Part shown: positions 1-64,000 of the stretch, piece by piece
Layout of the letters: the number at the start of each line of letters is the position of its first letter
Numbering within the stretch: the first letter of the stretch is position 1
NCBI GenBank assembly: GCA_964486455.1
Contig: CAZAMP010000018.1
Coordinates: 14,971 to 78,970 of the forward strand
Origin: an uncultured bacterium
Lineage (GTDB): Bacteria; Eisenbacteria; RBG-16-71-46; CAZAMP01
Direction of reading: 5' to 3'
DNA: 64,000 nucleotides
The notes under the pieces: model-generated
What the model was told of the DNA's origin: nothing
Seen by the model: only the letters and a program-made list of their open reading frames with translations
Databases searched by the model: none
Made by a program: the position numbers and the translations under genes

Positions 1-1
1 T

Positions 2-544
2 CTACGCAAGCTCTTAAACCGCGCACGCCGCTCGGGCGCATCGGTCGAACCCGACCCGGAGTTTCGCTACTTCGACGACTTCATGCGCATGCTGGAGTCG
101 ACGTTCGACAAGCACGGGGGCCGAACGCCGACCGCGCAGGCCATGGCGGCACGTCTGGAGGTCTTCCGGGAAAAGACGAAGCTCTTCGTTCTGAAGGTTG
201 ACGACACACCCGCGGGCGCGATCCTTTGCCACTATTCCCCGACGACCTGCTACCTCTCGAAGATGCCGTCGTCGCCTGACGGGCAGCGCGATCACCGGAC
301 GAAGCTTCTCTATCACGCGGCGCTCCAGGACGCGTGCGAGAACGGATACCGATTTGCGGAGTTCGGTACGACCTCGATCCCGTCTCTCGCGTACTGGAAA
401 GAACGGTTCAAGGCGACACGTGTGCCGATGCGTCAGTACGAGCGTGAATGCTCTACGGTTCGCGTCGCGATCGCGAAGGCGCCCTGGATCGCCCGGCGGC
501 TCAAGAAAGAGGTATCGCGCGTGACGGAACGGCTGAAGAAGTAG
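2..544 (+). CDS. FemAB/CelD-like (Acetyltransf_6-type) transferase, C-terminal fragment; 5' end lies outside the window
   Basis: Frame is open from the window edge and the first ATG is at 83. The C-terminal region (YRFAEFGTTS...YWKERFKA) resembles the CelD/FemAB-family C-termini of the paralogs at 1743, 11448 and 15931. Confidence 0.55.
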   Translation, partial: LRKLLNRARRSGASVEPDPEFRYFDDFMRMLESTFDKHGGRTPTAQAMAARLEVFREKTKLFVLKVDDTPAGAILCHYSPTTCYLSKMPSSPDGQRDHRTKLLYHAALQDACENGYRFAEFGTTSIPSLAYWKERFKATRVPMRQYERECSTVRVAIAKAPWIARRLKKEVSRVTERLKK

Positions 545-589
545 TCGCTCTCGCTCCGCCGCTCTGCTCCCGCGTCCGCGCCCGCGCGC

Positions 590-1702
590 CTATCTTCGGA
601 AGCGGCCCTTGAGCGCACCCCACCCCGTTCGCTCAATCGGCACCGACGTGTCGACGAGCCCCACGTACTCTTCATCGATCGCGTCGCGCGGCATGGCACC
701 GCACTCGGCAAGCACCGCGGCGAGCGCGGCGGCGGCCGCCATCTCGGTGACGGGCGGTGCGGGCCAGCGAGTCTCCGCCGTCGCGTCGATCTGAGTTTCC
801 GTTGGGATGATGTTCCCCTCCAGATAGACCTCGGTGCTCGACGTCAGGACGATCGCGAGACTCTCGTCGCTCCGTTCACCCGGCGCGTAGACGTTCTTGA
901 CGAGATTGCCCATCGCGTAGTGGCGAAAGCGGGTCCCGTAGCCGGGGTCGCCTCCCCAATCGTCAACGGGCGGGTCCCAATCGGCGACGACGTTGTTCAC
1001 GAGATCGACGACGCCACAGTCGTGAATCTGCGGGTTTCGTTCGTCGCCGAGGACCAGCAGGTTGTGGTGGATCGATATCCGCTCGCACACGCACTCAGGG
1101 CACTCGCCCTGGTAGTGCCGATAGACGTACATGTTCTTGTGGTTGTCGGCCAGCAGGCACCACTGCACGGTGATGTCGCGCGCATCCTCGATGATGTCGA
1201 TGTTCCCGTCGCCCGCCCGCCGGAACGAGCAGTGATCGATGACGATGTCATGGGCGCCCCGCCCGATCTGGAGATTGTCGTGTCCGCCGTCGAAGCGGAG
1301 ATGGTGCAGGACGAAGTCGTGTGCCGTGTCGGGAGCGGTTGAAACCAGCCGGATCAGATCGAACGCACCGGGCACCGGCGGGCTGATCGTGATCCCGGGG
1401 TCGGGAGCGGTCGAGCCGTCGATCGTGACGTGATGATTGGTCAAGCGGATGGGCGACTCGAGGACGATCGTCCCACTGACGGCGAACCGTATGTCCCGAT
1501 TGGACTCCGAAAGGGCGTCCCGGAGTGTGCCGGGACCGTCGTCCGCGAGGCTGTCGACCACATAGACTGTTCCGCCCGCCCCGCCCTCGGTGTCGGCGCC
1601 GAACCCCTCCAGCGGCCGCCCCCCCAGCGGATCGGCGAACGGGGCGCTGACCCCAACCACAAGCCACGCAAGCAGTAACGCGCTACAGGATTTTTCCCGC
1701 AC
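590..1702 (-). CDS. Secreted right-handed beta-helix protein, pectate-lyase (PL1)-like polysaccharide lyase or epimerase candidate
   Basis: N-terminal signal peptide (MREKSCSALLLAWLVVGVSA). Repetitive beta-helix rungs (NIDIIEDARDITVQWC, HHNLLVLGDERNPQ, VVDLVNNVV) resemble the PL1 catalytic region. Family assigned by motif recall only. Confidence 0.5.
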   Translation of the reverse strand: MREKSCSALLLAWLVVGVSAPFADPLGGRPLEGFGADTEGGAGGTVYVVDSLADDGPGTLRDALSESNRDIRFAVSGTIVLESPIRLTNHHVTIDGSTAPDPGITISPPVPGAFDLIRLVSTAPDTAHDFVLHHLRFDGGHDNLQIGRGAHDIVIDHCSFRRAGDGNIDIIEDARDITVQWCLLADNHKNMYVYRHYQGECPECVCERISIHHNLLVLGDERNPQIHDCGVVDLVNNVVADWDPPVDDWGGDPGYGTRFRHYAMGNLVKNVYAPGERSDESLAIVLTSSTEVYLEGNIIPTETQIDATAETRWPAPPVTEMAAAAALAAVLAECGAMPRDAIDEEYVGLVDTSVPIERTGWGALKGRFRR

Positions 1703-1742
1703 TTCCGATAACTCCTATTGATGGCGCCGGTTCACGCCGGCG

Positions 1743-2906
1743 ATGACCGTGCCGAAACGGGATCCGATCTCCTATCCGAGTATAGACCACAAGGACATCC
1801 AGGGCCTGACAATGACGCTTTCGACACGAGCCACAGCATCCGCCGCCGAGATCAACGGACAGTTTCACACGCAGGTCGAATGCTGGGAGCGGCTCACATC
1901 GCTTCGCCATCCCGGATTCTTCCACTCGTTCGAGTGGATGCGACTCTGGATGAAGCACTTCGCCCAGGACCGCGACGTCCGGCTCCACACGGTCGGTGAC
2001 GGGCAAGCCGTCCGGCTGATCGCGCCGCTCCGCACGCGAGCCGTCCGACAGGGCCCGACCTCCGTTCGTATCACGGAGACCATCGGCACCCGGCATTTGC
2101 CGAACAACGATCTCATCTACGATCCGGACGGGCTATCCGGCTGGATCGATGCCCTCATGCAGCATCTCGCGAGCGAATGCCGGACGGACATCCTCCGCAT
2201 CACGGCGCTTCCCGAAGAGTCACCGTTGACCGATCTTCTCCGGGATCGATCGAACGGCCTGAAGAAGGCGGTGGAGGTCGAGAACGACGCGTGCAGAAAC
2301 CGCCACGTGATGCTCGACGCGGACTTCGAAGCGTACTACGCGTCCCGACCGAAGAACCTGCGGCGCGATCAGCGCCAGGGACTCAAGCGGCTGGCGAAGG
2401 AAGGGAGTGTCTCGACGCGCTTCTACCGCTCGATCGCCGAGTCGCCTACCGCTCTTGACGACTACTTCGAACTCTACTCGCGGAGCTGGCAGCAGTCCGA
2501 GCACTGGAAGGACTTCTTCAGCGAGGCGATCGCGCTACTCTCTTCGCTGGAAAAGCTGCGGCTTCTCTTCCTGGATCTGGATGGACGCGCCGTCGCCGGG
2601 CAGCTCGCGCTGGTCGACAACGGCACGCTCTACGTGCTCAAGAACTTCTACGACGAGAGCTACAAGAGGTTCTCCCCCGGCACGATCCTCGGCTTCGACA
2701 TGTTCGCCCGGACGATGCGGAACGACCAGGTCGGTTCCATCGACTACATGAAGGGCGACCAGCCGTACAAGGCGAGATGGGCCGAGAGCGTTCGCGTTCG
2801 CAGCGATTGGGCGATCCCGCTCACCTTTCGTGGATCGCTCGCGCTCAACATCAAGAACCTCGTCTCGGGGAACTCCGGCAACGGATCGAAGAACGGGGAC
2901 GAGTGA
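1743..2906 (+). CDS. CelD/FemAB-like GNAT-fold transferase (Acetyltransf_6-type)
   Basis: Motifs FEWMRLWMKHF and DYMKGDQPYKARWA are typical of the cellulose-biosynthesis CelD / BioF2-like family. An alternative start is at 1812. Confidence 0.7.
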   Translation: MTVPKRDPISYPSIDHKDIQGLTMTLSTRATASAAEINGQFHTQVECWERLTSLRHPGFFHSFEWMRLWMKHFAQDRDVRLHTVGDGQAVRLIAPLRTRAVRQGPTSVRITETIGTRHLPNNDLIYDPDGLSGWIDALMQHLASECRTDILRITALPEESPLTDLLRDRSNGLKKAVEVENDACRNRHVMLDADFEAYYASRPKNLRRDQRQGLKRLAKEGSVSTRFYRSIAESPTALDDYFELYSRSWQQSEHWKDFFSEAIALLSSLEKLRLLFLDLDGRAVAGQLALVDNGTLYVLKNFYDESYKRFSPGTILGFDMFARTMRNDQVGSIDYMKGDQPYKARWAESVRVRSDWAIPLTFRGSLALNIKNLVSGNSGNGSKNGDE

Positions 2907-2979
2907 TTGCACCGGCCGTGCTTTGGCCATAGTGTGACACGTCTCGTACGATCATCACCGCTTCCGGAGTGACACGTTC

Positions 2980-4428
2980 ATGAGGCTCGCGCAAACGGCC
3001 ACGTGGCTCGCGATCGGCCGGAGTATCAACGCCGCGTCGTCACTCATCCTGCCGATCGTCCTCGTTCGGATTCTCACTCAGGACGACTTCGGGTTCTTCA
3101 AGCAGGTCACTCTGGCGGCCACGCTGCTCGTGCCGTTCCTGCCGCTGGGTCTCGACCGGAGCGTGACGTATTTCGTTCCGCGAAAGGGCAGTCGGCCCGC
3201 GGAAGAGATCTCGACCGCCATCCTAGCCGCGCTGGTGCCGTCCGCGCTGGTTACCGCGGCGGCGCTCCTGTTTCCGTCCACGTTCGCGACGCTGTTCGGT
3301 TGCTCCGGGGCTCTCTACATTGTCGGCGCGACCGTCGCCTCGGCGGTGTCGACGGTCTTCTTCGAGCTCGCCAACCGATCGTTGATCGCCGTCGGCGCCG
3401 CTCGGACCGCCGCGCTTCTACCCGCCGCGGTCGGCGTGCCGCGGGCGATCGGGCTGGTCGCAGTCGCGCTCGTGGCCCGGTCGCTGTCGGCAATCTGCCT
3501 CGCGATCATCGGCTTCGCGCTGCTCTACGTCGTGGTGGGTATGTTCGCGCTCGTCCGGCGTGGCTACCTTCGCCCGGCGCTCGATCTGAAAGTCTTGGCC
3601 CGACAGTTACGCTACGGCGGAATGCTGGCGGTGATCACCGTCGTTCAGATCTGGTCCGTTCGCATCGATCGGTTTCTCGTATCCGTCGGACTCAGCCCCG
3701 CGCTGTTCGCGATCTACTCCGTCGGAAAGACACAGATCCCGTTCGTCAGGATCATTCCGGGCTCGCTCGGGTCGGCGACCGCGCCGCGCTACTCGAAGCT
3801 CGAATCGGAAGGCCGTCACCAGGACATGGCGGTCCTCTGGCGAAAGAGCGCCGAAGCACTGCTCCCGCTCTACTTCCTCATCGTCACGTTCCTCGCGGCC
3901 ACCGCGCACTGGACGGTCCCAATCGTCTTCACGGCCGACTACGCGGATGCCATCCCCATCTTTCGCGTCTTCGTGGTGACATACATCTTTCACGCGCTCG
4001 TCGGTATCGAACCGATTCTCCGAGCGCTCGCGGCCCTTCGCTTTCTTTTCATCACCGTGATGATCTCGTTGCCGGTTCGAATCGGACTCGGACTGGCGGC
4101 GCTCGAGATGGGCTCACTCTGGTTTCTGGCCGGCACGCAGATCATCGTCAACACCGTTCTGTTTGCCATTCGTCTCCTCTACATTCGCCGCCGCCTGGAC
4201 GTGACGTGGTCGACGCTGGTGCCGCACCACGGGCTGATCCTCCCGGCGCTGGCCTCCGCGGTCGGGTTGCTCATGACCTGGGGGATCCACGCGTGGCGCG
4301 GGGAAGAACCGATAACGGCGCTCATCGTGTCGGGCGTGGGATGGTGCGTGCTGACGGTCGTGGTTCTCTGGCGTCAGGGCCTCTGGAGACAGATCCTCTC
4401 GAGAAAGCGGGAAAGCCGATCGGCCTGA
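2980..4428 (+). CDS. Wzx-like polysaccharide flippase (MOP/PST family multi-TM protein)
   Basis: 482 aa, about 12-14 hydrophobic helices, N-terminal region typical of polysaccharide biosynthesis protein family. The overlapping +590 aa frame (3003..4775) is a GC-rich shadow ORF. Confidence 0.7.
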   Translation: MRLAQTATWLAIGRSINAASSLILPIVLVRILTQDDFGFFKQVTLAATLLVPFLPLGLDRSVTYFVPRKGSRPAEEISTAILAALVPSALVTAAALLFPSTFATLFGCSGALYIVGATVASAVSTVFFELANRSLIAVGAARTAALLPAAVGVPRAIGLVAVALVARSLSAICLAIIGFALLYVVVGMFALVRRGYLRPALDLKVLARQLRYGGMLAVITVVQIWSVRIDRFLVSVGLSPALFAIYSVGKTQIPFVRIIPGSLGSATAPRYSKLESEGRHQDMAVLWRKSAEALLPLYFLIVTFLAATAHWTVPIVFTADYADAIPIFRVFVVTYIFHALVGIEPILRALAALRFLFITVMISLPVRIGLGLAALEMGSLWFLAGTQIIVNTVLFAIRLLYIRRRLDVTWSTLVPHHGLILPALASAVGLLMTWGIHAWRGEEPITALIVSGVGWCVLTVVVLWRQGLWRQILSRKRESRSA

Positions 4429-5693
4429 TGCGTTCGATCGTAGAACGCCAATCGGTCTCGCGGCGGACCCGGAAGCTCATCCCCACGGTTCCACGCTTCG
4501 TAGAGCAGTTCCAGCTGCCGCGCGATCTCTTCCTCGTCATTAGGATGGGCGATCCAGCAGCCGCCGACCCGGCGGGCGAGTCTCGTCGTCGTGCCGTCCG
4601 GGCAGAGCAACAGGACCGGCCGCCCCACGGCGAGCACTTCGTAGAACTTGCCCGGCGTGTGACGGTTGGGTCCGCCCAGATCCCCCTCGAGCACGAGGTT
4701 CGCGCCGGCGTCCCGAAGGTGTCGCAGAACTTCGGCGTGGGGCGCGTAGCCGTGAAGCTCCACGACGCGGGATAGGCGACTCCCGGGCGCAATGACCGAC
4801 CTGACGCCGGCAACACTACCGAAGAACCGCACACGAAATCGATCGCCGTCGATCGTACCGGCTTCGAGCAGACCATCAATGGCGCGAAAGAGGGCGCGCG
4901 GATCTCGCCACGCGAAGAGCCCTCCCGCATAGGTCAACGTGAAGCGGTCGGTGGCCGGCTCGGCTTCGGGCTCGGCGGGCGGCGGGATGTCGTCCGGGTC
5001 GTAACCGTTCGGAACCCAAAAGCGGTCGCGGCCCCGCATCGCGGCGCGGTGGGCGGTGACGATCGCCGCGGCATGGGAAAGCACGCCGCGCTCCAGACGC
5101 GACGCGATCCGGCGGCGGATTCCGGAGAGCCCGAGCGCCGCGGGAACGGTGTCGGGTGGAAAGTCCGGATAGAGCCGATGCGTCCACGGATCGCGATAGT
5201 CGAGGACGAGTGGGATGCCGAGGCGGCGGCTCAAGAACTTCGCGACTAGCATCGGGCTCCACGGCGGGCCCGAGACGAGAATGACGTCCGGACGAAAACG
5301 GCGGGCGAGACGAAGACCGGCGAACGCGGCGAACGGAAACCAGCCCGCCTGAGGATCGGGAAGGCTAAGCGCGTCGAGCCCGATCATGATGACGTGGAGG
5401 AAGCGATCGAGGATGCGCCACACGCCGCCTGAGGGAATGCGCCGTCGGAGTCGCGCGACCAGGAGCCATGGGCTCGGGTCGGGCACGTGCACGCACGGCA
5501 CGCCGGAGGAGATCTCGTCAACTAAGCCGTCGTCCGTCCGCCAGATCCCCGCGGTCGGCCCCGCGAGCACGGCCACGGGCACACCGCGTCTTCCCCAGAG
5601 CTTGGCGAACTTCGCGGAGCGCTGGACACCTCCCCCGCCCTGCGGGGGGAAACGGTATGCGATGAGCATGATACGTGGGGCCATCCGACGCAT
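4374..5693 (-). CDS. GT4-like glycosyltransferase
   Basis: Internal start MRRMAPRIMLIAYRFPPQGGGGVQRS chosen within the 821-aa ORF 4374..6839. The upstream part of that ORF is antisense to the + strand GT4 gene. C-terminal GT-B Rossmann region is present. Confidence 0.6.
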   Translation of the reverse strand: MRRMAPRIMLIAYRFPPQGGGGVQRSAKFAKLWGRRGVPVAVLAGPTAGIWRTDDGLVDEISSGVPCVHVPDPSPWLLVARLRRRIPSGGVWRILDRFLHVIMIGLDALSLPDPQAGWFPFAAFAGLRLARRFRPDVILVSGPPWSPMLVAKFLSRRLGIPLVLDYRDPWTHRLYPDFPPDTVPAALGLSGIRRRIASRLERGVLSHAAAIVTAHRAAMRGRDRFWVPNGYDPDDIPPPAEPEAEPATDRFTLTYAGGLFAWRDPRALFRAIDGLLEAGTIDGDRFRVRFFGSVAGVRSVIAPGSRLSRVVELHGYAPHAEVLRHLRDAGANLVLEGDLGGPNRHTPGKFYEVLAVGRPVLLLCPDGTTTRLARRVGGCWIAHPNDEEEIARQLELLYEAWNRGDELPGPPRDRLAFYDRTHQADRLSRFLERICLQRP

Positions 5694-5780
5694 CGTGGCC
5701 CCTTTGCTCGGATGACGCAAGTACCCGAGCCATCGAGATGCGCCTTGACGGCGCCGGAGCGCATGATGACACTGGCCGCC

Positions 5781-6941
5781 ATGCGTAAGAAACGACTCGA
5801 ACGACTTCGGATCGGATTCGTGCTCGGCGAGCTCGGGATCGGCGGCGCCGAGCGGCAGCTCCTGAAGAAAATCGCCATACTGCAAGACCAAGGCGTGGAC
5901 TGCTTCGTGGTCACGCTTTCGAGCGGCGGCGATCTGACTCAGGCCTTCGCCGCGGAGAAGATCCGGCTTCACGAGATCCCTCGCGGGCACTCGCTCGAGG
6001 TCAGCCGGATGTGGAATCTCATCGGCATCCTGCTCCGCGAGCGACCCACCATCGTTCACGGGGAACTGTACGACGCGGGCGCCTACGCGCGTATCGCCTC
6101 GATGATGGCGGGCGTTCCGATTCGGATCCAGGCGATCCGGTCGACCTACCCGCGCCTCAATCCGAAGTACCGCCTTGCGGAGGAGATTCTCAAGTGGTTC
6201 ACCGACGCCTACATCGTGAACGCCGCCGCGATCAAGCGACGCACGATAGAGCTCCATCGTGTGAATTCGAAAAAGGTGCACGTCGTCTACAACCTCTACG
6301 ACGCCACCGAAGCGCCGCGCTGCACACCGGATGAGATGCGCCGCGAGCTGGGGCTCGTGCCCGGCCGCAAAGTCATCGGTCTCCTCGGCTCGTTCTCCCC
6401 CGAGAAGAACCACGAGCTGTTCTTGCGGTTCGCCCGCGCGCTTATCGATCGCGGAACGGACGCGGAGTTCATGCTCATCGGGGACGGCAAGCTCAGGCCG
6501 AAGATCGAGGCGCAGATTGCGCAGCTCGACCTCGGGTCGCGCGTGCGTCTCCTCGGACTTCGGAGGGACGTGCCCGATCTGCTTCAGGTCCTCGACATCT
6601 CGGTGAACTGCTCGTTTCGCGAAGGGCTCAACAACGCCATCCTGGAATCGCTGGCACTGGGCATCCCCGTTCTGGGGAGCCACGTCGGCGGCACACCCGA
6701 GCTGGTCGAGACGGGGGTGAACGGCGAGACGTTCGAGTCGGACTCGCTCGACGACATGATCGCCAAGGCAGAGATGATGATCCCGCGGATCGAGGAGTAC
6801 CGCGCCCGGATCCGCGAGAACCGCGGAGACTTTCTGCAACGGTTTCAGGCGGACGAGGTCACCCGCCAGACCCTGGACATCTACCTTAAGTGCTTGTCAA
6901 ATCGAGGGTTCGAGCTGGAGAGCCCACCCCACGCCCACTGA
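5781..6941 (+). CDS. GT4 glycosyltransferase (GT-B fold)
   Basis: RIGFVLGELGIGGAERQ N-terminal motif and EGLNNAILESLALGIPVLGSHVGGTPELV C-terminal motif (E-x7-E region). Start trimmed to the ATG at 5781; alternatives are 5712 and 5763. Confidence 0.75.
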   Translation: MRKKRLERLRIGFVLGELGIGGAERQLLKKIAILQDQGVDCFVVTLSSGGDLTQAFAAEKIRLHEIPRGHSLEVSRMWNLIGILLRERPTIVHGELYDAGAYARIASMMAGVPIRIQAIRSTYPRLNPKYRLAEEILKWFTDAYIVNAAAIKRRTIELHRVNSKKVHVVYNLYDATEAPRCTPDEMRRELGLVPGRKVIGLLGSFSPEKNHELFLRFARALIDRGTDAEFMLIGDGKLRPKIEAQIAQLDLGSRVRLLGLRRDVPDLLQVLDISVNCSFREGLNNAILESLALGIPVLGSHVGGTPELVETGVNGETFESDSLDDMIAKAEMMIPRIEEYRARIRENRGDFLQRFQADEVTRQTLDIYLKCLSNRGFELESPPHAH

Positions 6942-7091
6942 CCGGCAGAGCCACGGCAGCTTCGCTTCATGCTCCCCTCTTCTGTCTTGCCCCTGTCCCT
7001 GGAGGCCACGAATTTATCCGATAACAAAGACAGCGTACAGTGATCACACTGAAACCAACGATCCTCACACCATGACAGGCCGACCGGAGTA

Positions 7092-7301
7092 GTGAGCAAA
7101 ATGTATCCGATCGCAGAACTCCTCGGCATCGCGGGAGCAATCCTCGGTCTGGTTTGCACCTTCGCCATCTGGCGAAAGGTGCGCTACGAGAGACAGCATC
7201 TCGAAAGCTCTGACCTTGCCGGGAAGCGGCTAGTCAAGCCCGCTGGATTTGAGGATCTCAAGAATGCCCTGGACGCCACCGAAGATCGATGGCGACGGTG
7301 A
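7092..7301 (+). CDS. Small hypothetical membrane protein (one TM)
   Basis: 69-aa ORF in a lower-GC island with a single hydrophobic helix, followed by two hairpins. Weak support only. Confidence 0.25.
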   Translation: MSKMYPIAELLGIAGAILGLVCTFAIWRKVRYERQHLESSDLAGKRLVKPAGFEDLKNALDATEDRWRR

Positions 7302-7617
7302 AATCCTGCCTAGAGGTGTGTCAGGTTGGAGAGTTCCTCCAACCTGATGCATCATCCAAAGCTGGCTGTTGCCAGCCACATCGCCCGCTCCATGCTGTAC
7401 AAGTGTATGTGACACAATGAATTAGTAGCATTCGCTTGCGTGGTAGGGCCTGTCCTCAAGCGGAATCTCCATGTAGTTGCTGATGCCATCCATTTCCACG
7501 ACTAGTTGCGGTCTGGATCCTGCGACAGATACCATCCACTATCGATAGGCTGGCGGCGCGCCGATAAGACTATCGTGCTACAGCGCCTACATCATTCCGC
7601 ACTGATCCACTAAGGCC

Positions 7618-10326
7618 ATGCATAGGAGCAATCAAGTGCTATCGCGCACGATCATCATCAGTCTCAGCATCGCAGTCCTCGTCGCCGTCGCGGCGGGACC
7701 GGGCTTCGGGTTGACCGTTCGTTCGAGTCACCCGCGCATGTTCGTGTTGCCCGAAGACCTTCCGAAGGTCCGCGCGCGGTGCGCGATCCCCGACGGCAAC
7801 AACCAAGCGCAATACCCGAACGAGTGGAGCACGCATCTCGACCTCTACGAGCAGCTCACCGGGATGGTGGACGACTACCCATCGACGATTCCGGTCTGGG
7901 ACACGGCCGCCAACGGCACCAAGATGGCGAACCTTGCGACGATGTACCTTCTGAACTCGCATCGCTCTCAGGGAAACTCGTACCGCGAGAAGTTCATCGA
8001 GTGGTGGCGCGGAACGCTCGTCTACTCACGCGACCGGAATGGCGGCATCATCGGGCGCATCCTCTCCGGTAACGGGTGGGGCAAGGACGCGAACTGGTCG
8101 TACTGGACGTACGCGTACGACGCGGTCTACAACGCGCTCAGCTCCGACCATGCGCTTCGTGACAGCATCAGCACGCTCATCGGCCGGCAGGTCGAGGTAG
8201 CCTGGGACTCCCCCGACTACTACGAGGATCCGTTCTACAACGCGCCGTGGACCTCGGACGGGCTCCTCGGCGCCTGTCTCGCCGTCAAGGGCGACTATGG
8301 CGCGCGCGCGTGGAACCGCATCGAGCAGGAATTCGACGACTGGCTCGACCACGTCCATGAACGGAAGCTCGAGCAGAATCTGGCGCGGGTGTTGAACTAC
8401 CAGGGCCAGTATCCGATGTGCGGCGGCTACAAGAACCGGCGCATCAAGGAAGACGTGACGACCGCGCTCGCCTGGCGGACCGCCGTCACGGACGAGGACC
8501 CGTTCTTCGAGCACGCCGATCACTTCCGGCAGATCGATGATGCCTATCTCTGGCGGCTTCGCGCGAACTTCCGCGAGTCGGACTGCACCGGAGACGGCCG
8601 TCTCATCGGTCTGGTTGACGACACGCAGTGGCTCTACACGTATCCGTCCGCCTCGATCGACGAGAACGGCGAGGCGCTGTGGGTCCTCGACGAAACGGAA
8701 GAGCAGACCACCGCCGCCAGCGGAAACAAAGAGGTGTGGTTCCGCATCCTCTTCGACGACCGCTCGGTCCAGCGCGTGAACCCCGAGTCGTCGATGCAGA
8801 CGAACATCAAGCACTTCGGGGACCTGACCGTCGAGGACGGACGCACGTCGGAGTACACGTTCATTCGCAGCGACTGGAACTTCAACGTGAACGATCAGAA
8901 CTCCGTCTTCCTATCGTTCTTCTGCGGCCCGACGCTCGGCTGTCACGAGCACGGCGGGTCACAGGGACATCTCGCGATCTTTCGCGGCGATGACGTGATT
9001 TCGGCCCACGCGGGTCTCTACGATCGCCCCGAGAACCGTCACTCGAAGCGGTACGCCGCGCAGACCGTTTCGTACAACACGATCCTGGTCGCCGACCCCG
9101 ACAACCCGTACATCGCGGGCGAGACGGATTCGCTTCGCTACCTCATGCAGCTCGAGGGATGCCAGTTCGAGGCCGAGCGCGTGAACTGGGAGAGCTGCCA
9201 CCTGAACGCGCCGGACAAGCCGTTTCGGGAGGACTACATCCACGGAGGGGTCGACCGCCTGGAACAACTCGAGAACGGCGACACATATCTGCACGCCGAC
9301 TTCACGCGCGCCTACCCCAGCCCGCTCGCGCCCAACGACTGGCCGGACGGCGCGACGGTCGAGAACGCCACCCGTCAGGTGATGCTCGAGGCCGGGACGT
9401 TCGTCGTGGTGTGCGACCGCGTAACCTCCGTCAATCCGAACGCCGTCAAGCGTGTCCGGTGGCATTGCCCCAACCCGAACAGCTTCGTGCTGATCGACGG
9501 TTCCTGGACCGGGGGGACGCCGCCCTACACCGTGATCTACGGCGGAACGCCGGGGCAGTGGAGCACGGACGCCGTCCGGATTCGTTGGGACAGCTGGATC
9601 GACGATGTGGTAGGCGACTCCCGCATGTTCGGCACGATCCTCTACCCGGTCCCGGCCGCATCCGGCGGACCCGGACGAAAGCTCGTGCGCGTCGGCGGCT
9701 CGAATTCGTCCGGCGAGTGGAACATGGGCCGCACGTCGGGCGACAAGCCGTGCTGCGACGACCACAACGACGCGGACAACAGCTACGAGTTCTGGCTGCC
9801 CGAGGCGGAGTTCAATCAGAAGGCCCGCGCCCGAAACTGCTCGGGCGACTGCCAGACCGGCACGAGCGGCAACACCGAGCGATCGAACGGTTCCTACGGC
9901 TTCTGGGTCCTCGACACGGAAGCCACGGGCTGGAAGGACCACGTGTTCCTCCACGCTTTCGAAATCACGGCCAAGTCGCAGTCGCAGCCGACGATGATCG
10001 ACTACTTGGATGATGTCGACGCCGAGCACATCGGCTGTGAGATCCAGCTCGCCGGCACGAGCCGCATCAACGTCTTTAGCCGCGACGAAGAGCCGGACAT
10101 CCAGATCAGCTACCAGAGCTCGCTGCTCACACCGATCCAACACCTCATCGCGGACCTCGTGCCGGGACTGTATCTCGTCGAGGAACTGACGTCGGGGTTC
10201 ACGGCCCAGGTGACGGTGCGTGATCAATCGAACGTCGCGTCGTTCGAGACGCCGTCGGGCGGCACGTTCCGGGTAACGCGGATCGCGGGTGGGGGCGACG
10301 TAGCGCGCGTCGTTACCGCCGACTGA
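7618..10326 (+). CDS. Secreted heparinase II/III-like family protein (polysaccharide lyase or uronyl C5-epimerase candidate)
   Basis: N-terminal signal/TM, 902 aa. C-terminal region FFCGPTLGCHEHGGSQGHLAIFRGDDVISAHAGLYD matches the His-rich motif of the heparinase II/III C-terminal beta-sandwich domain. A possible GTG start at 7636 follows an AGGAG. Confidence 0.6.
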   Translation: MHRSNQVLSRTIIISLSIAVLVAVAAGPGFGLTVRSSHPRMFVLPEDLPKVRARCAIPDGNNQAQYPNEWSTHLDLYEQLTGMVDDYPSTIPVWDTAANGTKMANLATMYLLNSHRSQGNSYREKFIEWWRGTLVYSRDRNGGIIGRILSGNGWGKDANWSYWTYAYDAVYNALSSDHALRDSISTLIGRQVEVAWDSPDYYEDPFYNAPWTSDGLLGACLAVKGDYGARAWNRIEQEFDDWLDHVHERKLEQNLARVLNYQGQYPMCGGYKNRRIKEDVTTALAWRTAVTDEDPFFEHADHFRQIDDAYLWRLRANFRESDCTGDGRLIGLVDDTQWLYTYPSASIDENGEALWVLDETEEQTTAASGNKEVWFRILFDDRSVQRVNPESSMQTNIKHFGDLTVEDGRTSEYTFIRSDWNFNVNDQNSVFLSFFCGPTLGCHEHGGSQGHLAIFRGDDVISAHAGLYDRPENRHSKRYAAQTVSYNTILVADPDNPYIAGETDSLRYLMQLEGCQFEAERVNWESCHLNAPDKPFREDYIHGGVDRLEQLENGDTYLHADFTRAYPSPLAPNDWPDGATVENATRQVMLEAGTFVVVCDRVTSVNPNAVKRVRWHCPNPNSFVLIDGSWTGGTPPYTVIYGGTPGQWSTDAVRIRWDSWIDDVVGDSRMFGTILYPVPAASGGPGRKLVRVGGSNSSGEWNMGRTSGDKPCCDDHNDADNSYEFWLPEAEFNQKARARNCSGDCQTGTSGNTERSNGSYGFWVLDTEATGWKDHVFLHAFEITAKSQSQPTMIDYLDDVDAEHIGCEIQLAGTSRINVFSRDEEPDIQISYQSSLLTPIQHLIADLVPGLYLVEELTSGFTAQVTVRDQSNVASFETPSGGTFRVTRIAGGGDVARVVTAD

Positions 10327-10335
10327 GGCCGGATC

Positions 10336-11469
10336 ATGTCGGACGGTCCCCTCAAAATCCTCTTTCTGGCCGCGCCGTCGATGCCGCACGCGCGCCGCTG
10401 GATCGCGCAGCTCCAAGAGCGCGGCCATGAGGTGCGCGCGGCAACGCTGCACGAGATCCCGCCGGGGAACGCGGACCACACGATCGCGCTCAGAACACGC
10501 GGCGACGTGTCGCGTCCGACGGGCCCGAAAGACATCCTCGCGGCTATCCGTCCGCTCCGCCGGATGATCGCGTCGTTCGAGCCGGATCTCACGATCGCGT
10601 ACTACATGACCTCGTACGGCCTGCTGGCGGCACTCGTGAACGCGCCGTGCGTCATCGGCGCCACGGCGGGCGGCGACGTGCTCGTGGATCCGTATGACAG
10701 CCTCTTTCAGCGCATCCGCAACCGATTCATCCTCGCGATCAGCTTGGGTCACGCCAAAAAGGTCCTGGCCTGGGCGCCGCACGTGGCCGCGCGTCTACGG
10801 GAACTGGGTGTTCCGGAGGGGCGCATCTTCATCCAGCCGCGCGGCGTGGACCTCGAGAAATTCAAGCCCGCTAGCGGTCGGAGCAGTTCGCGGACCGTGA
10901 ACATCCTGTCGCTTCGGCAGTTCAAACCGCTCTATGAGATTCCGACGCTGGTGCGCGCGCTCGGCCGGCTGGACGACGACAACCTCACGTTTTCGGCCGC
11001 GTTGGTCGGTGATGGCCCGGAGCATCCTCGCATCGAGGAGATGGTCCGGGAGATGGGGCTCGACGACCGCGTGATCCTCCCGGGAACCGAGGACGAAAGC
11101 GGTGTCATCGAACGGCTCGGGAAAAGTGATATCTACGTATCCACGTCGTCGACCGACGGTGCGTCGGCGGCGCTTTTCGAGGCGATGGCGATGGGCGCGT
11201 ACCCGATCGTGACGGACATCGCCGCGAACCGAACGTGGATCACGCCGGGCACCAACGGCGATCTCTTCCCGGTCGGCGATGACGACGCGCTTGCCGGCGC
11301 GATCCGGAGCGCGATAGCAGACCCCGTCAGTCGCCGCCGGGCTACGGAGAACAACCTTGCGCTCGTCCGCGATAAGCTCGATTTTCGAAAAAACATGGTC
11401 CGGATCGAGACCGAGATGATGGCGACACTGCGATCGAGGAGAAACGGATGGGACTCGAAGGGCGTCTAG
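10336..11469 (+). CDS. GT4 glycosyltransferase
   Basis: KILFLAAPSMPHARRWIAQLQERGHEV N-terminal and STSSTDGASAALFEAMAMGAYPIVTD C-terminal motifs are typical of GT4. Confidence 0.75.
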   Translation: MSDGPLKILFLAAPSMPHARRWIAQLQERGHEVRAATLHEIPPGNADHTIALRTRGDVSRPTGPKDILAAIRPLRRMIASFEPDLTIAYYMTSYGLLAALVNAPCVIGATAGGDVLVDPYDSLFQRIRNRFILAISLGHAKKVLAWAPHVAARLRELGVPEGRIFIQPRGVDLEKFKPASGRSSSRTVNILSLRQFKPLYEIPTLVRALGRLDDDNLTFSAALVGDGPEHPRIEEMVREMGLDDRVILPGTEDESGVIERLGKSDIYVSTSSTDGASAALFEAMAMGAYPIVTDIAANRTWITPGTNGDLFPVGDDDALAGAIRSAIADPVSRRRATENNLALVRDKLDFRKNMVRIETEMMATLRSRRNGWDSKGV

Positions 11470-12971
11470 TAGATAGACGCGACGCGCTGGAAACGGAACC
11501 GTTTGCGAAAGCATGGAACGAAATGCCGACGCGGCGTGGGATTCAGGCTGACGTCTTCGACAGCCACGCGTGGGTGAGCGCTTGGTGCGACGCGGCGTCG
11601 CCGGAGCAGCGGGACACGCTTCGCATTCCGGCCGTGATGGATGGCGATCGTCCGGTCGCCGTACTGCCGCTCGTCGCCAAGTCGGCCCGCCGCTGGGACT
11701 GGTTGGGACTGGGTAGCCGTCTCCGGTATCGACCCGTTATCGGAACCGAGGCGCCGGACGATTCGATCCTCGACGCGCTCGCCGAGGCGGTGGCCTGCGC
11801 GGGCGCGCGCGAGCTTTCACTCTTGAACCTACCGTCCCGCGACCCGGTCGTGCGGTCGTTCGCGGGCGCGCTCGGACGCGCGGGCTACTTCGTGGCGCTC
11901 CGTGAGGGCTCGAGCGAGTGCCTCGCGACCGTCGACGACGGCTGGGCCGCGCACAAGAAGCGCTTCAAGCGATACGACCGGACCGTCAAGAGCAAGTCGA
12001 ACAAGCTCAAGGGGCTCGGTGAGCTGACCGTCACGATGTACGGCTCCGGCGGCGAACCCATCGCGGACGGCTTTGCGCACTACGCGGATCTTCATGCAAA
12101 GAGCTGGAAGGGAGAGATGAGTCCCTCCACCCGGTCACTCCGCCAGTCGCTGCTCACGCGCACGGCGGAGCTGGGATGGTCGCGCGTCTTCATCCTGGAC
12201 ATCGCCGGCGTTGCCGCCGCCGCTCACGTCTGGTTCCGCGTCGGTGACGTGGCCACGTGGCTCTCGACCGCGTACGACCAACGCCTCGCGGTGACCAGCC
12301 CGGGCACCATCCTCATGTGGCGCGCTCAGGAGCGGATTTTCGACGAGTCGACGCCGAGAATCGTCGATTTCCTGCCCGGTCGAAACCCGCAGAAGGACCA
12401 GCTTGGTCCGGACCGCGAACCGCTCTTGTCGTTGGAGGCGGCGAAGAAGAGCCTCGTGACCGGGATCACGTTCCCGCTCAAGCGCCAGCTCCGACGGGCC
12501 GCGCGCCGCGCGCGCCGCTATCTGCCCAACGGCAAGAAGAACGCGTCGGATGGCCCGGCCACAACGCCGGCGCGGCCGACACGCTCGCTCACGACTGGCC
12601 CGGGCGGTGACCCGATTCCCGCTTCACCCTTGAAGCTGGACGCCGTGACGAAGCGCTATCTCGCCGTCGCCGGAGGATTCCGCGGCACCGACGACATGGC
12701 CGAACACTGGGAAGAGGGCGACTCGTGGTGGCGGATCGGCGAGACACCGACCGCGCTCATTCGCCTCGGCGGTGAGGACGCGACCCCACGCGTGGTCAGG
12801 GAGATCGTTCTCCTGGACGACAACGCGAAAGATCGGGTCGACACGATCATCGGATCGCTGGCGTCCGAGACGGGCGGGGAGCTCACGGCGGATCTGCCGG
12901 CAATGAACGGCGAAGGAACGCCCGGCGAGCCGATCAAGGTGTACCAATCGGTCTTGCCCTGGCCGGGCTAG
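11448..12971 (+). CDS. CelD/FemAB-like transferase with a conserved approximately 110-aa C-terminal extension (paralog A)
   Basis: N-terminal DSHAWVSAWCDAASP CelD-type region, then a basic linker KRQLRRAARRARR, then a C-terminal module (EEGDSWWRIGE...VVREIVLL...VLPWPG) shared with the ORF at 15931. Confidence 0.7.
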   Translation: MGLEGRLVDRRDALETEPFAKAWNEMPTRRGIQADVFDSHAWVSAWCDAASPEQRDTLRIPAVMDGDRPVAVLPLVAKSARRWDWLGLGSRLRYRPVIGTEAPDDSILDALAEAVACAGARELSLLNLPSRDPVVRSFAGALGRAGYFVALREGSSECLATVDDGWAAHKKRFKRYDRTVKSKSNKLKGLGELTVTMYGSGGEPIADGFAHYADLHAKSWKGEMSPSTRSLRQSLLTRTAELGWSRVFILDIAGVAAAAHVWFRVGDVATWLSTAYDQRLAVTSPGTILMWRAQERIFDESTPRIVDFLPGRNPQKDQLGPDREPLLSLEAAKKSLVTGITFPLKRQLRRAARRARRYLPNGKKNASDGPATTPARPTRSLTTGPGGDPIPASPLKLDAVTKRYLAVAGGFRGTDDMAEHWEEGDSWWRIGETPTALIRLGGEDATPRVVREIVLLDDNAKDRVDTIIGSLASETGGELTADLPAMNGEGTPGEPIKVYQSVLPWPG

Positions 12972-13220
12972 TGCTGCCGGGGTAGCGCGATCCCGCGGCA
13001 GTACGGGCCTGGGCCACGCGGCTACGTTCTCCGCTTTTCGCCGGACCCGAAAATCCACCGAAAATTGTACCCAGGTACAAACTTAACTCACATTTTAACA
13101 ACAAGTTAAGGGATGGGCGTCGACAGGGGTGTCGGCTTTTTGACACTGCACAAAGCGCCTTGGAGCGACGGCAGGTGCCGCTCTGTCGGGTATCGCCCTA
13201 TCGAGGTCGGCGCCTGTGGA

Positions 13221-14216
13221 TTATTGCTCGCCGCGCTCGGCGTACTGAAGGGTGGTAACGGGAAGCTGGTCGCGGATCTCTCTCGCGAGAAGCTCCGTGA
13301 ACAGCGTCGAGCCGCGGCTGTTCAGATGGCTTCGATCGCGGAAGAACTCCGGATCCTGAAATGACGGATGGGCGGTCCCGTCGACCGCGAGGTACGGGAC
13401 ACATTCTTCGCGGGCCAGCGCGGTGTAGGCGGTTCGGGCCGGTCCGGCGTCGTGCTCCTCCGGATCATCCGCCCCCCGGTCACGGTGCTCGAAGCGCGGG
13501 CTCGTCACCAGCACCACCTGAACGCCGTGCTCCCGCGCCGTGGCGATGAAGTCGCGATACGTCTCGATGAGCTCGGGCCGAATCTCGGGCGGCGTCTCCC
13601 CCGCGTTCCTCCGGGCCTGCTCCTCGAGCTCATGCGCTTGCATCGTCCCGTCGAGCGGCACGAAGCCATCGTATCCCTTCTCGTTCGGGAACGAGAGATT
13701 GCGAACGATCGGCCCGATCAACGAATTGTAGCGGTAGATCCATGACTGAAGCTTGAAACCCGCAAACCGCCCGGCACCCTCAAGGATCTCATCGACGTCC
13801 GGGTTTCGGCCGTAGTAGGGCGCGAACATCGAGGCGCGCGTGGCGTCCTGCCGGTAGAGATCGCGCGGTTCCGTGTGGAGGATGAAGAGCTTCGCCGAGT
13901 TTTCACGGTCGAGCAGCAGAGACTGAAGCATGCGTCCGTAGAGGATCCCCTGCCCGTCACACCCCGCGTTGTATGCCGTGTATCCCAGCTCCCGCGTGAG
14001 CACGCGCGGATCGATGTGGTGGACCGCTCTCGAGCTTCCGAAGATGAAGATCTCGGCATCGCTCTGATCACACGCACGGTTGATGAGACCGACCGTCTCT
14101 CCGGTCTTGACCTTAGTGAGCGCGGACCGGAGGAGCAGCCCGACCGCCCGATCGATGATCACGAGACCGGCTATGAAGATCAGACTGCTGATGATTGCCC
14201 TGCGCCACATGTTCAT
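13221..14216 (-). CDS. Membrane-anchored SGNH/DltD-AlgX-like protein, probable periplasmic partner of the MBOAT O-acyltransferase
   Basis: N-terminal TM anchor, IFIFGSSRA motif (DltD-like GSS), located immediately downstream of the MBOAT gene on the same strand. Confidence 0.5.
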   Translation of the reverse strand: MNMWRRAIISSLIFIAGLVIIDRAVGLLLRSALTKVKTGETVGLINRACDQSDAEIFIFGSSRAVHHIDPRVLTRELGYTAYNAGCDGQGILYGRMLQSLLLDRENSAKLFILHTEPRDLYRQDATRASMFAPYYGRNPDVDEILEGAGRFAGFKLQSWIYRYNSLIGPIVRNLSFPNEKGYDGFVPLDGTMQAHELEEQARRNAGETPPEIRPELIETYRDFIATAREHGVQVVLVTSPRFEHRDRGADDPEEHDAGPARTAYTALAREECVPYLAVDGTAHPSFQDPEFFRDRSHLNSRGSTLFTELLAREIRDQLPVTTLQYAERGEQ

Positions 14217-14252
14217 CGTGCTCCTAAACGATCTCCGGAAGTCATACCGCCC

Positions 14253-15677
14253 CTAGAACTGGAAGTAGATGAACTGGCTTCCCCCGTCCACCGCGAGGAG
14301 GCCAATACCGACGATCAGACCATACCAGCACGCCCACCGAAGCCCTATCGGATAGCGCGCGATCGTCTCGCGCACGCTTCCCACCCGCTCCTGCATGACG
14401 TGCACGGCGAGGAGGATCGCGACGCCAAGCGTACCGTAGGTGAGCGTCATCGGATCAATGAACGGTTTGCCCGTCTCGGTCAGGATGCTCGCAATGATCG
14501 TCGTCGCGTCCGAGAGCGATCCCGCCCTGAAGAATATCCAGCTGAGGCACACCAGATGGAACGTTCCGACGATGCGGATCCCGTCCCACAGCCAGTTCAG
14601 CGATTTCGTCCGGTCGTAAAGACGCTGGATCATGGGATCGGTCATCCGCGAGATCGACAGCATCACGCCCTGGAGCCCGCCCCAGATCACGAAGTTCCAG
14701 CTCGCGCCGTGCCAGAGCCCGCCGAGAAGCATCGTGATCATCAGGTTCACGTAGGTGCGGTTCACGCCGTAGCGGTTGCCGCCCAGCGGAATGTAGAGAT
14801 AGTCCCGAAGCCACGACGAAAGCGAGATGTGCCACCGCCTCCAGAAATCCGTGATGCTCGTCGCGAAGTAAGGGCGGCGGAAGTTCAACATGATGTCGTA
14901 ACCGAGCACGCGCGCCGATCCGATGGCGATGTCGGAATAGCCCGAGAAGTCGCAGTAGATCTGAAACGCGAAGAGGTACGTCGCCAGCAAGAACGACGGC
15001 CCCTCGTGCGCGGGTACGTTGTTGTAGATCGAGTCCACGTAGAGTGCCAGCCGGTCGGCGATGACGACCTTCTTGAACAGCCCCCAGAGGACGAGCTGGA
15101 GTCCGCTCGTCACGCGGTGCCAGTCGATCCGTTTGACCCGATCGATCTGAGGCAGGAGGTTTTTCGCCCGCTCGATGGGCCCAGCGACGAGCTGCGGGAA
15201 GAATGCCACGTAGAGCGCGAAGCGCCCGAAGTGCCGCTCGGGCTCGATCTTCTTGCGATAGAGATCGATCGTGTAGCTCAGGGTCTGGAACGTGTAGAAG
15301 GAAATGCCGACCGGGAGCAGCACGTGGAGCGGTGGGACACTCCAGTTGAGCCCGATCGACGTGCAGAACTGCATCGCGCTCTCGTTGAAGAAATTCCAGT
15401 ACTTGAACGCGAAGAGCAGCCCGAGGTTCGTCGTGAGGCTGGCCAGAAGAAGCAAGCGCCGCCCCCGCGGTGATGGCTCTCTCGCCATCCCGAGACCGGC
15501 GAAGTAGTCGACGACGGTCGATAGAATGATCAGCCCGATATACGCCGCGTTCCAGCTCATGTAGAAGAAGTAGCTGGCCACGAGCAGCATGACCCAACGG
15601 AAGCGATGCGGCAGGAGGAAGTGCAACGCGACCACGGTCGGGAAGAAGAGCAGATACTCTATCGAGTTGAATAGCAT
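14253..15677 (-). CDS. MBOAT family O-acyltransferase (AlgI/DltB-like)
   Basis: Start trimmed to MLFNSIEYLLFF, the canonical MBOAT N-terminus. The conserved His region WHISLSSWLRDYLYIPLGGNR is present. The 30 codons upstream in the called ORF are unlikely to be coding. Confidence 0.8.
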   Translation of the reverse strand: MLFNSIEYLLFFPTVVALHFLLPHRFRWVMLLVASYFFYMSWNAAYIGLIILSTVVDYFAGLGMAREPSPRGRRLLLLASLTTNLGLLFAFKYWNFFNESAMQFCTSIGLNWSVPPLHVLLPVGISFYTFQTLSYTIDLYRKKIEPERHFGRFALYVAFFPQLVAGPIERAKNLLPQIDRVKRIDWHRVTSGLQLVLWGLFKKVVIADRLALYVDSIYNNVPAHEGPSFLLATYLFAFQIYCDFSGYSDIAIGSARVLGYDIMLNFRRPYFATSITDFWRRWHISLSSWLRDYLYIPLGGNRYGVNRTYVNLMITMLLGGLWHGASWNFVIWGGLQGVMLSISRMTDPMIQRLYDRTKSLNWLWDGIRIVGTFHLVCLSWIFFRAGSLSDATTIIASILTETGKPFIDPMTLTYGTLGVAILLAVHVMQERVGSVRETIARYPIGLRWACWYGLIVGIGLLAVDGGSQFIYFQF

Positions 15678-15930
15678 GCGATTCCTCGGTGATGGCCCTG
15701 CTGGAACAGTAGGCCGTCGCGCCGATCTCCGTCCGCGGTCGTAACGATCATGGACCCCGTGACACACATAATGATAGATCTAACTATCGACCTAAAAGCG
15801 TGCGAAGATTAGCCCAAGCATCCGAGAGATCCAAGCGGGGCTGGCGACCAATGGCATCCCCGTGATATTCAGATGGGCAACTCTACATACGATAACCGGG
15901 AAGCGACCGAGCCAGGAGTAGCGTGAGCGA

Positions 15931-17469
15931 ATGGGACTTCAGGCACGAACGTTCGACAACCTGGATGCGCTCGAGCCGATGGCCGACGCGTGGAACGCGC
16001 TTCCGCCGGCCCGCGGCCTCCATGCGGACATCTTCGACAGCCATGCCTGGTTCTCGACGTGGATGGAAGCCCACGGCCCGAAGCCGGGCTCGGTGCTTTC
16101 GATCCCCGCCGTGATCGAGGGGGACGCCCCGCGGGCACTCTTGCCCCTTCTCCGTCATCCGTCGGGCCGATTCGAGGGGGCCGGCGTGGGGGTGCGGCCG
16201 AGATACCGCCCCATCATCGGAACGGAGGAGCCCGATCCGGAAGCGTTTGGTCTCCTGACCGACGAGGTCGCCCGCGCGGGCGCAAAGGATCTCACGATCC
16301 TGAATCTCCCGTCACGGGACCCCGCCACCGAGGCGCTCCGGAGCGCGCTCGAGAAGTCCGGCTACCGCGTCCTCATCCGCGAGGGCAAGGAAGAGTGCAT
16401 CGCGAGCGTGGCCGACAGCTGGGACCTACACCGAAAGCCGCTCAAGAGTGTCGAGAAGAACGTCAAGCGATCGGTCAACCGCGCCAAGCGGCTGGGCGAG
16501 CTCGAGCTGGAGACGTTCGTCCCCGGTGGACGTCCGGCGCGGGATGCGCTTCAGACCTACGTGGACCTTCATCCCCATAGCTGGAAAGGCGCGGCCCCCG
16601 AGTCCACGGTAATCCGCTGGCAGGGCCTCATGGACCGAACCCAGCCGCTCGACTGGCCGCACGCGTACGTGCTCAAGATCTCCGGCATTCCGGCGGCGGC
16701 CATCACGTTCTTCTGCGTCGGCCCCGTCGCGATCGGCTATCGGAACGTCTACGACCAGCGAATGGCCGCGATCAGTCCCGGATCGATCCTCATGTGGTGG
16801 GCCCACGAGGACCTCATCAAACGGGTGCCGCTCAAGACGATCGACTACTTACCCGGGCGCGGCGCGCAGAAAGACCACTTCACCCAGATGTGCCCGAGAC
16901 TCTTGCTTCTGGAAGCCGTGAAGAAGACCGTTCTCTCCCCGCTCCTCTTTCCACTTCGGCGACAGCTTCGTCGGCTGCAACGTGCGAGAAGGGCCCGGCA
17001 GACGGACCAGCGCTGGCAGAAACCCGAGGAGACGGCTTCCGCCGAGACGCACACTCGGACGGTCACGGCGGAAGGGAAAGCCGCCGGTTACTCTATCTCG
17101 CCCCTCGAGATCGACAAGACGATCGAGCTGTACCTCTCGGTGTCGGGCCGCCACCGCGGCCTCAAGCAGATGACCGACCTCTGGTCGGAAGGAGACAGCT
17201 GGTGGCAGATCGGTGACGATCAAAGCGGAGAGTTGCCGATCGCTCTCGTCCGGCTGGGGTCTGATGCCGAGACGCCAAGACTGGTCCGGGAGATCATCCT
17301 CGTCGCCGGCGAAGCGGAGACAATCGACGGGGTGATCGAATCTCTCGCCACGGGCGTCGGCTCACCGGTCACGGCCGTGTTGCCCGACGAGCAGGGCGAG
17401 GCGGGGATACCGATTCCGGTGCACGAGGCGATCTTGCCCTGGCCCGAGCAATCCAAGTCACCCGCGTGA
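15931..17469 (+). CDS. CelD/FemAB-like transferase with a conserved C-terminal extension (paralog B)
   Basis: Collinear with 11448..12971 (DSHAWFSTWMEAHGP...; C-terminus SEGDSWWQIGD...LVREIILV...ILPWPE). Confidence 0.7.
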   Translation: MGLQARTFDNLDALEPMADAWNALPPARGLHADIFDSHAWFSTWMEAHGPKPGSVLSIPAVIEGDAPRALLPLLRHPSGRFEGAGVGVRPRYRPIIGTEEPDPEAFGLLTDEVARAGAKDLTILNLPSRDPATEALRSALEKSGYRVLIREGKEECIASVADSWDLHRKPLKSVEKNVKRSVNRAKRLGELELETFVPGGRPARDALQTYVDLHPHSWKGAAPESTVIRWQGLMDRTQPLDWPHAYVLKISGIPAAAITFFCVGPVAIGYRNVYDQRMAAISPGSILMWWAHEDLIKRVPLKTIDYLPGRGAQKDHFTQMCPRLLLLEAVKKTVLSPLLFPLRRQLRRLQRARRARQTDQRWQKPEETASAETHTRTVTAEGKAAGYSISPLEIDKTIELYLSVSGRHRGLKQMTDLWSEGDSWWQIGDDQSGELPIALVRLGSDAETPRLVREIILVAGEAETIDGVIESLATGVGSPVTAVLPDEQGEAGIPIPVHEAILPWPEQSKSPA

Positions 17470-17489
17470 GAAGCCACTTCTAGAACGCG

Positions 17490-18569
17490 CTACCTGAGCA
17501 ACCGCCGCTTGAGCGTCATCGCCTGCCGCATGAGATCCAGCACCGCCTTGCTCACCGGACGGAGTGTCTTCTGCCACGACCCGATCATGTGAACGTAGTC
17601 GCCCGCGAACTCGTGCTTGAACTTCCAGACGGTGAAGTTCGGGTGCTCCGGCTCCGGCTCGGGGCCGGGGCTCCCACCGAAGTTGTAGATTCGCTTCCCC
17701 AGCGAGCGATAGCGGCACATGGCCGTGTAGTGGAGAAACTGACCGGTTTGCGGACAGCCCTTCTCCCGCGCGGCGTCGAGCAGCGCCCCCCAGTGGTAGA
17801 TGGGATTCCCGGTGGCGCCCACGTAGAGATAATTCCGCGGCACGTCGCTGTATCGGGCCACGTAGAGATCGCCCAAACCAGCGCGTGAGAGAGGCAGGAG
17901 CACCTCGCGCGCGAACTCCTCGGGCAGCACTTCGAGCCCCTTGCGGCCGACCATCCCGCGATGGGCTGCGCCGAATGCCTCGTGATCCTCGGGAGAGTCC
18001 GTCCGCTCGACGACGAGCCCTTCTCTGATCGCCTTTCGGATGTGGCGCCGCGGGTTCTTGCCGAACCCCTTGAGCAACTCATCCTCCGAATCGGCGGTGA
18101 GATCGACGAAGTACGTGCCGAGTGGCGAGGCGAAGTCGAAGCCCGCGTTGCGCAACACCGCCTGAAGCGGCTCAGCATACGCGACCGGCGACCCTCCGAT
18201 CTGCCGGGGAATCTGGAGCGAGATCTCGACGACCGACGCGCGCAGCTCGGAAGCGCGTTCGAGGAGCGCCCCGAGAAAGCTCTCGAGGGTCGTCGGATCG
18301 GCCGGATCCGCTAGCGCGATCCCGCCGGACGTGCGAACGAACGGTCCCACGCCCACCCCGGGATCGCGGATGGCGAGAAGCGCGGCGGCCGTGAACGCGA
18401 CGCCGCCTTCACATGCGAGTATCTCCGCGCGGTGGCCGTAGAGATCCAGGGCGCGGGTGTAGAACGACGACTGCCGAACGGTCGAGCTGTCGACCGTCTG
18501 GAGCCATGCGTCCCAATCGTCGTATCGGTCGGGTGACAGAATGGTCATGTTGCTCCCGCTATGGCTCAT
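17490..18569 (-). CDS. FemAB-family protein (aminoacyl-transferase-like GNAT tandem fold)
   Basis: 359 aa with a C-terminal KFKHEFAGDY motif typical of the FemAB family. Last gene of the AsnB-CE4-GT4-FemAB operon. Confidence 0.65.
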   Translation of the reverse strand: MSHSGSNMTILSPDRYDDWDAWLQTVDSSTVRQSSFYTRALDLYGHRAEILACEGGVAFTAAALLAIRDPGVGVGPFVRTSGGIALADPADPTTLESFLGALLERASELRASVVEISLQIPRQIGGSPVAYAEPLQAVLRNAGFDFASPLGTYFVDLTADSEDELLKGFGKNPRRHIRKAIREGLVVERTDSPEDHEAFGAAHRGMVGRKGLEVLPEEFAREVLLPLSRAGLGDLYVARYSDVPRNYLYVGATGNPIYHWGALLDAAREKGCPQTGQFLHYTAMCRYRSLGKRIYNFGGSPGPEPEPEHPNFTVWKFKHEFAGDYVHMIGSWQKTLRPVSKAVLDLMRQAMTLKRRLLR

Positions 18570-19636
18570 GTCAGAAGCGCCTTATAGAATTCATGGTAGC
18601 GTGAAACCATCCGCGCAAGCGTGTATTCGTTCTCGACCCGGTTGCGGGCCGCCCGCGCGAGGCCGCGTGCCTTCTCCGGATCGTCCAGTAGTGATCGTAT
18701 GCCTGTCGCAATAGCGCCGGCGTCGGGCTCGACGAGTAGGCCGGCCTCTCCATCCGCAAGCACCTCTCGATTCCCGCCTACATCGGTGGCAACGATGGGA
18801 AGTCCCAGCGCCATCGCTTCGAGAAGCGCGTTGGACATGCCTTCCGATCGACTCGGCAACACGAAGAGATCGAGCGTCGGCAGGAATGACAGCGCGTCGA
18901 CGTCGTCCAGAAATTCCACGCCCTTGTCGGCGGTGTGGCGTTCCCGAAGTGCGGCTCCCCACGCGCGATCGGCCGGGCCGCCCATCTTGAGCGTCGCGTC
19001 GGGGCGATCCAACCGTGCGAACGCGTCGAGCAACAGGTCGGATCCCTTGACGGGACGAAGCCGGCCCAGTGTTCCGATCACGCGGAGCGTGTCGGGCACC
19101 GGGGTCGTCTCGGGAAATCCCGCGAGGTCGATTCCGTTAGGGATGACCGCCGACCGCTTTCGAGAAAGACCTTCCGTCTTGACGGCGAACGACTTGGTTG
19201 CCTGCGACACGCAGACGACGCGATCCACGAAGTTGTTCGCGAGTCTGTAGTAGTAGTGACGTCGGCGGACCGGTTGATTCCCTCGGCGACTCGTCACCAC
19301 CCGCATTCGCCCGCGTGGGATCGGGAAGATCGCCGCGAAAACATCGCACGGGAAACCGTACGCATGGAGCACATCCGGACGCGTTCGCGCCAGCAGCGAC
19401 CGCAGCCGCGAGCGCAGGCCGAGCACCCCAGCCAACCCCGGCTGATAGCCGAGCTCGTGAACCTCGACTCCCGAATCGCGAATGACGTCGAGCAGCTCGC
19501 CCCGCTCATGGAATACGATGAGTTCGGGCGCGATCCGATCGCGATCGAGGGCGGGCAGCAACCGGGCGAGGTGCGACTCCGCCCCACCGGTGGTGAGGTC
19601 CTGAATGAAGTACGCCACGCGAATCGGTTCTGTCAC
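18566..19636 (-). CDS. GT4 glycosyltransferase
   Basis: IRVAYFIQDLTTGGAESHLARLL N-terminus (also the pattern of PEP-CTERM-associated sugar transferases) and C-terminal EGMSNALLEAMALGLPIVATDVGGNREV. Shares 4 nt with the downstream gene. Confidence 0.75.
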   Translation of the reverse strand: MTEPIRVAYFIQDLTTGGAESHLARLLPALDRDRIAPELIVFHERGELLDVIRDSGVEVHELGYQPGLAGVLGLRSRLRSLLARTRPDVLHAYGFPCDVFAAIFPIPRGRMRVVTSRRGNQPVRRRHYYYRLANNFVDRVVCVSQATKSFAVKTEGLSRKRSAVIPNGIDLAGFPETTPVPDTLRVIGTLGRLRPVKGSDLLLDAFARLDRPDATLKMGGPADRAWGAALRERHTADKGVEFLDDVDALSFLPTLDLFVLPSRSEGMSNALLEAMALGLPIVATDVGGNREVLADGEAGLLVEPDAGAIATGIRSLLDDPEKARGLARAARNRVENEYTLARMVSRYHEFYKALLT

Positions 19637-19637
19637 G

Positions 19638-20633
19638 TTACCCCGTCCCCAGGACGCGGATCAGCATCCGTCCCTGTTCCTCGGAGTTCACGCCGAAACG
19701 GCGCAGCGCGAACGGGTCGCAGTCGGCCCGCACGATACCGCTTTGCGACGTGGTTGCGGTGCGGTAGCCGGCGCGCTCCACCATTGCCCGCACCGCGGCG
19801 TTCTCGTGTTGTCCGCTCCCCGGGTTCGGATAGGAGAAGTGGGTCACGGGACGTCCGATGACCTTCTCGAGGACGGCGCGGCTCTCGATGATCTCACGCT
19901 CGGCCTCGACGAGCGAAACGGCGGTCAGCAGTGGATGTGTGCACGTGTGCGCGCCGATCGTCATTCCGGCGTCGGCCATCTCTCGAAGCTCGTCGGCGGT
20001 CATCATGATTCCGGCATCGTCGGGACGTCCGTTTCCGGACCACGCGACGAGCGCGTCGAGGGCCTCTTCGCGCTCGGGCGCGGAGATCCCGCGAAGCCAC
20101 TGCGTGAGCCGGCGCGTGGACGCGCCCTTCGCCGCCGGGTTCGAGAGATCAACCTCGACGGGTGCCGGACACTCGCCGCGCGGCGAGAACCCGCCGGCGA
20201 AGAGCTGCATCAGCCTCACCGTCCAGACGGCGGGCGCGGGTGAAATGGAGTCCGAAACGATGTAGAACGTCGCCGTCGCCCCATGGCGGCGGAGAATGGG
20301 CAAGGCGTACTGGTAGTTGTCGCGATAGCCGTCGTCGAAGGTGATCACGACCCCGGGGCGCGACCCGGCGGGGCGACCCTTCTCCAGTCGGTCCATCGCG
20401 TCATCCAAGCTGATGATGTCGTAGTGTGACGCGATGCGCTCGATCTGCTCATCGAAGCGCTCGGGATCGAGGCAGATCGTCGTCGAGACGTAGGTCGCCT
20501 CGTCCTGCGGCGCGACGGAGTGGTAGCGCAGGATGATCGTGTTGTGTCGCGAGAAACGGACCTTCGCCACGGCGGACGAGTAGATCATGAACCGCTTCGC
20601 GCGGATCGCGGCCATCCGCATGGGTGATGGCAT
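19638..20633 (-). CDS. Polysaccharide deacetylase (CE4 / NodB homology domain)
   Basis: VITFDDGYRDNYQYALPILRRHGATATFYI (NodB motifs TFDDG and H-x4-H context) and a C-terminal FSYPNPG. Confidence 0.75.
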   Translation of the reverse strand: MPSPMRMAAIRAKRFMIYSSAVAKVRFSRHNTIILRYHSVAPQDEATYVSTTICLDPERFDEQIERIASHYDIISLDDAMDRLEKGRPAGSRPGVVITFDDGYRDNYQYALPILRRHGATATFYIVSDSISPAPAVWTVRLMQLFAGGFSPRGECPAPVEVDLSNPAAKGASTRRLTQWLRGISAPEREEALDALVAWSGNGRPDDAGIMMTADELREMADAGMTIGAHTCTHPLLTAVSLVEAEREIIESRAVLEKVIGRPVTHFSYPNPGSGQHENAAVRAMVERAGYRTATTSQSGIVRADCDPFALRRFGVNSEEQGRMLIRVLGTG

Positions 20634-20636
20634 AGG

Positions 20637-22583
20637 CTAGTGACTCACACTTTCCGCGGTTTGGGGTGACCGGGTCGATCCTGATGTCGGGCCCGATGAG
20701 AAATCCGTTTGCGTGCTCCGCAGAACATCCGTCTTGAACAGAAGCTCCATCGTCAGCACGGTCCAGAGTGCGCGCGCTTCCGCACGCGACAGGCCACCGG
20801 CGTCGGCGAACTCGGACTTGTCGAGGAGCCGCCGGACCCCCCGTCGATCGAAAATGCCACGCTCGGCGCACTCCCGCGATGCGATCACGTCCCGGTACTC
20901 GCCGAGCTTCCTCGGATCCCGGAACCACCGCGCGAGGTCGCCCACAAGCCCCCGATTCGGGATCCATTCGGAACGCGGAATGAAGTGTTCGTAGACACTT
21001 TGCTTCCAGTTCCTCCCGATCCGCTTCCCGTCGGGTCGGTTTGCGAGAAACCCCTGGGCGAACGAGAAAAGTGTAACGTCCTTCAGCGGATAGTCCAGCG
21101 CGAGTCCCAATCGGCGCGCAATGAGGCGCCGGCTGATGAGCGAGCTCGCGAAGAGATGATCATTGAACAGGCACCACCAGCTGTGCCGCTCGGCCAGACG
21201 GTGGCGGCCGACGCCGCGCGCCAGGCCGTCCGTGAAGTGCGGGGCCGGATCGAACGCGGCGCTCCGCCGCCCGAGAAGCGACATCACATTTCGGCCGTTT
21301 CGGAGCGTCCGCTCCGGGCACACCGCGATTCCGGCCAGCTCCTCGGGGCTCAGAGAGAGCAGCCACAGCGGCTCGCGGAGCCGCTTCGGTAGCCACGAGT
21401 GGATCGGGAGAAGCGCCCTGAGGGCGCGAGCGACGAGCGCTCCATGTCGCGACTGACTCGCGCGAATGGCACCGGGGCTGATCGGGGCAAACCCGGAGAT
21501 GGAGCCCGTGCCCATGTCGCCTGTCCAGAGCTGCCCCTCCCGCTGGCCCAGCTCGGAGACCGCGGCCGCCAAGAGCAAATGATTGTAGTACTTGGGTGGA
21601 AAGCCGGTGGCGGCCAGGTACGGCTCCAGGTGGCCCCGGAGATCCAGGTCCTCTTCCATGAACCGTCGGCAGGGGTAGCCGTGCCGGCGAGCGAAGTCGG
21701 CCGCGACGCGCGATTCGTCGAAGCCGGTCCGCTTGCCGATCGTAATCGCCTGGACGTCGGCACCGACCTCCGCGGCGATCGCCATGAGCACGCGGGAATC
21801 CAACCCCCCGCTCGTGAGCAGTGTCACCGCCTGGTTCGGCCTGTAGTTGACCCGAATTCGCACCGCCCGCCGGAGGAGGCCCGTGCCGAGCCGGCGATAG
21901 AGCGGATCGGAAGGGTCCTCGACCGACCCCCCGCGCATCGCGAACTCCGCCAGGTCGATCCGGTGGGGGTGCGTCTCCCCCGGCGCGACGCGGAGCATCT
22001 CATCGCAGTAAAGCCTTCTCACTCCGCGAAAGAGCGTTTGGTCATCCACGGGATTTCGGTTCACGACGTAGTCGACGACACGGCCGGCGTTGATCTCTCG
22101 GCCGAGACCTAGAGCGTCCGAGACGAGCTGTGGGGAGCTGTTCACGACGGCCGTGCCTCCCGCCGTGCCGTAGTAGAGCGTGCGTGAGGAGATCCTATCC
22201 GCGACCACGGTGACCCGAAGCGTCCCCGGAACCAGCTCTTCCCGGCTCACCGGATCGATGCCGGCGACCACGACGGCCACGAAGCGGCCGTTCGCCCGGG
22301 TCAGCTCATCCAGCACGTCGCCGGCGCCGTCACGATGGCCGAGGTGCTCGATGCCGCGGGTGCCAGCCATGTCGGGTGTGAACTCCGAGATCAGCTCGTA
22401 AACATGACCGATGACGACGATTTCCCCGTCGGCGACGGTATAGCGGGCGACCTCGGTTTCGTCGTCCGAAACCCACACGGAGGCGACGCTGGCCTGCCCG
22501 TCCCACCGTCCGACGCAGCGGGCCTTTGCCCCGCTCAAGACGGGGGTATCCTTGTCGGTCCGTGCGTGTACGAGATGGATCAC
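20637..22583 (-). CDS. Asparagine synthetase (AsnB)-family amidotransferase; N-terminal nucleophile Cys apparently absent
   Basis: PP-loop LTSGGLDSRVL is present. The glutaminase-like N-domain is present but starts MIHLVH... and no in-frame Cys2 is available upstream (a stop lies 8 codons upstream). Confidence 0.8.
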   Translation of the reverse strand: MIHLVHARTDKDTPVLSGAKARCVGRWDGQASVASVWVSDDETEVARYTVADGEIVVIGHVYELISEFTPDMAGTRGIEHLGHRDGAGDVLDELTRANGRFVAVVVAGIDPVSREELVPGTLRVTVVADRISSRTLYYGTAGGTAVVNSSPQLVSDALGLGREINAGRVVDYVVNRNPVDDQTLFRGVRRLYCDEMLRVAPGETHPHRIDLAEFAMRGGSVEDPSDPLYRRLGTGLLRRAVRIRVNYRPNQAVTLLTSGGLDSRVLMAIAAEVGADVQAITIGKRTGFDESRVAADFARRHGYPCRRFMEEDLDLRGHLEPYLAATGFPPKYYNHLLLAAAVSELGQREGQLWTGDMGTGSISGFAPISPGAIRASQSRHGALVARALRALLPIHSWLPKRLREPLWLLSLSPEELAGIAVCPERTLRNGRNVMSLLGRRSAAFDPAPHFTDGLARGVGRHRLAERHSWWCLFNDHLFASSLISRRLIARRLGLALDYPLKDVTLFSFAQGFLANRPDGKRIGRNWKQSVYEHFIPRSEWIPNRGLVGDLARWFRDPRKLGEYRDVIASRECAERGIFDRRGVRRLLDKSEFADAGGLSRAEARALWTVLTMELLFKTDVLRSTQTDFSSGPTSGSTRSPQTAESVSH

Positions 22584-22676
22584 GAGCGCGTCCTTTCGGC
22601 ATACTTATCCACCTCTACCATCGTCCTGTTCATGCCCGTTCTTGACATCGTCCACGGAGACAGGCATTACGGTGTC

Positions 22677-23882
22677 ATGAGAATCCTCTATATCGTCCAG
22701 TACTACAGCCGTCCCGACGAGCCCGGGGGCAGCCGGCCCTACCAGTTCGCCAAACACTGGACCGCAGCGGGACATGACGTGGAGATCATCACCGGCGCGG
22801 TGAACCACAAGACCGGAAAAGTCCACGAATCTGTCAGCGGTCGGCTGTCCGCGCCCGTACGGGAGGACGGCTTCACGGTGCGTCGCGTGCGGTCGTATCA
22901 CGCCTACAAAGGCAGCATGAACAAACGCTACGTCTCGTTTCTCTCCTACGCCCTGTCCGCCACGCTGATGGCCCCGCGCCGGCCGCGACCCGACGTGATC
23001 TTCGCGTCCTCGACACCGCTCACGACCGGGGCCGCGGGCGTGGTGCTCTCGAAGCTCACTGGGCTGCCGCTCGTGTTCGAGGCGCGCGACCTCTGGCCGA
23101 AAGCGGTCGTCGTCGCCGGGGTCATCGGAACGGGTTGGAAGCTCCGGGCCGCCGAAAAGATGGAGTCGTGGATCTACGACAATGCCGAGCACGTAGTGGT
23201 CGTCTCGCAAGGCGATCGGTTGGAATTGATCGAGCGTGGGCTCGACGCCGAACACGTTCACTGGGTGCCGAACGGCGTCGATGACTGGATGCTCCGGACC
23301 GATCCCCCGCCCGCGCCTGAACGAACGGGCCCGTTCGAGGTCTACTACGTCGGCGCCCACGGCAAGTGGAATCATCTCGATCGACTGCTCGACCTCGCCT
23401 CACGATGCGACGGCTCGATACGGTTCAGCCTCATCGGCGACGGCGATGTGAAGCCCGCGCTGATGGAGCGCGCCCGCCGCGACGGTCTCGCCAACGTGCG
23501 CTTCTTGGACCCGATGCCGAAGGAGCAGGCCTTCCGCGCGCTCGAGTCGGCGCATGCCACGATCGTCGTCTGCGGCACGCACGAGCACTACGAACAGTGG
23601 CTCCCCAACAAAGTTTTCGACTATCTCGCGGCGGGACGACCGATCTTCGTGCTCGGCACGGGCGAGCTGGCGCGGCTCATCGACGACGGCCGCTGTGGCC
23701 TCACGGCTCCGGCGACCGACCTCGACGGTGGGGCGGCGGCTCTCGGAACGCTGGCCGCGAGCGACAGGGCGACCCTGGACGCCATGGGGCGCGCGTCACG
23801 TTTGATCGCGGGTGACCGGTTCGCGAGGAGCATGCTGGCGGATCGGATGATCAACATCTTCGAAAACGCCCGAAGGCAATGA
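22677..23882 (+). CDS. GT4 glycosyltransferase (WcaI/WbuB-like)
   Basis: Start trimmed to MRILYIVQYYSRPDEPGGSRPYQF; the upstream 114 codons overlap the AsnB gene antisense. C-terminal GT-B domain. An alternative start is at 22632. Confidence 0.7.
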   Translation: MRILYIVQYYSRPDEPGGSRPYQFAKHWTAAGHDVEIITGAVNHKTGKVHESVSGRLSAPVREDGFTVRRVRSYHAYKGSMNKRYVSFLSYALSATLMAPRRPRPDVIFASSTPLTTGAAGVVLSKLTGLPLVFEARDLWPKAVVVAGVIGTGWKLRAAEKMESWIYDNAEHVVVVSQGDRLELIERGLDAEHVHWVPNGVDDWMLRTDPPPAPERTGPFEVYYVGAHGKWNHLDRLLDLASRCDGSIRFSLIGDGDVKPALMERARRDGLANVRFLDPMPKEQAFRALESAHATIVVCGTHEHYEQWLPNKVFDYLAAGRPIFVLGTGELARLIDDGRCGLTAPATDLDGGAAALGTLAASDRATLDAMGRASRLIAGDRFARSMLADRMINIFENARRQ

Positions 23883-26278
23883 AGCCGAAGTCCACCGCCC
23901 ATCTCGCGTTCTTCCCGGTGCTCCTCCTTGCGCTCCTTGCGTCCGCCGCCTTCGCTGGTCCTTCACAGGCGGCGCCGTCGCTGGACGATCTCCCACCCCA
24001 CCCGCGCCTCTTCCTGACTCAACCTGAGCTTGCGGCGCTGCGCGCGGATTGCCTGGGCGGTTCCAAGCGAGACCTCTACGGCATGATCCGGCGCTACGCC
24101 GAGCGAAAGCTCCCCAGGAAAGGCCCGACGGACAACCCCGTCCAGGTGTCCGTCTTCGCCTTCGTCTACCTCATCGAAGAGGACATGCGCTTCGGCAAAG
24201 AGGCCGTCCTGGGACTCATGCGCGTAGTTCGGCAGAAGAAGTGGTACGCGAAGCAGGAAGGCTACCAGTTCATGCCGATGGTCTACGACCACATCTACCC
24301 ACTTCTCACGCGCGCTCAGATCGATTCGGTGATCAGAGTGGCGCGGCTCAGGGTCAAGCCCGGACACTACGCGAAGTCGCCCTACTACAACCTCGAGGCG
24401 AACGCCGCGGCGAGCTGCGTCGTCAACGGCATCACGTTCTTCGGCGACGGAGACGCGTCATCGGACCGCCACTTCCGGGAGACGTTCGTCAACGGCTTCA
24501 ACAGATTGGCCGGCGAGGGAACGCATCACCCCGACACCGGAAGCGCCGAGCTTCGCGGCGGCGTGCTCCGCACGCGCCTCCACTACGCGCGCGACGGTGG
24601 CTACCACAAGGACCGCGCATACACGTGCAAGGATCTCGCGAGCCTGGTTCACTTCGCCGAGGCGATGCGCGCTCTGGGACTCTTCGACGCGTACGCGTTC
24701 GCGCGTGACTACTACGTCAACGTCGTCGACTACCTGCTCTGGATCACACGGCCCGACGGCACCGGGCTTCGCCAAACCACGGGACAGGGGCACCGGAGGC
24801 TCACGCCGCGCGGCTACGAGGCGCTCGCCGGGATCGGGCGTCAGTTCCGCCTGGGCAAAACCGCGTGGATGATCGATAACCGGTTGCTCGGAGACGGCGT
24901 CCCGCCCGCCTACGAGGCGGTTCTCTTCTGCATCCTCTGGGATCCGATGCTCGCTCCGGAGCCCCCCACGGTCGAGTCGATGGGAACGAGCAAAGCATTC
25001 AACGGCGGCGCGGCGCGATACGTCTATCGATCGGGATGGGACGTATCACCCGAGAGCCGGGACTTCGTCTTTCACATCGATGCGTCCGACTACATGGGTG
25101 ACAACGTCTACTGGACCGTCGGCGGGTTCGAGATCTTCTATCGCGGCGCGCTTGCCATCAAGTCCGGCAACTACGCCGCGTTCGACGATCACTACGGCCA
25201 CTACAACACGGCGACCATCTCCGCGAACTGCGTGATCGTCCGTGACGACGGGCAGAAGGAGATCCGAGATCGCAGCGGGCAGGACAACATCAGAAAGAGC
25301 ATCGGGCGGCCGGAGAAGCTCGGCGACGTTGCCGAGGGGAGTGTGCTCGATCGCGCGCGGATCGACTCCGTACGCACTCGCGTCGCGGGCGGACGCGAGT
25401 GGAGCCTGGTCTCGGTCACGCTTCGGCCGAAAGCGATCTACGTCAAGACAAAGAAGGCGGAAAGCTGGATCCGGCGCGTGCTCGTCACCGACGGCATCGC
25501 GGTGATCTACGATCGCGTGAAGGCCCGCGACGCGGACTTCCCGATCAGCTGGCTTCTGCACACCGTCGAGGAACCGGTCGTGAGCGGAGCGATATCGGAC
25601 GTGGACGTGCCGGGGCATATCAGCTGGCACGCGGGAGACACGTTTCATGTCACGCGCTCGATGCCGATCGAAAGCTCACCGAACGGAGGGAACCTTCACG
25701 GGACGAGGCTTCTGCCGCGGCATGCGCGGACACGCAAGGTGGGAGGCGACGGCTATTCGTTCTGGGTGGACAGCGCGCACCCCGTTCCCGGCGCTCAGCC
25801 GATGGGGCGGAACTTCGAAATCGGGCGGCCGGAAGTACGCTACAGCCGGCGCGAGGCGGGCGCCTGGCGGCTCGAGATCCACCCCATCGAGCCCGGGCCG
25901 GCGCAGGAGTTCCTCGTCGCGCTGCAGGCGAGCGACGAGGAGTATGGCGATACCTTCCAGCTCGTGCTGGACGCGGAAACCGCCGGCTTCGTGCACGACG
26001 GCGTGATGCTCGGGTTCTCGCGTACCGACCCTCCGCCGGAAAGACCTTCTTATCGACTGCACGGCGACGCGGAGCTGATCCTGCTGTTCGATTTGGCGCC
26101 GAGGACGGCGTACCGCATGGAGATCATCGACGAGAGCGACTCGACGGGGATGATGGTGAAGGGTCTCGCGAATCTGATGGAGCTACGAAGCGATGACCGG
26201 GGATGCGCAGTCGGCGAGATTCAGTTGCCGGCTGGAACTCGGTTCCGGCTGGATCCGCTCAAGGACGCTCTGCCGTAA
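23879..26278 (+). CDS. Secreted heparinase II/III-like family protein (second copy)
   Basis: Signal peptide (LAFFPVLLLALLASAAFAGPSQA). Central region SDYMGDNVYWTVGGFEIFYRGALAIKSGNY...DDHYGHYNTATISANCVIV resembles the heparinase II/III C-domain motif. 4-nt overlap with the upstream GT4. Confidence 0.6.
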   Translation: MKPKSTAHLAFFPVLLLALLASAAFAGPSQAAPSLDDLPPHPRLFLTQPELAALRADCLGGSKRDLYGMIRRYAERKLPRKGPTDNPVQVSVFAFVYLIEEDMRFGKEAVLGLMRVVRQKKWYAKQEGYQFMPMVYDHIYPLLTRAQIDSVIRVARLRVKPGHYAKSPYYNLEANAAASCVVNGITFFGDGDASSDRHFRETFVNGFNRLAGEGTHHPDTGSAELRGGVLRTRLHYARDGGYHKDRAYTCKDLASLVHFAEAMRALGLFDAYAFARDYYVNVVDYLLWITRPDGTGLRQTTGQGHRRLTPRGYEALAGIGRQFRLGKTAWMIDNRLLGDGVPPAYEAVLFCILWDPMLAPEPPTVESMGTSKAFNGGAARYVYRSGWDVSPESRDFVFHIDASDYMGDNVYWTVGGFEIFYRGALAIKSGNYAAFDDHYGHYNTATISANCVIVRDDGQKEIRDRSGQDNIRKSIGRPEKLGDVAEGSVLDRARIDSVRTRVAGGREWSLVSVTLRPKAIYVKTKKAESWIRRVLVTDGIAVIYDRVKARDADFPISWLLHTVEEPVVSGAISDVDVPGHISWHAGDTFHVTRSMPIESSPNGGNLHGTRLLPRHARTRKVGGDGYSFWVDSAHPVPGAQPMGRNFEIGRPEVRYSRREAGAWRLEIHPIEPGPAQEFLVALQASDEEYGDTFQLVLDAETAGFVHDGVMLGFSRTDPPPERPSYRLHGDAELILLFDLAPRTAYRMEIIDESDSTGMMVKGLANLMELRSDDRGCAVGEIQLPAGTRFRLDPLKDALP

Positions 26279-28259
26279 GGCCGGCGTCTTCCCAAGTGAA
26301 ACGGTAGATGCTCGTCGCTCCGTCGGGCGATACGAAATCGGCGGGACGATCGGACAGCAGCGACTGAAGCGACGGGTCCATCTTCTCGCTTTCACTCTTG
26401 AGGTGAGATCCCTTGGCAAACACCCAGACCACCGGCCACTTCTCGCAGTATGCCAGGAAATCGTCCAGCGTCGGGATCAACTCGGCGCTCAGGTAGATAT
26501 CTCGGATCGTGCCGAGCGAATCCACGTAGGCCTGACGGCCCCACCCCCGCCAACGTGTCCATGCATCGACCCGCTCCAGATAAGCGTAGGTCATGAGCCA
26601 GTCCGTCGCCACAACCCTATCACCGGGTTCCAACCGCGGCCGCAGCCATTCCACGGCGCTCTCGATGTCCCACGCCACCCGCGTGCCGGGGGTCCACCAG
26701 TCCTCACCGGTCTCACGAGTCACGTAGGCCGTCGACTTCTGCAGAACCCCACCCATGAGAAACGCGATAGCGGCGAGCGCGGTCACGGCGATCGGCATGG
26801 GCGCGGTCCGAGGCCCGCCCCGCGAAACGAGCTGGTTGAGCCAGTCGAGACCCCGCACGACCGACCAGCCGGCGAGAAGCCCCCAAAGCGGCCAGATCTC
26901 GACGAGAAACCGGGCCTGCGTCTTCCACGTGAGAAGCCCGCGGGTCAAGAGCAGGAGGATCACCGCCAGTAGAAGAAAGCGCTCTCCAAACGTTGCGTTC
27001 CCCCGCCAGGCGCGAACGGTGATCGCCACCGCACCCGCGCAGGCCGCGATGCCGACCGGCAGCGCATCGAGGAGGTAGCTGAGGTAGCGTGCCGGCCAAC
27101 GCAGGATGATCTCGACGGAATCACGGAGTCCACAACCCATGGACTTGGCGGCGACAACCCAGACGATCCCCGCGATCATGACGGTGACGAGCCCGATCGC
27201 AAGCGCCCGTGATCCCGTCGGGCCCGGAAAGAGTTCGTCCTTGTGAAGAATCAGGATCACCATGGCGGCGACGGCCACGCCCACTTGATGCACTCCGGCG
27301 GCCGCGAGTGCGAACGCGAGGCCGAGCATGCCGAGAAGTCGAGTGAGCCACGGCCGCCCGCGGGTCGCCGAGATGGCCACGACGGCGAACACAACGGCGA
27401 AGACGACGCCCAGCGCGTAAGGGCCGATGTCCCCGATCAGCATCGTCGACAGCGCCCACGGATCCTGGGAGAGCGTATCCTGAATCGGCTGAGAGGCGAC
27501 CTTCTCGGCAATGTCGGGAACCGGTTCCACCGCATTCTCATGGCCGCCCATGAACGCGCTCCGGTTCCAGGCCTGGTGCCACTTGGCGACGGCGATCAAC
27601 ACCGTCGCCGACACCAATACGGAAAGGCGCATGCGCCATGATGACCACCGAACGAGTACCGGGATGAAAAGCACGCATAATGTCCCGCCTAGCTGGTGCG
27701 CCCCCATCGACAGTAGGACCAATGCAGAGGCTATCCAGAGATCGCGGTGCTTCCCCGATTCCCAGAGCCGATACACCGCGAACATCGCCAACATCGCGAG
27801 AAGTGAGTAGAGCGAGTACATGCGGACGTATCGCCCAAGCATGACCTCTTCCCACACAACGGCGAAGATCACCGCGCCCGCGACAGCGCTCCACGCTCCA
27901 ACCCATGGCCGACCGAGTCGGAGCACCGCCACCCCACCGAGCACCGAGAAAAAGATCGACACGAGACGCGGCAGCCAGTCCGTATGCGTGGCCGCGAGCG
28001 GCGCGATCACATAGTGATAGAGCGGGGCCCGGAGGTAGAGATGACCGGAGGGGAGCTGGGGCTCTCCGGTCTCGGCGATCCCACGCGCGACGATCGTGCT
28101 GATATCCTCGTCACCGTGAAGTCCCTGCCGATCCAGGAAAGGCAGACGGAAGAGCAGCATCAGGAGGATCACCGCCAGGAGGATCCCCCATCCCATTCGC
28201 GTGGTTGGAGCGGTCACACTGCTCATTCGGCTTCCTTGTTCACCCGCCGGACCTGCCAA
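26259..28259 (-). CDS. GT-C family glycosyltransferase (ArnT/PMT-like, polyprenyl-phosphate-sugar dependent) with C-terminal periplasmic domain
   Basis: 666 aa with more than 10 TM helices. First periplasmic loop LHGDEDISTIVARGIAETG carries the DE/DD motif of GT39/GT83. Overlaps the upstream CE4 gene by 20 nt. Confidence 0.6.
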   Translation of the reverse strand: MAGPAGEQGSRMSSVTAPTTRMGWGILLAVILLMLLFRLPFLDRQGLHGDEDISTIVARGIAETGEPQLPSGHLYLRAPLYHYVIAPLAATHTDWLPRLVSIFFSVLGGVAVLRLGRPWVGAWSAVAGAVIFAVVWEEVMLGRYVRMYSLYSLLAMLAMFAVYRLWESGKHRDLWIASALVLLSMGAHQLGGTLCVLFIPVLVRWSSWRMRLSVLVSATVLIAVAKWHQAWNRSAFMGGHENAVEPVPDIAEKVASQPIQDTLSQDPWALSTMLIGDIGPYALGVVFAVVFAVVAISATRGRPWLTRLLGMLGLAFALAAAGVHQVGVAVAAMVILILHKDELFPGPTGSRALAIGLVTVMIAGIVWVVAAKSMGCGLRDSVEIILRWPARYLSYLLDALPVGIAACAGAVAITVRAWRGNATFGERFLLLAVILLLLTRGLLTWKTQARFLVEIWPLWGLLAGWSVVRGLDWLNQLVSRGGPRTAPMPIAVTALAAIAFLMGGVLQKSTAYVTRETGEDWWTPGTRVAWDIESAVEWLRPRLEPGDRVVATDWLMTYAYLERVDAWTRWRGWGRQAYVDSLGTIRDIYLSAELIPTLDDFLAYCEKWPVVWVFAKGSHLKSESEKMDPSLQSLLSDRPADFVSPDGATSIYRFTWEDAGLTAERP

Positions 28260-29280
28260 ACCTCAAGTTTCGTAACAGCAGGACGTCAAAAACCCCCAGC
28301 AACTCCGCTTCGAAGAGCGTCCAGGAGAAGTCCCTTCCCGTCAGTGAGTACTTCGGCTCACTGACCCCGATTCTTGGGATTCGAAATGGATCCGAGCGCA
28401 ATGAATAGTAGCCTTTCTCCGTCGTGAAAGCGTAAGTGAATCCGGCGCCTCGGACCCGATCCACGATTCGATCGTCGTGGCTCCCATTGGGATAGGCGAA
28501 GAGCTCGAGCCCACTCCCCAGTCGCTCGGACAGATCGTTTCGGCATCCGTCGATCTCGCCTTCCAGCTCGGCACCGGTGCAGTGGGTCAGAATGGCGTGG
28601 GCGCGGCCGTGACCGGCGAATTCCGCCCCTTCGCCGAGCATGGCGCGGGCCTGGTCGAACGTCATGGCCTGGGGAACCTCGTGAGGGTCGATCCGCGCCG
28701 CCGCCGTGACGATCAGCTCCCGTACCTCATCGCGAAGCGCGGAGTACGGCAGCCCCTTCAGCCGAGCGATGGCCGACTCCGCCGCATGCCCGTACGTGGC
28801 CTCCCCTACGCCACTGACCGGATAGGCCGAGCCACCTTCCGGGCGGTGAGTGGCGGCCACGATCTCCCACCAGAGCGGGGAGATCCCGGCGACGAATTCC
28901 GTGGTGAGGCAAAATATGGCCGTGGCGCCGACCTCACGAAGAATGGGCCAGGCGTTGACGGCATTGTCGAGATAGCCATCGTCGAACGTGATGGCCATAT
29001 GCGGGCGGGGGTCGCCGCGCCGGGCGGCCGACACGCAATCCTCCCACGGGGCGACTCGGTATCGCCGGGTGACCTCCGCGACCAGCTTCGCGAATAGCTC
29101 GGTCGGCACGCCCATCGGAACGCGGGCGTCCGGATCGCCGTCGACCCGATGCAGCCAGAGAACGGGAATCTGCCCTCGCCGCGCGCGATGACGCCTGAGC
29201 CAGCGCAATATGCCGGTGGCACGGAGAACGGCGGCAATGATCCATTTGACCAGCTGCACCGCTCTCTGGAAGCTTCCCAT
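28240..29280 (-). CDS. Polysaccharide deacetylase (CE4 / NodB domain)
   Basis: ITFDDGYLDNAVNAWPILREVGATAIFCL and FAYPNGSHDDRIV motifs. Confidence 0.7.
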   Translation of the reverse strand: MGSFQRAVQLVKWIIAAVLRATGILRWLRRHRARRGQIPVLWLHRVDGDPDARVPMGVPTELFAKLVAEVTRRYRVAPWEDCVSAARRGDPRPHMAITFDDGYLDNAVNAWPILREVGATAIFCLTTEFVAGISPLWWEIVAATHRPEGGSAYPVSGVGEATYGHAAESAIARLKGLPYSALRDEVRELIVTAAARIDPHEVPQAMTFDQARAMLGEGAEFAGHGRAHAILTHCTGAELEGEIDGCRNDLSERLGSGLELFAYPNGSHDDRIVDRVRGAGFTYAFTTEKGYYSLRSDPFRIPRIGVSEPKYSLTGRDFSWTLFEAELLGVFDVLLLRNLRFGRSGG

Positions 29281-29521
29281 CAGATCTCCTGCTCTGCGCG
29301 GGTCCCCCGCAGATACTCCCGTATGGCCGAGTTCTTAGCAGAACGCGGTCCAATAGGAAAGCCCGGGGGCCCAGGCTCGGCTCTCGGGCCACGAAAGCGC
29401 GATTCCCCGCCTCCTTCCCGCTTGTCGGCCCCTGGAAACGCAAGTAGACTTTCCCGGCCTTTCTACAGACAGGATCGGGTGCCGGAGGCCCCGTGGGGAC
29501 AGCAATCGGAGGTGTGGTGAT

Positions 29522-30497
29522 GTCGAAGAGGGAGATGAGAAACATCCTGGTGACGGGTGCCGTCGGCCAGATCGGATCGGAGCTGACGCTGGCACTCCGG
29601 GAACGCTATGGCTCGGAAAATGTTGTGGCGACTGGGAGAAAGACGGATCCCACCCCCGATCTCCGCGACTCCGGACCGTTCTACTTCATCGACGTGACGC
29701 AGCGCGCTTCGCTCGACGTCGTGATCAAGAAGCACAACATCGACACGATCTACCACATGGCGGCCGTCCTCTCCGCGACCGGCGAAAAGAACCCACCGCT
29801 CTGCTGGGACGTGAACATGAACGGCACGCTCAATGTGCTGGAAGCGGCGCGCGATTACGAGATGGCGCGCGTGATCATGCCGTCGTCGATCGCCGTCTTC
29901 GGACCGCTCTCGCCCCGCGACAACACGCCGCAAGACACGATCCTCTGTCCCTCCACGATGTACGGCGTGACGAAGGTCGCGGGCGAAGTGCTCTGCAACT
30001 ACTACGTGCAGCGATTCGGCGTGGATATCCGCGGGCTTCGCTACCCGGGCATTATCTCGAGCGAAACACTGCCGGGCGGCGGAACGACCGACTACGCGGT
30101 GGCCATCTACTACGACGCGGTCAAGCACAACAAATACACCTGCTTCGTTCGCGAAGACACGGTGCTCCCGATGATGTACATGCCCGACTGCATCAAGGCG
30201 ACGATCGATCTCGCCGAGGCGGAGTTCGACACGCTCAAGCACCATGCTGATTTCAACGTCGGCGCGTTCAGCTTCTCCGTGGGCGAACTCGCCGCGAGCA
30301 TCGCGAAGTATATGCCTGGCTTCACGTGTACCTACGAGCCGGACTTCCGGCAGGCGATCGCGGATTCGTGGCCGAGGTCTCTGGATGACAGCGCCGCCCG
30401 CGAGGAGTGGGGTTGGAAGCCGGGCTACGACCTCGATGCGATGACGAAGGATATGCTGGAGAAGCTCAAGGCGAGGCACGAGAAGGGCGAGCTGTAG
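29522..30497 (+). CDS. NAD-dependent epimerase/dehydratase-family SDR, L-threonine 3-dehydrogenase-like
   Basis: ILVTGAVGQIGSEL Rossmann motif and YGVTK (YxxxK) catalytic motif, with overall collinearity to short-type TDH. Start trimmed to MSKREMRN (the ORF is called from 29493). Confidence 0.7.
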
Positions 30498-30594
30498 GCA
30501 ACCTGCGCCGGAACGCGAGCCGCGCGGACGGCCGAACCACACCGGCCGCCCCGCCGCTTCCGGCGGAGCCGAACCCCATAGGGCCTCTCGTACG

Positions 30595-31356
30595 ATGAAG
30601 CAGAAGCTGATCATCGTTCCCGCGTACAACGAGGCCGCCAACATCGTTGGCGTAATCGCCGATCTGCGTGAGCACTGTCCGGGTTTCGACATCGTCGTGA
30701 TCAACGACCACTCCACGGACGGCACGGCCGCAGCCGCGTTGGCGGCCGGCGTGGAGCTTCTCGACCTCCCGGTCAATCTCGGGATCGGCGGCGCTGTTCA
30801 GACCGGCTTCCGCTACGCCTGGCGGCACGGCTACGACCTCGTCGTTCGTGTGGACGGCGACGGCCAACATCGCGCTGATCAGATCCCGTCGCTCATCGCG
30901 CCTATCCTCAACGGCAACGCCGATTGCGTTAACGGCTCGCGCTTTCTGAACCGGGACGGACGCGCCGACTGGCCACGCGCGCGACGGGCGGGGACGATGG
31001 TCTTCTCCGTTCTGAGCAAGCTGCTGCTCAGGAAACGGATCACCGACGCCACTTCCGGGTTTCGCGCGTACTCCCGCCGTGTCATCAGACACCTGGCTGA
31101 GCACTATCCCGAGGACTATCCCGAACCGGAGATCGTGAATCGGCTCGTGCAGCTCGGCATGCGGCTCGAGGAAGTGCCGGTCACGATGCGCAAGCGTGGC
31201 GGCGGAACGTCGTCGATCACGTTCCTCAAATCGATCTACTACATGGTCAAGGTCGTGATGGCCGTCCTGATCAATACGCCGGTCTTTCCGTCGCGGAAGA
31301 GATCGCCGGGGACGCCAGAAAGCTCCCCCGGAACATCCACGAGGAGCGAACCGTGA
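30595..31356 (+). CDS. GT2 glycosyltransferase, polyprenyl-phosphate sugar synthase-like (DPM1/ArnC/GtrB-type)
   Basis: LIIVPAYNEAANI and VVINDHSTDGT motifs, plus VDGDGQH (DxD region). Confidence 0.75.
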   Translation: MKQKLIIVPAYNEAANIVGVIADLREHCPGFDIVVINDHSTDGTAAAALAAGVELLDLPVNLGIGGAVQTGFRYAWRHGYDLVVRVDGDGQHRADQIPSLIAPILNGNADCVNGSRFLNRDGRADWPRARRAGTMVFSVLSKLLLRKRITDATSGFRAYSRRVIRHLAEHYPEDYPEPEIVNRLVQLGMRLEEVPVTMRKRGGGTSSITFLKSIYYMVKVVMAVLINTPVFPSRKRSPGTPESSPGTSTRSEP

Positions 31357-31769
31357 CGCGATTCCAGATCATCGCGTTCTTCGCCGGATTAGCCTTTCTT
31401 CTCGTGATCGTGCAGCTGATCCGCCGGCATCATCTCAAGGAGAAGTACAGTCTGATCTGGTTTCTCGCGGCGCTTCTGTTGATCGTGTTCGCCGTGTGGA
31501 GAAGCCTGGTCGAGATACTCGCGAATCTCTTCGGCATCGACTACGCGCCTGCGGTGTTGTTGCTGTTGCTCGTCTTCATTGGGGCCGGGTTCTTCCTGGC
31601 GTTCTCGGTCATCGCGACGAAGCTCTCGAACCGGAGCCGGCGGCTCGCCCAGGAGGTCGCGTTGCTCAAGAATGAGCTGGCGGCGATGGAGGGTCGCGCC
31701 GGCGGCGCGAGCGACCGGCGGAACGACGAATCCGGCGGTGCAACGGACCAACCGGCAGATTCATCGTAG
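31353..31769 (+). CDS. DUF2304-like small membrane protein (GT2 partner)
   Basis: Three TM helices and translationally coupled (4-nt overlap) to the GT2. This family commonly accompanies GT2 polyprenyl-P-glycosyltransferases. Confidence 0.5.
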   Translation: MTRFQIIAFFAGLAFLLVIVQLIRRHHLKEKYSLIWFLAALLLIVFAVWRSLVEILANLFGIDYAPAVLLLLLVFIGAGFFLAFSVIATKLSNRSRRLAQEVALLKNELAAMEGRAGGASDRRNDESGGATDQPADSS

Positions 31770-31795
31770 CGCACCGCGCCCAAAGGAGGCTTCTC

Positions 31796-32218
31796 ATGCC
31801 GTCCGTCTTCACTCGAATCATCAACGGCGAGTTCCCCGGACGCTTCGTCTGGCGCGATGATCAGTGTGTCGCGTTTCTCACCATCAATCCGCTCAAGCCC
31901 GGGCACACGCTGGTCGTGCCGCGCGCCGAGGTCGATCATTGGATCGATATGGATGAGTCGCTCGTCTCCCACCTGAACCTCGTTGCGCTGAAGATCGGGA
32001 AGGCGATCGACAAGGTGTTTTCGCCGGCCAAGGTCGGCGTGATTCTCGCGGGACTCGAGGTGCCGCACGTTCACATCCACGTGTTGCCGATCTGGAGCGA
32101 GTCGGACCTCAACTTCGCGAACGCGGAGCGCGAACCCGACCCGGCGGCGCTGGACGACGCGGCGGAGAAGATCCGGGCGGAGCTGAAGGCGCTCGGTTTT
32201 CGGGAGGTTTCGGAGTAG
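31796..32218 (+). CDS. HIT family (histidine triad) protein
   Basis: HVHIHVLP histidine triad motif in a 140-aa protein. Confidence 0.8.
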   Translation: MPSVFTRIINGEFPGRFVWRDDQCVAFLTINPLKPGHTLVVPRAEVDHWIDMDESLVSHLNLVALKIGKAIDKVFSPAKVGVILAGLEVPHVHIHVLPIWSESDLNFANAEREPDPAALDDAAEKIRAELKALGFREVSE

Positions 32219-32425
32219 CCGCGGCCGGAGACGGCCGTCGGACGCCCCGTGCAGAGCGATGGTGGCCGCGATAGGTTGACGATTTTTCGCAAGTCGGTAT
32301 AGAATCTATTGACAGTAGATCCCCCTCATCGACCGATCGCCGGTGAGCCGGAACGCCTCGGCTTTGGTGTAACCGGTTACGTAACAACGGATTGCTTGTC
32401 TGCGCCCCGCAACTTCGGAGGGAAA

Positions 32426-34147
32426 ATGTCAGCTTGCCGATATGCTGCCGCACCACGGCCGACCGCCGGGGTGACCGTGACACTATTTATTGTCACCCTT
32501 GCAGTCGCCTTGAGTGGCGTGACGCCCGCCGCCGCCGTAACTAAAGCTCCCCCAAAGAGTTTCACCGAATCGGTCGCCGATCTGTCGACGGTCGCCCGGA
32601 CTGCAATGCCACCTGTCGACGAGGCGGCGCTCGTCGAGGAGGACGAGGACCGCTACGCCACCGGCTGGGACGGCCCGTTTCGCTTCGCCGCTCCCCACTT
32701 CGTGAACATCGACTTCCTGACCGAGGCCACGCCGGAGTTGGTGAACGACGGCGGGACGATGTGGCGGCTCCGCGTCGTCTCGGAGGGCGCGCGCACGATC
32801 AATATCGGCATCGCCGGGTTCGAGCTCCCGGTCGGCGCGACGTTTCACATGTATCCCAGCGATCTCCACACGTACGTGGGTCCGTTCGGGTCGGCGGATC
32901 ACATCGCGGAGCGCGAGTTCTGGAGCCCGGTGATTCCCGGCGATCAGATCGTCTTGGAGCTCTACGTGCCGGCCGACGCCGCGTTCACGCCGACCCTCGA
33001 GATCATTCAGGTCAACCACGACTACATCGGGTTCGGTGACATCGACTCGGACCCGGACGGGCACATGATGCAGGGCTGGTGCAACAACGACGTCGTCTGT
33101 CCCGAAGGCGATCCCTGGCGCGACGAGATCCGCTCGGAAGGTGTGTACACGATCAACGGGAGTTGGATGTGTTCGGGTCAGATGCTGAACAGCGTTGCGG
33201 AGACACCGCCTCCCTACTTTCTGACGGCGGATCACTGCGGCATCAGCGGCGGCAATGATCACGCGGTTCGGATCTACTGGAACTTCGAGTCGCCGGACTG
33301 CGGCGATCTCTGCTGCGGAAGCCTCAGCGACAGCCAGCAGGGAACGATCTTCCGCGCGGACTACTCGACGTCGGACTTCTGCCTCGTCGAGCTCTCGCAG
33401 GATCCCGACCCCGACTTCGACGTCTACTACTCGGGCTGGGACGCCCGCGAAGAGAACGCGCCGCAGAGATGCACCGCCATTCATCATCCGAACACGGACG
33501 AGAAGGCGATCAGCTTCAACTACGACCCGATCACCGTCACGAGCTACTTGAGCAACAGCGTTCCCGGAAACGGTTCGCACTGGCGCGTGGACGATTGGGA
33601 AGACGGCACGACCGAGCCGGGTTCGTCCGGGTCGGGGATCTGGGACGAGAACCACCATCTCGTCGGACAGCTCCATGGCGGGTATGCCTCTTGCTCGTCG
33701 ATCACGTCGGACTGGTACGGACGCTTCTCGGTGTCGTGGGACGACGGAAGCAACCAGAGCTCGCGGCTCAGAGATTGGCTCGATCCCGACAACACCGGTA
33801 CGCGGGTGCTCGACGGTCGCGATCCGGATGACCCGCTTGCGGTGGACGGCGATCAGGCGGTCCCTGGTGCGGCGACGCTGCTCGCGGTCAATCCGAATCC
33901 ATTCAGTCGGTCGACGGAGATCCGGTTCGAGCTCACGTCGGCGGGCAATGTTGCCGTCACGATCCACGACGTCGCGGGGCGGATCGTGTCGTCGGTTCCG
34001 GCCAAGTCATACGGCGCCGGCGAGTCGCGCGTAAGCTGGGATGGAAACGATGCGAACGGCATGCCGCTGCCGGCGGGCGTCTACTTCGTCCGGCTGGCCG
34101 TTGGCGAGCGATCGGTAGGAACGACCAAGATCGTCATGATGCGGTAG
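32426..34147 (+). CDS. Secreted S1-family (trypsin/lysyl-endopeptidase-like) serine peptidase with C-terminal T9SS/FlgD-Ig-like sorting domain
   Basis: Start trimmed to MSACRYAAA... (preceded by GGAGGGAAA) with a signal peptide. LTADHC (His) and EPGSSGSGIWD (GxSGS Ser) motifs. C-terminal approximately 80 aa NPNPFSRSTEIRFEL...GVYFVRL. Confidence 0.6.
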   Translation: MSACRYAAAPRPTAGVTVTLFIVTLAVALSGVTPAAAVTKAPPKSFTESVADLSTVARTAMPPVDEAALVEEDEDRYATGWDGPFRFAAPHFVNIDFLTEATPELVNDGGTMWRLRVVSEGARTINIGIAGFELPVGATFHMYPSDLHTYVGPFGSADHIAEREFWSPVIPGDQIVLELYVPADAAFTPTLEIIQVNHDYIGFGDIDSDPDGHMMQGWCNNDVVCPEGDPWRDEIRSEGVYTINGSWMCSGQMLNSVAETPPPYFLTADHCGISGGNDHAVRIYWNFESPDCGDLCCGSLSDSQQGTIFRADYSTSDFCLVELSQDPDPDFDVYYSGWDAREENAPQRCTAIHHPNTDEKAISFNYDPITVTSYLSNSVPGNGSHWRVDDWEDGTTEPGSSGSGIWDENHHLVGQLHGGYASCSSITSDWYGRFSVSWDDGSNQSSRLRDWLDPDNTGTRVLDGRDPDDPLAVDGDQAVPGAATLLAVNPNPFSRSTEIRFELTSAGNVAVTIHDVAGRIVSSVPAKSYGAGESRVSWDGNDANGMPLPAGVYFVRLAVGERSVGTTKIVMMR

Positions 34148-34227
34148 GATCGTGTCAGAAGAGGAAGTACGTACAGAAGGGGCGCCGAGTGGCGCCCATT
34201 CTTATTGGCTGCATTTTTCGCGCGGAG

Positions 34228-35133
34228 CTAGGCGATCATCTCCGCGCTCTCGTGCGCACGCGCAATGCGGTTCTCGTTGAGCCCCACCCAGAACGCGTTG
34301 ACGCCGTCGAGCATGTCGCGACCGCCGCGCATGAACTTCTCCTCGTCGAAGCCTTCGGTGAAGAACGCCTCCTCCAGCTCGTCCATGACGTGGAGCTTGT
34401 GATTCTCTTCCACCTTGTCGTGCCAGGTGAAGAACGCGAGCGGGAGATCGGACTGCTCGCGCTTCTTGAAGATCTCGAGACCGCGGACGAGCTCCTTCCA
34501 GAAACCCGCCGCCGCCCACGTCTCGACCGCGAAGCTTGCGCCCTCGGCGATGTTCGGATCTGCCGAGCCGTAGATCCGCGCGAGCTCGTCGCAGAAGAAG
34601 AGCGTCGACGGCGTGCCGTGACGCCGCTTGCCCATCTCTTCGAACTCGAGATCGAGAACTCGGCCCATTCGGGAGAGCCACTCGAAGTGCGCGGCCTTGA
34701 ACTTGAACATTCCGCCATCGACGGTTCCCTCGGTGGATACGAGATCGGGATCGCCTTCACGGTCCGGATCGGTGACGCCCTGCGGCCGGCCATTGCCGCC
34801 CTTCTTGTTGTAGATCACACCCAGCTCGTTGAGGAGAATCTCCTTCGACGCGCGCATGCCTTCGAGTGTGGTCGCGTTGATGGTCTTCTGAAGCTGCGCG
34901 ATGAGAAAGAGATTCGAGAAGACCGAGAACTGCACGATGAAATGCCGGAGGTCTTCGCGCCCGTACTCCCCCTTCTCGAACCAGCGCGTGTAGGCGTTGT
35001 CCGTGATCACGGGATGCGGCATCAGCTCCTGGTTGATACGCTCGACGAAGCTGCTAAATCGGTCGAACTGGTCTTGCGTGATCTCGCCGGACGTCTTGCG
35101 GGCCATCATGTCGTCGGATACGGCCAATCGCAT
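34228..35133 (-). CDS. Haem-oxygenase-like fold, iron-containing redox enzyme family protein (TenA/PqqC/CADD-like), hypothetical
   Basis: Start trimmed to MRLAVSDD (AAGGAG RBS immediately upstream; the upstream ORF part lies in AT-rich non-coding DNA). All-helical protein with E/H-containing motifs. Family assignment is tentative. Confidence 0.4.
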   Translation of the reverse strand: MRLAVSDDMMARKTSGEITQDQFDRFSSFVERINQELMPHPVITDNAYTRWFEKGEYGREDLRHFIVQFSVFSNLFLIAQLQKTINATTLEGMRASKEILLNELGVIYNKKGGNGRPQGVTDPDREGDPDLVSTEGTVDGGMFKFKAAHFEWLSRMGRVLDLEFEEMGKRRHGTPSTLFFCDELARIYGSADPNIAEGASFAVETWAAAGFWKELVRGLEIFKKREQSDLPLAFFTWHDKVEENHKLHVMDELEEAFFTEGFDEEKFMRGGRDMLDGVNAFWVGLNENRIARAHESAEMIA

Positions 35134-35436
35134 ACGATTCTCCTTGTCTGTGCGTCTACGGAAATGGCGCGGTGGTGATTGCGTGCGTGGTAGTGAATTA
35201 TGATAAAAATTACAGGAGAATCGCTCGAAAAACAAATCAGAAAGCGCTCACGACAGCTCGAGCGGGCGCGGCTCATCGCTTCCGTCTTCGTGCGCGCTCA
35301 GATGCTAATGCGATCATCTACTGGTTTTCTCGTAGCGCGGACTCACGCACGCTACACGTCGAGTCTTCGTCCCACACGCAGAACACGCTTCCCGTCGTGA
35401 CGAACGCCGTCATATCGACGGAGACAGGTTCACGCA

Positions 35437-35484
35437 AAGAAAACCCCGCGCGGAGGCGCACGAGATGCGCCCGGCGCACGGGGT
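35437..35484 (-). terminator. Rho-independent terminator downstream of the 35508..36065 gene
   Basis: Minus-strand reading: GC-rich stem CCCCGUGCGC...GCGCGCGGGG (one mismatch) followed by UUUUCUU. Confidence 0.5.
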
Positions 35485-35507
35485 CCGAATCCTGACCGCT
35501 AGAGCGC

Positions 35508-36065
35508 CTAGTGACCGTGCTTGGAATGATCGTGGCCGGCATGCGGATCCTTCATCTGCATGGAGGCCCGGGCCAGAAGCGCGCTGGTGTCACGGGCCAT
35601 CGAGGCATAGGCGTGGAGCGCCTTCACGCCCTCGCTCGTCGATGACGTCGCGACGACAATCTTGCCGAGGGCCGTCGTGAACTCCTCAACCTCGATGTCA
35701 CCCCGCGACATCAAGCCGTGCATCCCCGAACAGAACGGACACAGATGCTCTTCCGCTTCCTTCGGCGAATAGTCCATTGCGGTCTTGCGCGTGACCGCGC
35801 ACTTCGACTCGCACTCGCGAAGCTGTGGGACCAGCTTTTCGTCCGCGAGCATGAATGCCGACACGAAGCCGGTGTCTGTCTCATGAACATCGTAGCGAAT
35901 CTGCGGGCCGAGCTGCGGGTATTCCATCATCGGCTTGCAGGACGTGCAGCTCATCATCTTGTGCATCGCCTGCTCCGGTGTCATGTCAATGGCCATAGCC
36001 CAGGAGGCGACCAACGAGACGGAGAGCATCGTAATACCGAGGACCTTCTTCATTTCTTCCTCCAA
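35508..36065 (-). CDS. Secreted Cys/His-rich hypothetical protein (possible metal-binding)
   Basis: Signal peptide, CxxC-like Cys pairs (CTSCKP, CPFCSG) and a His-rich C-terminus HAGHDHSKHGH. Terminator downstream. Confidence 0.4.
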   Translation of the reverse strand: MEEEMKKVLGITMLSVSLVASWAMAIDMTPEQAMHKMMSCTSCKPMMEYPQLGPQIRYDVHETDTGFVSAFMLADEKLVPQLRECESKCAVTRKTAMDYSPKEAEEHLCPFCSGMHGLMSRGDIEVEEFTTALGKIVVATSSTSEGVKALHAYASMARDTSALLARASMQMKDPHAGHDHSKHGH

Positions 36066-36365
36066 GTGACTTCGAACCTTGCTTGGCCCGCGCGGCGGTC
36101 GATGCCAGCCGCCAGGCCGTCATCCTCCGATCGTCCCCGACGGACCCTTCGGAGTTCCAGTGGACTATAGAGAAGTGAGCACGTGAGATAAAAGATTACG
36201 TTGCCGATTCAGTTAATACCTGAATCAGGAACTCAGGAACGTGTTTACCATCAGTACGTTGCCCAAGAGCGCCGTCTAATCTATAATTATACTTACAGTT
36301 CATGTGATGCTGGCACGCATACACCGCAGTTCCTCACATCCTGGATGTGTAGAAGGAGCCCACTC

Positions 36366-38396
36366 ATGCACAGGCTGGGTAGCCGTTTGCGACACGCGAG
36401 TCTGATGTGCTTTGCCCTATCGATCGCCTTCTCACTGCACGCTCACGCGGGGGAAATCGGAGACAGCTTCATCCCGGTGCTACAACAGGCGGGACCTGAC
36501 GAGTTCGTTTCGGGAATCGTCATGCTGAGCGAGCAGCTCGACCTTGACTGGATTGAGAACGAGATAGCGGCCCGCGAGTACACGAGCCGATGGCGCCGGC
36601 ATGGTTTCGTCATTCGACGGGCGCAATCCCTTGCCGCGCGCACGCAAGGTGATCTTCTCGTAGCGCTCGAGGGATACAAACGCCAGGGCAAGGTCGCCAA
36701 CTACAAGCCGTATTGGATAGCGAACCTCGTGGTGGTGGACGCCACACCTTCCGTCTTCTATGACCTCACGCTACGAGCCGACGTCGGGCTCATTCACTTC
36801 AACGCACCGATTGATCTGCGTATCGCGGAGACGGCGCTCGACGAGCCACTTCCTGCGACGGAGACCTACTACCCAGGTCAGTTCTGCATCAATGTCGGCC
36901 CCGCCTGGGATCTTGGCTACACAGGAAGCGGGACTCTCGTTTGCTCCTTCGACTCCGGAGCCGACGGCAGCCACGAGGCGCTGGCGGACACGTGGCGCGG
37001 CGCCGAGACCGGAGTCGAGTGGTGGGAAGCGTGGCGTGATCCCTACGGCGGAACCGAGTTCCCGTACGACACGCAGAATCACGGCACACACGTTCTGGGA
37101 ATCATGTGCGCAACGCCTCCGGGCGGAGATCCGATCGGCATTGCCTATGACACTAAGTGGATCGCGGCATGGATCGGCTACAACGTCGGCGAAATCATCG
37201 GATGCTATCAGTGGGCGGCCGACCCGGACAGCAACTCGACCACGATCGACGACGTTCCCGACGTCGTGAACAACTCCTGGGGCACGACGCTGGACTGCGA
37301 TGACACGTATTGGGCGGCCATCGACGTCATCGAGGCGGCCGGCATCGTCAATACCATCGCGGTCGACAACCGAGGGCCCGATTCCATGACCGTCAATTCC
37401 CCCGAGAGCCGCATCGACACACCGTACAAGAACTTCGGCGTCGGAAACGTCGATCCCAACCAGCTCGGCTATCCCATTCGTCCGAACAGCGGTCGCGGTC
37501 CGTCGCCGTGCGACAGCGTGACGATCAAACCTGAAGTGACGGCACCGGGGACGAGCATCTACAGCACGCTCCCCGGCGATGACTACGGAAGCAAAACGGG
37601 AACGTCGATGGCCTGCCCGCACGCGTCCGGCGCCGTCGCGATCTTGCGACAAGTCAATCCGGACCTGGGCGTCGACGAGATCAAGCAGTACCTCATGGAT
37701 ACCGCGAACGACAAGGGCGATCCCGGCGAGGACAACACGTACGGCTGGGGGATCATCGATGTCGGCGCCGCCGTTGCCGCCGTTCTTGCCGAAACCAGCC
37801 CGTTGCCCTACCCGATCAATCTCTCGGGCATGTTCGATGCGCCGAACGAGGTGGAACTGAGCTGGGAACTGCCCGCCGGCGGAAGCGGCTCGTGGGGCAG
37901 CATCCTGAAATTCAATATCTATCGCACGACGCCGGGGACTCCGTTTCCCGAATTCCCGATCGACACGACCGCCGCCGACACACTCGCGTATTCGGACATC
38001 GATCTTGGAGCCGGGCTCTACGACTATGTCGTGACCGCGGTGTACGCGGGCGGGGAGAGCAGCCCCAGCAACCTCGTCACTGTCGAGATCCCGGATCCGC
38101 TGGGTGTGACGGCAGTCGAGCGCGCCGCCACGTCCGCGCTTCTGACCAGCGCGCCCAATCCGTTCCAGCCGTTCACGACACTCAGATATCACTTGGCGGA
38201 GGGCTACCCCGCCCGGATCACGATCCACGACGCGGGTGGGCGCACGGTGCGCGAGCTGGACGTCCAAGGGGGCAATGGAGAGGTCGTCTGGGACGGACGC
38301 GACTCAGCGGAGCGAAAGTTGGCGAGCGGCGTCTACTTTGCCCGCCTCCGGCAGAATGGCGTAAGCGTTAGCCAGCGACTGATCTTGATCCGATAG
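36366..38396 (+). CDS. Secreted subtilisin-like S8 serine peptidase with C-terminal T9SS/FlgD-Ig-like sorting domain
   Basis: Start trimmed to MHRLGSRL (AGGAG upstream; the first 55 called codons lie in an AT-rich leader). Catalytic motifs DSGADGSHEA (Asp), HGTHVLG (His) and GTSMACPHASG (Ser). C-terminal NPFQPFTTLRYHL...GVYFARL domain. Confidence 0.8.
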   Translation: MHRLGSRLRHASLMCFALSIAFSLHAHAGEIGDSFIPVLQQAGPDEFVSGIVMLSEQLDLDWIENEIAAREYTSRWRRHGFVIRRAQSLAARTQGDLLVALEGYKRQGKVANYKPYWIANLVVVDATPSVFYDLTLRADVGLIHFNAPIDLRIAETALDEPLPATETYYPGQFCINVGPAWDLGYTGSGTLVCSFDSGADGSHEALADTWRGAETGVEWWEAWRDPYGGTEFPYDTQNHGTHVLGIMCATPPGGDPIGIAYDTKWIAAWIGYNVGEIIGCYQWAADPDSNSTTIDDVPDVVNNSWGTTLDCDDTYWAAIDVIEAAGIVNTIAVDNRGPDSMTVNSPESRIDTPYKNFGVGNVDPNQLGYPIRPNSGRGPSPCDSVTIKPEVTAPGTSIYSTLPGDDYGSKTGTSMACPHASGAVAILRQVNPDLGVDEIKQYLMDTANDKGDPGEDNTYGWGIIDVGAAVAAVLAETSPLPYPINLSGMFDAPNEVELSWELPAGGSGSWGSILKFNIYRTTPGTPFPEFPIDTTAADTLAYSDIDLGAGLYDYVVTAVYAGGESSPSNLVTVEIPDPLGVTAVERAATSALLTSAPNPFQPFTTLRYHLAEGYPARITIHDAGGRTVRELDVQGGNGEVVWDGRDSAERKLASGVYFARLRQNGVSVSQRLILIR

Positions 38397-38516
38397 GCGT
38401 CGCGCGAAAGATCTCCCAGAGATATCACGACACGATGACAAACGAAGGCCCGGAGCCGAGTGCCCCGGGCCTTCTACCGTGCGGTCTGCCTGGTCGCACG
38501 GTTTTCATTCTGTCGT

Positions 38517-39617
38517 CTAGTACGCGATCCCTTTAGCCGCTGCCTGCGCGCGGATCATCTTGAGCACCTGCGCGTCGAAGGAGTCGTCGGCTCCCGCGTC
38601 CGCCAGCTTGTCCGCGATGTACGCGTCGCGTTCCCGGCTCAGGTCAGCGATCTTCTCTTCGATCACGCCGCGCTTGGCTTCCTGCTCCTCGACATACTCG
38701 CGAATCTCATCCTCGCTCATCCCCTCGAGCTCATCGGGCAACATGTCCGGCTCGAGATCGCCCAGCGAGACGTCGCCCGCGCTCACGGCATCGATGAGGT
38801 CGCGATCGCTCATGCGACCGCTCGATGCCTTGTACGCCGCCCGCTCCGCGGCCATGGGCGCATCCAGCTTCGCCAGCTCCCCCATGCCGGCTGCGGCGTA
38901 CTCCCGCTCTTCCTCTTCGCCCCAGAACACGACCGTGTCGTGCAACTCATCGCTTAGCGCAGCGAGCTCGTCATCCATGGGCGTCGGGATCATTCGCATC
39001 CCGCCGGATTGCTCGACGGACGTGTACTCGCCTTCACCAAGGCGGGCGATCTCATCCCAGTATCCGGCCGTCTCAAACATGTCACCGCACTGAACCGCGT
39101 TGATCACGATGTTGTCGATTACGGCGTCCATGCAGACCGTCTCGTAGTCGAAGCCGTCGTCATAGTCGACGTGAGGCGGCGCATCTCCGACGAGAAAGAC
39201 GATCTTGAGCGTCTCGATATCGTCACTCCAGGAGATCTCATGCACCGCGTCGTGGAGCGCCTTGTTGACGTGCTCGGGGGTATCGCCGCCGCCGTCCGCG
39301 TTGAACGACATGAGCTCTCTGTACACGGCATCGAGATCGCCGTTGAGATCGGTGACGCGCGTCACGTAGTCGTCGCCGTGATCACGATAGGCGACGAGTC
39401 CGACCTCGATCTCTGGGGTAGGTGTCCCCTTGATGATCTGGTTTGCGATCCACCAGATCTTCTGCTTCGCGCCCTCGATGAGTCCCGACATGCTCCCGGT
39501 CGTGTCGAGGACGAACACCACTTCCACCTTGGGCGTTGTGATGATCTCAGGATTTGCGTGTGCCGCGCCGGCCACGAGCATGATGGCGAGCGACGCGATG
39601 GTGATTAGCTTTCTCAT
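38517..39617 (-). CDS. Secreted von Willebrand factor A (VWA) domain protein
   Basis: Signal peptide, MIDAS motif VFVLDTTGSMSG, and an acidic coiled-coil C-terminus. Confidence 0.7.
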   Translation of the reverse strand: MRKLITIASLAIMLVAGAAHANPEIITTPKVEVVFVLDTTGSMSGLIEGAKQKIWWIANQIIKGTPTPEIEVGLVAYRDHGDDYVTRVTDLNGDLDAVYRELMSFNADGGGDTPEHVNKALHDAVHEISWSDDIETLKIVFLVGDAPPHVDYDDGFDYETVCMDAVIDNIVINAVQCGDMFETAGYWDEIARLGEGEYTSVEQSGGMRMIPTPMDDELAALSDELHDTVVFWGEEEEREYAAAGMGELAKLDAPMAAERAAYKASSGRMSDRDLIDAVSAGDVSLGDLEPDMLPDELEGMSEDEIREYVEEQEAKRGVIEEKIADLSRERDAYIADKLADAGADDSFDAQVLKMIRAQAAAKGIAY

Positions 39618-39627
39618 GGCACTTCTC

Positions 39628-41754
39628 CTAGGTTGCTATCCGATACGTGCTGCCATCGAACACGAAGGTGATGTTCGATCCGAGTGACAGGAACTTGCCG
39701 ATTTCGGGGTGTTTCTTCATGAGGTCGAAGTACTCACGACTCAGGAACTCGATCTCTGTGACGCGCGAGTCCGCGTCGAATTCGGAGTCGGTCCATTCGT
39801 CGGGCCCTCCGAAGAACGTTTTGCCGCCGACGTGCCGCACCTGTTCCTCGCCCTGGACGGGAAGGACCTCGCGCTTCTTCGCTTCGCTCAGCTCATCGCT
39901 CATAGCGACAGAGCCCCGCCCACCGCGCGAGAAGAGGGCGTCGCCTACGTGGCCCCACGTGCTTCCCGCCTCGGGGCGAAGATCCATCTCTCGAGCCAGC
40001 TCGGGTTCCTCCTCGACGATCAGATAGGACGTGTACGGGGTGATGATCCCGTACTCCTTCGATAGCTTGACCACCTCGTCCACGAGCTCCTCATTCTCAC
40101 CGTGGAGCCGGATCTCGCTGACCAGATAGGCGATCTTTCGAGACGCCCAGAGTCGCGGGATGAAGTCGTTGTCGCTGTTGCGATCCGCGAAGCGAGCGTC
40201 ATAGACGAACGTCTTCTCGCTACCGCGCACGTCCCCCGACAGTCGAACGGCCGTAGACCCGCCGTCCGAGTATCGACCGAAGAGCACGAGCTGCGATCCG
40301 TTGAAGATGTCCGGAAGTTCGACGGGGAAGATGTCGCTCACGTCGACGCGCCCGAAGTCGAGCGCGATATCCGAGAGGACCGGCTCGCTCACCTTCGAAT
40401 AGAAGCTCGCGACCTTGGTCTCGATGTTCTCTTCCGGCTTGACGTACGCCACCGTCCCGCGGTTTTCGGCGGAGAGACGATCGAGTAGATGGGTGTTCAC
40501 GTCGTAACCGACCCCGAACGTGAAGATGCGCAGCCGGTCGTCATTGGAATCACGCACGTTCTCGAGGATCGTCCCCACGTCGGTCTCCCCCACCGTCGGC
40601 TCGCCATCGGTGAGGAAGATCACCATCTGCGGATTGTCCGATCGCGCGCTACCCAGCGCGGTGCGAAGCGCCTTGTCGATCGCGGTTCCCCCGCGTGCGC
40701 GGATCTTGGAAACGAACCGGCGCGCCCGCGCGACGTTGTCGTCCGATGCGCGCACCAAGCCGTCATCGAAGCCGTTCACGGCCGTAGCGAAGGTGATGAT
40801 ATTGAACCGATCACCGGCGTTCAGACGCTCGAGACAGAACTCGAGGGCACCCTTCGCCTGATCGATTTTCTCTCCGACCATCGATCCGGAAACGTCGATC
40901 ACGAATACGACGTCCTTCTCGATGACGACACGATCGTCCATCAGCTCGCCTGGCGCGAGGAGCAGCGCGAAGAAGCCGTCGTCCCCCCGGAGCTTGTGCG
41001 TGAGCAGGTTCAGTCCCATGTCCTTCTCTGAAACCGTGTAATAGAGAAGGAAGTCGCGGTCGGGTTTCACGTCTTTCTCTTCGTAACCGACGGTCGCGCG
41101 CCGCTCCTCGACATCGATGTCCGTGTCGTGGCTCGGGCAGTAGACGCTCTTGATCGGAACGTCGCTGCGAATGTCGACGGCAACGGTGACCTCGTCGAGG
41201 TTCGTCGCCGAGAACTTCTCGGTGTTGAGTGGATAGCGATAGCCGACGAGCCCCGCATCGTAGCGAAGGAGCTCCTCGTACTCGAGCTGGATCCGCGTTT
41301 CGCCGTGACGCGGAATCGGATAGACCCGTGCGCGAAACATGTCTCGTCCGACATATTCGAGAAGCGCGGGATCCTTCATGCGCCTGACGATGTCCTCGTA
41401 GATCTGCCGCGCTTCGTCGGCGGCGAGCAGTTCCGCCGTCACCTTCTTTCCGTTCATCCACATGGCGAAGTCGATGATCGACGCGCTCTCGGGGATCGGG
41501 AAAATGTAGGTCCCCTCGATGTCCCGGTCGTTGTTGTTGACGAAGACCTGGTCGATCTTGGTCGTGGCCGTCTGTGCTTCGATCGACACGTTCACTCGGT
41601 GATACTCGATCGAGAACGGGTCGGGGTTCGGCAGATCACCCGGGATGGGCCGGGGAATCAGAATCCCGTCCGCCTGCGCCGACGCGGCGGCGAGAAGCGC
41701 GATTCCGGCCAAGATGGCGGGCCACCTGACTGTTTTCGTATGACGTGGGTGCAT
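39628..41754 (-). CDS. VIT (vault/inter-alpha-trypsin) plus VWA domain protein, secreted
   Basis: Start trimmed to MHPRHTKTVRW (AAAGGAGGGA RBS upstream), followed by a signal peptide. VIT-like N-domain and VWA MIDAS VVFVIDVSGSMVG. Confidence 0.7.
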   Translation of the reverse strand: MHPRHTKTVRWPAILAGIALLAAASAQADGILIPRPIPGDLPNPDPFSIEYHRVNVSIEAQTATTKIDQVFVNNNDRDIEGTYIFPIPESASIIDFAMWMNGKKVTAELLAADEARQIYEDIVRRMKDPALLEYVGRDMFRARVYPIPRHGETRIQLEYEELLRYDAGLVGYRYPLNTEKFSATNLDEVTVAVDIRSDVPIKSVYCPSHDTDIDVEERRATVGYEEKDVKPDRDFLLYYTVSEKDMGLNLLTHKLRGDDGFFALLLAPGELMDDRVVIEKDVVFVIDVSGSMVGEKIDQAKGALEFCLERLNAGDRFNIITFATAVNGFDDGLVRASDDNVARARRFVSKIRARGGTAIDKALRTALGSARSDNPQMVIFLTDGEPTVGETDVGTILENVRDSNDDRLRIFTFGVGYDVNTHLLDRLSAENRGTVAYVKPEENIETKVASFYSKVSEPVLSDIALDFGRVDVSDIFPVELPDIFNGSQLVLFGRYSDGGSTAVRLSGDVRGSEKTFVYDARFADRNSDNDFIPRLWASRKIAYLVSEIRLHGENEELVDEVVKLSKEYGIITPYTSYLIVEEEPELAREMDLRPEAGSTWGHVGDALFSRGGRGSVAMSDELSEAKKREVLPVQGEEQVRHVGGKTFFGGPDEWTDSEFDADSRVTEIEFLSREYFDLMKKHPEIGKFLSLGSNITFVFDGSTYRIAT

Positions 41755-41998
41755 GGTGCGTCCCTCCTTTGCCCTCTCATGATCGTGAGGCCATCCGACA
41801 GACGTCTGATGCGCCCTCACGCCAATGGAGTCGCGAAAGAGGGGGGAATCGTTTACAGAGGACAGAACTAACTGCGGGACAAAAGGATAGGCCTCCTGAT
41901 CGGGAGGCCTATCGCTCATGATCGGCGCGGTCGTGGCCGCTGTTTGTGACGGATCCCGCCAGGCCGAAGCGCCGAAGATACGTTCGTCGAATCCGGGG

Positions 41999-43153
41999 CT
42001 AGTTCGTGAAGTGCGCCTTCACTTGCCCCCACGTCGACTTTTCGACCGGGGAGGTTCCACACCCCTCTTGCCACGCGCCCCGATAGCCGCAGTCGTCCGT
42101 CGGTATGCACGGAGAGTCACTCTGAATCGTCCAGTTGCGGTCCGTGTCGGGATCGGACGCGCAGAATTCCGGATCCACACTGAGGTTCCACATCTGCCCG
42201 TCCTGCCCCGCGAGGCAGTCGACCCAATCACCGCCCGTGTTGCCGAAGACGACGCAGCACACGAGGTTCGCCTCCGAGAGCCCACCACACTGAACCGGCG
42301 TGGAAATGTCGTTGAACGCGATGATCGAGTGGTTCATCGTGATCGATGAGGCCGAATCCATGAAGATGGCGGCACCCTGCGGGGCGGTATTCCCCGTCAT
42401 GGTCACGGTAGCCATGAAGGACGTCGAACTCTGGTCGAGGTACATGCCGCCACCCCCGGCGCTCGCCGCGTTGCCGGAGAACGTGCAGAACGTGACATGG
42501 GGTGATGAGAATGAGTGCGCGTAGAGTCCTGCTCCCTCCACGGCGGTGTTCCCCAGGAAACGGCAGCCGGAGATGACCGGCATCGGCCCCGAGACAATGA
42601 AGAGCCCGCCCCCATTCCCATCGGATGTACTTCCCTCAAAGACACATTCGTTGAACATCGGCGACGAGTTGGCCACGTAGGCGCCCCCGCCAGCGACGGT
42701 CGCCTCCCCGTTCAAGAAGACACAATTGAGGAACGTTGGGTCTGAATCTTCCACACAGGAGACGGCTGCGCCGTTCTCCGCATAGCCGTTGACGATGGTG
42801 ATGCCCGAAACCATGGCGACCGCTGTCTCTTGACTGTAGAAAAGGAAACCCCGATGGGGGTCTCCCATGCTGCCCTCACAGTCAATGATACAGGTCTCGG
42901 GAGTGCCGTTGAGTGACATGACGATGACGTCCTTGCCGCCGAAATCCAGGTCACGATTGCCGGCACCGGTGTAGGTCCCGTCCTCGAGTTGTATGAAGTC
43001 ACCGGGATTGGCCGCGTCGATGGCGGCCTGGATCGTCGGATAGTCGCCGGATCCGTCCGCGGCCACTCGGATGAGCGCGCCGTAGGCCGTGACCGGAATC
43101 GTCACTAGAGAGAGAAAGGCCGCCGCCAGCACCATCACCGTCAGTCGTCTCAT
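41999..43153 (-). CDS. Secreted right-handed parallel beta-helix repeat protein (tandem paralog 1)
   Basis: Start trimmed to MRRLTVMVLAAAFLSL (AAGGAG upstream) with a signal peptide. Gly/Asn/Ser-rich beta-helix rungs. Cys-rich C-terminal module GDWVDCLAGQDGQMWNLSVDPEFCASDPD...SPCIPTDDC. Confidence 0.6.
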   Translation of the reverse strand: MRRLTVMVLAAAFLSLVTIPVTAYGALIRVAADGSGDYPTIQAAIDAANPGDFIQLEDGTYTGAGNRDLDFGGKDVIVMSLNGTPETCIIDCEGSMGDPHRGFLFYSQETAVAMVSGITIVNGYAENGAAVSCVEDSDPTFLNCVFLNGEATVAGGGAYVANSSPMFNECVFEGSTSDGNGGGLFIVSGPMPVISGCRFLGNTAVEGAGLYAHSFSSPHVTFCTFSGNAASAGGGGMYLDQSSTSFMATVTMTGNTAPQGAAIFMDSASSITMNHSIIAFNDISTPVQCGGLSEANLVCCVVFGNTGGDWVDCLAGQDGQMWNLSVDPEFCASDPDTDRNWTIQSDSPCIPTDDCGYRGAWQEGCGTSPVEKSTWGQVKAHFTN

Positions 43154-43448
43154 GTCATGTCTCCTTGTCGGGATCACCGAATCGCGATCGTCCGAGCGTT
43201 TGAATGCGACGTTCGAGCTCGCCGTTCGAGTGGACGTGTGTGACGCACGCCCGGCCATTTCCGAGCGGGTCAGTCGTACAGTTCCCCACCAAAAGGCGTT
43301 ACCATTTCATGATCGAACAATCAGATTAACATGACGTCGACGTTCAGACGAGCCGAAATGCTTTCCCCGCAATCCTCTGCGGAATCCTCAAGTCGAGCTT
43401 CGGTTACCGAACCTACGGATGGTGGCCGATGTGTGTCGTGGCCCGGGA

Positions 43449-44636
43449 CTAGTGGTCGACTGAAGGCTCTATACGGTAGGCGGCCTTGATTCTTCCCCAC
43501 GTCGAGTCTTCGACCGGGGACGTTCCACACCCTTCCTGCCACGCGCCGCGATAGTCGCAATCGTCGGTCGGCATGCAGGGTGAGTCGATCTGAATCGTCC
43601 AGTTGCGGTCCGCGTCCGGATCGGACGAGCAGAACTCCGGATCCACGTTGAGGTTCCACAACTGTCCGTCCTGCCCCGCGAGGCAATCGACCCAATCCCC
43701 ACCCGCATTGCCGTAGACGACGCAGCAGCCGAGCGTCGCTTGCGAGAGCAGCCCGCACGCGACCGCGGCACCATCGGCATTGAACGCGACGATCGAGTCG
43801 TTCATGACGAGAGACGCGTGCGATCCAACGGAAACCGCAGCGCCCGTCGAAGCGGCATTGCCCGTGAGCGTCGTCAGCACGATGAAGAAGAGCGAGTCGT
43901 CGTCGACAAAGATACCGCCGCCCTCCGTGCCCGCCGCGTTGCCGGAGAACGTGCAATACATGATGTGGGGCGCCGAAGAGCCGTGTCCATGGATCCCTCC
44001 TCCGGCGTCGGCCGCGCTGTTTCCGATGAAGCGGCAGCCGAAAAGCACCGGGGAAGGGCCGGCCGCGATAGCGAGCCCTCCGCCGCTCGCTTCCGAGCTG
44101 TTCCCCTCGAAGACACAGTTGGTGAACGTCGGCGACGAGTCGGCAACAAATGCGCCCCCACCGGCGGTGGTCGCAACGCATTCCAGGAAGACGCAGCTGA
44201 GGAACGTCGGGGACGATCCTTCCATGCAGACGACGGCGGCACCGGTGTCCGCATAGCCGTTGAGTACGGTAATCCCCTCGACCCTGGCCTCATCCGTCTC
44301 GCCGTTTTCGAATATGAAGCCGCGATGCGGATCCCCGGCGCTACCCTCGCAATCGATGACGCAGGCCTCTGGACTGCTGTCGAACCCTATGACCACGATG
44401 TCTTTGCCGCCGAACGTCAGATCTCGATTGCCCGCGCCTCTGTACGTTCCTGCCTCGAGCTGTATGAAATCGCCGGGCTTGGCAACGTCGATGGCTTCCT
44501 GGATCGTCGGATAGTCGCCTGACTCGTCCGCGGCAACGCGGAGGAGGGCCGCGTCCGACGTGAGCGGCAACGCTACTATCGAAGGAAGGACCGACGTCAG
44601 GGCCACAATCAGTCGCCTCATAAGCCATCCTCTCAA
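43449..44636 (-). CDS. Secreted right-handed parallel beta-helix repeat protein (tandem paralog 2)
   Basis: Collinear with 41999..43153, including the same C-terminal Cys-rich module (GDWVDCLAGQDGQLWNLNVDPEFCSSDPD...). Confidence 0.6.
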   Translation of the reverse strand: MRGWLMRRLIVALTSVLPSIVALPLTSDAALLRVAADESGDYPTIQEAIDVAKPGDFIQLEAGTYRGAGNRDLTFGGKDIVVIGFDSSPEACVIDCEGSAGDPHRGFIFENGETDEARVEGITVLNGYADTGAAVVCMEGSSPTFLSCVFLECVATTAGGGAFVADSSPTFTNCVFEGNSSEASGGGLAIAAGPSPVLFGCRFIGNSAADAGGGIHGHGSSAPHIMYCTFSGNAAGTEGGGIFVDDDSLFFIVLTTLTGNAASTGAAVSVGSHASLVMNDSIVAFNADGAAVACGLLSQATLGCCVVYGNAGGDWVDCLAGQDGQLWNLNVDPEFCSSDPDADRNWTIQIDSPCMPTDDCDYRGAWQEGCGTSPVEDSTWGRIKAAYRIEPSVDH

Positions 44637-44760
44637 GCAGGTGATGACCGAGCGGAGAGGATATCACGTATCGATCGCGGCAATGCGCAAAGACCTTCCG
44701 GCATCGATCTATGCAACCATGGGTTATACTTACCCTTCCATCTGACGGAAGGAGACCGCC

Positions 44761-45438
44761 ATGGCGCCCATGAAGGTTTTCGTCCAACCCGCGCTGGCGC
44801 TTCTGATCGCAACGACGCTCGCCACCGGAATCGCGGATGCGCAGCCCGTCGATGCCGAGGTGACACTGAACCTCTTCACGAACGGCTGGTATGGAGCAAG
44901 TTGCCAGGGTTTCGAGGAGAACCACTACACGCGCTGCGATGACGTGGAGAACCATCCCGTGCCGCCCGAAGCCAACATGATGTTCTTGTGGGTGATCGTC
45001 AGCCGCGAAGGTGGGTTTCCGAACGGAATAGGAGGCCTGCAGTTCGGGATCGAGTACGACGGTCCTGCAACCATGCACTGGAACCTTTGCACAAGCGGTG
45101 CCGAAATCCCCCAGGGCGGCTGGCCCGAAAGTGGCGCGGGAAACGCCGTGACTTGGGAGGGGGGGTGCCACAACCCACCGGGCGAGAACGCCCGCGTGGG
45201 CCACTTCATTCTCTACGGCGAGCTCACTGGCACGTTTCGGCTTACCGCCGACCCGCGGGTCGGCCAAGCGGTGTGGGCCGACTGCACTCCCAACTCCTAC
45301 GAGATCTGCCCAGGCAATCTCGCCGTGATAGACATCGAAGAACACGCGTTCCCGCTGTGCGGCGACAACTGCGGAGCCACTCCGATTCGTGTACGATCCT
45401 GGAGCCGAATCAAGAGCCACTACAGATCCGGAACGTAA
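44761..45438 (+). CDS. Secreted Cys-rich hypothetical protein
   Basis: Signal peptide (VFVQPALALLIATTLATGIADA) and 10 Cys. No family assigned. Confidence 0.4.
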   Translation: MAPMKVFVQPALALLIATTLATGIADAQPVDAEVTLNLFTNGWYGASCQGFEENHYTRCDDVENHPVPPEANMMFLWVIVSREGGFPNGIGGLQFGIEYDGPATMHWNLCTSGAEIPQGGWPESGAGNAVTWEGGCHNPPGENARVGHFILYGELTGTFRLTADPRVGQAVWADCTPNSYEICPGNLAVIDIEEHAFPLCGDNCGATPIRVRSWSRIKSHYRSGT

Positions 45439-45475
45439 TAGAGATCTTGGCGAGTCGAACACAATGGAGGAAACG

Positions 45476-45685
45476 ATGCGGTACGGCGCGCGGAACAAGC
45501 TCACGGCCAAGGTGAAGTCGATCAAGAAGGGCCAGGTGATGGGTCTCGTAAAGTTCGACGTGACGACACCCTCCGAGATGGCCTCCGTTCTCACCGTGGA
45601 ATCGATCGAGCACCTCGACCTCAAAGAAGGCGACGAGATCCAGCTGGTGATCAAGGCAATCCATGTTCTGCCCGTGAGGGACTAG
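45476..45685 (+). CDS. TOBE-domain (Mop-like molybdate/oxyanion-binding) small protein
   Basis: MRYGARNKLTAKVKSIKKGQVMGLVKFDV matches the Mop/TOBE N-terminus. A GGAGG lies 5 nt upstream of the ATG at 45476. Confidence 0.6.
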   Translation: MRYGARNKLTAKVKSIKKGQVMGLVKFDVTTPSEMASVLTVESIEHLDLKEGDEIQLVIKAIHVLPVRD

Positions 45686-45875
45686 CCGAACAAGGACGGA
45701 ACGGACCGGCCACGCCCCGATCACGGGGCTTCAGGCCCAGATCGTCATGGCGCATACCGCCCCCCTCGGATTACTATTTGCCGATCTGACTAGCTCTCTC
45801 ATACGGGTCGGTCCGGTAGCGCCGGCCGCGACGCACGCCCGGGCGGCCCCTTCGACATCACGGAAGGAGTCGTTC

Positions 45876-48665
45876 ATGTTTCGCGCCACTCCACGCCTGA
45901 TCGTCCCGCTGGCCACTACACTCATCGCGTGCATCGCACCGTTCGCGGTCGCCGACAGTCCTCCGACGTCCGATCTTCCAAAGGGAATCGAGTTCGTCAC
46001 GTCGGTGGAGGGCATCACGGAGTACCGTCTCGACAACGGTCTGCAGGTTCTTCTCTTTCCGGATCCTTCGAAGCAGACCACGACAGTTTGCATCACGTAT
46101 CTCGTCGGGTCGAAGCACGAAGGCTACGGCGAGACGGGGATGGCTCACCTCCTCGAGCACCTCGTGTTCAAGGGTTCGGAGAATCACCCGGACATTCCTC
46201 AGGAACTCACAGCGCATGGCTGCCGCCCGAACGGATCGACCTGGGTGGATCGCACGAACTACTTCGAAACGTTCGCCGCTACCGATGAAAACCTCGAGTG
46301 GGCCCTCGATCTCGAGTCGGACCGGATGATCAACTGCTTCATCTCGCGTAAGGATCTGGATTCCGAGATGACCGTCGTCAGAAACGAGTTCGAGATGGGT
46401 GAGAACAGCCCGATGCGCGTCCTCGAGGAGCGCGTCTACTCGACGGCCTACCTCTGGCACAACTACGGCAAGTCGACCATCGGTGCGCGGTCTGACATCG
46501 AGAACGTTCCGATCGATAGGCTGAAGGCGTTCTACACGAAGTGGTACCGGCCCGACAACGCCGTGCTCGTGGTATCCGGTCGGTTCGACGCCCAACGCAC
46601 GCTGGCACTCATTGACGAGAAATTCAGCCCGCTCACGCCCCCTGACATTCCGCTCCACCACACGTACACGATCGAACCGGCGCAGGACGGCGAACGCAGT
46701 GTCATGCTCCGGCGGGTGGGCGACACGCAGGCGGTCGCTCTCGCCTACCACATTCCTTCAGCTGTGCATCCCGACTACGCGCCCGTGCAGGCGCTGTCAT
46801 TCCTGCTGGGCGATACGCCGTCGGGCGCCCTCCATGAAGCGCTCGTCGAGACGAACCTGGCCGCTACAGTTCGCGCGCGCGCGGACCGTTTCGCGGACCC
46901 CGGCCTTCTCTACATGACGGCCGAGGTCCGGGCGGATCGATCCCTCGATGCGGCGCGAGAAGAAATGATCGCGGTCGTCGAGGGATTCGCGGAGACGCCC
47001 CCAACCGAGGAGGAGGTGGACCGCGCGAAAACCAACCTACTCCGCAACTGGGAAATGCGGCTCAGAAATTCCCAGTGGGCGGCAATCGGTCTCAGCGAGT
47101 GGTGCGCGCAGGGCGACTGGCGCCTCTTCTTCCTCCATCGTGACAACCTGCAGCAGGTCACCGCCGAAGACGTTCACCGCGTGGCCGGCGAATATCTCGT
47201 CACGACCAACCGAACGGTTGGGCTCTACGTCCCCACCGACGAACCGGCGCGCGCCGATGTGCCCGAGACCCCGGTCGTGGCCGAGTTGCTCGAGGGCTAC
47301 GCCGGCAGCGAGGCGATGGCGACGGGTGAGGAATTCGACGCGACCCCGGAGAACATCGAGTCGCGCGTCGTGCGGGAAAGCCTGCCCGGCGGCCTCAATC
47401 TGGTGCTCCTCCCGAAGAAGACACGCGGAGAGAAGGTGAACCTCTCTCTTTCGCTTCACTTCGGTGACGAGAAGAGCCTCCGAAACAAGGCGCGGATCGG
47501 CGAGATCACCGCGCGCATGCTGAACCGCGGCACGAAGAACCGCTCCCGCCAAGAGATCGAGGACGAGATCGATCGTCTCAAGGGGCGCGTCTCTGTCTGG
47601 GGCATGGCCGCCGGCGTGACCGGGTCGATCGAGACGACGCGGGAGAACTTCCCGGATGCGCTAGCGCTGCTGGCCGAGATTCTCCAAGAGCCGACGTTTC
47701 CGGAGTCAGAGCTCGAGCAGCTGCGCGAGGAAACGCTTCTTCAGCTCGAAGAGTGGACGACCAATCCCCGCGTGCTCGCCCAGATCACTTACGCGCGACA
47801 CATGAACCCCTGGCCGAAAGAGGACGTGCGTTACACCGCCACGTTGGATGAGGAGATCGAAGAGATCAAGCTGCTGACGCGCGAAGATCTCGCCGAGTTC
47901 CATGCCGACTTCTACGGCGCGAGCTATGGCGAGCTTGGGATCGTCGGCGACATCGATCCGGAAGAGGCCACGGCACTCGCCTCGCAGCTCTTCGACGACT
48001 GGAAGAACGCCACGCCGTACGAGCGGCTCACCGAAGAGTTCAGCGACCGGCCTGCGGTCATCGAATCGATCGAGGTGCCGGACAAAGAGAGCGCCGTGTT
48101 TCGGGCCGGGACACGCGTCAACATGCGCGACGACAACCCGGACTATCCGGCCATGGTTCTCGGCAACTTCATGACCGGCGGCGGCTTCTTGAACTCTCGT
48201 CTGGCTACGCGGATCCGCCGGACCGACGGGCTCAGCTACGGCGTCGGATCGTTCTTCTACGCCGACGCGTGGGACGAGGTCGGAGCCTTTGGGGCGTTCG
48301 CGATCTATGCGCCGCAGAACGACGCGAAACTGATCACGGCATTCGAGGAGGAAATCCAGCGCGTTCTCGACAGCGGCTTCGCGGACGAGGAGATCGCCGA
48401 GGCAAAGTCCGGTTGGCTGCAGTCACGCGAGGTCTCGCGCAGTCAGGAGCGGGAGTTGGTCGGCGCGCTGGCGCGTCGCCAGGAGCAGGGACGCACGCTC
48501 GCGTGGGACGCGCTTCTCGAGACCAAAATCGCGGAGCTTACGAACACGCAGATCCTCGAAGCGTTTCGAAAGTACATCGATCTGAAGAAGATCTCGATTG
48601 TGCGCGCGGGAAACTTCGCGGGGGCGGCGGAAAAGGCCGCCGCCGTCGCCGAGCGGGCGGACTGA
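45876..48665 (+). CDS. M16 family (pitrilysin/insulinase-like) zinc peptidase, two tandem M16 units, secreted
   Basis: Start trimmed to MFRATPRL (GGAAGGAG upstream) with a signal peptide. Inverted zinc motif HLLEHLVFKG (HxxEH). Confidence 0.8.
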   Translation: MFRATPRLIVPLATTLIACIAPFAVADSPPTSDLPKGIEFVTSVEGITEYRLDNGLQVLLFPDPSKQTTTVCITYLVGSKHEGYGETGMAHLLEHLVFKGSENHPDIPQELTAHGCRPNGSTWVDRTNYFETFAATDENLEWALDLESDRMINCFISRKDLDSEMTVVRNEFEMGENSPMRVLEERVYSTAYLWHNYGKSTIGARSDIENVPIDRLKAFYTKWYRPDNAVLVVSGRFDAQRTLALIDEKFSPLTPPDIPLHHTYTIEPAQDGERSVMLRRVGDTQAVALAYHIPSAVHPDYAPVQALSFLLGDTPSGALHEALVETNLAATVRARADRFADPGLLYMTAEVRADRSLDAAREEMIAVVEGFAETPPTEEEVDRAKTNLLRNWEMRLRNSQWAAIGLSEWCAQGDWRLFFLHRDNLQQVTAEDVHRVAGEYLVTTNRTVGLYVPTDEPARADVPETPVVAELLEGYAGSEAMATGEEFDATPENIESRVVRESLPGGLNLVLLPKKTRGEKVNLSLSLHFGDEKSLRNKARIGEITARMLNRGTKNRSRQEIEDEIDRLKGRVSVWGMAAGVTGSIETTRENFPDALALLAEILQEPTFPESELEQLREETLLQLEEWTTNPRVLAQITYARHMNPWPKEDVRYTATLDEEIEEIKLLTREDLAEFHADFYGASYGELGIVGDIDPEEATALASQLFDDWKNATPYERLTEEFSDRPAVIESIEVPDKESAVFRAGTRVNMRDDNPDYPAMVLGNFMTGGGFLNSRLATRIRRTDGLSYGVGSFFYADAWDEVGAFGAFAIYAPQNDAKLITAFEEEIQRVLDSGFADEEIAEAKSGWLQSREVSRSQERELVGALARRQEQGRTLAWDALLETKIAELTNTQILEAFRKYIDLKKISIVRAGNFAGAAEKAAAVAERAD

Positions 48666-48917
48666 TAGCAGGCGTTCATCACAAATCCGCGCTTCGTAGC
48701 GGCGGCGTTGTCAACATGTAGGGCCACGCCGCCGCTCAGGCGCCCGTGACATACGACCTACCGAAACAACGTGCGAGGGTCGCGCGAGAAGAAGTCCCCG
48801 AGCGACAATTTGCTCAGTGATTGAGTAAGATTACTCAGCCATTGAGCAAGACATATAATCCACTGAAATCACATCGGATAGGGGAAACAAATCATCAGGA
48901 AGAACGCACTCTCGCCC

Positions 48918-50750
48918 CTAGAAAACCCCATGGAGCGGTCCACCGGAAGCGGCCAACTCGTCCACGCGGCGGGTCACCTTCGGGTCCTCGACGAGCGGTC
49001 GGGCGTGGTGCGGCTTGATCCGCGCATCGATGATGAGCGGCCCGCGGCATCCCCAGTGCTTGTGCTCGGTGAAGGCACCGACCCCGTGGACGTCGTGCGA
49101 TGGATTCGAGCGTGTGAATGTGACCCACAGGAAGTTGGAGAGCGACTCGGCGGCAAACGTGATGTCGTCCACGAGGACGATTAGCGCGATTCCATCAGAC
49201 ACGTCCGTCGCTTCGAGCAAGCGCGCGAACGACTCGGCCTGAGCGTAACCTGTGTCCTTGTCGACGAACGCACGTGCGCCGACGACTAGCACCCCCGGCA
49301 GGATCAGCTTTGCATCACCGAGCCCATCCGGTACAGAGAAGCTACTCGACAGCTCCGTCGCTAGCGCACGCCTTGCCGCGCCCGCCGCGGCGATCACGAG
49401 CTTCGAACCCTCATTGAGCCCCGTCCCCGTGTAATCGAGCGTGTCGATCGTCGTTCGTGTCTGGAAGTGAAGATCGCGCGTCCAGTCGACCCGCTCAAGC
49501 ATGTGACGGAAGAAGCCCTCCACGTCGTTGACATTCAGATCGGGATCGTCCTCCCCCGCCACGATAAAGAGATATTTCGAGAGCGACGCCTGCCCGTAGC
49601 CCAGCACCGCGTTCGCGATCGTAAGGATCTCCTTCGGTGTGCGCTCCTCGAACGGCACGTAGCGCTCGCTCCCGATCGCGAGCATGAGCGGATGCACACC
49701 CGCCGCGTCAACCGCGTGCATGGCGTGAAGCCCCGGAATCTCCTTCGGCACCAGCGGCTCGGTGAGCTCGTGAACCAGCTCGCCGAATGTCGTGTCTTCC
49801 TGCGGCGGGCGTCCCACCACCGTGAACGGCCAGATTGCGTCACGTCGATGGTAGACGGCATGCACTTTGAGATAGGGGAAGTCATGCGTGTCGCTGTAGT
49901 AGCCCAGGTGATCACCGAACGGCCCCTCCGGCAACGCCTCGTCGAGTGACATTGTGCCGGTGATGCAGAAGTCCGCGTCGGCCGCGATCACGTGCCCGTC
50001 TCGAGTCGTGTGGCGGAAGCGACGGCCGCCGAGCATCCCCGCGAAGAAGAGCTCGGACATCCCTTCTGGAAGCGGCATCACGGCGGCGAACGCGTTTGCC
50101 GGCGGTCCGCCCACGAAGATGCTCACCTTGAGCGGCTCGCCACGACGGACCGCTGCGGCGTGATGCACCCCAATCCCGCGGTGGATCTGATAGTGCAGCC
50201 CGATCTGTCGATTCAGCTCGTACTCGTTTCCGCTGAGCTGGCTCCGATACATCCCCAGGTTCGATTGCCTGACGCCCGGACGATCGGGATCTTCCGTGTA
50301 GACCTGCCCCATCGTGACGAACGGGCCGCCGTCTTCGGGCCAGCCGACGATGGCCGGGAGCTGATCGATCGTGGTCTCGGATTCGAGCACGGGGCCGCCG
50401 CCGACTCGGCGCGGCAACGTCTTGAATGCGGTGAACGGCGACGAGGCATAGGTCATCGGCGAACGCCAGAAGTCGGACGGATTCGCTTTGAGCCGCATGA
50501 TCGTCTTCACGCGCTCATACGTGTCGCGAAAGATGAAGCGCGCTCGCTCGGGGGTCCCGAAGAGATTCCCCAGCGCCGGGAACGGGCTCCCCTTCACCCG
50601 TTCGAAGAGTACCGCGGGGCCACCGGCCGCGTAGACGCGCCGTTGAATCTCGGCGATCTCGAGATGCGGATCGATCTCCTCGCCGACGCGGCGCAACATG
50701 CCGTGACGCTCGAGATCATCGACGCACTCGCGAAGGTTTCGGTAGCCCAC
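48918..50750 (-). CDS. UbiD-family decarboxylase
   Basis: 610 aa. N-terminal LRECVDDLERHGMLRRV and overall collinearity with UbiD / prenylated-FMN-dependent decarboxylases. Confidence 0.8.
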   Translation of the reverse strand: MGYRNLRECVDDLERHGMLRRVGEEIDPHLEIAEIQRRVYAAGGPAVLFERVKGSPFPALGNLFGTPERARFIFRDTYERVKTIMRLKANPSDFWRSPMTYASSPFTAFKTLPRRVGGGPVLESETTIDQLPAIVGWPEDGGPFVTMGQVYTEDPDRPGVRQSNLGMYRSQLSGNEYELNRQIGLHYQIHRGIGVHHAAAVRRGEPLKVSIFVGGPPANAFAAVMPLPEGMSELFFAGMLGGRRFRHTTRDGHVIAADADFCITGTMSLDEALPEGPFGDHLGYYSDTHDFPYLKVHAVYHRRDAIWPFTVVGRPPQEDTTFGELVHELTEPLVPKEIPGLHAMHAVDAAGVHPLMLAIGSERYVPFEERTPKEILTIANAVLGYGQASLSKYLFIVAGEDDPDLNVNDVEGFFRHMLERVDWTRDLHFQTRTTIDTLDYTGTGLNEGSKLVIAAAGAARRALATELSSSFSVPDGLGDAKLILPGVLVVGARAFVDKDTGYAQAESFARLLEATDVSDGIALIVLVDDITFAAESLSNFLWVTFTRSNPSHDVHGVGAFTEHKHWGCRGPLIIDARIKPHHARPLVEDPKVTRRVDELAASGGPLHGVF

Positions 50751-50940
50751 TGCGCATCACCTCTCTCACGAGGATGGCCGCTCAACCGATCTGCTCTCAG
50801 CCGGACCGGCGGGTCGACAATATCGGGACCCCGCGATCGGCGTTGGATATTAGACCACAATGCCCATACACTCACACACTTGTGGCCAAGATGTCGCGTT
50901 TCGATCTCGCGATTGGGTTCATAGCCATCGGAGGCAGATC

Positions 50941-51870
50941 GTGATCGAAGTCGAGAGCCTGCGAAAGCAGTACGGCGATCTCACCGCCGTCGATGATGTG
51001 AGCTTCGTCGCCGAGCCGGGGGCCATCTTCGGGCTGCTGGGACCGAACGGCGCGGGCAAGTCGACGACGATCGGCTGTATCTCCGGACTCCTCAAACCGA
51101 GCGCCGGCCGCATCCGGGTGAAGGGCCACGACGTGGTGACCGACGGCACCGCCTCCCGGAAGACGCTCGGCATCGTCCCGCAGGAACTCGCCCTCTACGA
51201 GGACCTTTCCGCCCGCGAGAACCTACACTACTGGGCCTCCGCCTACGGGCTCGGGGGTACAGAGCTCAAGCGCCGCCTGGACGAGGTCCTGGAGCTTGTC
51301 GGGCTCTCGGATCGCGCCAAGGAAGCGGTGAAGAAGTTCAGCGGCGGCATGAAACGCCGGCTCAACTTCGCCTGCGGCATCGTCCACCGGCCCAAGGTGC
51401 TGCTCCTGGACGAGCCGACGGTCGGCGTCGATCCGCAGAGCCGGGTGCGGCTGTTGGACCTCGTTCGCAGCGAAACAGCGAACGGCACCTGCGTCCTCTA
51501 CACGACGCACTACATGGAAGAGGCCGAACATCTCTGCGACAAGCTCGCGATCATCGATCACGGCAAGATTATCGCGGCCGGCAGTCTCGCCGAGCTGCGC
51601 TCCATGCTCGGCGAGCGCGATCTCGTCCGGCTCTTCGGTCGCTTCGACCCGACCACGGTCCCCGAAGCGCTCGGCGGCGTCGACGACGTCGAGCTCGTTC
51701 AGGTGGAAGAGACCCTTCTGACGTTGGCGACGCCTCAGGCCTCGAAGAAGCTCTCCGACATCTTCAACGCGCTCGCGGCAATCGGCGCGGAGGTGCGCGA
51801 AAGCACGCTCACACAGCCCAGCCTCGAGACACTCTTCATCAAGCTCACCGGGCGGGAGCTCAGGGAGTAG
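50941..51870 (+). CDS. ABC transporter ATP-binding protein (ABC-2 type)
   Basis: GTG start after a GGAGG. Walker [10 protein letters not shown], signature FSGGMKRRL and Walker B LLLDEPT. Confidence 0.85.
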
Positions 51871-51872
51871 CG

Positions 51873-53117
51873 ATGCGCTTCGTCTGGAGCAGTGCCCTCA
51901 AGGACATCCGCCGCCATCAGCGCGATCCCATGGGCTTCATCTATTGGATGGGGATCCCGCTCATCATCGGCGGGCTCATCATGCTTGCCTTCGGGGGAGG
52001 CGGCGGCGTCAAGCCGCAGGCGCACGTTCTGGTGGCCGATGAGGACGACAGCTTCGTGAGCGGCCTGCTGATCGGCGCGATGAGCCAAGAAGCCGCGGGC
52101 GGCCTGATCCGCATGGAAGAAGTTGAGCTGGGCGCGGGCCACGCGCGCATGGACAAAGGAGAGGCGACCGCGTTGCTCGTGATCCCCGACGGTTTCGGAC
52201 GGGCGGTCCTCCTGGAGGAGCCGATCTCCCTCGGCCTCGTCACCAACCCCTCGGAGCGTATTCTCCCGGCGATCGTGGAAGAGAGCCTGGGGATTCTCGT
52301 CGACGGCCATTTCTACGTTCATCGCTTGATCGGTGACGACCTTCGCGCGTTCGCCGGCGGCCCTCCCGCCGGTGGAAACACGTTCCCCGACGAACGGATC
52401 GCGGCGTTCAGCGTGAGGATCAACCAGACCATGGATCGCATCTCGGCGATGCTGTTCCCACTGGTTGTCCGGCTCGAAACAACTATCGAATCGAAAGACG
52501 ATGAGCAGGAAGGCCCGACGTTCGGCACCCTCCTCATGCCGGGGATCCTCTTCATGGCGCTCCTCTTCATGGCGAACGGACTCGCCGCGGACCTCTGGCA
52601 GGAGCGGGACCAACACACGCTCCGGCGGATCGTCGTGTCGCCGCAGAGCACGGCCGCTTTCCTTGGCGGCAAGCTACTCTCCGGAACGGTGATGATGCTG
52701 TTCGTGAGCCTCGTCGCGCTCGGCCTGGGCTATCTCGTGTTCGACCTCGCGTGGAAGACGTTGCCGCTGGCCGCGCTCTGGTCCGCCTTCGCGGGCGTGT
52801 TGTTGACGGTAATCATGACGTTTCTCAACATGCTGGCCTCCAGCCAGCGCGCCGCCAACGTGCTCACGACGGTGTTGATCTTTCCGCTCATGATGATCGG
52901 CGGGAGCTTCTTCCCGTTCGAAGCGATGCCCGACTGGATGGCGGCGGTCGGCCGCCTGACACCGAACGGCTGGGCGCTGGAGCATCTCAAGCGAATCATC
53001 TGGCAGATGGCAGATGCGGCGTCCCTCGGCGTCGCCTTCGTCGGTCTCTTGGTGGTGGCGGTCGTTCTCTTCGTGGCCTGCGCCGTGCGGCTGCGTATGA
53101 GCTTCGCGCGGGGTTGA
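51873..53117 (+). CDS. ABC-2 family transporter permease
   Basis: 6 TM helices, with a large loop after TM1. Confidence 0.7.
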   Translation: MRFVWSSALKDIRRHQRDPMGFIYWMGIPLIIGGLIMLAFGGGGGVKPQAHVLVADEDDSFVSGLLIGAMSQEAAGGLIRMEEVELGAGHARMDKGEATALLVIPDGFGRAVLLEEPISLGLVTNPSERILPAIVEESLGILVDGHFYVHRLIGDDLRAFAGGPPAGGNTFPDERIAAFSVRINQTMDRISAMLFPLVVRLETTIESKDDEQEGPTFGTLLMPGILFMALLFMANGLAADLWQERDQHTLRRIVVSPQSTAAFLGGKLLSGTVMMLFVSLVALGLGYLVFDLAWKTLPLAALWSAFAGVLLTVIMTFLNMLASSQRAANVLTTVLIFPLMMIGGSFFPFEAMPDWMAAVGRLTPNGWALEHLKRIIWQMADAASLGVAFVGLLVVAVVLFVACAVRLRMSFARG

Positions 53118-53120
53118 CGG

Positions 53121-54260
53121 ATGAAAAGCGCGCTCTTCATCGCACGAAAAGAAGTCCAGTACATGCTCAAGGCCAAAGAGACGCTTCTCTGGGTCTTCAT
53201 CATGCCGCCCATATTCTTCTTCTTCATCGGAACGATCACGAGCGGCTTCGGACCGAGAGCGGAGCGACAGGACCGACTTGCCGTGAGGCAGGGTGCCGAC
53301 GCCGGCTTCCTCGTCGACCAGCTCATCCATCGGCTCGAAGAGCGTGACTATGAGATCGTCGAGCCCGAGACGGATGAGATATTCACGACGTACAACCGTC
53401 GCCTCTCGATCCCCGCTGCGTTCACGGATTCCGTGCTTGCCGGTACGCCGACCACGGTGGCGCTGGCGTACAAGGAGGGTGGGCTCACCAACGACTATGA
53501 CAAGGTGCGGGTGATGCGAGCGGTCTATACGGTGCTCGCCGACATGATCGTGAGCGGCGAGATGGACCACGCACCAACACCCGAAGGGTTCGCGCGGCTC
53601 AACGAGATGCCACGCACCTTATCGATCGACGTGTCGGCGGCCGGCGAGCGAACGCGCCCGCCCACGGGATACGAACAGGCCATTCCGGGCATCATGGTGA
53701 TGTTCACGTTGCTCATCATGGTGACCAGCGGCGCCATCATGCTCGTGATCGAGCGACGTCAGGGTCTTCTGCGACGTCTCGCGTCGACTCCGATCAGTCG
53801 ATTCAACGTCGTCGTCGGAAAGTGGGGCGGCAAGCTCGCGCTCGCCATCGTTCAGATCGCATTCGCCATGGTGATCGCGCTCCTGCCGCCGTTCAACATG
53901 GTCTGGGGAGCGGACTGGGGCATGATCCTCGTCGTGATGTTGGCCTACGCGATGATGATGGCGGCGATCGGACTGCTTCTCGGCACGTTCGCGCGAACCG
54001 ACGGCCAGGCGGCCGCGATCGGCGTGATCGCGTCGAACGTGCTGGCCGCGCTGGGCGGCTGCTGGTGGCCGGTGGAGATCCTTCCCCCGTGGATGCAGAC
54101 ACTGCAGCTCTTCACGCCGACCGGATGGGCGATGGACGCGCTCCACAAGCTGATCAGCTTCGGAGCGGGCCCGCTCAGCGCAATCCCGCACGTCGTCGGG
54201 ATGTCCATCGGCGCGGTCATTCTACTCGCCGTGTCGGCGAAGACATTCCGGTTCGAGTGA
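53121..54260 (+). CDS. ABC-2 family transporter permease (second subunit)
   Basis: Same architecture as 51873..53117. Separated from the upstream permease by 3 nt. Confidence 0.7.
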   Translation: MKSALFIARKEVQYMLKAKETLLWVFIMPPIFFFFIGTITSGFGPRAERQDRLAVRQGADAGFLVDQLIHRLEERDYEIVEPETDEIFTTYNRRLSIPAAFTDSVLAGTPTTVALAYKEGGLTNDYDKVRVMRAVYTVLADMIVSGEMDHAPTPEGFARLNEMPRTLSIDVSAAGERTRPPTGYEQAIPGIMVMFTLLIMVTSGAIMLVIERRQGLLRRLASTPISRFNVVVGKWGGKLALAIVQIAFAMVIALLPPFNMVWGADWGMILVVMLAYAMMMAAIGLLLGTFARTDGQAAAIGVIASNVLAALGGCWWPVEILPPWMQTLQLFTPTGWAMDALHKLISFGAGPLSAIPHVVGMSIGAVILLAVSAKTFRFE

Positions 54261-54310
54261 CGGGATGGCGGTGGCCATGACCACCGCGGCCCATCACGCA
54301 GTGAGTTCGA

Positions 54311-54577
54311 TCACTCGCCCGGGCCGTCCCCCGTCACCTCTCCCTGCCCCTGCATCTCACGCTCGGCGATGAGGTCCTCGAGGCGTTCCTTCTCCATCAC
54401 GAGATCCTCGAGCGCCATGGCCTCGTAGTCGCTGTCCGATTCGCCGGAGATCTCTATTCCTTGCTTGCGCAGCCATCCATCGATCTGACGCTGGTTGCGC
54501 TTGTAGGCATAGAAACCGACTGCCGCGGCTCCGAGTCCGATGACGAAGCCGGTCACGTGGTTGTTGTTTACCGCCAT
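54311..54577 (-). CDS. Small hypothetical membrane protein
   Basis: 88-aa ORF with one TM helix and an acidic tail. Weak support. Confidence 0.3.
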   Translation of the reverse strand: MAVNNNHVTGFVIGLGAAAVGFYAYKRNQRQIDGWLRKQGIEISGESDSDYEAMALEDLVMEKERLEDLIAEREMQGQGEVTGDGPGE

Positions 54578-54632
54578 TTTCGTCGCATCCTCCCGTACCG
54601 AGCTCTCTCCGGTCGCCGGCGAGAGCTCCGGT

Positions 54633-55541
54633 CTATGTGTCCGTATTCAATCGTCCATCAACCATCGAGCCGAAACGCAGGCGGATGCCGTCCGGCAGCC
54701 CCCCTGTTCCTTCGAGCCCGTCGCCGTGCTCGCACGCGACCTCGTTGAGTTCGGCGAGTAGCTGCCGCCGCCCGTAGGCGCCGCCCGTCTTCCCGCGACT
54801 GACAAAGCTCCCCATGAGCTGTCGGATGCGGCGCCTCTGGGAGAGCGCCGGATCGGGTGTGAGATGTATGTCGTAGCTCACGAGTCCGCCCTCTCCTTCC
54901 CGAACGACGGGCTGGACGAGAACGCCGTCGTGGGGCGCTTCGAACAGATGCCTTCCAAACGTGGCCGCCCACGTCAGAACCGACGCCTTGAAGAGATTCC
55001 CCCGAGGGAACGCCGTCACGAGATATCCGAGCGAAAGAACCTCGGGATCGTAGTAGCCGCGCTCCGACACCTCCCGCCACGCATGATCGAGCACCGCGTA
55101 GGCGGTACCGGCGCCGGCGAGCCAGTCCGCGGGACTCCTTCGCATCGGGCGTCGCGTCGCCCACCGCAAAAGCCCGGCCGACAGCAACAGCACGCCCGAG
55201 AGAACCGCGCTGCTCGTGAAGTCCTCCTTGTCCGGCTCCGCCAAGAGCCGTACCGGCAGGGCGTCGTTGTCCAACGAAAGCGCGATCGCCACGCGTAGCG
55301 CGATCTCCTCGGTCGTGAACTGCGCGGTACGATGCCGAACCAGAAGCGAGCGGGTCGCGGGCGAGAAACGCAAGTGCTCGATCCCGGCATGTCCGCTCAG
55401 TGCCGCGATCATCCGCTCCACGTCCGCGGGCATGTGGGAGAGTCGCATGCGAACGCGCCCGGGCAAGCGGTGGATGATGGTCACCGCGGGTCGAACCGTC
55501 TGCTCCTGCCCCGCCGTTCGGACGACGTCGTTCCGGTTCAC
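54633..55541 (-). CDS. Cysteine-less HMA-like (ferredoxin-fold) domain protein, 4th gene of the P-type ATPase operon
   Basis: N-terminal HRLPGRVRMRL...IEHLRFSPATRSLLVRH module. Start overlaps the ATPase stop (ATGA). Confidence 0.5.
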   Translation of the reverse strand: MNRNDVVRTAGQEQTVRPAVTIIHRLPGRVRMRLSHMPADVERMIAALSGHAGIEHLRFSPATRSLLVRHRTAQFTTEEIALRVAIALSLDNDALPVRLLAEPDKEDFTSSAVLSGVLLLSAGLLRWATRRPMRRSPADWLAGAGTAYAVLDHAWREVSERGYYDPEVLSLGYLVTAFPRGNLFKASVLTWAATFGRHLFEAPHDGVLVQPVVREGEGGLVSYDIHLTPDPALSQRRRIRQLMGSFVSRGKTGGAYGRRQLLAELNEVACEHGDGLEGTGGLPDGIRLRFGSMVDGRLNTDT

Positions 55542-57742
55542 CGTATTCTCTCCACGTCGTGTAGAAGAAGTCGCGACGAGTTCAGCACGACCGCCACTGT
55601 CGTGGCGTTGTGCAGGACCGCCCCCCAGAAGACCGGAAGAACGCCGCTTGCCGCCAGCACCAGGCCGAGCGTGTTCACCCCGATCGCCGTGCCGAAGTTC
55701 TGACGAACGGTCGCCATCGTCTTCTGCGCCAGCCGGATCACCGCGGGGATCATGAGCGGCTCCTCGCTGGTGATCGTGATGTCGGCCGCCTCCATCGCGA
55801 TGTCGGTTCGCGTCCCGCCCATGGCGATCCCGACGTCGGCGTAGGCAAGCGCCGGAGCGTCATTGATCCCGTCACCCACCATCACGACCCGTGATCCCTT
55901 CGATTGCAGCTTGAGGATCGTGTCGGCCTTGTCGTCGGGGAGCACTTCTGCTTCGAATCGATCCATCGCCATCCGGCTCGCGACGATCTCGGCGTGCTGC
56001 TCGACGTCGCCCGTGAGCAGGATGATGTCGTCCATCCCGCTCTGTCTCAGCCGGTTCAGTGCCTTCTTCATGTTCTCGCGGAGCGAGTCCTGGATCCCGA
56101 GCACGCCGATCAGATACTTACCACGCGCGACGTAGATGATGTTCTCACCCTTTCGAGCGAGCGCACTCACCGCTTCCTCCGCCGACGCCAGGCCGATGCC
56201 GTTCTCCATCATGAAGCGGCGGCTGCCGACGCGGATCGTGCTTCTCGCCACCCGCGTCGAGACGCCGCGCGCCGTGTGCGTTTCGTTGTCCGTGTGGCGG
56301 GGGATTTCCCAGCCGCCGCGACGCGCGCGATCCATGATGGCGACCGCCATCGGATGCGTACTCGTCTCCTCGGCCGCCGCGGCGAGCCGCACGAGGTCCT
56401 GCCGCTCGACGTTGTCGCGTAGCGGAACGACAGACGTCACGCGGGGACGGCCCTCCGTCATCGTTCCCGTCTTATCCAACACCAGTGTCTCGGCCTCGGA
56501 AAGGAGCTCGAGGTAGTTGCTGCCCTTGACGAGCACGCCGAAGCGCGCCGCCGTGCAGATGGCCGCCGAGAGCGCGGTGGCCGTCGAAAGTCTCACGCCG
56601 CACGAGTAGTCGATAATGAGCATGTTGAGCGCGCGGCTCGTCTTGCCGGTGATGATGAGCACGAGGAGCGCTAGAGCGAAGTTCGCGGGGATGAACTGAG
56701 CGCTGAACTTGTCGGCGAACGCCTGAATCGTCGCCTTTCGGTGGGACGCCTCCTCCACCATGTTGACGATGCGTGAGACGGCCGTCTCATCACCGACCTT
56801 CTCGGCGCGGATGACGAGCTTCCCGCTCGTCACGACGGTTCCGGCGAAGACCATCGTGCCGATGACCTTTCGCGCCGGCATGAACTCCCCGGTGATCGAC
56901 GCCTGATCCACCGCGGCCTCGCCCGACTCGACCTTTCCATCGACGCTGATCTTCTCGCCGGTGTGGACGATGATCCGGTCGCCCACCTGCAACGCATCGA
57001 GAGGCACGTGCTCTTCGGTGCCGTCCTTGCGAAGCCGCCACACCTGCTCTTCGCCCACCGACAACATCTCGCGGATCGCCTTGCGCGTTCGCTCCATGGT
57101 CCAGGCCGTGAGAAGTTCGGCGATGTCGGCGAGCCAAATGATCGTGAGCGCGGACGTATCGCGACCGGCGACGATGCTCGAGAGGATGGCGCTCGCGCTG
57201 AGTGTATCCGCGTTGGGCCGAAAGCTCTCCCGGAGCGACGCCCAGCCGCTCTTGAGTATTGGGACCGCCAGCGACAGGCTCGTCAGCGCGGGCATGGTCA
57301 AGAACCGCCCGATGAACGTCGTCGGTGGCGTCACGCTACCCCGGCGCATCCAGACGAAGAGCAACGTCACCGTCGTCGCGACGACCCGCCCGATCAACTC
57401 GCTGACCGGCTCTTCCTGAAGGCGACGTTCCTGGACGGTGAGTCTCGCCTGCTCGGCGCGCTGTTCCTTGTAGGCCGCGAGCGAATACGTGCCCACAACC
57501 GACTCGACGAGATCGAGGACGTCCTCCCCGCCGAGGCGGCTGCGATCGCAATGGACGAGAACATTGCGCGTGATGATCGACACCGTGACGGAGTCGATGC
57601 CCGACATCTCGATCAGGCGGTCGTGGATCTCACTTACGTACTCACCCAGGTAGCCCAGAGCGGGCGACGCTACGCGGATCCGGCCGGCGAGCTCGTGGCG
57701 GATCTCGCAATGCGTCAGCGGTTTTCTACGTTTCCACCACAT
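55538..57742 (-). CDS. P-type ATPase, P1B-like (heavy-metal-type) with atypical SCG transmembrane motif and N-terminal cysteine-less HMA-like domain
   Basis: DKTGTMTEG phosphorylation motif, GDGINDAPAL hinge and TGE-like actuator region. The CPC position reads DYSCGVRL. Start trimmed to MWWKRRKPL. Confidence 0.85.
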   Translation of the reverse strand: MWWKRRKPLTHCEIRHELAGRIRVASPALGYLGEYVSEIHDRLIEMSGIDSVTVSIITRNVLVHCDRSRLGGEDVLDLVESVVGTYSLAAYKEQRAEQARLTVQERRLQEEPVSELIGRVVATTVTLLFVWMRRGSVTPPTTFIGRFLTMPALTSLSLAVPILKSGWASLRESFRPNADTLSASAILSSIVAGRDTSALTIIWLADIAELLTAWTMERTRKAIREMLSVGEEQVWRLRKDGTEEHVPLDALQVGDRIIVHTGEKISVDGKVESGEAAVDQASITGEFMPARKVIGTMVFAGTVVTSGKLVIRAEKVGDETAVSRIVNMVEEASHRKATIQAFADKFSAQFIPANFALALLVLIITGKTSRALNMLIIDYSCGVRLSTATALSAAICTAARFGVLVKGSNYLELLSEAETLVLDKTGTMTEGRPRVTSVVPLRDNVERQDLVRLAAAAEETSTHPMAVAIMDRARRGGWEIPRHTDNETHTARGVSTRVARSTIRVGSRRFMMENGIGLASAEEAVSALARKGENIIYVARGKYLIGVLGIQDSLRENMKKALNRLRQSGMDDIILLTGDVEQHAEIVASRMAMDRFEAEVLPDDKADTILKLQSKGSRVVMVGDGINDAPALAYADVGIAMGGTRTDIAMEAADITITSEEPLMIPAVIRLAQKTMATVRQNFGTAIGVNTLGLVLAASGVLPVFWGAVLHNATTVAVVLNSSRLLLHDVERIR

Positions 57743-57752
57743 CGTCCGACCT

Positions 57753-58178
57753 TCAGTCCGTGAGCAGTCTTTGCGGTACGGTGAGATGAGGGTTGAGCCC
57801 GAGTGATCCATCGAGCGACGTCTTGACGAACTCGACGAGCTGCCCACGCCGGGCGTACAGCCGGTCCGCCGGTTGCGCCTCAAGTCGTTCGCGGTTTCGA
57901 AGGATGACCTCGAAGAGTGCGCTCAGATAGCCGAGCACTTCATCTTCCTTCACGCTGGCCGCATCGTAGAGAATCAAGATATTCCCCGAGACGTGGTCGG
58001 TGCTGACTTCTCGAATCTGATCCGGAACGGTGAAGAGCGCCGTCAAGAGATCAATGATCTCGGACCGGTTTCCGGTGACCTTCTTGAGCCACGGAAGATG
58101 CACGCGGAGACGTCCTGGAAGACGATGGAGCACGCGCGGCTTGAAGATGAGTCGGAAAACCGCGTTGGACATCTTCAT
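57753..58178 (-). CDS. Cysteine-less HMA-like domain protein (2nd gene of the operon)
   Basis: LHRLPGRLRVHLPWLKKVTGNRSEIIDLL...ILILYD. The ATG overlaps the stop of the upstream gene (ATGA). Confidence 0.5.
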   Translation of the reverse strand: MKMSNAVFRLIFKPRVLHRLPGRLRVHLPWLKKVTGNRSEIIDLLTALFTVPDQIREVSTDHVSGNILILYDAASVKEDEVLGYLSALFEVILRNRERLEAQPADRLYARRGQLVEFVKTSLDGSLGLNPHLTVPQRLLTD

Positions 58179-58765
58179 GCGTGTTCCCCGGCGCCTCGAC
58201 CGCGCAGCATGTGTGTCGCCCACCAGAGTAGAGTGAACCCGGTGGGGAGAGAGCTTCGCCCTTCCATGATGAGCTTACGTACGCCGAGCCCCGCCATCGC
58301 GAGCGCCCCCAAGGTCCAGAGGTCGACGAGCCCTCCCGTCTTCTCGTACACCGCCCGGTTGACGCTCTGTCCGTAGTCCTGCAGCTCGCGGGCCACGGTG
58401 GGAACCGGAGCGCGCTCCAGCTCTTCCTCCAGCCCAAGCAGTCTGGCGATCGCGGCGAGTAGCAGGTCGGCTCGTAGCGCGTCCGGATCGAAATGGATCA
58501 AGACGCCTCCCGAGAGCGCACTGATGTCGAGACGATGAATCCCGCTCACCCCGCCGAGCTTCGACTCGAGACGCTCCCGTCCTACCTCGTTCCCGACGAG
58601 CGACGGGACGCGGAAGCGCGCGCGGCCGGGCAACGTGTGCTCGACATGGATAGGCCCGGTGCGAAACGCCGGCACCGACGATCCGGCCCTTGCGGATCTC
58701 TGCCCGCGACCCTTTCCCCGCCGTCGCAGGAGAGCGGCAATGATCATCCCGGTCAGGATGTGCAT
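58175..58765 (-). CDS. Cysteine-less HMA-like domain membrane protein (1st gene of the operon)
   Basis: N-terminal TM, then HVEHTLPGRARFRVPSLVGNEVGRERLESKLGGVSGIHRLDISALSGGVLIHFD and a C-terminal TM. GAGGA RBS upstream. Confidence 0.5.
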   Translation of the reverse strand: MHILTGMIIAALLRRRGKGRGQRSARAGSSVPAFRTGPIHVEHTLPGRARFRVPSLVGNEVGRERLESKLGGVSGIHRLDISALSGGVLIHFDPDALRADLLLAAIARLLGLEEELERAPVPTVARELQDYGQSVNRAVYEKTGGLVDLWTLGALAMAGLGVRKLIMEGRSSLPTGFTLLWWATHMLRGRGAGEHA

Positions 58766-58788
58766 CCGACCATCCTCATCACAGATTA

Positions 58789-58802
58789 TTAGCTGCAGCT
58801 AA
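58789..58802. promoter_or_regulatory. Palindromic operator-like site TTAGCTGCAGCTAA (copy 1 of an approximately 22 bp motif), 24 bp upstream of the ATPase-operon start
   Basis: Perfect 14-bp palindrome. With its flank (TTAGCTGCAGCTAACTTCTTAG) it is the inverted counterpart of the site at 58917-58930. Confidence 0.5.
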
Positions 58803-58916
58803 CTTCTTAGTGACTCCGCCGCGGCCCCACGCGCCGACGATCGACACGAGACTATACCCACCGGCGCCGAACGGGCGCAAGGGGCAAGCTTCCCGAAATG
58901 CAGTCGTTTGAAGAAG

Positions 58917-58930
58917 TTAGCTATGGCTAA
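58917..58930. promoter_or_regulatory. Palindromic operator-like site TTAGCTATGGCTAA (copy 2, inverted orientation)
   Basis: The reverse complement with its flank (TTAGCCATAGCTAACTTCTTC) matches copy 1 at 18 of 21 positions. Lies between the MntR/DtxR-like gene and the ATPase operon. Confidence 0.5.
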
Positions 58931-58964
58931 TATTCAACGGATCTCAACGCGAAACAGCTCCGCG

Positions 58965-59417
58965 TCACGTTGCCGAATCGAGGCGCCGCCGGCGTCCCTG
59001 CGCGTGGATTCGATGCTGTAGCCGCCGGATCCACGCATCGGAGGAGAGGGAGAAGCCGACGAGCAGTTCCAATCGCCAGAGCGCCTCCGGGCCCAGATGA
59101 TGACCCAGGCGGCTGATCATCGGCTGGGCCTCGGCCGTCCCCATGGCGAGGATGTCCTCGAAAAGCCTTGTCAGACAACGATTTCTGCGGACGATGTCGC
59201 TTCCGGCGCGGCGGCCCGCCTCCGTCAGCACGATGTCTCCGTAGGCCTTGTGCGTGATGAGCCCGCGCTTGGTGAGCTGCGAGACCGCCCGGCTGGCACT
59301 CGGCAGTCTCACCCCCAAGCGTGCCGCCAGGTCCCGGACCCGAACACGGCCGTCCTCGGAGAGTCGATAGATCCACTCCAGATAGCTCTCCTGGCTCGGC
59401 GTCAGCTCCACGGGCAT
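58965..59417 (-). CDS. DtxR/MntR-family metal-dependent transcriptional regulator (short, MntR-like, no SH3 domain)
   Basis: Start trimmed to MPVELTPSQESYLEWIY (GGAGG RBS upstream). Winged-helix LAARLGVRLPSASRAVSQLTKRGLI, then a metal-site/dimerisation region. Confidence 0.75.
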   Translation of the reverse strand: MPVELTPSQESYLEWIYRLSEDGRVRVRDLAARLGVRLPSASRAVSQLTKRGLITHKAYGDIVLTEAGRRAGSDIVRRNRCLTRLFEDILAMGTAEAQPMISRLGHHLGPEALWRLELLVGFSLSSDAWIRRLQHRIHAQGRRRRLDSAT

Positions 59418-59649
59418 CGCTCCTCCAAACTGTCCACAAAAAGTTAGTCTACCGCTAAGATTGCGCCAACGCAAGCCGGGAAGCCGACCTGGGACCCCAT
59501 CGCGCTCGGCCATGTGAATGACCGTGCAACCTTGCCGGGCCGCCAGGGCACTCAGGAATGACGGCGGTCGACCGGCATGTGGCCGGCTGGAGTCGGCACG
59601 CACCGCCCGATTAGCTTTCTGAAACTCCCTCAATCCGAAAGGACCTGAA

Positions 59650-60876
59650 ATGTTGAGATTCAAGTCGATCGTCCTGCTGGCCGGGATCGTCGCTCTGCTG
59701 ACAGCGAGCACGGTCATTGCCGCGGAGCCCGTCCACGTCACGTCGTTCAAGTCGGCGCGGAAGCTCGCGGCCAAGCAGGAGCTGCCGATCCTCCTGAAGA
59801 TGGGCAAGGAGTTCTGCACGTCATGCAGCAAGTTCGATCAGGCCGTCGATGAGGATGACGAGTTTCGCGATGTGATCGAGAAGAACGTCGTCCTGTGTGT
59901 GATCGACGTGCGAAAGGGCGAGGGCGCCGAGCTCGCGCGTCGGTACCACGCGTCCGACTATCCGATCCCAACGTTCATTCTGACGAACAGCCACGGCGAG
60001 GAGATGGACCGGTGGCTCGGCTACTGGGACAGCGACAACTTCGTCAAGCATCTGACCGCGGCCGTCGAGAACCCGATCACGGTTGACAAGCGGATGGCGC
60101 GCTTCCAGGAAAGCCCGACGGAAGCAGATGCGCGAAAGCTGGCAGAGCTACGCGACTATCAGGGTCTCTTCGCGGAGGCCGTCGCCTATTTCCGCCGTGC
60201 CCAGGCGCTCAATCCCGACTCCGAAACCGACTACGACCTCTACGTGCTCAGCGCGATGACACAGGGCGAGTACGACAACATCTTCACCGCGGACGAGGTG
60301 AAGGCGCAGGCGGACCGCGTCGTGTCGACCGAGACCTGTGGCGCCACCGGGTACATGAAGGCCGCGATGTCGATGGCCAAGGTAGCCAAGCACACGAAGG
60401 ACAACAGCTACTACACGCCTTACCTGGCGTTGGCCATAGAGAAGACGGAAGGCAAAGAGGACGACCCGAAGCTCCTGAAGGGGCGCGTCAACCTCCTTCC
60501 GGATTACGCGCTCTACGTGGAGAAGGACGAGGATAAGGCGATCGCGCTGAAGAAGGAATTCTTCGCCAAAGCGGCCGGAGAAGAAGACTGGATGACCGTC
60601 GCCAACATGCTCAACAACTTCGCGTGGTGGTGCTTCGAAAACGAGTTCAATCTCGATGAGGCCGAGGAGCTTGCCCGCCAAGGCATCGAGTTCGCCAAGC
60701 CGGGCAACCAGAAGGCCAACATCTTCGATACGGTGGCCGAGATTTGCAACCTGAAGGGCGACTGCGGCGACGCCGTCACGCTCATCCGTATGGCCGTCGC
60801 GGAGGACCCGGAGAACGAGTATTTCCAGAAGCAGCTCGGACGGTTCGAGGAGCTACTTCGAGCGCAGTCGGACTAG
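59650..60876 (+). CDS. Secreted thioredoxin-fold protein with C-terminal helical (TPR-like) domain
   Basis: Signal peptide and a CTSC (CxxC) motif 30 aa after the signal cleavage region. Family assignment is tentative. Confidence 0.5.
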   Translation: MLRFKSIVLLAGIVALLTASTVIAAEPVHVTSFKSARKLAAKQELPILLKMGKEFCTSCSKFDQAVDEDDEFRDVIEKNVVLCVIDVRKGEGAELARRYHASDYPIPTFILTNSHGEEMDRWLGYWDSDNFVKHLTAAVENPITVDKRMARFQESPTEADARKLAELRDYQGLFAEAVAYFRRAQALNPDSETDYDLYVLSAMTQGEYDNIFTADEVKAQADRVVSTETCGATGYMKAAMSMAKVAKHTKDNSYYTPYLALAIEKTEGKEDDPKLLKGRVNLLPDYALYVEKDEDKAIALKKEFFAKAAGEEDWMTVANMLNNFAWWCFENEFNLDEAEELARQGIEFAKPGNQKANIFDTVAEICNLKGDCGDAVTLIRMAVAEDPENEYFQKQLGRFEELLRAQSD

Positions 60877-60984
60877 CGACATCCCCTCCCCGCGGAGGGT
60901 GGCGGAGCGGTGGGGCTCGAATGGGTCCCATCGCGCCGCCCGTTTCGCGTGCGTGCGCCGATAGAGAGTATACTTACGACAGCC

Positions 60985-61563
60985 ATGGCACTGATAGACA
61001 CTCGACATAGCGGTCCCGATCCCGAGGATCGAAAGCTCGTCGAAAAGTTCCTGCGACGTCGACAGGAGAAGGTGTTCCGCGCGATCTACCAGCGTCACAC
61101 ACCGGCGATCTATCAGATCCTGGTGCGCATGTTGCGCGGCGACGCATCGAACGCGGAAGAGGTCCTCCAGGTTGCGTGGGTTCGCGCCATCGAAAGGCTG
61201 GAGACGTTTCGCTGGGAGTCGAGCCTTCGCAGCTGGCTCATTGGGATCGCGCTCAACTGCTCTCGCGAGTTCCTGCGCCGGCAGCGCCGCACGGAGCCGG
61301 CGGAGCCGTGGGCGGTCGACGAGCTCCCGGCGCTTCGAAGGGCGGCCGGGGAACTGAATCGGATCGATCTCGAACGGGCCATCGCGCACTTGCCCGATGG
61401 CTACCGGGAAGTCCTGATCCTGCATGATATCGAGGGGTATACTCACAACGAGATCGGGGAATTCCTCGGTATCGAAACCGGAACATCAAAAAGTCAGCTG
61501 TCCCGGGCGCGAAGAGCCATGCGTGCCCGGCTGAGCGACGTGGGAAGCGTGCAAAATGGATGA
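60985..61563 (+). CDS. ECF-type RNA polymerase sigma-70 factor
   Basis: Start trimmed to MALIDTRH. Region-2 motif AEEVLQVAWVRAIERL and region-4 motif ILHDIEGYTHNEIGEFLGIETGTSKSQLSRAR. Confidence 0.8.
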   Translation: MALIDTRHSGPDPEDRKLVEKFLRRRQEKVFRAIYQRHTPAIYQILVRMLRGDASNAEEVLQVAWVRAIERLETFRWESSLRSWLIGIALNCSREFLRRQRRTEPAEPWAVDELPALRRAAGELNRIDLERAIAHLPDGYREVLILHDIEGYTHNEIGEFLGIETGTSKSQLSRARRAMRARLSDVGSVQNG

Positions 61564-61978
61564 CAACGGCATGAACGAACTCAGCCCGCGCGAACAGGAC
61601 GCTCTGCGTTCATTGTCCGGAAGCGGCGCGTACTCAAGATCGCTCGAGAACCGTATCGCGAAGACGCTCAAGAGCGAGGGTTTGATCACGCCCTCGGCGT
61701 CGATCTGGGGCCGCGCGGCCAAAGTCGGTGGCATGGTCGCTGCACTGATCGCGGCGTTCGTCTTGGGAACCCAATACGGAAACCGCGGCACCGAGATGGG
61801 CGATCAACCTATGCCGGTGGCCTCGCCGGGCCCCGATGTACCGGAGTATGAGTCCTCGCGCACGGGTGAGTTCGAGTACACGGCCTATCACATGGACATG
61901 GACGATCTCCTCGAAAGCGATGCGGTGGAGACCGGACAGGAACGCCACAGCGTGCATGTGAAAAGCCTCGACTACTGA
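61556..61978 (+). CDS. Putative anti-sigma factor (single-pass membrane protein)
   Basis: 8-nt overlap with the sigma gene and one TM (KVGGMVAALIAAFVLG). Assigned by position only. Confidence 0.4.
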   Translation: MDDNGMNELSPREQDALRSLSGSGAYSRSLENRIAKTLKSEGLITPSASIWGRAAKVGGMVAALIAAFVLGTQYGNRGTEMGDQPMPVASPGPDVPEYESSRTGEFEYTAYHMDMDDLLESDAVETGQERHSVHVKSLDY

Positions 61979-62036
61979 TTGAGTCCTCTCGGCATTTGCC
62001 CGACAATACAGTCCGTTTCCCTCAAACGGATGGGCA

Positions 62037-63446
62037 ATGCGACCGACGACGAACAGATCAGGTTCCGCCGTATGCATCGCACTCGTGCTGTTGCTGCTCT
62101 TCGTGTACGGCTGCGCGCGTGACGAACGCCCCAATCTGATCATCGTTCTCGTCGACACATTGCGCGCCGACCATCTCGGCTACCACGGCTACGAGCGCGA
62201 CACATCCCCGACCATCGACGCGCTCGCGGATTCGTCGATCCGATTCATGAACCACTACTCGCACGCATCGCGAACGGGCCCCGCGGTGGCGAGCATTTTC
62301 ACGGGTCTTCATCCGCGAAGCCACGGCGTCGTCAATCCGCTCACTCACTTCGACGCGAAGGGGACGCTCGGGGATGAGCAAACCACGCTCGCCGAAATCC
62401 TCTCCGAGAACGGATACGACTGCTACGGATACGTCGCGAACATCAACGTGAAGGCGGAGTTCGGCTTCGCCCAGGGTTTCGACACCTACGAGTGGATCGA
62501 GAAGCGCGTCGTCTCCGGCCTGGAGCGCGCGGCCCGGGGGATGATCCAGCCGGCCATCGCGGAGGAGATCAGCGCCGCCGCCACGGCGAAGCTGGCGGAT
62601 CGACGGGAACCGTTCTTTCTGTATCTGCACTACATGGAAACACACACTCCGTATGCGGCCCCCCTGCGGTACCGATTCAAGTACGTCGACCCCGATTACG
62701 ACGGGGTCATGACCGGTCTCCACCTTCAGCTCGATGAAATCATCGCGGGCAGGTTGAGCGCGGACGCGGACGACGGCGCCCACCTGAACGCGCTCTACGA
62801 TCAGGAGATCCGCTACTTCGACGACGAGTTCCGGAAGCTACTCGGCTTCCTCGATGAACGGGGACTGCGGGAGAACACGATCATCGTCTTCGTGGCCGAC
62901 CACGGAGAGGAGTTCTTTGATCACGGATCCGTGCTTCACGGCTACACGCTCTATGATGAACAGCTTCACGTGCCGTGCTTCATCCACGATCCGAGGGCCG
63001 ACTCCCCGCGCGCGCTGGACACCATCACCCGACACGTGGACATTCTGCCGACGCTGCTCGAGCTGATGGACGTTCCGTCCACCGGTGACGTTCAGGGCCG
63101 GAGCCTGGCGCCGGCCTTTCGCGGCGAGGATCTACCCGATTCATCCACGCCCGTCCTTGCCCAGGCGAGCCTTCGCGCGGTGAAGACCATTCAGCAGCAG
63201 TCGTTCACGCTGGACGGCTGGAAGCTGATCGAAACGATGGTGCCCACGCCCGGAGAAGAGCTTTACCACGTAGCCGAAGACCCGGCGGAGAGTCGCGATC
63301 TGCTTGCCGAACAGCCCGATGTCGCGGCGCGATTGCGTGATGAGATGCGGCGCTTCGTGGAAACGCTCCCTGTCGGCACGGGTGGGGTCGTCGAGTTATC
63401 CGAAGACGACAAGGCGAGGCTCAGGTCGCTGGGCTATCTAAAGTAG
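62037..63446 (+). CDS. Sulfatase family protein (Ser-type, S-x-A-x-R variant), lipoprotein
   Basis: Lipobox VYGCAR. LVDTLRADHLGYHGY metal site and a SHASRTGPA modification motif. Confidence 0.7.
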   Translation: MRPTTNRSGSAVCIALVLLLLFVYGCARDERPNLIIVLVDTLRADHLGYHGYERDTSPTIDALADSSIRFMNHYSHASRTGPAVASIFTGLHPRSHGVVNPLTHFDAKGTLGDEQTTLAEILSENGYDCYGYVANINVKAEFGFAQGFDTYEWIEKRVVSGLERAARGMIQPAIAEEISAAATAKLADRREPFFLYLHYMETHTPYAAPLRYRFKYVDPDYDGVMTGLHLQLDEIIAGRLSADADDGAHLNALYDQEIRYFDDEFRKLLGFLDERGLRENTIIVFVADHGEEFFDHGSVLHGYTLYDEQLHVPCFIHDPRADSPRALDTITRHVDILPTLLELMDVPSTGDVQGRSLAPAFRGEDLPDSSTPVLAQASLRAVKTIQQQSFTLDGWKLIETMVPTPGEELYHVAEDPAESRDLLAEQPDVAARLRDEMRRFVETLPVGTGGVVELSEDDKARLRSLGYLK

Positions 63447-63464
63447 GTCCCGGACGGCTCCCCG

Positions 63465-64000
63465 CTACTGAAGTAGGACGACGCGTCGCGTCTGGGTTCC
63501 ACCCTTCGCCACGAGTTGCAGGAAGTACGTGCCGGGGGCAACCCGCGCGCCGGAGAATGTTGTCGCATCCCAGACTATGACCCCACTCGCAACATCAGAT
63601 GCGTATCGCCGGACCAACCGACCGCCCACATCGAAGACCATGAGCGCCATGTTCTCATGATCCACTTGATACGACACGCTGACCGAGCGCCTAAATGGAT
63701 TTGGTGTCACGAACAGTTCTACGGTTGACCTGGTTGCTTCCCAGTCATGAACACCGATGATCCCACACCCCTGACCAAACGCACCGATCAGTCCACAATC
63801 GTATTCATCGGGATGGTTTCCGGTGAGGCACGGCGAGTTCGCCGCCAGTGCGAAGTCGCCGCTCGGAGCGTCGCAGAAGAGGGGATGTCCGGAGAAGTTC
63901 CCATCCACGCCGTACTGATCGGCAATGCAGTCTGTCCAGTCGCCATCCACATTGCCGTATACGTCTACGCAGCTGAGCATTGCGCTGCTGGTCCCGTCGC
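63465..64000 (-). CDS. Secreted protein, C-terminal part only (gene start lies beyond the window end); beta-helix C-terminal Cys-rich module plus T9SS/FlgD-Ig-like sorting domain
   Basis: Stop at 63465 and the frame is open to the window edge. GDWTDC...PLFCDAPSGDFALAANSPC module, then TPNPFRRSVSVSYQV...GTYFLQL tail. Confidence 0.5.
   Translation of the reverse strand, partial: DGTSSAMLSCVDVYGNVDGDWTDCIADQYGVDGNFSGHPLFCDAPSGDFALAANSPCLTGNHPDEYDCGLIGAFGQGCGIIGVHDWEATRSTVELFVTPNPFRRSVSVSYQVDHENMALMVFDVGGRLVRRYASDVASGVIVWDATTFSGARVAPGTYFLQLVAKGGTQTRRVVLLQ

Follow-up and report, generated by a model that had tools for sequence, protein, structure and literature searches.

Fem-like transferases in a polysaccharide locus

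Why would a single polysaccharide locus carry five transferases of the FemAB/CelD type, and what would they modify? The question is raised by a 64-kb stretch of DNA (the window) belonging to an uncultured bacterium, probably one of the Gemmatimonadota; the first 32 kb of the stretch hold all five genes. For this 32-kb region, the gene map of the initial annotation agrees with frame-specific GC3 analysis as well as with the genes called on metagenome contigs of identical sequence. Base composition is even throughout, and the genes, which occupy both strands, form at least 10 transcription units. The cluster for a sugar polymer covers about 44 kb at minimum; about 12 kb of that lies beyond the left end of the window and encodes two ATP-grasp ligases as well as a sixth GT4. 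A GMC/LPG_synthase_TM pair of the left flank recurs, in a complete MAG of the Gemmatimonadota, within another glycan locus. Just downstream of the island, two genes (32309-34147 and 36192-38396) encode proteins with T9SS type A sorting domains (33.8 and 25.2 bits; cut-off 23).

All five proteins exceed the 22-bit cut-off of PF13480 (Acetyltransf_6), and each matches both GNAT lobes of our own full-length profile HMM, so that the searches proposed in the initial annotation uphold its assignment to the FemAB/CelD-like family. Our profile found no further match anywhere in the 64-kb window. AT6a (2-544, forward strand; 41.9 bits) is the C-terminal half of a 354-aa FemX-like transferase whose start lies outside the window; the complete gene (L007:11159-12223) sits downstream of the two ATP-grasp genes. 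The FemX-like AT6b (1743-2906, forward; 387 aa, 91.4 bits) reaches 299 bits with our profile. AT6c (11448-12971, forward; 507 aa, 70.6 bits), which has a conserved C-terminal domain, and AT6d (15931-17469, forward; 512 aa, 47.3 bits) are long triple-GNAT forms. With 44% identity over their full length, they are the only close paralogs among the five, which fall into four divergent subfamilies. AT6e (17490-18569, reverse; 359 aa) is the most FemABX-like, as it matches PF02388 (FemAB; 40.5 bits) in addition to PF13480 (33.0 bits); against FmhB (PDB 6snr; E 8.7e-6), its YNFGG...VWKFK aligns with YDFGG...LWAFK.

The C-terminal motif [DE][FY]xxG...xKxx[FWL] is present in all five proteins, the Q/RxxGxG/A acyl-CoA (CoA-pyrophosphate) motif is found in the catalytic lobe of none, and none has a signal peptide or TM segment. 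As for all proteins of the locus, their NCBIfam scores lie far below the cut-offs of characterised equivalogs: TIGR03019 gives 47.6 (the top match of AT6a) and 18.8 bits against 260, and the BspF crotonyl transferase family, the top match of AT6b and AT6c, gives 43 and 28 bits against 775. Likeness of fold would not by itself decide between the candidate donors.

The clustering of the five genes is not due to chance. The load, described as unusual in the initial annotation, is the highest among the loci compared, although in relative terms only, as related loci hold one to three copies. The closest syntenic locus, L011, shares a core corresponding to 5712-12971, 15931-20633 and GT4e, and keeps together three Fem-like genes, three GT4s, the gene for a 902-aa lyase-like protein and CE4a. 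In L014, L019 and L020, from different phyla, the long Fem-like form adjoins CE4 genes. The cassette has relatives in MAGs of Acidobacteriota and Actinomycetes as well as in one Nocardioides genome. A third long paralog lies in a non-glycan setting in locus L012.

An operon resembling the Vim pathway

AT6e is the final gene of an AsnB-like/CE4/GT4/Fem operon (17490-22583, reverse strand). GT4d (18566-19636; Pfam 115 bits) is closely coupled to AT6e, and its top NCBIfam match is the XrtA-system glycosyltransferase TIGR03088 (151 bits; cut-off 409). In four other loci, its orthologs (340-460 bits) directly precede an ortholog of AT6e, the GT4-Fem pair being conserved in L011, L022, L023 and L024. 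CE4a (19638-20633; PF01522, 85.6 bits) has TFDDG and HTCTH motifs, lacks both a signal peptide and a TM segment, and has an ortholog in L011. CE4, GT4 and Fem genes are neighbours in L011, L022 and L024, and a CE4 or DUF2334 gene adjoins the Fem gene in L022, L023 and L024, this being DUF2334 in L023; AsnB genes are close by in L022 and L023.

The first protein of the operon (20637-22583) had been read as an AsnB amidotransferase. It does belong to the AsnB superfamily (Asn_synthase 42 bits, over residues 236-304 only; TIGR03108 50 bits against 817), and alignment with genuine AsnBs shows that the PP-loop SGGLDS is kept. However, the protein starts with MIHLV in place of MCG and has lost NGE. 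With the nucleophilic cysteine of the glutaminase thus gone, it is not a glutamine amidotransferase.

The same enzyme classes, CE4, Fem-like N-acyltransferase, GT4 and AsnB-superfamily enzyme, make up the Wbp/Vim pathway of Porphyromonas gingivalis and Tannerella forsythia, and the predicted chemistry, de-N-acetylation followed by aminoacylation, is alike. In that pathway, WbpS produces a uronamide, and the CE4 enzyme VimE de-acetylates a sugar on which Ser gives way to Gly when VimA is exchanged between species; VimF is the inferred transferase for the modified sugar (PMC7468200, PMC13086638). The four classes lie in one operon here, and T9SS type A cargo is also encoded by the host. In contrast, the sequences are remote (TIGR03019 and TIGR03108 scores are 5-18% of the cut-offs), the glutaminase cysteine is missing from the AsnB-like protein, Wbp genes are not found nearby, gene order is unlike, five Fem-like genes replace one and the host is not a member of the Bacteroidota.

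XrtA/PEP-CTERM EPS loci, for which the initial annotation had suggested a synteny comparison, use like enzyme classes: the TIGR03006 deacetylase, TIGR03019 FemAB, TIGR03088 glycosyltransferase and TIGR03108 amidotransferase families are the best or near-best NCBIfam matches for four proteins of the operon or their locus mates, all below cut-off. Rubrivivax gelatinosus psc1 likewise has adjoining CE4, FemAB and GT1 genes, along with MBOATs, several AsnBs, many GT4s and Wzx, but lists one FemAB gene against five here (PMC3684757). The resemblance stops at an exosortase, a PEP-CTERM protein, Wzy, Wza and Wzc, none of which is in view here.

In the Caulobacter crescentus holdfast, the FemX-like tandem GNAT protein HfsK is proposed to acylate amines that the CE4 enzyme HfsH bares on the precursor of an adhesive polysaccharide (PMC5362036). 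Both systems have several paralogs per genome, dispersed in Caulobacter (HfsK and two others) and clustered here, as well as a functional C-terminal extension beyond the GNAT core; this comprises 25 residues and binds c-di-GMP in HfsK (PMC5362036), but here spans about 130 residues that form a folded GNAT-like domain. Identity to the aminoacyl-tRNA-dependent lipid II transferases, staphylococcal FmhB, FemA and FemB and Weissella FemX, is 9-13%. Unlike in those systems, the FemA coiled-coil arm is not seen, the context is glycan assembly rather than peptidoglycan and the acceptor is presumably a sugar amine, not a lysine side chain.

Other glycan genes of the locus

As the initial annotation had listed, the region encodes five GT4s, a Wzx flippase, an MBOAT with a DltD/AlgX-like partner, two NodB-type deacetylases and a GT2/GT-C module. 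The Wzx-type flippase (2980-4428, forward; 482 aa) has many hydrophobic segments and scores above the PF13440 cut-off (51.7 bits). Besides GT4d, the GT4s are GT4a (4374-5669, reverse; 431 aa, gene call L007:6034-7329; Glyco_trans_4_4 41 bits), GT4b (5712-6941, forward; Glyco_trans_1_4 92 bits, Glyco_transf_4 62 bits), GT4c (10336-11469, forward; Pfam match) and the WcaI-like GT4e (22575-23882, forward; 435 aa as called; Pfam match, WcaI family 101 bits), which is divergent in orientation from the AsnB-like gene. GT4b, GT4c and GT4e have orthologs in L011.

The MBOAT O-acyltransferase (14253-15767, reverse; called as 474 aa at 14253-15677) has a WHIS motif and scores 111 bits with PF03062 and 162 bits with the DltB model (cut-off 375). 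Its SGNH/DltD-like partner (13221-14216, reverse) is below the GDSL_2 cut-off (25.4 against 32.9 bits) and has no sequence match in the PDB, yet has an N-terminal TM anchor, GSS at residue 60 and DRSH (DxxH) at residue 294. An MBOAT with the conserved histidine motif thus adjoins a membrane-anchored GSS/DxxH protein as in DltB/DltD, AlgI/AlgJ/AlgX and PatA/PatB, whereas the carrier protein and ligase (DltA/DltC) of the Dlt system are absent.

Near the right end of the region, a GT2 related to the polyprenyl-phosphate glycosyl synthases PpgS, AglJ and ArnC (30595-31356, forward; PF00535 93 bits) scores 113.7 bits with PpgS (cut-off 370) and 93 bits with AglJ, also below cut-off; its partner is a small DUF2304 membrane protein (31353-31769, forward; PF10066 82.3 bits, above cut-off). 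A GT-C-type membrane glycosyltransferase (26259-28259, reverse) is recognised weakly (PMT_2 19.8 and Agl23 23 bits, both below cut-off); about 12-14 hydrophobic segments are present, and the first loop, after TM1, contains an acidic GDED. The second deacetylase, CE4b (28240-29280, reverse; PF01522 63 bits), has TFDDG, HGRAH and FAYPNG motifs, is 30% identical to CE4a and overlaps the start of the GT-C gene, placing the two in one operon. An SDR epimerase/dehydratase-family protein (29493-30497, forward; PF01370 114.6 bits) reaches no NCBIfam equivalog, and its membership in the pathway is uncertain.

GT2 polyprenyl-phosphate sugar synthase, small DUF2304 partner (which we take Rv3632 to be) and GT-C are common to this set and to PpgS/Rv3632/Rv3779 and ArnC/ArnD/ArnT. 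ArnD carries out the deacetylation step of its pathway, and CE4b could act in parallel to it here. The mycobacterial proteins place galactosamine on arabinogalactan by a route whose deacetylase is still to be identified (PMC9671496). Given its operon and neighbours, CE4b is more likely to work in a lipid-linked amino-sugar branch than alongside the Fem-like enzymes, and the re-acylation after deacetylation predicted in the initial annotation fits CE4a better than CE4b.

Three exported proteins are lyase-like, all on partial or weak matches: a 370-aa pectate-lyase-like (PL1/beta-helix) protein (590-1702, reverse) with an N-terminal hydrophobic segment, weak Pectate_lyase_4 and Beta_helix matches and a PelZ match below cut-off (64.9 bits, N-terminal 145 residues); a heparinase II/III-like protein of 902 aa (7618-10326, forward) with a signal-anchor-like N-terminus and weak HepB and HepII_C matches, kept in L011 at 1223 bits; and its distant paralog of 799 aa (23879-26278, forward), which has an N-terminal signal-like segment and matches heparinase II (PDB 2fuq, E 3.6e-9; HepB 63.9 bits).

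A possible pathway and its alternatives

Gene content, folds, motifs and conserved neighbourhoods were observed directly, and the substrates, donors, order of steps and product proposed here are predictions from them. We give an even chance to the reading that the locus, with about 44 kb or more, is a single large mosaic island, whose enzymes build a heteroglycan with many decorations on undecaprenyl phosphate as carrier. Under this scenario, the six GT4s would assemble an oligosaccharide at the cytoplasmic face and cytoplasmic CE4a would take the N-acetyl group off an amino sugar. The FemX-fold enzymes would re-acylate the freed amine or amines, most probably using amino acids supplied by aminoacyl-tRNA, in the manner of VimE and VimA on the Porphyromonas linking sugar, before GT4d, coupled to AT6e, transfers the modified sugar. 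The remaining four Fem-like enzymes, from three further subfamilies, may decorate other amino sugars or lengthen the first aminoacyl group, as in the stepwise order of FmhB, FemA and FemB on lipid II. Amide-linked substituents could be added by putative carboxylate activators, namely the AsnB-like protein with its dead glutaminase domain and the pair of ATP-grasp ligases. Wzx would flip the unit and the MBOAT/SGNH pair O-acylate it, while the PpgS-like GT2, DUF2304 protein, CE4b and GT-C may form a separate module adding an amino-sugar branch from a polyprenyl-phosphate donor. Trimming or processing by the lyase-like proteins would imply uronic acid in the product; the weakness of their assignments counts against the scenario. 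So does the gene complement of the roughly 76 kb covered, which includes no Wbp genes, UDP-sugar dehydrogenase, initiating transferase, Wzy, chain-length regulator or exporter, and uronic acid and the assembly route are accordingly predicted only. The initial annotation had seen no Wzy, Wza/Wzc or exosortase in the window, and we agree; on inspection of the flank, the locus continues leftward, and the window plus an additional 12.5 kb on that side holds no Wzy, Wzz/Wzc, Wza, exosortase or initiating phosphoglycosyltransferase.

Some or all Fem-like enzymes might instead be acyl-CoA-dependent N-acyltransferases on the HfsK model, so that amines exposed by CE4 are re-acylated with short acyl groups other than amino acids. 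The BspF matches and the former annotation of VimA as an acetyl-CoA transferase (PMC7468200) point that way, but the BspF scores are far below cut-off, no catalytic lobe has the CoA-pyrophosphate motif and the amino acid incorporated depends on the VimA swapped in (PMC7468200), leaving this reading possible but unlikely. That classical FemABX-type building of peptidoglycan interpeptide bridges explains the genes, with the glycan neighbours accidental, is very improbable: AT6e does match PF02388 and FmhB, and JGI names some homologs lipid II:glycine glycyltransferase, but such names are automatic, the CE4/GT4 linkage is conserved across phyla and a Pfam search of the window found no mur, pbp or other peptidoglycan genes near the Fem-like genes. 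Re-acylation of de-acetylated amino sugars with amino acids is the most likely role of the five enzymes.

The single product is a separate matter. Neither the MBOAT/SGNH pair nor the AsnB-like gene is present in L011, which indicates that the island is modular and that one product may not hold. It is conceivable, if doubtful, that independent modules (a Vim/XrtA-like cassette, PpgS/GT-C amino-sugar decoration, an O-acylation pair and lyases) lie side by side and act on different envelope glycans, with the five Fem-like genes belonging to several pathways. The many transcription units on both strands, the long paralog of L012 and the recurrence of the GMC/LPG_synthase_TM pair in a different glycan locus would suit this, whereas the single flippase, the absence of any duplicated initiation or polymerisation genes, even base composition and the linkage kept in L011 argue for one system. 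T9SS cargo genes are usually numerous, and the two downstream may be coincidental neighbours, but they also allow that the island, or its Vim-like operon, makes an anchor glycan instead of a free exopolysaccharide, its aminoacyl amine being the site to which a PorU-type sortase attaches type IX secretion cargo. The operon does combine the enzyme classes of WbpS, VimE, VimF and VimA, and Wzx without Wzy suits an arrangement like that proposed for A-LS, in which one linker unit is attached to another polymer (PMC13086638). Against this, T9SS machinery, WaaL and Wbp genes are not in view, cassette relatives extend to Acidobacteriota, Actinomycetes and Nocardioides, and three lyase-like genes with an O-acylation pair would more typically be seen in EPS loci, making an anchor glycan improbable.

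The preferred reading, a heteroglycan whose amino sugars are de-acetylated and then aminoacylated, agrees with the gene content and chemistry set out in the initial annotation, and a probably uronic-acid-containing glycan modified in this way is consistent with all findings. The claim that no characterised locus offers a precedent was too strong, since the same logic appears in the Vim pathway, the HfsH/HfsK proposal (PMC5362036) and XrtA/PEP-CTERM EPS loci (PMC3684757). With de-acetylation and aminoacylation as in Porphyromonas Vim, the locus would enlarge a known theme to an unusual degree and would not be a new kind of system. If an anchor glycan were made after all, the Wbp/Vim linking-sugar mechanism would reach beyond the Bacteroidota.

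Fem-like transferases of the island

The glycan gene island at the left side of the window encodes five proteins of the FemAB/CelD/BioF2-like GNAT family PF13480 (Acetyltransf_6), as the initial annotation had proposed. All five exceed the gathering cut-off of 22 bits: 2-544 (41.9 bits; 41.8 for the gene at full length), 1743-2906 (91.4), 11448-12971 (70.6), 15931-17469 (47.3) and 17490-18569 (33.0). A full-length profile that we built from the five and their relatives matches both GNAT lobes in each of them and gives zero matches in the other 45 kb of the window. PF02388 (FemAB) is matched by 17490-18569 at 40.5 bits (cut-off 24) and by none of the other four at E <=0.01. Fold ranking places the tandem-GNAT fold of these proteins nearest to FemX, FemA and FmhB; a PDB sequence search gave nothing useful for the long family (11448-12971 and 15931-17469) or for 1743-2906. 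As the two long proteins are the only clear paralogs (44% identity over ~510 residues) and the rest can hardly be aligned with each other, the island holds four Fem-like subfamilies. The five genes are not recent duplicates.

The YNFGG...VWKFK stretch of 17490-18569 aligns with the hallmark YDFGG...LWAFK of FmhB; the lysine of this C-terminal FGG...[WF]K motif is the catalytic Lys of FemX. The other four proteins carry an xKxx[FWL] lysine motif within residues 306-343, equivalent by position only. The catalytic lobes of all five lack a Q/RxxGxG/A CoA-binding motif. Signal peptides and convincing transmembrane segments are likewise absent, which fits use of a cytoplasmic donor. Together, the FmhB-like lysine motif and the lack of both CoA motif and export signal favor aminoacyl transfer as the predicted activity. 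For aminoacyl-tRNA as the putative donor the support is indirect and comes from the fold ranking and the missing CoA motif. For two of the proteins the best NCBIfam match is the crotonyl transferase BspF, and it is weak.

The long, triple-GNAT form is rare. A word-limited search of 5.8 billion proteins found it in 12 clusters at 90% identity, a set of 1.84 billion gave 63 representatives at E <=1e-30 with ~40 full-length matches, and GTDB species representatives hold it in seven loci, in MAGs of Acidobacteriota and Actinomycetes and in one Nocardioides genome. The subfamily appears to be previously undescribed. In three loci of other phyla the neighbors of the long form are CE4 genes along with another Fem-like gene. 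Its C-terminal extension is a folded GNAT-like domain of ~130 residues, and a c-di-GMP-binding tail as in HfsK was therefore dropped as an account of it.

Other contigs (L012:10001-11548, also L013) encode a third long triple-GNAT paralog with 47% identity to 15931-17469. Its surroundings have no link to glycans: on one side is a fructose-bisphosphate aldolase gene, on the other are genes for a Ser/Thr kinase-TPR protein and an ECF sigma factor. The metagenomes carrying this paralog include one with a contig identical to the window. Many database proteins have two or three Fem-like (PF13480-type) units per chain, with fused chains of, for example, ~1,090 aa (P0088, P0096, P0117) or ~700 aa (P0083, P0089, P0103), suggesting that Fem-like enzymes often act as multi-unit assemblies.

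The initial annotation considered the Fem-like load unusual. By our own profile, the five genes of the window are the highest count in a small sample of 14 loci, but multi-copy loci are not unique: a related syntenic MAG contig (L011) and the Nocardioides genome have three each, three loci have two and the rest have one. L011 keeps, in order, a core of GT4b (5712-6941), the 902-aa lyase-like protein (7618-10326), GT4c (10336-11469), both long Fem-like proteins, the FemAB-like protein, GT4d (18566-19636), CE4a (19638-20633) and GT4e (22575-23882), without the MBOAT/SGNH pair and the AsnB-like gene. CE4a, GT4d and Fem-like 17490-18569 form one operon, an arrangement kept in L011, L022 and L024, and GT4d orthologs lie immediately upstream of 17490-18569 orthologs in four further loci. 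Beside such ortholog pairs stands a CE4 gene, replaced in one locus by a DUF2334 gene, and in two loci AsnB genes with glutaminase domains are nearby. One metagenome scan with the 17490-18569 family found two loci only.

Gene content of the island and its flanks

Since the window is 60-67% G+C throughout, genes were chosen by codon-position GC and checked against gene calls on metagenome contigs with identical proteins. One matching contig, L007, agrees with the window over 11,702 bases with zero mismatches; identical contigs extend the sequence ~12.5 kb to the left, and the locus starts before window position 1. Outward, this flank holds the full 354-aa Fem-like gene, two ATP-grasp genes, a DUF218 gene, genes for a membrane-anchored alkaline-phosphatase-superfamily protein and a sixth GT4, and beyond these a GMC oxidoreductase, an LPG_synthase_TM protein and then a DUF4185/fn3 protein. 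At L007:12225-17164, ~0.5-5.5 kb left of position 1, the two divergent ATP-grasp proteins (389 and 399 aa) are encoded upstream of the first Fem-like gene and on its strand, as are the DUF218 protein and the 608-aa membrane-anchored Phosphodiest-family protein. The ATP-grasp pair could couple carboxylate groups on the island's glycan with amines or amino acids. The GMC oxidoreductase shares 74% and 69% identity with proteins of Gemmatimonadota MAGs, and by this one clue the host is a probable Gemmatimonadota. The pair that it forms with the LPG_synthase_TM gene at the far left of the locus (L007:17526-21113, L025:11506-14712, L026) is also kept, at 74% identity, on the complete chromosome of a Gemmatimonadota MAG (CP070722.1), where it belongs to another glycan locus, among epimerases, a carbamoyltransferase and a genuine AsnB.

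The CE4 deacetylases, MBOAT, GT4s, flippase and GT2 named by the initial annotation are present by Pfam and motifs. CE4a (PF01522, 85.6 bits; TFDDG and HTCTH) and CE4b (28240-29280; 63.1 bits; TFDDG and HGRAH) are both above cut-off with intact Asp-His-His metal motifs. Five GT4s lie in the window, and the Wzx-type flippase matches PF13440 at 51.7 bits. In the MBOAT/SGNH pair (13221-15767), the MBOAT is clear (PF03062, 111 bits, above cut-off; conserved His in a WHIS motif; 162 bits for the DltB equivalog TIGR04091, below its cut-off of 375). Its partner, described as DltD/AlgX-like, is weaker, with GDSL_2 at 25.4 bits below the cut-off of 32.9 and no PDB sequence match, though it has GSS and DRSH (DxxH) motifs and an N-terminal anchor.

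The reading of 20637-22583 as an AsnB amidotransferase did not hold. In alignment with genuine AsnBs of related loci, the protein keeps the PP-loop SGGLDS but begins MIHLV instead of MCG and lacks NGE; it does not have the means for ordinary glutamine hydrolysis. It scores 50.4 bits against TIGR03108, the WbpS-type glutamine-dependent amidotransferase (cut-off 817), and a PDB sequence search gave nothing useful. As called, its 5' end (GTG start at 22583, - strand) overlaps that of GT4e (start at 22575, + strand) at 22575-22583, which points to a miscalled start in one of them or to a very compact control region common to both.

The initial annotation saw no Wzy, Wza/Wzc or exosortase in the window. 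Window and 12.5-kb left flank together (~76 kb) contain no Wzy, chain-length regulator (PCP), outer-membrane exporter (OPX) or initiating phosphoglycosyltransferase, nor, by Pfam and NCBIfam, any exosortase or PEP-CTERM protein; of the parts of Wzx/Wzy-dependent assembly, these sequences show the Wzx. Scanning the window for Rfam families and tRNAs returned no matches, and so points to no riboswitch and no tRNA-flanked island there. A 66-codon ORF (7101-7301, + strand) with one hydrophobic helix and no family match is called on identical contigs in the 680 bp that separate GT4b from the 902-aa lyase-like gene.

At the right end of the island, GT2 (30595-31356) is closest to the polyprenyl-phosphate sugar synthases PpgS, AglJ and ArnC (PpgS 113.7 bits, cut-off 370) and is directly followed by a DUF2304 gene (31353-31769; 82.3 bits, above its cut-off). 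The GT-C half of the GT2/GT-C module described earlier (26259-28259) is recognized only weakly, by PMT_2 and Agl23, and has ~12-14 hydrophobic segments and GDED in its first loop. CE4b overlaps the start of the GT-C gene in the same operon, and this, with the PpgS-like GT2 and DUF2304 nearby (30595-31769), makes it more likely by analogy that CE4b belongs to a side-branch module than with the Fem-like enzymes. The module is similar to ArnC/ArnD/ArnT. It also resembles, with the GT-C only weakly recognized, the mycobacterial PpgS/Rv3632/Rv3779 route that adds galactosamine to arabinogalactan and in which the deacetylase is unidentified (PMC9671496).

Three lyase-like proteins, all with exported-type N-termini, are encoded in the island. 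That of 590-1702 is like the N-terminal part of the pectate lyase PelZ by NCBIfam, 23879-26278 matches heparinase II of the PDB (E 3.6e-9), chiefly in the C-terminal beta-domain, and 7618-10326 is a distant paralog of the latter with weak heparinase matches. As lyases of this kind act on uronic-acid polymers, their presence supports the earlier guess of a uronic-acid-containing polymer; however, the matches are partial and neither the window nor the left flank has a UDP-sugar dehydrogenase.

Two proteins encoded immediately after the island, a trypsin-like protease (32309-34147) and an S8 subtilase (36192-38396), carry C-terminal type IX secretion system (T9SS) type A sorting domains (TIGR04183, 33.8 and 25.2 bits, cut-off 23) as well as FlgD_ig-like matches. 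That two adjacent proteins have such domains indicates a T9SS in the host. Farther downstream, 38517-44663 (- strand) holds secreted-type genes for a VWA protein, a 796-aa VIT and VWA protein and two right-handed beta-helix proteins. At 55538-58798 (- strand), a P-type ATPase with an HMA_2 domain adjoins a stand-alone HMA_2 protein (137.7 bits) in what looks like an ordinary metal-efflux pair unrelated to the glycan locus.

Discussion

The AsnB-like/CE4a/GT4d/Fem-like operon (17490-22583, - strand) comprises the same four classes of enzyme as the Wbp/Vim pathway. In that pathway VimA adds serine or glycine, with the added amino acid changing when vimA is swapped between species, the AsnB-like WbpS makes a uronamide, VimF, a GT4, is inferred to act as transferase of the completed sugar, and the new amine is where T9SS cargo is attached (PMC7468200, PMC13086638). 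VimA matches TIGR03019, and vimA-, vimE- and asnB-like genes cluster beside exosortases (PMC7468200, PMC13086638). NCBIfam has named XrtA-associated FemAB, deacetylase, amidotransferase and GT families; Haft 2006 mentions the deacetylase and GT families, and not FemAB and AsnB. In Rubrivivax psc1, CE4, FemAB and GT1 genes stand side by side, along with MBOATs, AsnBs and Wzx (PMC3684757). Accordingly, de-N-acetylation with re-acylation, as initially predicted, fits the gene content but is not without precedent, being the published model for a known cassette class.

The PEP-CTERM/XrtA comparison suggested earlier shows CE4, FemAB and GT classes in common, but the family scores are far below cut-off. 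TIGR03019 (XrtA/PEP-CTERM-associated FemAB; cut-off 260) gives 47.6 bits for the full-length first Fem-like gene, 18.8 for 17490-18569 and no match for the other three, and TIGR03088 gives 151 bits against 409. As every NCBIfam score was far below its cut-off, membership in the XrtA/PEP-CTERM, VimA-type, WbpS, DltB and PpgS equivalogs was rejected, and the likeness of the island to Vim/XrtA cassettes, by enzyme class, is best taken as analogy. The Wbp genes that would provide the di-N-acetyl uronic acid (UDP-GlcNAc dehydrogenase, oxidoreductase, aminotransferase, N-acetyltransferase) are found in neither the window nor the left flank; as in P. gingivalis, their place could be another part of the genome.

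Given the above, the island may be a modular system for a Wzx-flipped, undecaprenyl-linked heteroglycan with Fem-fold re-acylated amino sugars and other decorations, a reading to which we give about an even chance. Under this scenario, the amino sugars would be de-N-acetylated and then re-acylated by the Fem-fold enzymes, most likely with amino acids; additional amide-forming enzymes, O-acylation and a lipid-linked branch of amino sugar would decorate the glycan further. We are more confident that this is a glycan locus with Fem-type N-acylation, and less confident as to donor and product.

Some of the rival explanations may hold together with this one. For Caulobacter, it is proposed that the FemX-like protein HfsK and its two paralogs acylate the amines that the CE4 enzyme HfsH uncovers (PMC5362036), and the island's enzymes could likewise be acyl-CoA-dependent N-acyltransferases of the HfsK type; the weak BspF matches are of that kind and the CoA-binding motif is missing from all five, and we regard this as possible yet improbable. 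Equally doubtful is that the island is a set of independent modules juxtaposed, for which the absence of the AsnB-like gene and MBOAT/SGNH pair from L011 may speak, with the conserved core order on the other side. A role of the Fem-like enzymes in forming peptidoglycan bridges is very improbable; they are nearest to FemX, FemA and FmhB in fold and lie among glycan genes.

That the island makes a T9SS anchor glycan and not free EPS seems unlikely. The neighboring sorting domains are circumstantial evidence for an N-aminoacyl uronic sugar on cargo C-termini, as in Wbp/Vim, and no Wbp genes are nearby. A bolder possibility, which we consider a little less likely still, is that the five Fem-type enzymes, the two ATP-grasp ligases and the glutaminase-dead AsnB-like protein build short peptide branches on a surface glycan, giving a ribosome-independent "glycopeptide" polymer in which the triple-GNAT subfamily would extend the chain like FemA/FemB and the branch alpha-amine would accept T9SS cargo by sortase-type attachment in a phylum outside Bacteroidota.

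Returning to the heteroglycan reading, the island is best filed as an expanded, very divergent "deacetylate and aminoacylate" glycan locus of the Vim/XrtA type with a rare triple-GNAT subfamily, beside T9SS cargo genes in a probable Gemmatimonadota host, and nothing in it contradicts current understanding. CE4b is a candidate for deacetylation of the lipid-linked sugar, the step left unassigned in PpgS/GT-C-type amino-sugar decoration (PMC9671496). While PF13480 Fem-like genes are common in polysaccharide loci, genetic evidence for the added group exists for VimA only, and we found no report of a biochemically shown donor for any glycan-modifying member. The island places four Fem-like subfamilies beside likely partners, namely CE4 deacetylases, a co-evolving GT4 and carboxylate ligases. 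It thereby offers compact candidates for asking whether aminoacyl-tRNA-dependent sugar decoration occurs outside peptidoglycan and Bacteroidota, whether the paralogs act sequentially and what the extra GNAT-like domain does. If the T9SS link is true, the linking-sugar model would reach other phyla of the FCB group. The island is a good candidate source for settling the donor of glycan-modifying Fem-like enzymes.

Follow-up and report, generated by a model that had tools for sequence, protein, structure and literature searches.

Three exported polysaccharide lyase-like proteins encoded in a polysaccharide-building locus of an Eiseniibacteriota-like uncultured bacterium

The stretch of DNA analysed here (64,000 nucleotides, hereafter the window) comes from an Eiseniibacteriota-like uncultured bacterium and contains a polysaccharide-building locus with a Wzx flippase and GT4 glycosyltransferase genes. 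The locus covers approximately 1-31.8 kb of the window and runs on beyond its upstream end. According to Pfam and NCBIfam, it comprises the flippase, about six GT4 genes, two CE4 polysaccharide deacetylases, an MBOAT and an SGNH gene, an asparagine-synthase-like (AsnB-like) gene, five Acetyltransf_6/FemAB-like genes and a polyprenyl-phosphate-sugar GT2. Three further genes code for exported proteins and are the subject of this study: A (590-1702, - strand, 370 aa, GTG start), a PL1-type protein resembling pectate lyases and VexL; B (7618-10326, + strand, 902 aa), a divergent heparinase II-like (PL21-like) protein; and C (23879-26278, + strand, 799 aa), also divergent and heparinase II-like. 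Many secreted hydrolases are encoded near the locus in the same organism.

The Wzx-type flippase (Polysacc_synt_3 in Pfam; 2980-4428, + strand) is followed by a GT4 gene upstream of B (5712-6941, + strand, Pfam), whose best NCBIfam match, a PEP-CTERM/XrtA stp2-like glycosyltransferase, is below cut-off. Between this gene and B lies a 676-bp gap of lower GC content (6942-7617), which is probably the promoter region for B and which includes a 66-aa open reading frame (7101-7301) with one TM-like segment, called as a gene on a public copy of the contig (L005). An Rfam scan of the window gave no match. On the - strand, an SGNH/GDSL gene (13221-14216, Pfam) and an MBOAT gene (14253-15677, Pfam; NCBIfam DltB-like at 162 bits, below cut-off) together span 13221-15677 and are predicted to form an AlgI/AlgJ- or DltB-like O-acylation pair. 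The first CE4 deacetylase (19638-20633, - strand, PF01522), whose N-terminus shows no obvious signal peptide, is followed by the asparagine-synthase-like amidotransferase (20637-22583, - strand, Pfam Asn_synthase; XrtA amidotransferase-like in NCBIfam, below cut-off), possibly a carboxylate amidation enzyme. Convergent with C is an 11-TM membrane protein of the PMT_2/GT-C type (26259-28196, - strand; weak Pfam PMT_2 match and TM count), after which come the second CE4 deacetylase (28240-29280, - strand, PF01522) and an NAD-epimerase gene without a more specific assignment (29493-30497). An assignment of the locus to the XrtA/PEP-CTERM type was considered and rejected: several best NCBIfam matches point that way, all falling far short of the cut-off, and no gene for an exosortase was seen. 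The tandem Beta_helix proteins encoded at 41999-44636 were likewise set aside as AlgG-like candidates, with no sequence match in the PDB.

The three open reading frames were proposed as secreted polysaccharide lyase-like proteins in the initial annotation. They are genuine genes, with a coding-type GC3 of 0.83-0.87 and gene calls on public copies of the contig. The export signals, judged from N-terminal sequence features and their conservation in relatives, are also confirmed: each protein begins with a charged n-region that leads into a hydrophobic stretch, an N-terminal hydrophobic 12-mer is found in 94% of 117 A-family members, and the leader of the B and C relatives stops immediately before a conserved HPR motif. 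None of the three proteins has a Pfam match at threshold; sequence, profile and fold comparisons nevertheless agree with the polysaccharide-lyase folds put forward for them, and all three lie within the biosynthetic locus. Their placement among glycosyltransferase genes holds for B and C, both directly flanked by GT4 genes, and not for A, which has no such direct neighbour.

Searching the PDB with the single sequence of A returned pectate lyase 9buj (6e-17), VexL (2e-16), Thermotoga Pel (5e-4) and Jun a 1 (1e-3). The A-family profile gave 18 PDB matches, all of PL1 type (pectate and pectin lyases, VexL and the pollen allergen Jun a 1), with PelC, PelA, PelE and pectin lyase B among them and VexL reached at 1.3e-37. 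PF00544 did not match A itself at E<=0.01, though many members of its family carry this domain. Among 118 family members, the R-x-P motif is almost invariant (R222 in 117, P224 in 118), the supporting lysine K189 is kept in 100, and the acidic triad D...DGxxD is found as D142 in 117, D165 in 118 and D169 in 108; D156-H157 is conserved as well. D142, D165 and D169 presumably correspond to the Ca2+ ligands of PelC and BsPel, D165 alone of these having been aligned by a tool (to VexL D171). The reference residues R232, K195 and D171 of VexL (PMC6003464) align with R222, K189 and D165 of A, respectively. [quoted passage not shown] The analogy with AlgG drawn in the initial annotation is therefore not upheld for this PL1 protein with its full beta-elimination set, and the PDB profile search returned no AlgG or AlgE entry.

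The genomic context of A is less telling. The gene stands alone on the - strand between two Acetyltransf_6 genes of the opposite strand, with flippase and GT4 genes at 1.3-4 kb. Its closest relative (61% identity) occupies the same position in a syntenic locus of another genome, and relatives at 47-53% identity are found in housekeeping or unrelated neighbourhoods. As these more distant members lie mostly outside polysaccharide loci, the tie of A to the locus is a weak one.

For B, the single-sequence PDB search gave no match, and neither PF07940 nor PF16332 was found at the gathering threshold, while PF07940, PF16332 and PF18675 are present in remote relatives. The B family matches heparinase II (HepII) with an hmmsearch value of 9.4e-14 and in hhalign at 99.7% over 704 columns, and a structure model of B with its fold matches agrees with this. 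The downstream GT4 gene (10336-11469, + strand, Pfam Glycos_transf_1/Glyco_transf_4) begins 9 nt after the stop codon of B, which is apparently the first gene of a B-GT4-acyltransferase operon. This B-GT4 order recurs in two related loci (L004 and L010). Three of the four B relatives at other loci (L004, L010 and L011) are directly flanked by GT4 genes, with an AsnB-like gene directly upstream in L010; the fourth (L015) has a GT4 pair at a distance of about 5 kb and is not tightly embedded in a polysaccharide locus. A word-indexed homologue search yielded only 2 relatives of B, and an exhaustive search was then run for it; a related-locus search with alignment A4 gave a single genome match.

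The C family matches HepII as well (hmmsearch 2.2e-25; hhalign 99.9% over 666 columns). The structure model of C is poor (pLDDT 56, from a 6-sequence alignment) and served for fold ranking alone, for which Foldseek placed HepII as the top match (1.4e-16). In Pfam, C only reached DUF4962 at 15.9 bits, under the 28.7-bit cut-off. The start of C overlaps the stop of the upstream, WcaI-like GT4 gene (22575-23882, + strand, Pfam and NCBIfam; public gene call of 435 aa) by 4 nt (ATGA). At other loci, three of four C relatives (L007, L009 and L017) lie beside GT4 and/or CE4 deacetylase genes, the CE4 genes being directly upstream in L009 and L017, and the remaining one (L008) is not tightly embedded in a polysaccharide locus. 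The word-indexed search found only 6 relatives of C, and a metagenome scan added one new locus. Close relatives of the B and C families number only about a dozen among 1.8 billion representative proteins.

The coupling of B and C to GT4 genes, together with the recurrence of their relatives beside GT4, CE4 or AsnB-like genes, argues that the two proteins act on the product of the locus rather than in foraging. We consider it very unlikely that A, B and C are ordinary nutrient-acquisition lyases for foreign pectin- or GAG-like polymers which are present in the locus by chance. The neighbourhoods of the distant A relatives, the separate strand of A and the number of secreted hydrolases encoded nearby would fit such a role. 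Against it, no transporters, SusC/D-like proteins, unsaturated-uronate hydrolases or sugar-acid catabolic genes adjoin A, B or C, the relatives of B and C recur in GT-rich loci, and the 61%-identity relative of A holds its spot in synteny. The initial annotation preferred maturation of the locus product to nutrient use; this is favoured by GT4 coupling and synteny for B and C, whose probable role is to trim or remodel a polymer of the cell itself instead of digesting food, and finds weaker support for A.

Both families show full-length collinear homology to HepII and share the three-domain architecture of PL21 (alpha/alpha toroid, beta-sheet domain and C-terminal beta-sandwich). Residues were mapped with hhalign and MAFFT alignments, the HepII sequence having been checked as identical to 2fuq_A. 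The columns of the HepII catalytic residues His202, Tyr257, His406 and Glu205, as given in published catalytic tables (PMC12088678), are occupied by Y207, Y271, H443 and P210 in B, and by Y170, Y248, no histidine (G-D-N/Y) and E173 in C. The alignment of C with HepII is ambiguous around His202, and this position was assigned via the B-C alignment and the canonical-family column. His202 is thus replaced by a tyrosine in both proteins, while the tyrosine of the Tyr257 column and a second tyrosine are invariant in both families. His443 is invariant across the B family and Asn208 is not conserved there. The C family conserves Y170-N171, E173, Y248 and Y432, and has two invariant acidic residues, D408 and E418, in the active-site strands. 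The Zn2+ ligands of HepII, which we take to be His408, Asp425 and His451, fall in columns of which none is conserved in the B or C family. The published description of the metal site in the HepII fold is consistent with these ligand identities (PMC8006597). B retains the equivalents of Tyr257 and His406 with loss of His202, and C retains the tyrosine with loss of both histidines. Without His406 in C, and without His202 and the metal site in either protein, canonical HepII chemistry is not assured.

Human dermatan sulfate epimerase 1 (DS-epi1) has the HepII fold and carries the complete HepII catalytic set together with the metal site (PMC8006597), so that strict conservation of the lyase residues, named in the initial annotation as a refuting condition, cannot separate a lyase from an epimerase. 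B and/or C could accordingly be polymer-level uronate C5-epimerases of this fold, inverting C5 in the exported chain without cleavage (of the GlcA to IdoA or ManA to GulA type) and leaving A as the sole true lyase. We regard this as unlikely. In every comparison, including the fold searches with B and C, HepII clearly outranks DS-epi1. The DS-epi1 set of His205, Tyr261, His450 and Tyr473 with a Mn2+ site is complete in neither protein: both lack H205 and the Mn site, and C lacks H450 too. The characterised bacterial proteins of the heparinase II fold found in our literature search are all lyases. No bacterial epimerase of HepII fold is known, and the one GlcA C5-epimerase known from bacteria is GlcE-like (PMC13308652). 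A bolder and still more doubtful proposal is that B and/or C represent the first case in bacteria of polymer-level uronate C5-epimerases on the HepII/DS-epimerase fold, with a metal-free Tyr-Tyr(-His) site and coexpression with glycosyltransferases, which would add L-uronates to an Eiseniibacteriota exopolysaccharide.

Genes for uronate synthesis bear on this question as well. Neither a UDP-sugar 6-dehydrogenase nor any other gene for uronate formation turned up in the window, the 10 kb upstream of it or the related loci, which counts against epimerization and leaves the uronate substrate required by beta-elimination a putative one. The same result would agree with B and/or C not being catalytic on uronates at all, and serving either as binding or scaffold parts of the export-assembly machinery, or for other chemistry on a lyase fold. 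Polysaccharide deacetylases of the CE4 type are known to be paired with a hydrolase in PgaB and PelA, and hydrolysis of a partly de-N-acetylated polymer would be a comparable case here. The histidines and metal site missing from B and C, the invariant D408 and E418 of the C family and its recurrence beside CE4 deacetylases fit this explanation. The two invariant tyrosines in both families and the invariant His443 in B, however, are not expected of a pure scaffold, and the characterised members of the fold are lyases or an epimerase; we therefore judge a role away from uronates to be rather improbable.

The reading we prefer, and hold with moderate confidence, is that the Wzx/GT4 locus makes a decorated, probably acidic polymer on which A, B and C act outside the cytoplasm. 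The product would be a surface polysaccharide or exopolysaccharide assembled by the Wzx-flippase/GT4 route. Folds, conserved residues, gene order and synteny are observed here, and the substrate, its uronate content, activity in the periplasm and a lyase outcome for B and C are inferred. A may function as a Ca2+-dependent PL1 beta-eliminase, with Arg222 as the base, Asp142, Asp165 and Asp169 as the metal site and Lys189 in support, and could, like VexL or AlgL, cut polymer that is mislocalised or needs release, presumably in the periplasm. B, made together with its downstream GT4, has a potentially usable Tyr271/His443 pair in addition to Asn208 and Tyr468, lacks the metal site, and would most likely cleave or trim the nascent chain by beta-elimination. 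C, a paralogue-like relative on one transcript with its upstream GT4, keeps Tyr248/Tyr432, Tyr170-Asn171 and Glu173 without the beta-domain histidine, and might, alongside the CE4 deacetylases, act either as a lyase whose base has changed or as a modifying enzyme.

Lyases inside biosynthetic loci are known (AlgL and VexL), and their roles in quality control, setting of chain length and release are debated. Our search of the literature for heparinase-like genes in biosynthetic clusters gave nothing useful. If B and C are plain lyases of the cell's own polymer, they modestly extend this known theme to a candidate phylum. They nonetheless represent two very rare and uncharacterised HepII-like families, in operon-like arrangement with glycosyltransferase genes, which have a tyrosine for His202 and no metal site. 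As the animal DS-epimerase shares the fold and its evolutionary source is obscure, a biosynthesis-linked bacterial branch is a reasonable place for a switch from lyase to epimerase, and an epimerase activity, if true, would point to a bacterial origin of the animal DS-epimerase lineage. The two families may also be a source of enzymes for tailoring novel acidic polysaccharides.

In the biosynthetic locus of the Pseudomonas alginate module, an exported lyase occurs together with polymer-level modification and an MBOAT and SGNH O-acylation pair. AlgL there has the single-domain barrel of PL5, and AlgG is a CASH/beta-helix epimerase. The locus described here resembles the AlgL/AlgG/AlgI-J-X module in having the same three components (see the discussion in PMC6003464). 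Unlike in the alginate case, the beta-helix protein appears to be a lyase of the PL1 type, the proteins with a toroid resemble PL21, and there is no Alg8/Alg44 synthase, the Wzx/GT4 route being present instead. The PL1-like Vi-antigen lyase VexL from Achromobacter denitrificans (PDB ID: 6FI2) parallels A as an exported beta-helix protein of PL1 type encoded inside a polysaccharide biosynthesis locus. The VexL system differs in its capsule export by an ABC transporter, while the present locus encodes a Wzx flippase and contains none of the Kps/Vex genes; A also has Gln225 and Gly166 in place of the substrate-binding R235 and R172 of VexL. The toroid lyases of families PL12, PL35, PL15 and PL17 (heparinase III, GAGases and oligo-alginate lyases) are more distant from B and C than is HepII of Pedobacter heparinus (PL21, PDB ID: 2FUQ). 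Identity of B and C with HepII is only about 15-23%, and their genes lie in biosynthetic operons as opposed to a GAG-utilisation context. Human DS-epi1 (PDB ID: 6HZN), a eukaryotic enzyme with no known bacterial counterpart, matches less well in structure than HepII does and keeps the His205, His450 and Mn site which are fully or partly absent in B and C. It does however share with them the three-domain fold and the Tyr/Tyr motif, and its action on a polymer that is still being made is in keeping with the gene neighbourhoods of B and C.

The window (GC about 64%) derives from a metagenomic contig with copies in public data (JGI Ga0118727_1000820 and several ENA scaffolds), and frame-specific GC3 resolved one clear gene set in it. 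Some A-family proteins carry an Eisenbacteria label, and B has a single relative among the GTDB species representatives, in a Candidatus Eiseniibacteriota MAG. The three open reading frames that the initial annotation described as secreted lyase-like proteins were confirmed at 590–1702 (minus strand; A), 7618–10326 (plus; B) and 23879–26278 (plus; C), as was their location inside a polysaccharide biosynthesis locus, which occupies roughly the first 31.8 kb of the window and extends further upstream. The locus comprises a Wzx-type flippase, about six GT4 glycosyltransferases, two CE4 deacetylases, an NAD-dependent sugar epimerase/dehydratase, a PMT_2-like (GT-C-like) membrane protein with 11 TM segments (26259–28196, minus), and a polyprenyl-phosphate-sugar GT2 (PpgS/AglJ-like; 30595–31356, plus) with DUF2304 (31353–31769, plus); the PMT_2-like protein near this GT2–DUF2304 pair resembles a module for periplasmic-side polymer glycosylation. 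An MBOAT protein (14253–15677, minus; best match DltB, 162 bits, under the cut-off) and an SGNH protein with an N-terminal TM segment (13221–14216, minus) can be likened to the AlgI/AlgJ or DltB/DltD O-acylation pairs, and are missing from the otherwise syntenic locus of GCA_975963955.1. The upstream part, read from a public contig copy (L005), holds Acetyltransf_6, ATP-grasp-like (13400–14599, just upstream of the window), DUF218, phosphodiesterase-family, GT4, GMC-family FAD oxidoreductase (18757–20262) and LPG_synthase_TM genes. Candidates for aminoacyl, acyl or amide decoration of the polysaccharide are unusually numerous: five Acetyltransf_6/FemAB/CelD-like genes (83–544, 1743–2906, 11448–12971, 15931–17469 and 17490–18569), an asparagine-synthase-like (AsnB-like) amidotransferase (20637–22583) and the ATP-grasp-like gene. 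All matches in the locus to XrtA/PEP-CTERM-associated NCBIfam models were far under the cut-off, and no exosortase was seen.

The predicted signal peptides were borne out, the N-termini of all three proteins and of their relatives being charged and then hydrophobic. FlgD_ig/Por_Secre_tail C-terminal domains are found on two secreted proteases of the window, trypsin-like (32309–34147, plus) and subtilase (36201–38396, plus), and in some A-family relatives. Their absence from A, B and C suggests that these stay in the periplasm or leave by another export route.

Protein A had no match in Pfam. Against PDB sequences, it matched the pectate lyase 9buj (6e-17) and the Vi-antigen lyase VexL (2e-16), while a profile of 30 family members matched 18 sequences, all of PL1 type (including PelC, PelA, PelE, pectin lyase B, Jun a 1 and VexL) and none of them an AlgG or AlgE epimerase. 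Over 118 family members, D142, D156-H157, D165, D169, K189 (85%), R222, P224 and Q225 are conserved; R222, K189 and D165 correspond in the HMMER alignment to R232, K195 and D171 of VexL. R232 is the proposed base of VexL, and its R232A and R232K mutants are inactive (PMC6003464). At the VexL-specific contacts R235 and R172, A carries Gln and Gly instead. With its PL1-only matches and intact lyase residues, A is predicted to be a catalytically complete PL1-type beta-eliminase, and not the AlgG-like epimerase that had been considered for this beta-helix protein.

Proteins B and C share homology with one another (hhalign 98.4%, 681 columns) and, along their entire length, with heparinase II from Pedobacter heparinus (HepII; the reference sequence used is 100% identical to 2fuq_A). 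Profiles of the C and B families matched HepII at 2.2e-25 and 9.4e-14, with global hhalign values of 99.9% and 99.7%, respectively. A poor predicted model of C (pLDDT 56) ranked HepII first and human dermatan sulfate epimerase 1 (DS-epi1) fifth. Members of both families are scarce. When B was compared exhaustively by phmmer with 1.84 billion representatives, 12 matches had E-values below 1e-30 and 61 had E-values below 1e-3, and Hepar_II_III_C, DUF4962 and HepII_C domains occur in the remote matches; for C, five relatives were found by indexed search and one more by metagenome scan.

The HepII catalytic set is His202, Tyr257 and His406 with Glu205; in PL12, PL35, PL17 and PL39 it consists of a Tyr, a His from the beta-domain and an Asn that acts as neutraliser (PMC12088678). 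Tyr257 is matched by invariant tyrosines (Y271 in B, Y248 in C), and Tyr429, the second Tyr of the double-Tyr motif, by Y468 and Y432. His406 corresponds to H443, invariant in the B family, and to a G-D-N/Y stretch lacking His in C. At His202, in the canonical "x-H-N", B has Y207 and C has Y170 followed by the invariant N171; since the direct C–HepII alignment is uncertain there, the C residue was placed through the B–C alignment and a column in which it lines up with 19 canonical members of the family. Glu205 corresponds to P210 in B and E173 in C. The columns of H408, D425 and H451, which we take to be the Zn ligands of HepII, are unconserved in both. On these alignments, B plausibly has a lyase set of Tyr, His and Asn as in PL12/PL35, and one usual base is missing from C.

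The initial annotation left open whether such proteins would be processing lyases or C5-epimerases, and named strict conservation of lyase residues among the observations that would count against its reading. This does not discriminate between the two, because DS-epi1 shares the HepII fold and retains every HepII catalytic residue (H205, Y261, H450, Y473) and the metal site; the same study argues that minute changes turn a lyase into an epimerase (PMC8006597). The characterised bacterial DUF4962-type proteins found in the literature are all lyases, and the sole known bacterial GlcA C5-epimerase is GlcE-like (PMC13308652); on these grounds, we favour a lyase over an epimerase activity for both B and C, though not strongly.

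B and C are coupled to GT4 genes. The ATG of C overlaps the stop codon of the preceding GT4 gene (ATGA), and a GT4 gene starts 9 nt past the stop codon of B. The lower-GC gap 5' of B (6942–7617, 676 bp) probably carries its promoter; it has no Rfam family match, and an ORF of 66 aa with one TM segment (7101–7301) lies within it, also gene-called on the public contig copies. Relatives of B lie between PGA_cap and GT4 genes, followed by acyltransferases (GCA_975963955.1), in the order GT4, AsnB-like, B relative, GT4, flippase (L010), after two GT4 genes (L011), or about 5 kb from two GT4 genes, with DUF4301 and epimerase genes adjoining (L015). Those of C are flanked by GT4 genes at a locus that also encodes a priming transferase and a flippase (L007), lie between two CE4 genes, the first immediately upstream (L009), or follow GT4 and CE4 genes and precede another GT4 (L017); the fourth (L008) has no surrounding polysaccharide locus of this kind. 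The pairing of a DUF4301 protein (about 520 aa) and an NAD-dependent sugar epimerase, adjoining both a C relative (L009 13308–16096) and a B relative (L015 3863–7688), is a possible conserved partnership.

The tie of A to the locus is weaker. It is alone on its strand, with opposite-strand acyltransferase-like genes on either side, and a relative (61% identity) occupies the same position in GCA_975963955.1, whereas those at 47–53% identity have unrelated neighbourhoods. In two of these, a divergent LPG_synthase_TM gene (PF03706) adjoins (L013 6591–7682, L014 6630–7736); such a gene also stands at the far upstream end of the window's locus (L005 20262–21113).

No transporters or uronate catabolic genes were found near the three genes. 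Together with the recurrent glycosyltransferase-rich embedding, this argues against foraging and supports a role on the locus product. The initial interpretation is borne out in part, and the maturation role has better support for B and C than for A. Outside the locus, two tandem genes (41999–43258 and 43449–44636, minus) encode exported right-handed Beta_helix (PF13229) proteins that matched no solved-structure sequence; on other contigs, comparable genes occur at a distance of a few kb from A- or B-family relatives (L013 11746–14322, L014 13081–14319, L010 676–1887). A VIT/VWA protein pair (38517–41919, minus) and a sulfatase (62037–63446, plus), likewise downstream of the locus, appear unconnected with it.

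Genes for forming uronate, UDP-sugar 6-dehydrogenase included, were found neither in the window nor in the upstream part nor in any related locus. The AsnB-like and ATP-grasp-like genes may point to sugar carboxylates that undergo amidation. Should the polymer hold no uronate, neither the lyase nor the epimerase reading would stand, leaving a binding role or some other chemistry to be weighed. Compared with known systems, A is a locus-encoded lyase in the style of VexL and AlgL, of a kind already known. B and C represent new and rare forms of the heparinase II fold whose active sites are altered and which occur in a biosynthetic setting.

Follow-up and report, generated by a model that had tools for sequence, protein, structure and literature searches.

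The DNA that we analyzed (the window) is 64,000 nucleotides long and covers positions 14,971–78,970 of the forward strand of contig CAZAMP010000018.1 (assembly GCA_964486455.1), from an uncultured bacterium (GTDB Bacteria; Eisenbacteria; RBG-16-71-46; CAZAMP01). It contains a polysaccharide-synthesis locus with GT4s, a flippase, two deacetylases, an AsnB-like gene, an epimerase, and a GT2. At the level of equivalog models, this is not an XrtA/PEP-CTERM-associated exopolysaccharide locus: every score was far under its cut-off (TIGR03019, 18.8 vs. 260; TIGR03088, 151.5 vs. 409; TIGR03006, 19.7 vs. 276; TIGR03108, 50.4 vs. 817). The features that concern us are:

1743..2906, CelD/Fem-like gene, 387 amino acids, without the C-terminal module
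10336..11469, GT4 gene upstream of paralog A; its stop overlaps the start of A by 22 nt
11448..12971, + strand, paralog A, long CelD/Fem-like transferase, 507 amino acids (PF13480 at amino acids 176–314)
11448..12458, + strand, tandem-GNAT core of A, Fem/MprF type, amino acids 1–337
12459..12521, + strand, Arg-rich helix of A (AF2 model), amino acids 338–358, including KRQLRRAARRARR
12573..12968, + strand, C-terminal module of A, truncated GNAT-like and acidic, amino acids 376–507
13119..13146, + strand, terminator-like hairpin with a T5 tail, ~150 nt past the stop of A (consensus match only)
13221..14216, − strand, membrane-anchored SGNH-like protein, 331 amino acids, partner of the MBOAT protein
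14253..15677, − strand, MBOAT-family O-acyltransferase, AlgI/DltB-like, 474 amino acids (PF03062, 111.3 bits)
15931..17469, + strand, paralog B, long CelD/Fem-like transferase, 512 amino acids (PF13480 at amino acids 173–309); its core is amino acids 1–335
16936..17001, + strand, Arg-rich helix of B, about amino acids 336–357
17050..17466, + strand, C-terminal module of B, about amino acids 374–512
17490..18569, − strand, short FemAB/CelD-like transferase, 359 amino acids, without the C-terminal module (matches PF13480 and, with 40.6 bits, PF02388)
19638..20633, − strand, polysaccharide deacetylase (PF01522, 85.7 bits)

The open reading frames of A and B have coding-type GC3 (0.82–0.83), and an independent gene caller placed 507- and 512-amino-acid genes on four public contigs with the same locus. 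The sequence-only reading had described the two proteins as collinear over their whole length, and full-length BLASTP agrees: 225 of 511 positions are identical (44%, E = 7e-136) and the alignment runs from end to end. The C-terminal ~115–123 amino acids alone are 47% identical (E = 3e-34), which is far beyond chance. The Arg-rich linkers were also found in both proteins (KRQLRRAARRARR at 345–357 of A and RRQLRRLQRARRAR at 343–356 of B), as were the four motif islands: GDSWWRIGE (424–432), VVREIVLL (449–456), DTIIGSLA (465–472), and VLPWPG (502–507) in A; GDSWWQIGD (421–429), LVREIILV (451–458), DGVIESLA (466–473), and ILPWPE (501–506) in B. And the C-terminal module is indeed absent from the other CelD-like genes (1743..2906 and 17490..18569): when all six frames of the window were scanned with a module profile, only A and B were found (E = 1.6e-44, and 2.1e-41 for B; the next best was 0.0034).

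A and B are true paralogs: they belong to a single conserved enzyme family of small size, and they diverged long ago. A is 60% identical to its ortholog in the sister genome GCA_975963955.1 and B is 59% identical to its ortholog (locus L001), while A and B are 44–45% identical to each other, so the split between A and B predates the split from the sister genome. Neighbor-joining trees conflict over placing A and B as sister clades.

In both proteins, two GNAT domains form one fold, and both belong to PF13480 (Acetyltransf_6; CelD/BcsL-like), with 70.6 bits for A and 47.3 bits for B against a threshold of 22. Similar tandem-GNAT structures are seen in FemX, FemA, FemB, and MprF (PDB 4ii9, 1lrz, 6snr, 6lv0, 4v36) and in Sbb17 (9wqx). 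But A and B are just 8–16% identical to these proteins, have no sequence match in the PDB, and match neither PF02388 nor TIGR03019 (in Pfam and NCBIfam). Also, A and B are encoded in an exopolysaccharide locus, whereas the context of the Fem proteins and MprF is peptidoglycan or lipid. The polysaccharide context is shared with CelD/BcsL-type proteins of PF13480 such as Agrobacterium UppA (and UppQ); UppA has been described as 'similar to BcsL' (bioRxiv 10.1101/2021.04.22.440995). Typical CelD/BcsL members have ~340–390 amino acids and end after the core, while A and B add a basic helix and a module of ~130 amino acids. When the fold was ranked, tRNA-dependent enzymes stood above CoA-dependent GNATs, and this ranking is our sole basis for suggesting aminoacyl-tRNA as the acyl donor. 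K316, near the end of domain 2, is 98% conserved across the family and might be the counterpart of the catalytic Lys of FemX.

The AF2 model of full-length A is confident (pLDDT 94.1, pTM 0.91), and this pTM suggests that the module has a fixed place against the core. Between the Arg-rich helix and about residue 375 runs a low-confidence linker, with pLDDT under 50 at 366–368 only. Across 110 family members, the net charge of the helix segment is +3 to +10 (median +6). In contrast, the module has a negative charge in 89% of members (median −5), and the copies in the window have −9 and −13 (B). In an alignment of 39 family sequences, widened to 110, the conserved residues of the module are W421, D425, W427, G431, R439, E452, and A472.

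Modeled in isolation, the C-terminal region gives a confident fold (pLDDT 95), and its best structural matches are nearly all GNAT folds. Helix α4 is missing. We did not find the Q/RxxGxG/A pyrophosphate motif, which binds CoA, in the module's β4-α3 loop: the sequence after β4 is LLDDNAKDRVDT in A and LVAGEAETIDG in B, and this stretch is variable in the family alignment. The module resembles minimal or degenerate GNATs (RibT, 5xxr; YycN, 1ufh) and Eis-type three-domain GNAT proteins (2ozg, 4my3, 3sxn) weakly, with TM 0.44–0.47 and 5–14% identity, and it differs from them in lacking α4 and the CoA motif. The third domain of Eis has an SCP2-like fold, which is different from GNAT.

The sequence-only reading could not assign the module to a known domain, and at the sequence level this holds: amino acids 338–507 of A have no match in Pfam at E ≤ 0.1 or in NCBIfam at 0.01, a PDB profile search with the module gave 0 matches at E ≤ 10, and by hhalign its probability of matching A's own GNAT domains is at most 1.4%. 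Nor does the module stand alone elsewhere: among 1.84 billion representatives, it has no homologs outside the family and is exclusive to this architecture. In A and B, a basic helix leads to a third, GNAT-like domain; the Fem, MprF, and Sbb17 structures lack such an arrangement. Going by the models, the third domain is a family-specific, usually acidic, stripped-down GNAT-like fold that was previously undescribed.

The family comprises about 60 sequence clusters from two phyla, namely MAGs of Acidobacteriota and members of Actinomycetota (Embleya, Nocardioides). Two copies are often found together, and the usual and most recurrent neighbor, across both phyla, is a polysaccharide deacetylase: a homolog lies near family members at L001, L002, L011, L016, L017, and L024–L038, and Pfam confirms the neighboring deacetylase in Nocardioides and Embleya. 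A short CelD-like gene is near family members in the window, at L001, at the P0022 locus, and in Nocardioides. The one at 17490..18569, whose product has a basic tail at its C-terminus (...MTLKRRLLR), is syntenic in L001. Against a role in polysaccharide modification, some family members are outside of obvious polysaccharide loci; in L003/L039, for example, the neighbors are DinB and an MFS transporter, and the second copy in Nocardioides is a further case.

To our knowledge, no CelD/BcsL/HfsK-type enzyme has an established donor or acceptor. The best overall explanation for A and B is probably that they are three-part Fem-like paralogs that modify exopolysaccharide, with an accessory third domain, and that the O-acylation genes between them are a separate cassette. 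Each of the two proteins consists of a tandem-GNAT core (CelD/BcsL, PF13480), a strongly basic α-helix, and a GNAT-like third domain. Their substrate would be the repeat unit of an exopolysaccharide, which they would modify in the cytoplasm. The association with deacetylases and with short Fem-like paralogs leads to our hypothesis of deacetylation followed by re-acylation: the deacetylase would remove the N-acetyl group of an amino sugar, and A and B would re-acylate it, most likely by aminoacylation. Several Fem-like paralogs of either length may act one after another, in the manner of FemX, FemA, and FemB. The third domain would not perform CoA-dependent catalysis. In what is the weakest step of the proposal, the basic helix and the acidic domain, with its Trp, Asp, and Glu residues, would be an accessory for binding the acceptor or for localization or regulation, by analogy to the Arg-containing C-terminal extension of HfsK from Caulobacter crescentus.

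HfsK is a tandem-GNAT protein that modifies the holdfast and is an effector of c-di-GMP; its closest solved homolog is FemX, and its extension, which has 25 amino acids and directly follows the core, is functionally essential (PMC5362036). HfsK acts beside the deacetylase HfsH on the same polysaccharide, and it has paralogs (PMC5362036; PMC8449245). The described architecture of HfsK is analogous to that of A and B, with a tandem GNAT and then a C-terminal segment that contains Arg. But the extension of HfsK is 25 amino acids only, whereas the Arg-rich helix of A and B precedes a whole folded domain.

It is also conceivable, but improbable, that these proteins are a new class of three-lobed Fem-type enzymes that transfer amino acids from aminoacyl-tRNA to de-N-acetylated amino sugars of exopolysaccharides, with the acidic pseudo-GNAT and the Arg-rich helix as a built-in switch or acceptor clamp. 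For instance, the switch could be under the control of the membrane or of a nucleotide, as with HfsK, or the clamp could hold the cationic deacetylated glycan. If so, this would be a new tRNA-dependent modification of polysaccharides with its own regulatory domain.

We considered other roles for the helix and the module. They could be a pairing device, with A and B, or two identical copies, dimerizing through their modules. This would explain why two module-bearing genes per locus recur in at least six lineages (the window, L001, Embleya, Streptomyces SID3343, Nocardioides, and an Actinomycetota MAG), and, with helix and module oppositely charged, a domain swap could be supported. However, many Acidobacteriota loci show no second copy in the 10 kb to each side, and we think that pairing is unlikely. 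Second, the module might be a third catalytic GNAT, which would make the protein bifunctional (such as an N-acetyltransferase and an aminoacyl transferase). Its GNAT-like fold fits, as do the conserved R439 and the conserved acidic E452 on strand β4, where many GNATs have their general base; given this position, the module may have residual catalysis. But because helix α4 and the Q/RxxGxG/A loop are missing, CoA-dependent catalysis is not expected, and a catalytic module seems quite unlikely. Third, the helix and module could be a tRNA-binding arm that stands in for the coiled-coil arm of staphylococcal FemA, as the core is of Fem type and the very basic helix comes straight after domain 2. 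This seems very unlikely: the module is acidic, which is unfavorable for binding RNA, and the arm of FemA is an insertion within domain 2, unlike a C-terminal domain.

As for the genes between A and B, MBOATs have periplasmic SGNH proteins as partners, and together they modify polymer that has been exported (AlgI/J/X, PatA/B, DltB/D). The pair in the window is like AlgI/AlgJ-AlgX, PatA/PatB, and DltB/DltD in that an MBOAT is followed by a membrane-anchored protein with a Ser and DxxH (a hydrophobic N-terminal segment, GSS at residue 60, and DRSH at residue 294). It differs in that its MBOAT scores under the DltB equivalog cut-off (TIGR04091, 161.9 bits vs. 375) and its partner scores under the Pfam cut-off (Lipase_GDSL_2, 25.4 bits vs. 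32.9).

As had been noticed, A and B on the + strand flank this minus-strand pair, and a 253-nt divergent intergenic region (15678..15930) separates B from the MBOAT gene. The arrangement is repeated on several metagenomic contigs, all from the same organism at ~100% identity. The sequence-only reading attributed it to a segmental duplication that put one transferase on each side of an O-acylation module, but synteny argues otherwise. In the sister genome, the orthologs of A and B are directly in tandem, with an 84-bp spacer, and the orthologous MBOAT (78%) and SGNH-like (52%) genes are on another contig, beside the AsnB-like gene. No MBOAT or SGNH homolog lies within 10 kb of family members at any of 33 other genome loci. 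MBOAT homologs with 55–78% identity are found in many phyla; MBOAT and SGNH-like genes co-occur in L042, L043, and L044, and close pairs are in polysaccharide loci without a family member (~8 kb read on each side), one of them labelled Myxococcota. These comparisons show that the pair is an O-acylation cassette in its own right, with a wide distribution and with different placements in closely related genomes. That the cassette lies between A and B reflects a lineage-specific rearrangement and no designed bracket; going by the two genomes compared, it moved either into this interval here or out of it in the sister genome. It is highly improbable, and largely refuted by synteny, that A and B each supply or process the substrate of O-acylation, with B and the MBOAT gene sharing a divergent control region; furthermore, the polymer that an MBOAT modifies has been exported, but the translations of A and B show neither a signal peptide nor a transmembrane segment.

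Tandem-GNAT proteins of the CelD/BcsL/HfsK type are common in polysaccharide loci. The kind of enzyme is itself known; what is new is a domain with clear boundaries and a confident fold, for which the domain databases have no entry. If confirmed, deacetylation followed by re-acylation would explain a widespread, uncharacterized kind of exopolysaccharide decoration. Because cultured strains of Embleya and Nocardioides have the domain, it can be tested experimentally. The synteny also carries a caution: the cassette is bracketed by paralogs in one genome, yet this design is not conserved. Between A and the cassette, an AT-rich stretch (~13050–13110) adjoins the terminator-like hairpin.

The first ~31 kb of the window is a polysaccharide locus. 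Besides four Fem/CelD-like genes, it carries genes for a flippase, an epimerase, an AsnB-like protein, and two deacetylases with PF01522; there are also several GT4 glycosyltransferases and one GT2, and a 902-aa product that shows a weak resemblance to heparinases. The CelD-like paralogs A and B and their relevant neighbors are:

1743..2906, CelD/Fem-like gene, 387 aa, PF13480; ends directly after the transferase core (residues 1–337 of A)
11448..12971, + strand, paralog A, 507 aa
13221..14216, - strand, SGNH-like protein, 331 aa; hydrophobic N-terminus, GSS at residue 60, DRSH at residue 294, sub-threshold SGNH match
14253..15677, - strand, MBOAT protein, 474 aa; PF03062 at 111 bits, DltB-like but under the equivalog cut-off
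15931..17469, + strand, paralog B, 512 aa
17490..18569, - strand, short Fem-like gene, 359 aa, PF02388 and PF13480; ends directly after the core

The sequence-only reading described A and B as collinear paralogs, on either side of a minus-strand MBOAT/SGNH pair, that share a C-terminal module missing from the other CelD-like copies. This observation is confirmed in full. Over their full length, A and B are 44% identical by BLASTP (511 columns, E = 7e-136), and the alignment is collinear from Met1 to the LPWP motif. The last ~115–123 residues alone are 47% identical (E = 3e-34), and every motif that had been listed is present in both proteins at the relative position given for it. In a six-frame scan of the window, a profile of the module matched only A and B. 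At the DNA level, the identity of A and B is only 64%, over 566 nt. The codon composition of both genes is of the coding type (GC3 of 0.82–0.83), and an independent gene caller also predicted them on four public contigs with the identical locus (~100% identity). The first 22 nt of A (11448..11469) are shared with the 3' end of the preceding GT4 gene (10336..11469), an overlap that suggests translational coupling; in a sister genome (GCA_975963955.1), the GT4 gene and the ortholog of A are ~65 nt apart and do not overlap.

In Pfam, A and B match only PF13480 (Acetyltransf_6), at about residues 175–314 of each, with no match past residue 314. Neither protein matches PF02388 or belongs to an NCBIfam equivalog, and NCBIfam added nothing else useful; all scores for XrtA/PEP-CTERM-associated models were far under their cut-offs. 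Sequence searches of the PDB, with the full protein or with the module profile, gave no usable match. An AlphaFold2 model of full-length A, built from a 39-sequence family alignment, has a pLDDT of 94.1 and a pTM of 0.91, with pLDDT below 50 only at residues 366–368. When known structures were ranked against this model, FemX (4ii9, 18.9), FemA (1lrz, 18.4), Sbb17 (9wqx, 17.7), FemX (6snr, 16.5), and the synthase domains of MprF and L-PGS (15–16.4) came out ahead of single-domain CoA-dependent GNATs (12 or less). Because Fem/MprF structures outrank the single-domain enzymes, residues 1–337 constitute a double GNAT of Fem/MprF type within the CelD/BcsL sequence family. Sequence places A and B in PF13480, and fold places them in the Fem/MprF tandem-GNAT group. 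Neither sequence contains a signal peptide or a transmembrane segment, and both proteins are predicted to be cytoplasmic.

What had been described as a basic linker is a long helix in the model of A (residues 338–358), followed by a brief low-confidence stretch and then a compact domain, the module (residues 376–507). The helix is positively charged across the family (net charge +3 to +10, median +6, in 110 members). The module is acidic in 89% of family members (median –5; –9 in A and –13 in B). Predicted on its own (residues 371–507, from a 25-sequence alignment), the module folds confidently, with a pLDDT of 95.4 and a pTM of 0.88. Its predicted elements run b, b, a, a, b, b, b, a, b, b, b, which is the GNAT order b1-a1-a2-b2-b3-b4-a3-b5-...-b6-b7 minus helix a4. 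In Foldseek, its best matches (E = 5e-3, TM of 0.44–0.47) are Eis-like proteins, NMT, and simple GNATs. Nearly all of the structural matches listed are GNAT folds, except for two viral cap-binding domains; none is an ACP, SH3, or ACT-type domain. In the family alignment, the b4-a3 loop has no Q/RxxGxG/A motif and is not conserved. The module as a whole is conserved in the 39 aligned sequences, with W421, D425, W427, W428, G431, R439, E452, A472, P504, and W505 conserved in at least 90% of them. Comparing the module to A's own GNAT domains 1 and 2 with hhalign showed no sequence relation and no signal of internal duplication. We interpret the module as a degenerate third GNAT-like domain that probably does not bind CoA. 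The module is new as a sequence family, not as a fold. The sequence-only reading could not assign it to a known domain, and indeed no domain database covers it. To our knowledge, a third GNAT-like domain has not been described in any protein of the Fem or CelD type.

A word-index search with A found ~50 homologs, nearly all of 490–550 aa and covering 96–100% of A; where the source names a taxon, it is Acidobacteria/Acidobacteriota. This search is not exhaustive: B is absent from A's matches, despite their pairwise E of 7e-136 and their presence on the same public contigs. With the module of B alone, it returned nine candidates, none significant, which reflects the tool's sensitivity limit. So we took the distribution of the module from an exhaustive HMM search instead, which gave just 62 matches among 1.84 billion cluster representatives. 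In full-length matches, the module always lies at about residues 385–510 of a ~500-aa protein. The short matches that we inspected (about 90–300 aa) mostly begin within the core or the linker and look like N-terminally truncated fragments. The search found no other architecture for the module; as to a stand-alone domain, P0068 (127 aa), P0081 (143 aa), and P0093 (117 aa) are possible genuine cases but ambiguous. Another match, P0103, is spurious: the protein is neuropeptide-like and consists of FVRIG repeats. When GTDB species genomes were scanned with the full-length family alignment, 33 family loci were identified. These are from Acidobacteriota MAGs and from Actinomycetota; the latter include cultured Embleya spp., Streptomyces sp. 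SID3343, Nocardioides sp. GXQ0305, and Yinghuangia. Two module-bearing copies occur in one locus in at least six lineages.

Among the neighbors of the family, a polysaccharide deacetylase (PF01522) recurs most consistently. It occurs near family members in the window, in the syntenic locus of the sister genome (L001), and in loci L002, L011, L016, L017, and L024–L038, and it was confirmed with Pfam in Nocardioides and Embleya. The deacetylase is often accompanied by a short CelD-like gene (in the window, L001, the P0022 locus, and Nocardioides). In Embleya scabrispora, the genes around the module-bearing pair include GT4s and those for an initiating sugar transferase and an ABC ATPase. Certain family members are single and lie beyond any obvious glycan locus. 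In Nocardioides sp. GXQ0305 (L017, 36..11491), two module-bearing genes flank a pafA - FKBP - pafB/pafC - tatC block: the first is divergent from a deacetylase and a short CelD-like gene, and the second is followed by a DAG-kinase-like gene, with no obvious glycan context. For a specialist, the extra domain and the linkage to the deacetylase are useful rather than startling.

The sequence-only reading also proposed that a segmental duplication had set one transferase on each side of the MBOAT/SGNH cassette. The synteny does not support this. The gene order in L001 is the 902-aa protein, GT4, the ortholog of A, the ortholog of B, short Fem-like, GT4, deacetylase; only 84 bp separate the adjacent orthologs of A and B, and the locus has no MBOAT/SGNH pair. 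Going by ortholog and paralog identities alone (neighbor-joining trees were inconsistent on A relative to B), the duplication is older than the split of the two organisms, because A and B are 60% and 59% identical to their orthologs and only 44–45% identical to each other. Tandem adjacency of the paralogs would be the simplest starting state, and the bracket around the cassette is incidental.

The sister genome does have an orthologous cassette (MBOAT, 78% identity; SGNH-like, 52%), on a separate contig, where it immediately follows the genes for the AsnB-like and PMT_2-like proteins and the second deacetylase. Within 10 kb of the other 33 genome loci, there is no homolog of MBOAT or SGNH. MBOAT homologs (55–66% identity) with the same partner gene are found in polysaccharide loci L043 (unlabelled) and L044 (labelled Myxococcota), where no homolog of A or B was detected within ~8 kb on either side. 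Because the cassette lies elsewhere in the sister genome and is kept as a pair without A/B homologs, it is a self-contained unit whose position varies between close relatives. Further MBOAT matches are labelled Planctomycetota, and the 55–66% range extends to matches labelled Myxococcota, Planctomycetota, and Calditrichota. The core genes of the locus are 45–70% identical between the sister genomes, so the MBOAT is far better conserved across phyla, a pattern that horizontal spread of the two-gene cassette could explain. At the cassette's borders, we found no significant direct or inverted repeats, tRNA genes, Rfam elements, or GC3 shift (the GC3 of the MBOAT gene is 0.85, similar to its neighbors). 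The 250-nt gap between A and the SGNH-like gene contains, at 13050..13146, an AT-rich stretch of ~60 nt with a CTTAAC...GTTAAG inverted repeat, followed by a terminator-like hairpin and T5 on the + strand; Rfam has no match to this region.

We propose that an amino sugar in the polysaccharide's repeat unit is modified as follows: the deacetylase frees its amine, which the Fem-like enzymes then re-acylate. The acyl donor might be aminoacyl-tRNA, which is favored only because the closest folds are tRNA-dependent enzymes. The short and long Fem-like paralogs may act successively. The helix and the module could form an accessory unit. This unit might bind the acceptor: a cationic amino sugar is a ligand for which its conserved Trp, Asp, and Glu residues would be well suited. 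Or, by analogy to Caulobacter HfsK, a FemX-like tandem GNAT, it might have a role in localization and regulation; the Arg-containing C-terminal extension of HfsK was reported to be essential (PMC5362036). The short Fem-like protein (17490..18569, - strand) has a basic tail at its C-terminus (...LDLMRQAMTLKRRLLR / ...KRRLLR) that recalls this extension. Independently of these enzymes, the polymer would be O-acylated after export by the MBOAT/SGNH pair, in the manner of the MBOAT/SGNH-type systems AlgI/AlgJ-X, PatA/B, and DltB/D.

Several other genes of the window are worth recording. The 902-aa protein (7618..10326, + strand), immediately upstream of the GT4-A operon, has no match in Pfam, and in NCBIfam it resembles heparin lyase HepB only faintly (E = 4.6e-4). 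The sister genome has a syntenic counterpart with 59% identity. The AsnB-like protein (20637..22583, - strand, 648 aa) matches just a 70-residue piece of PF00733, with no match to a glutamine-amidotransferase domain. The sister genome's ortholog (45% identity) adjoins the MBOAT cassette, not the deacetylase. Four ORFs with coding-type GC3 have no Pfam match at E ≤ 1e-3 (23879..26278, + strand; 590..1702, 34228..35235, and 54633..55541, - strand); the 799-aa ORF among them is within the polysaccharide locus. Finally, 32309..34147 and 36201..38396 (both + strand) encode candidate secreted proteases, one trypsin-like and one a subtilase. Both have a FlgD_ig domain at the C-terminus, and the former also has a sub-threshold match to Por_Secre_tail (T9SS-type sorting).
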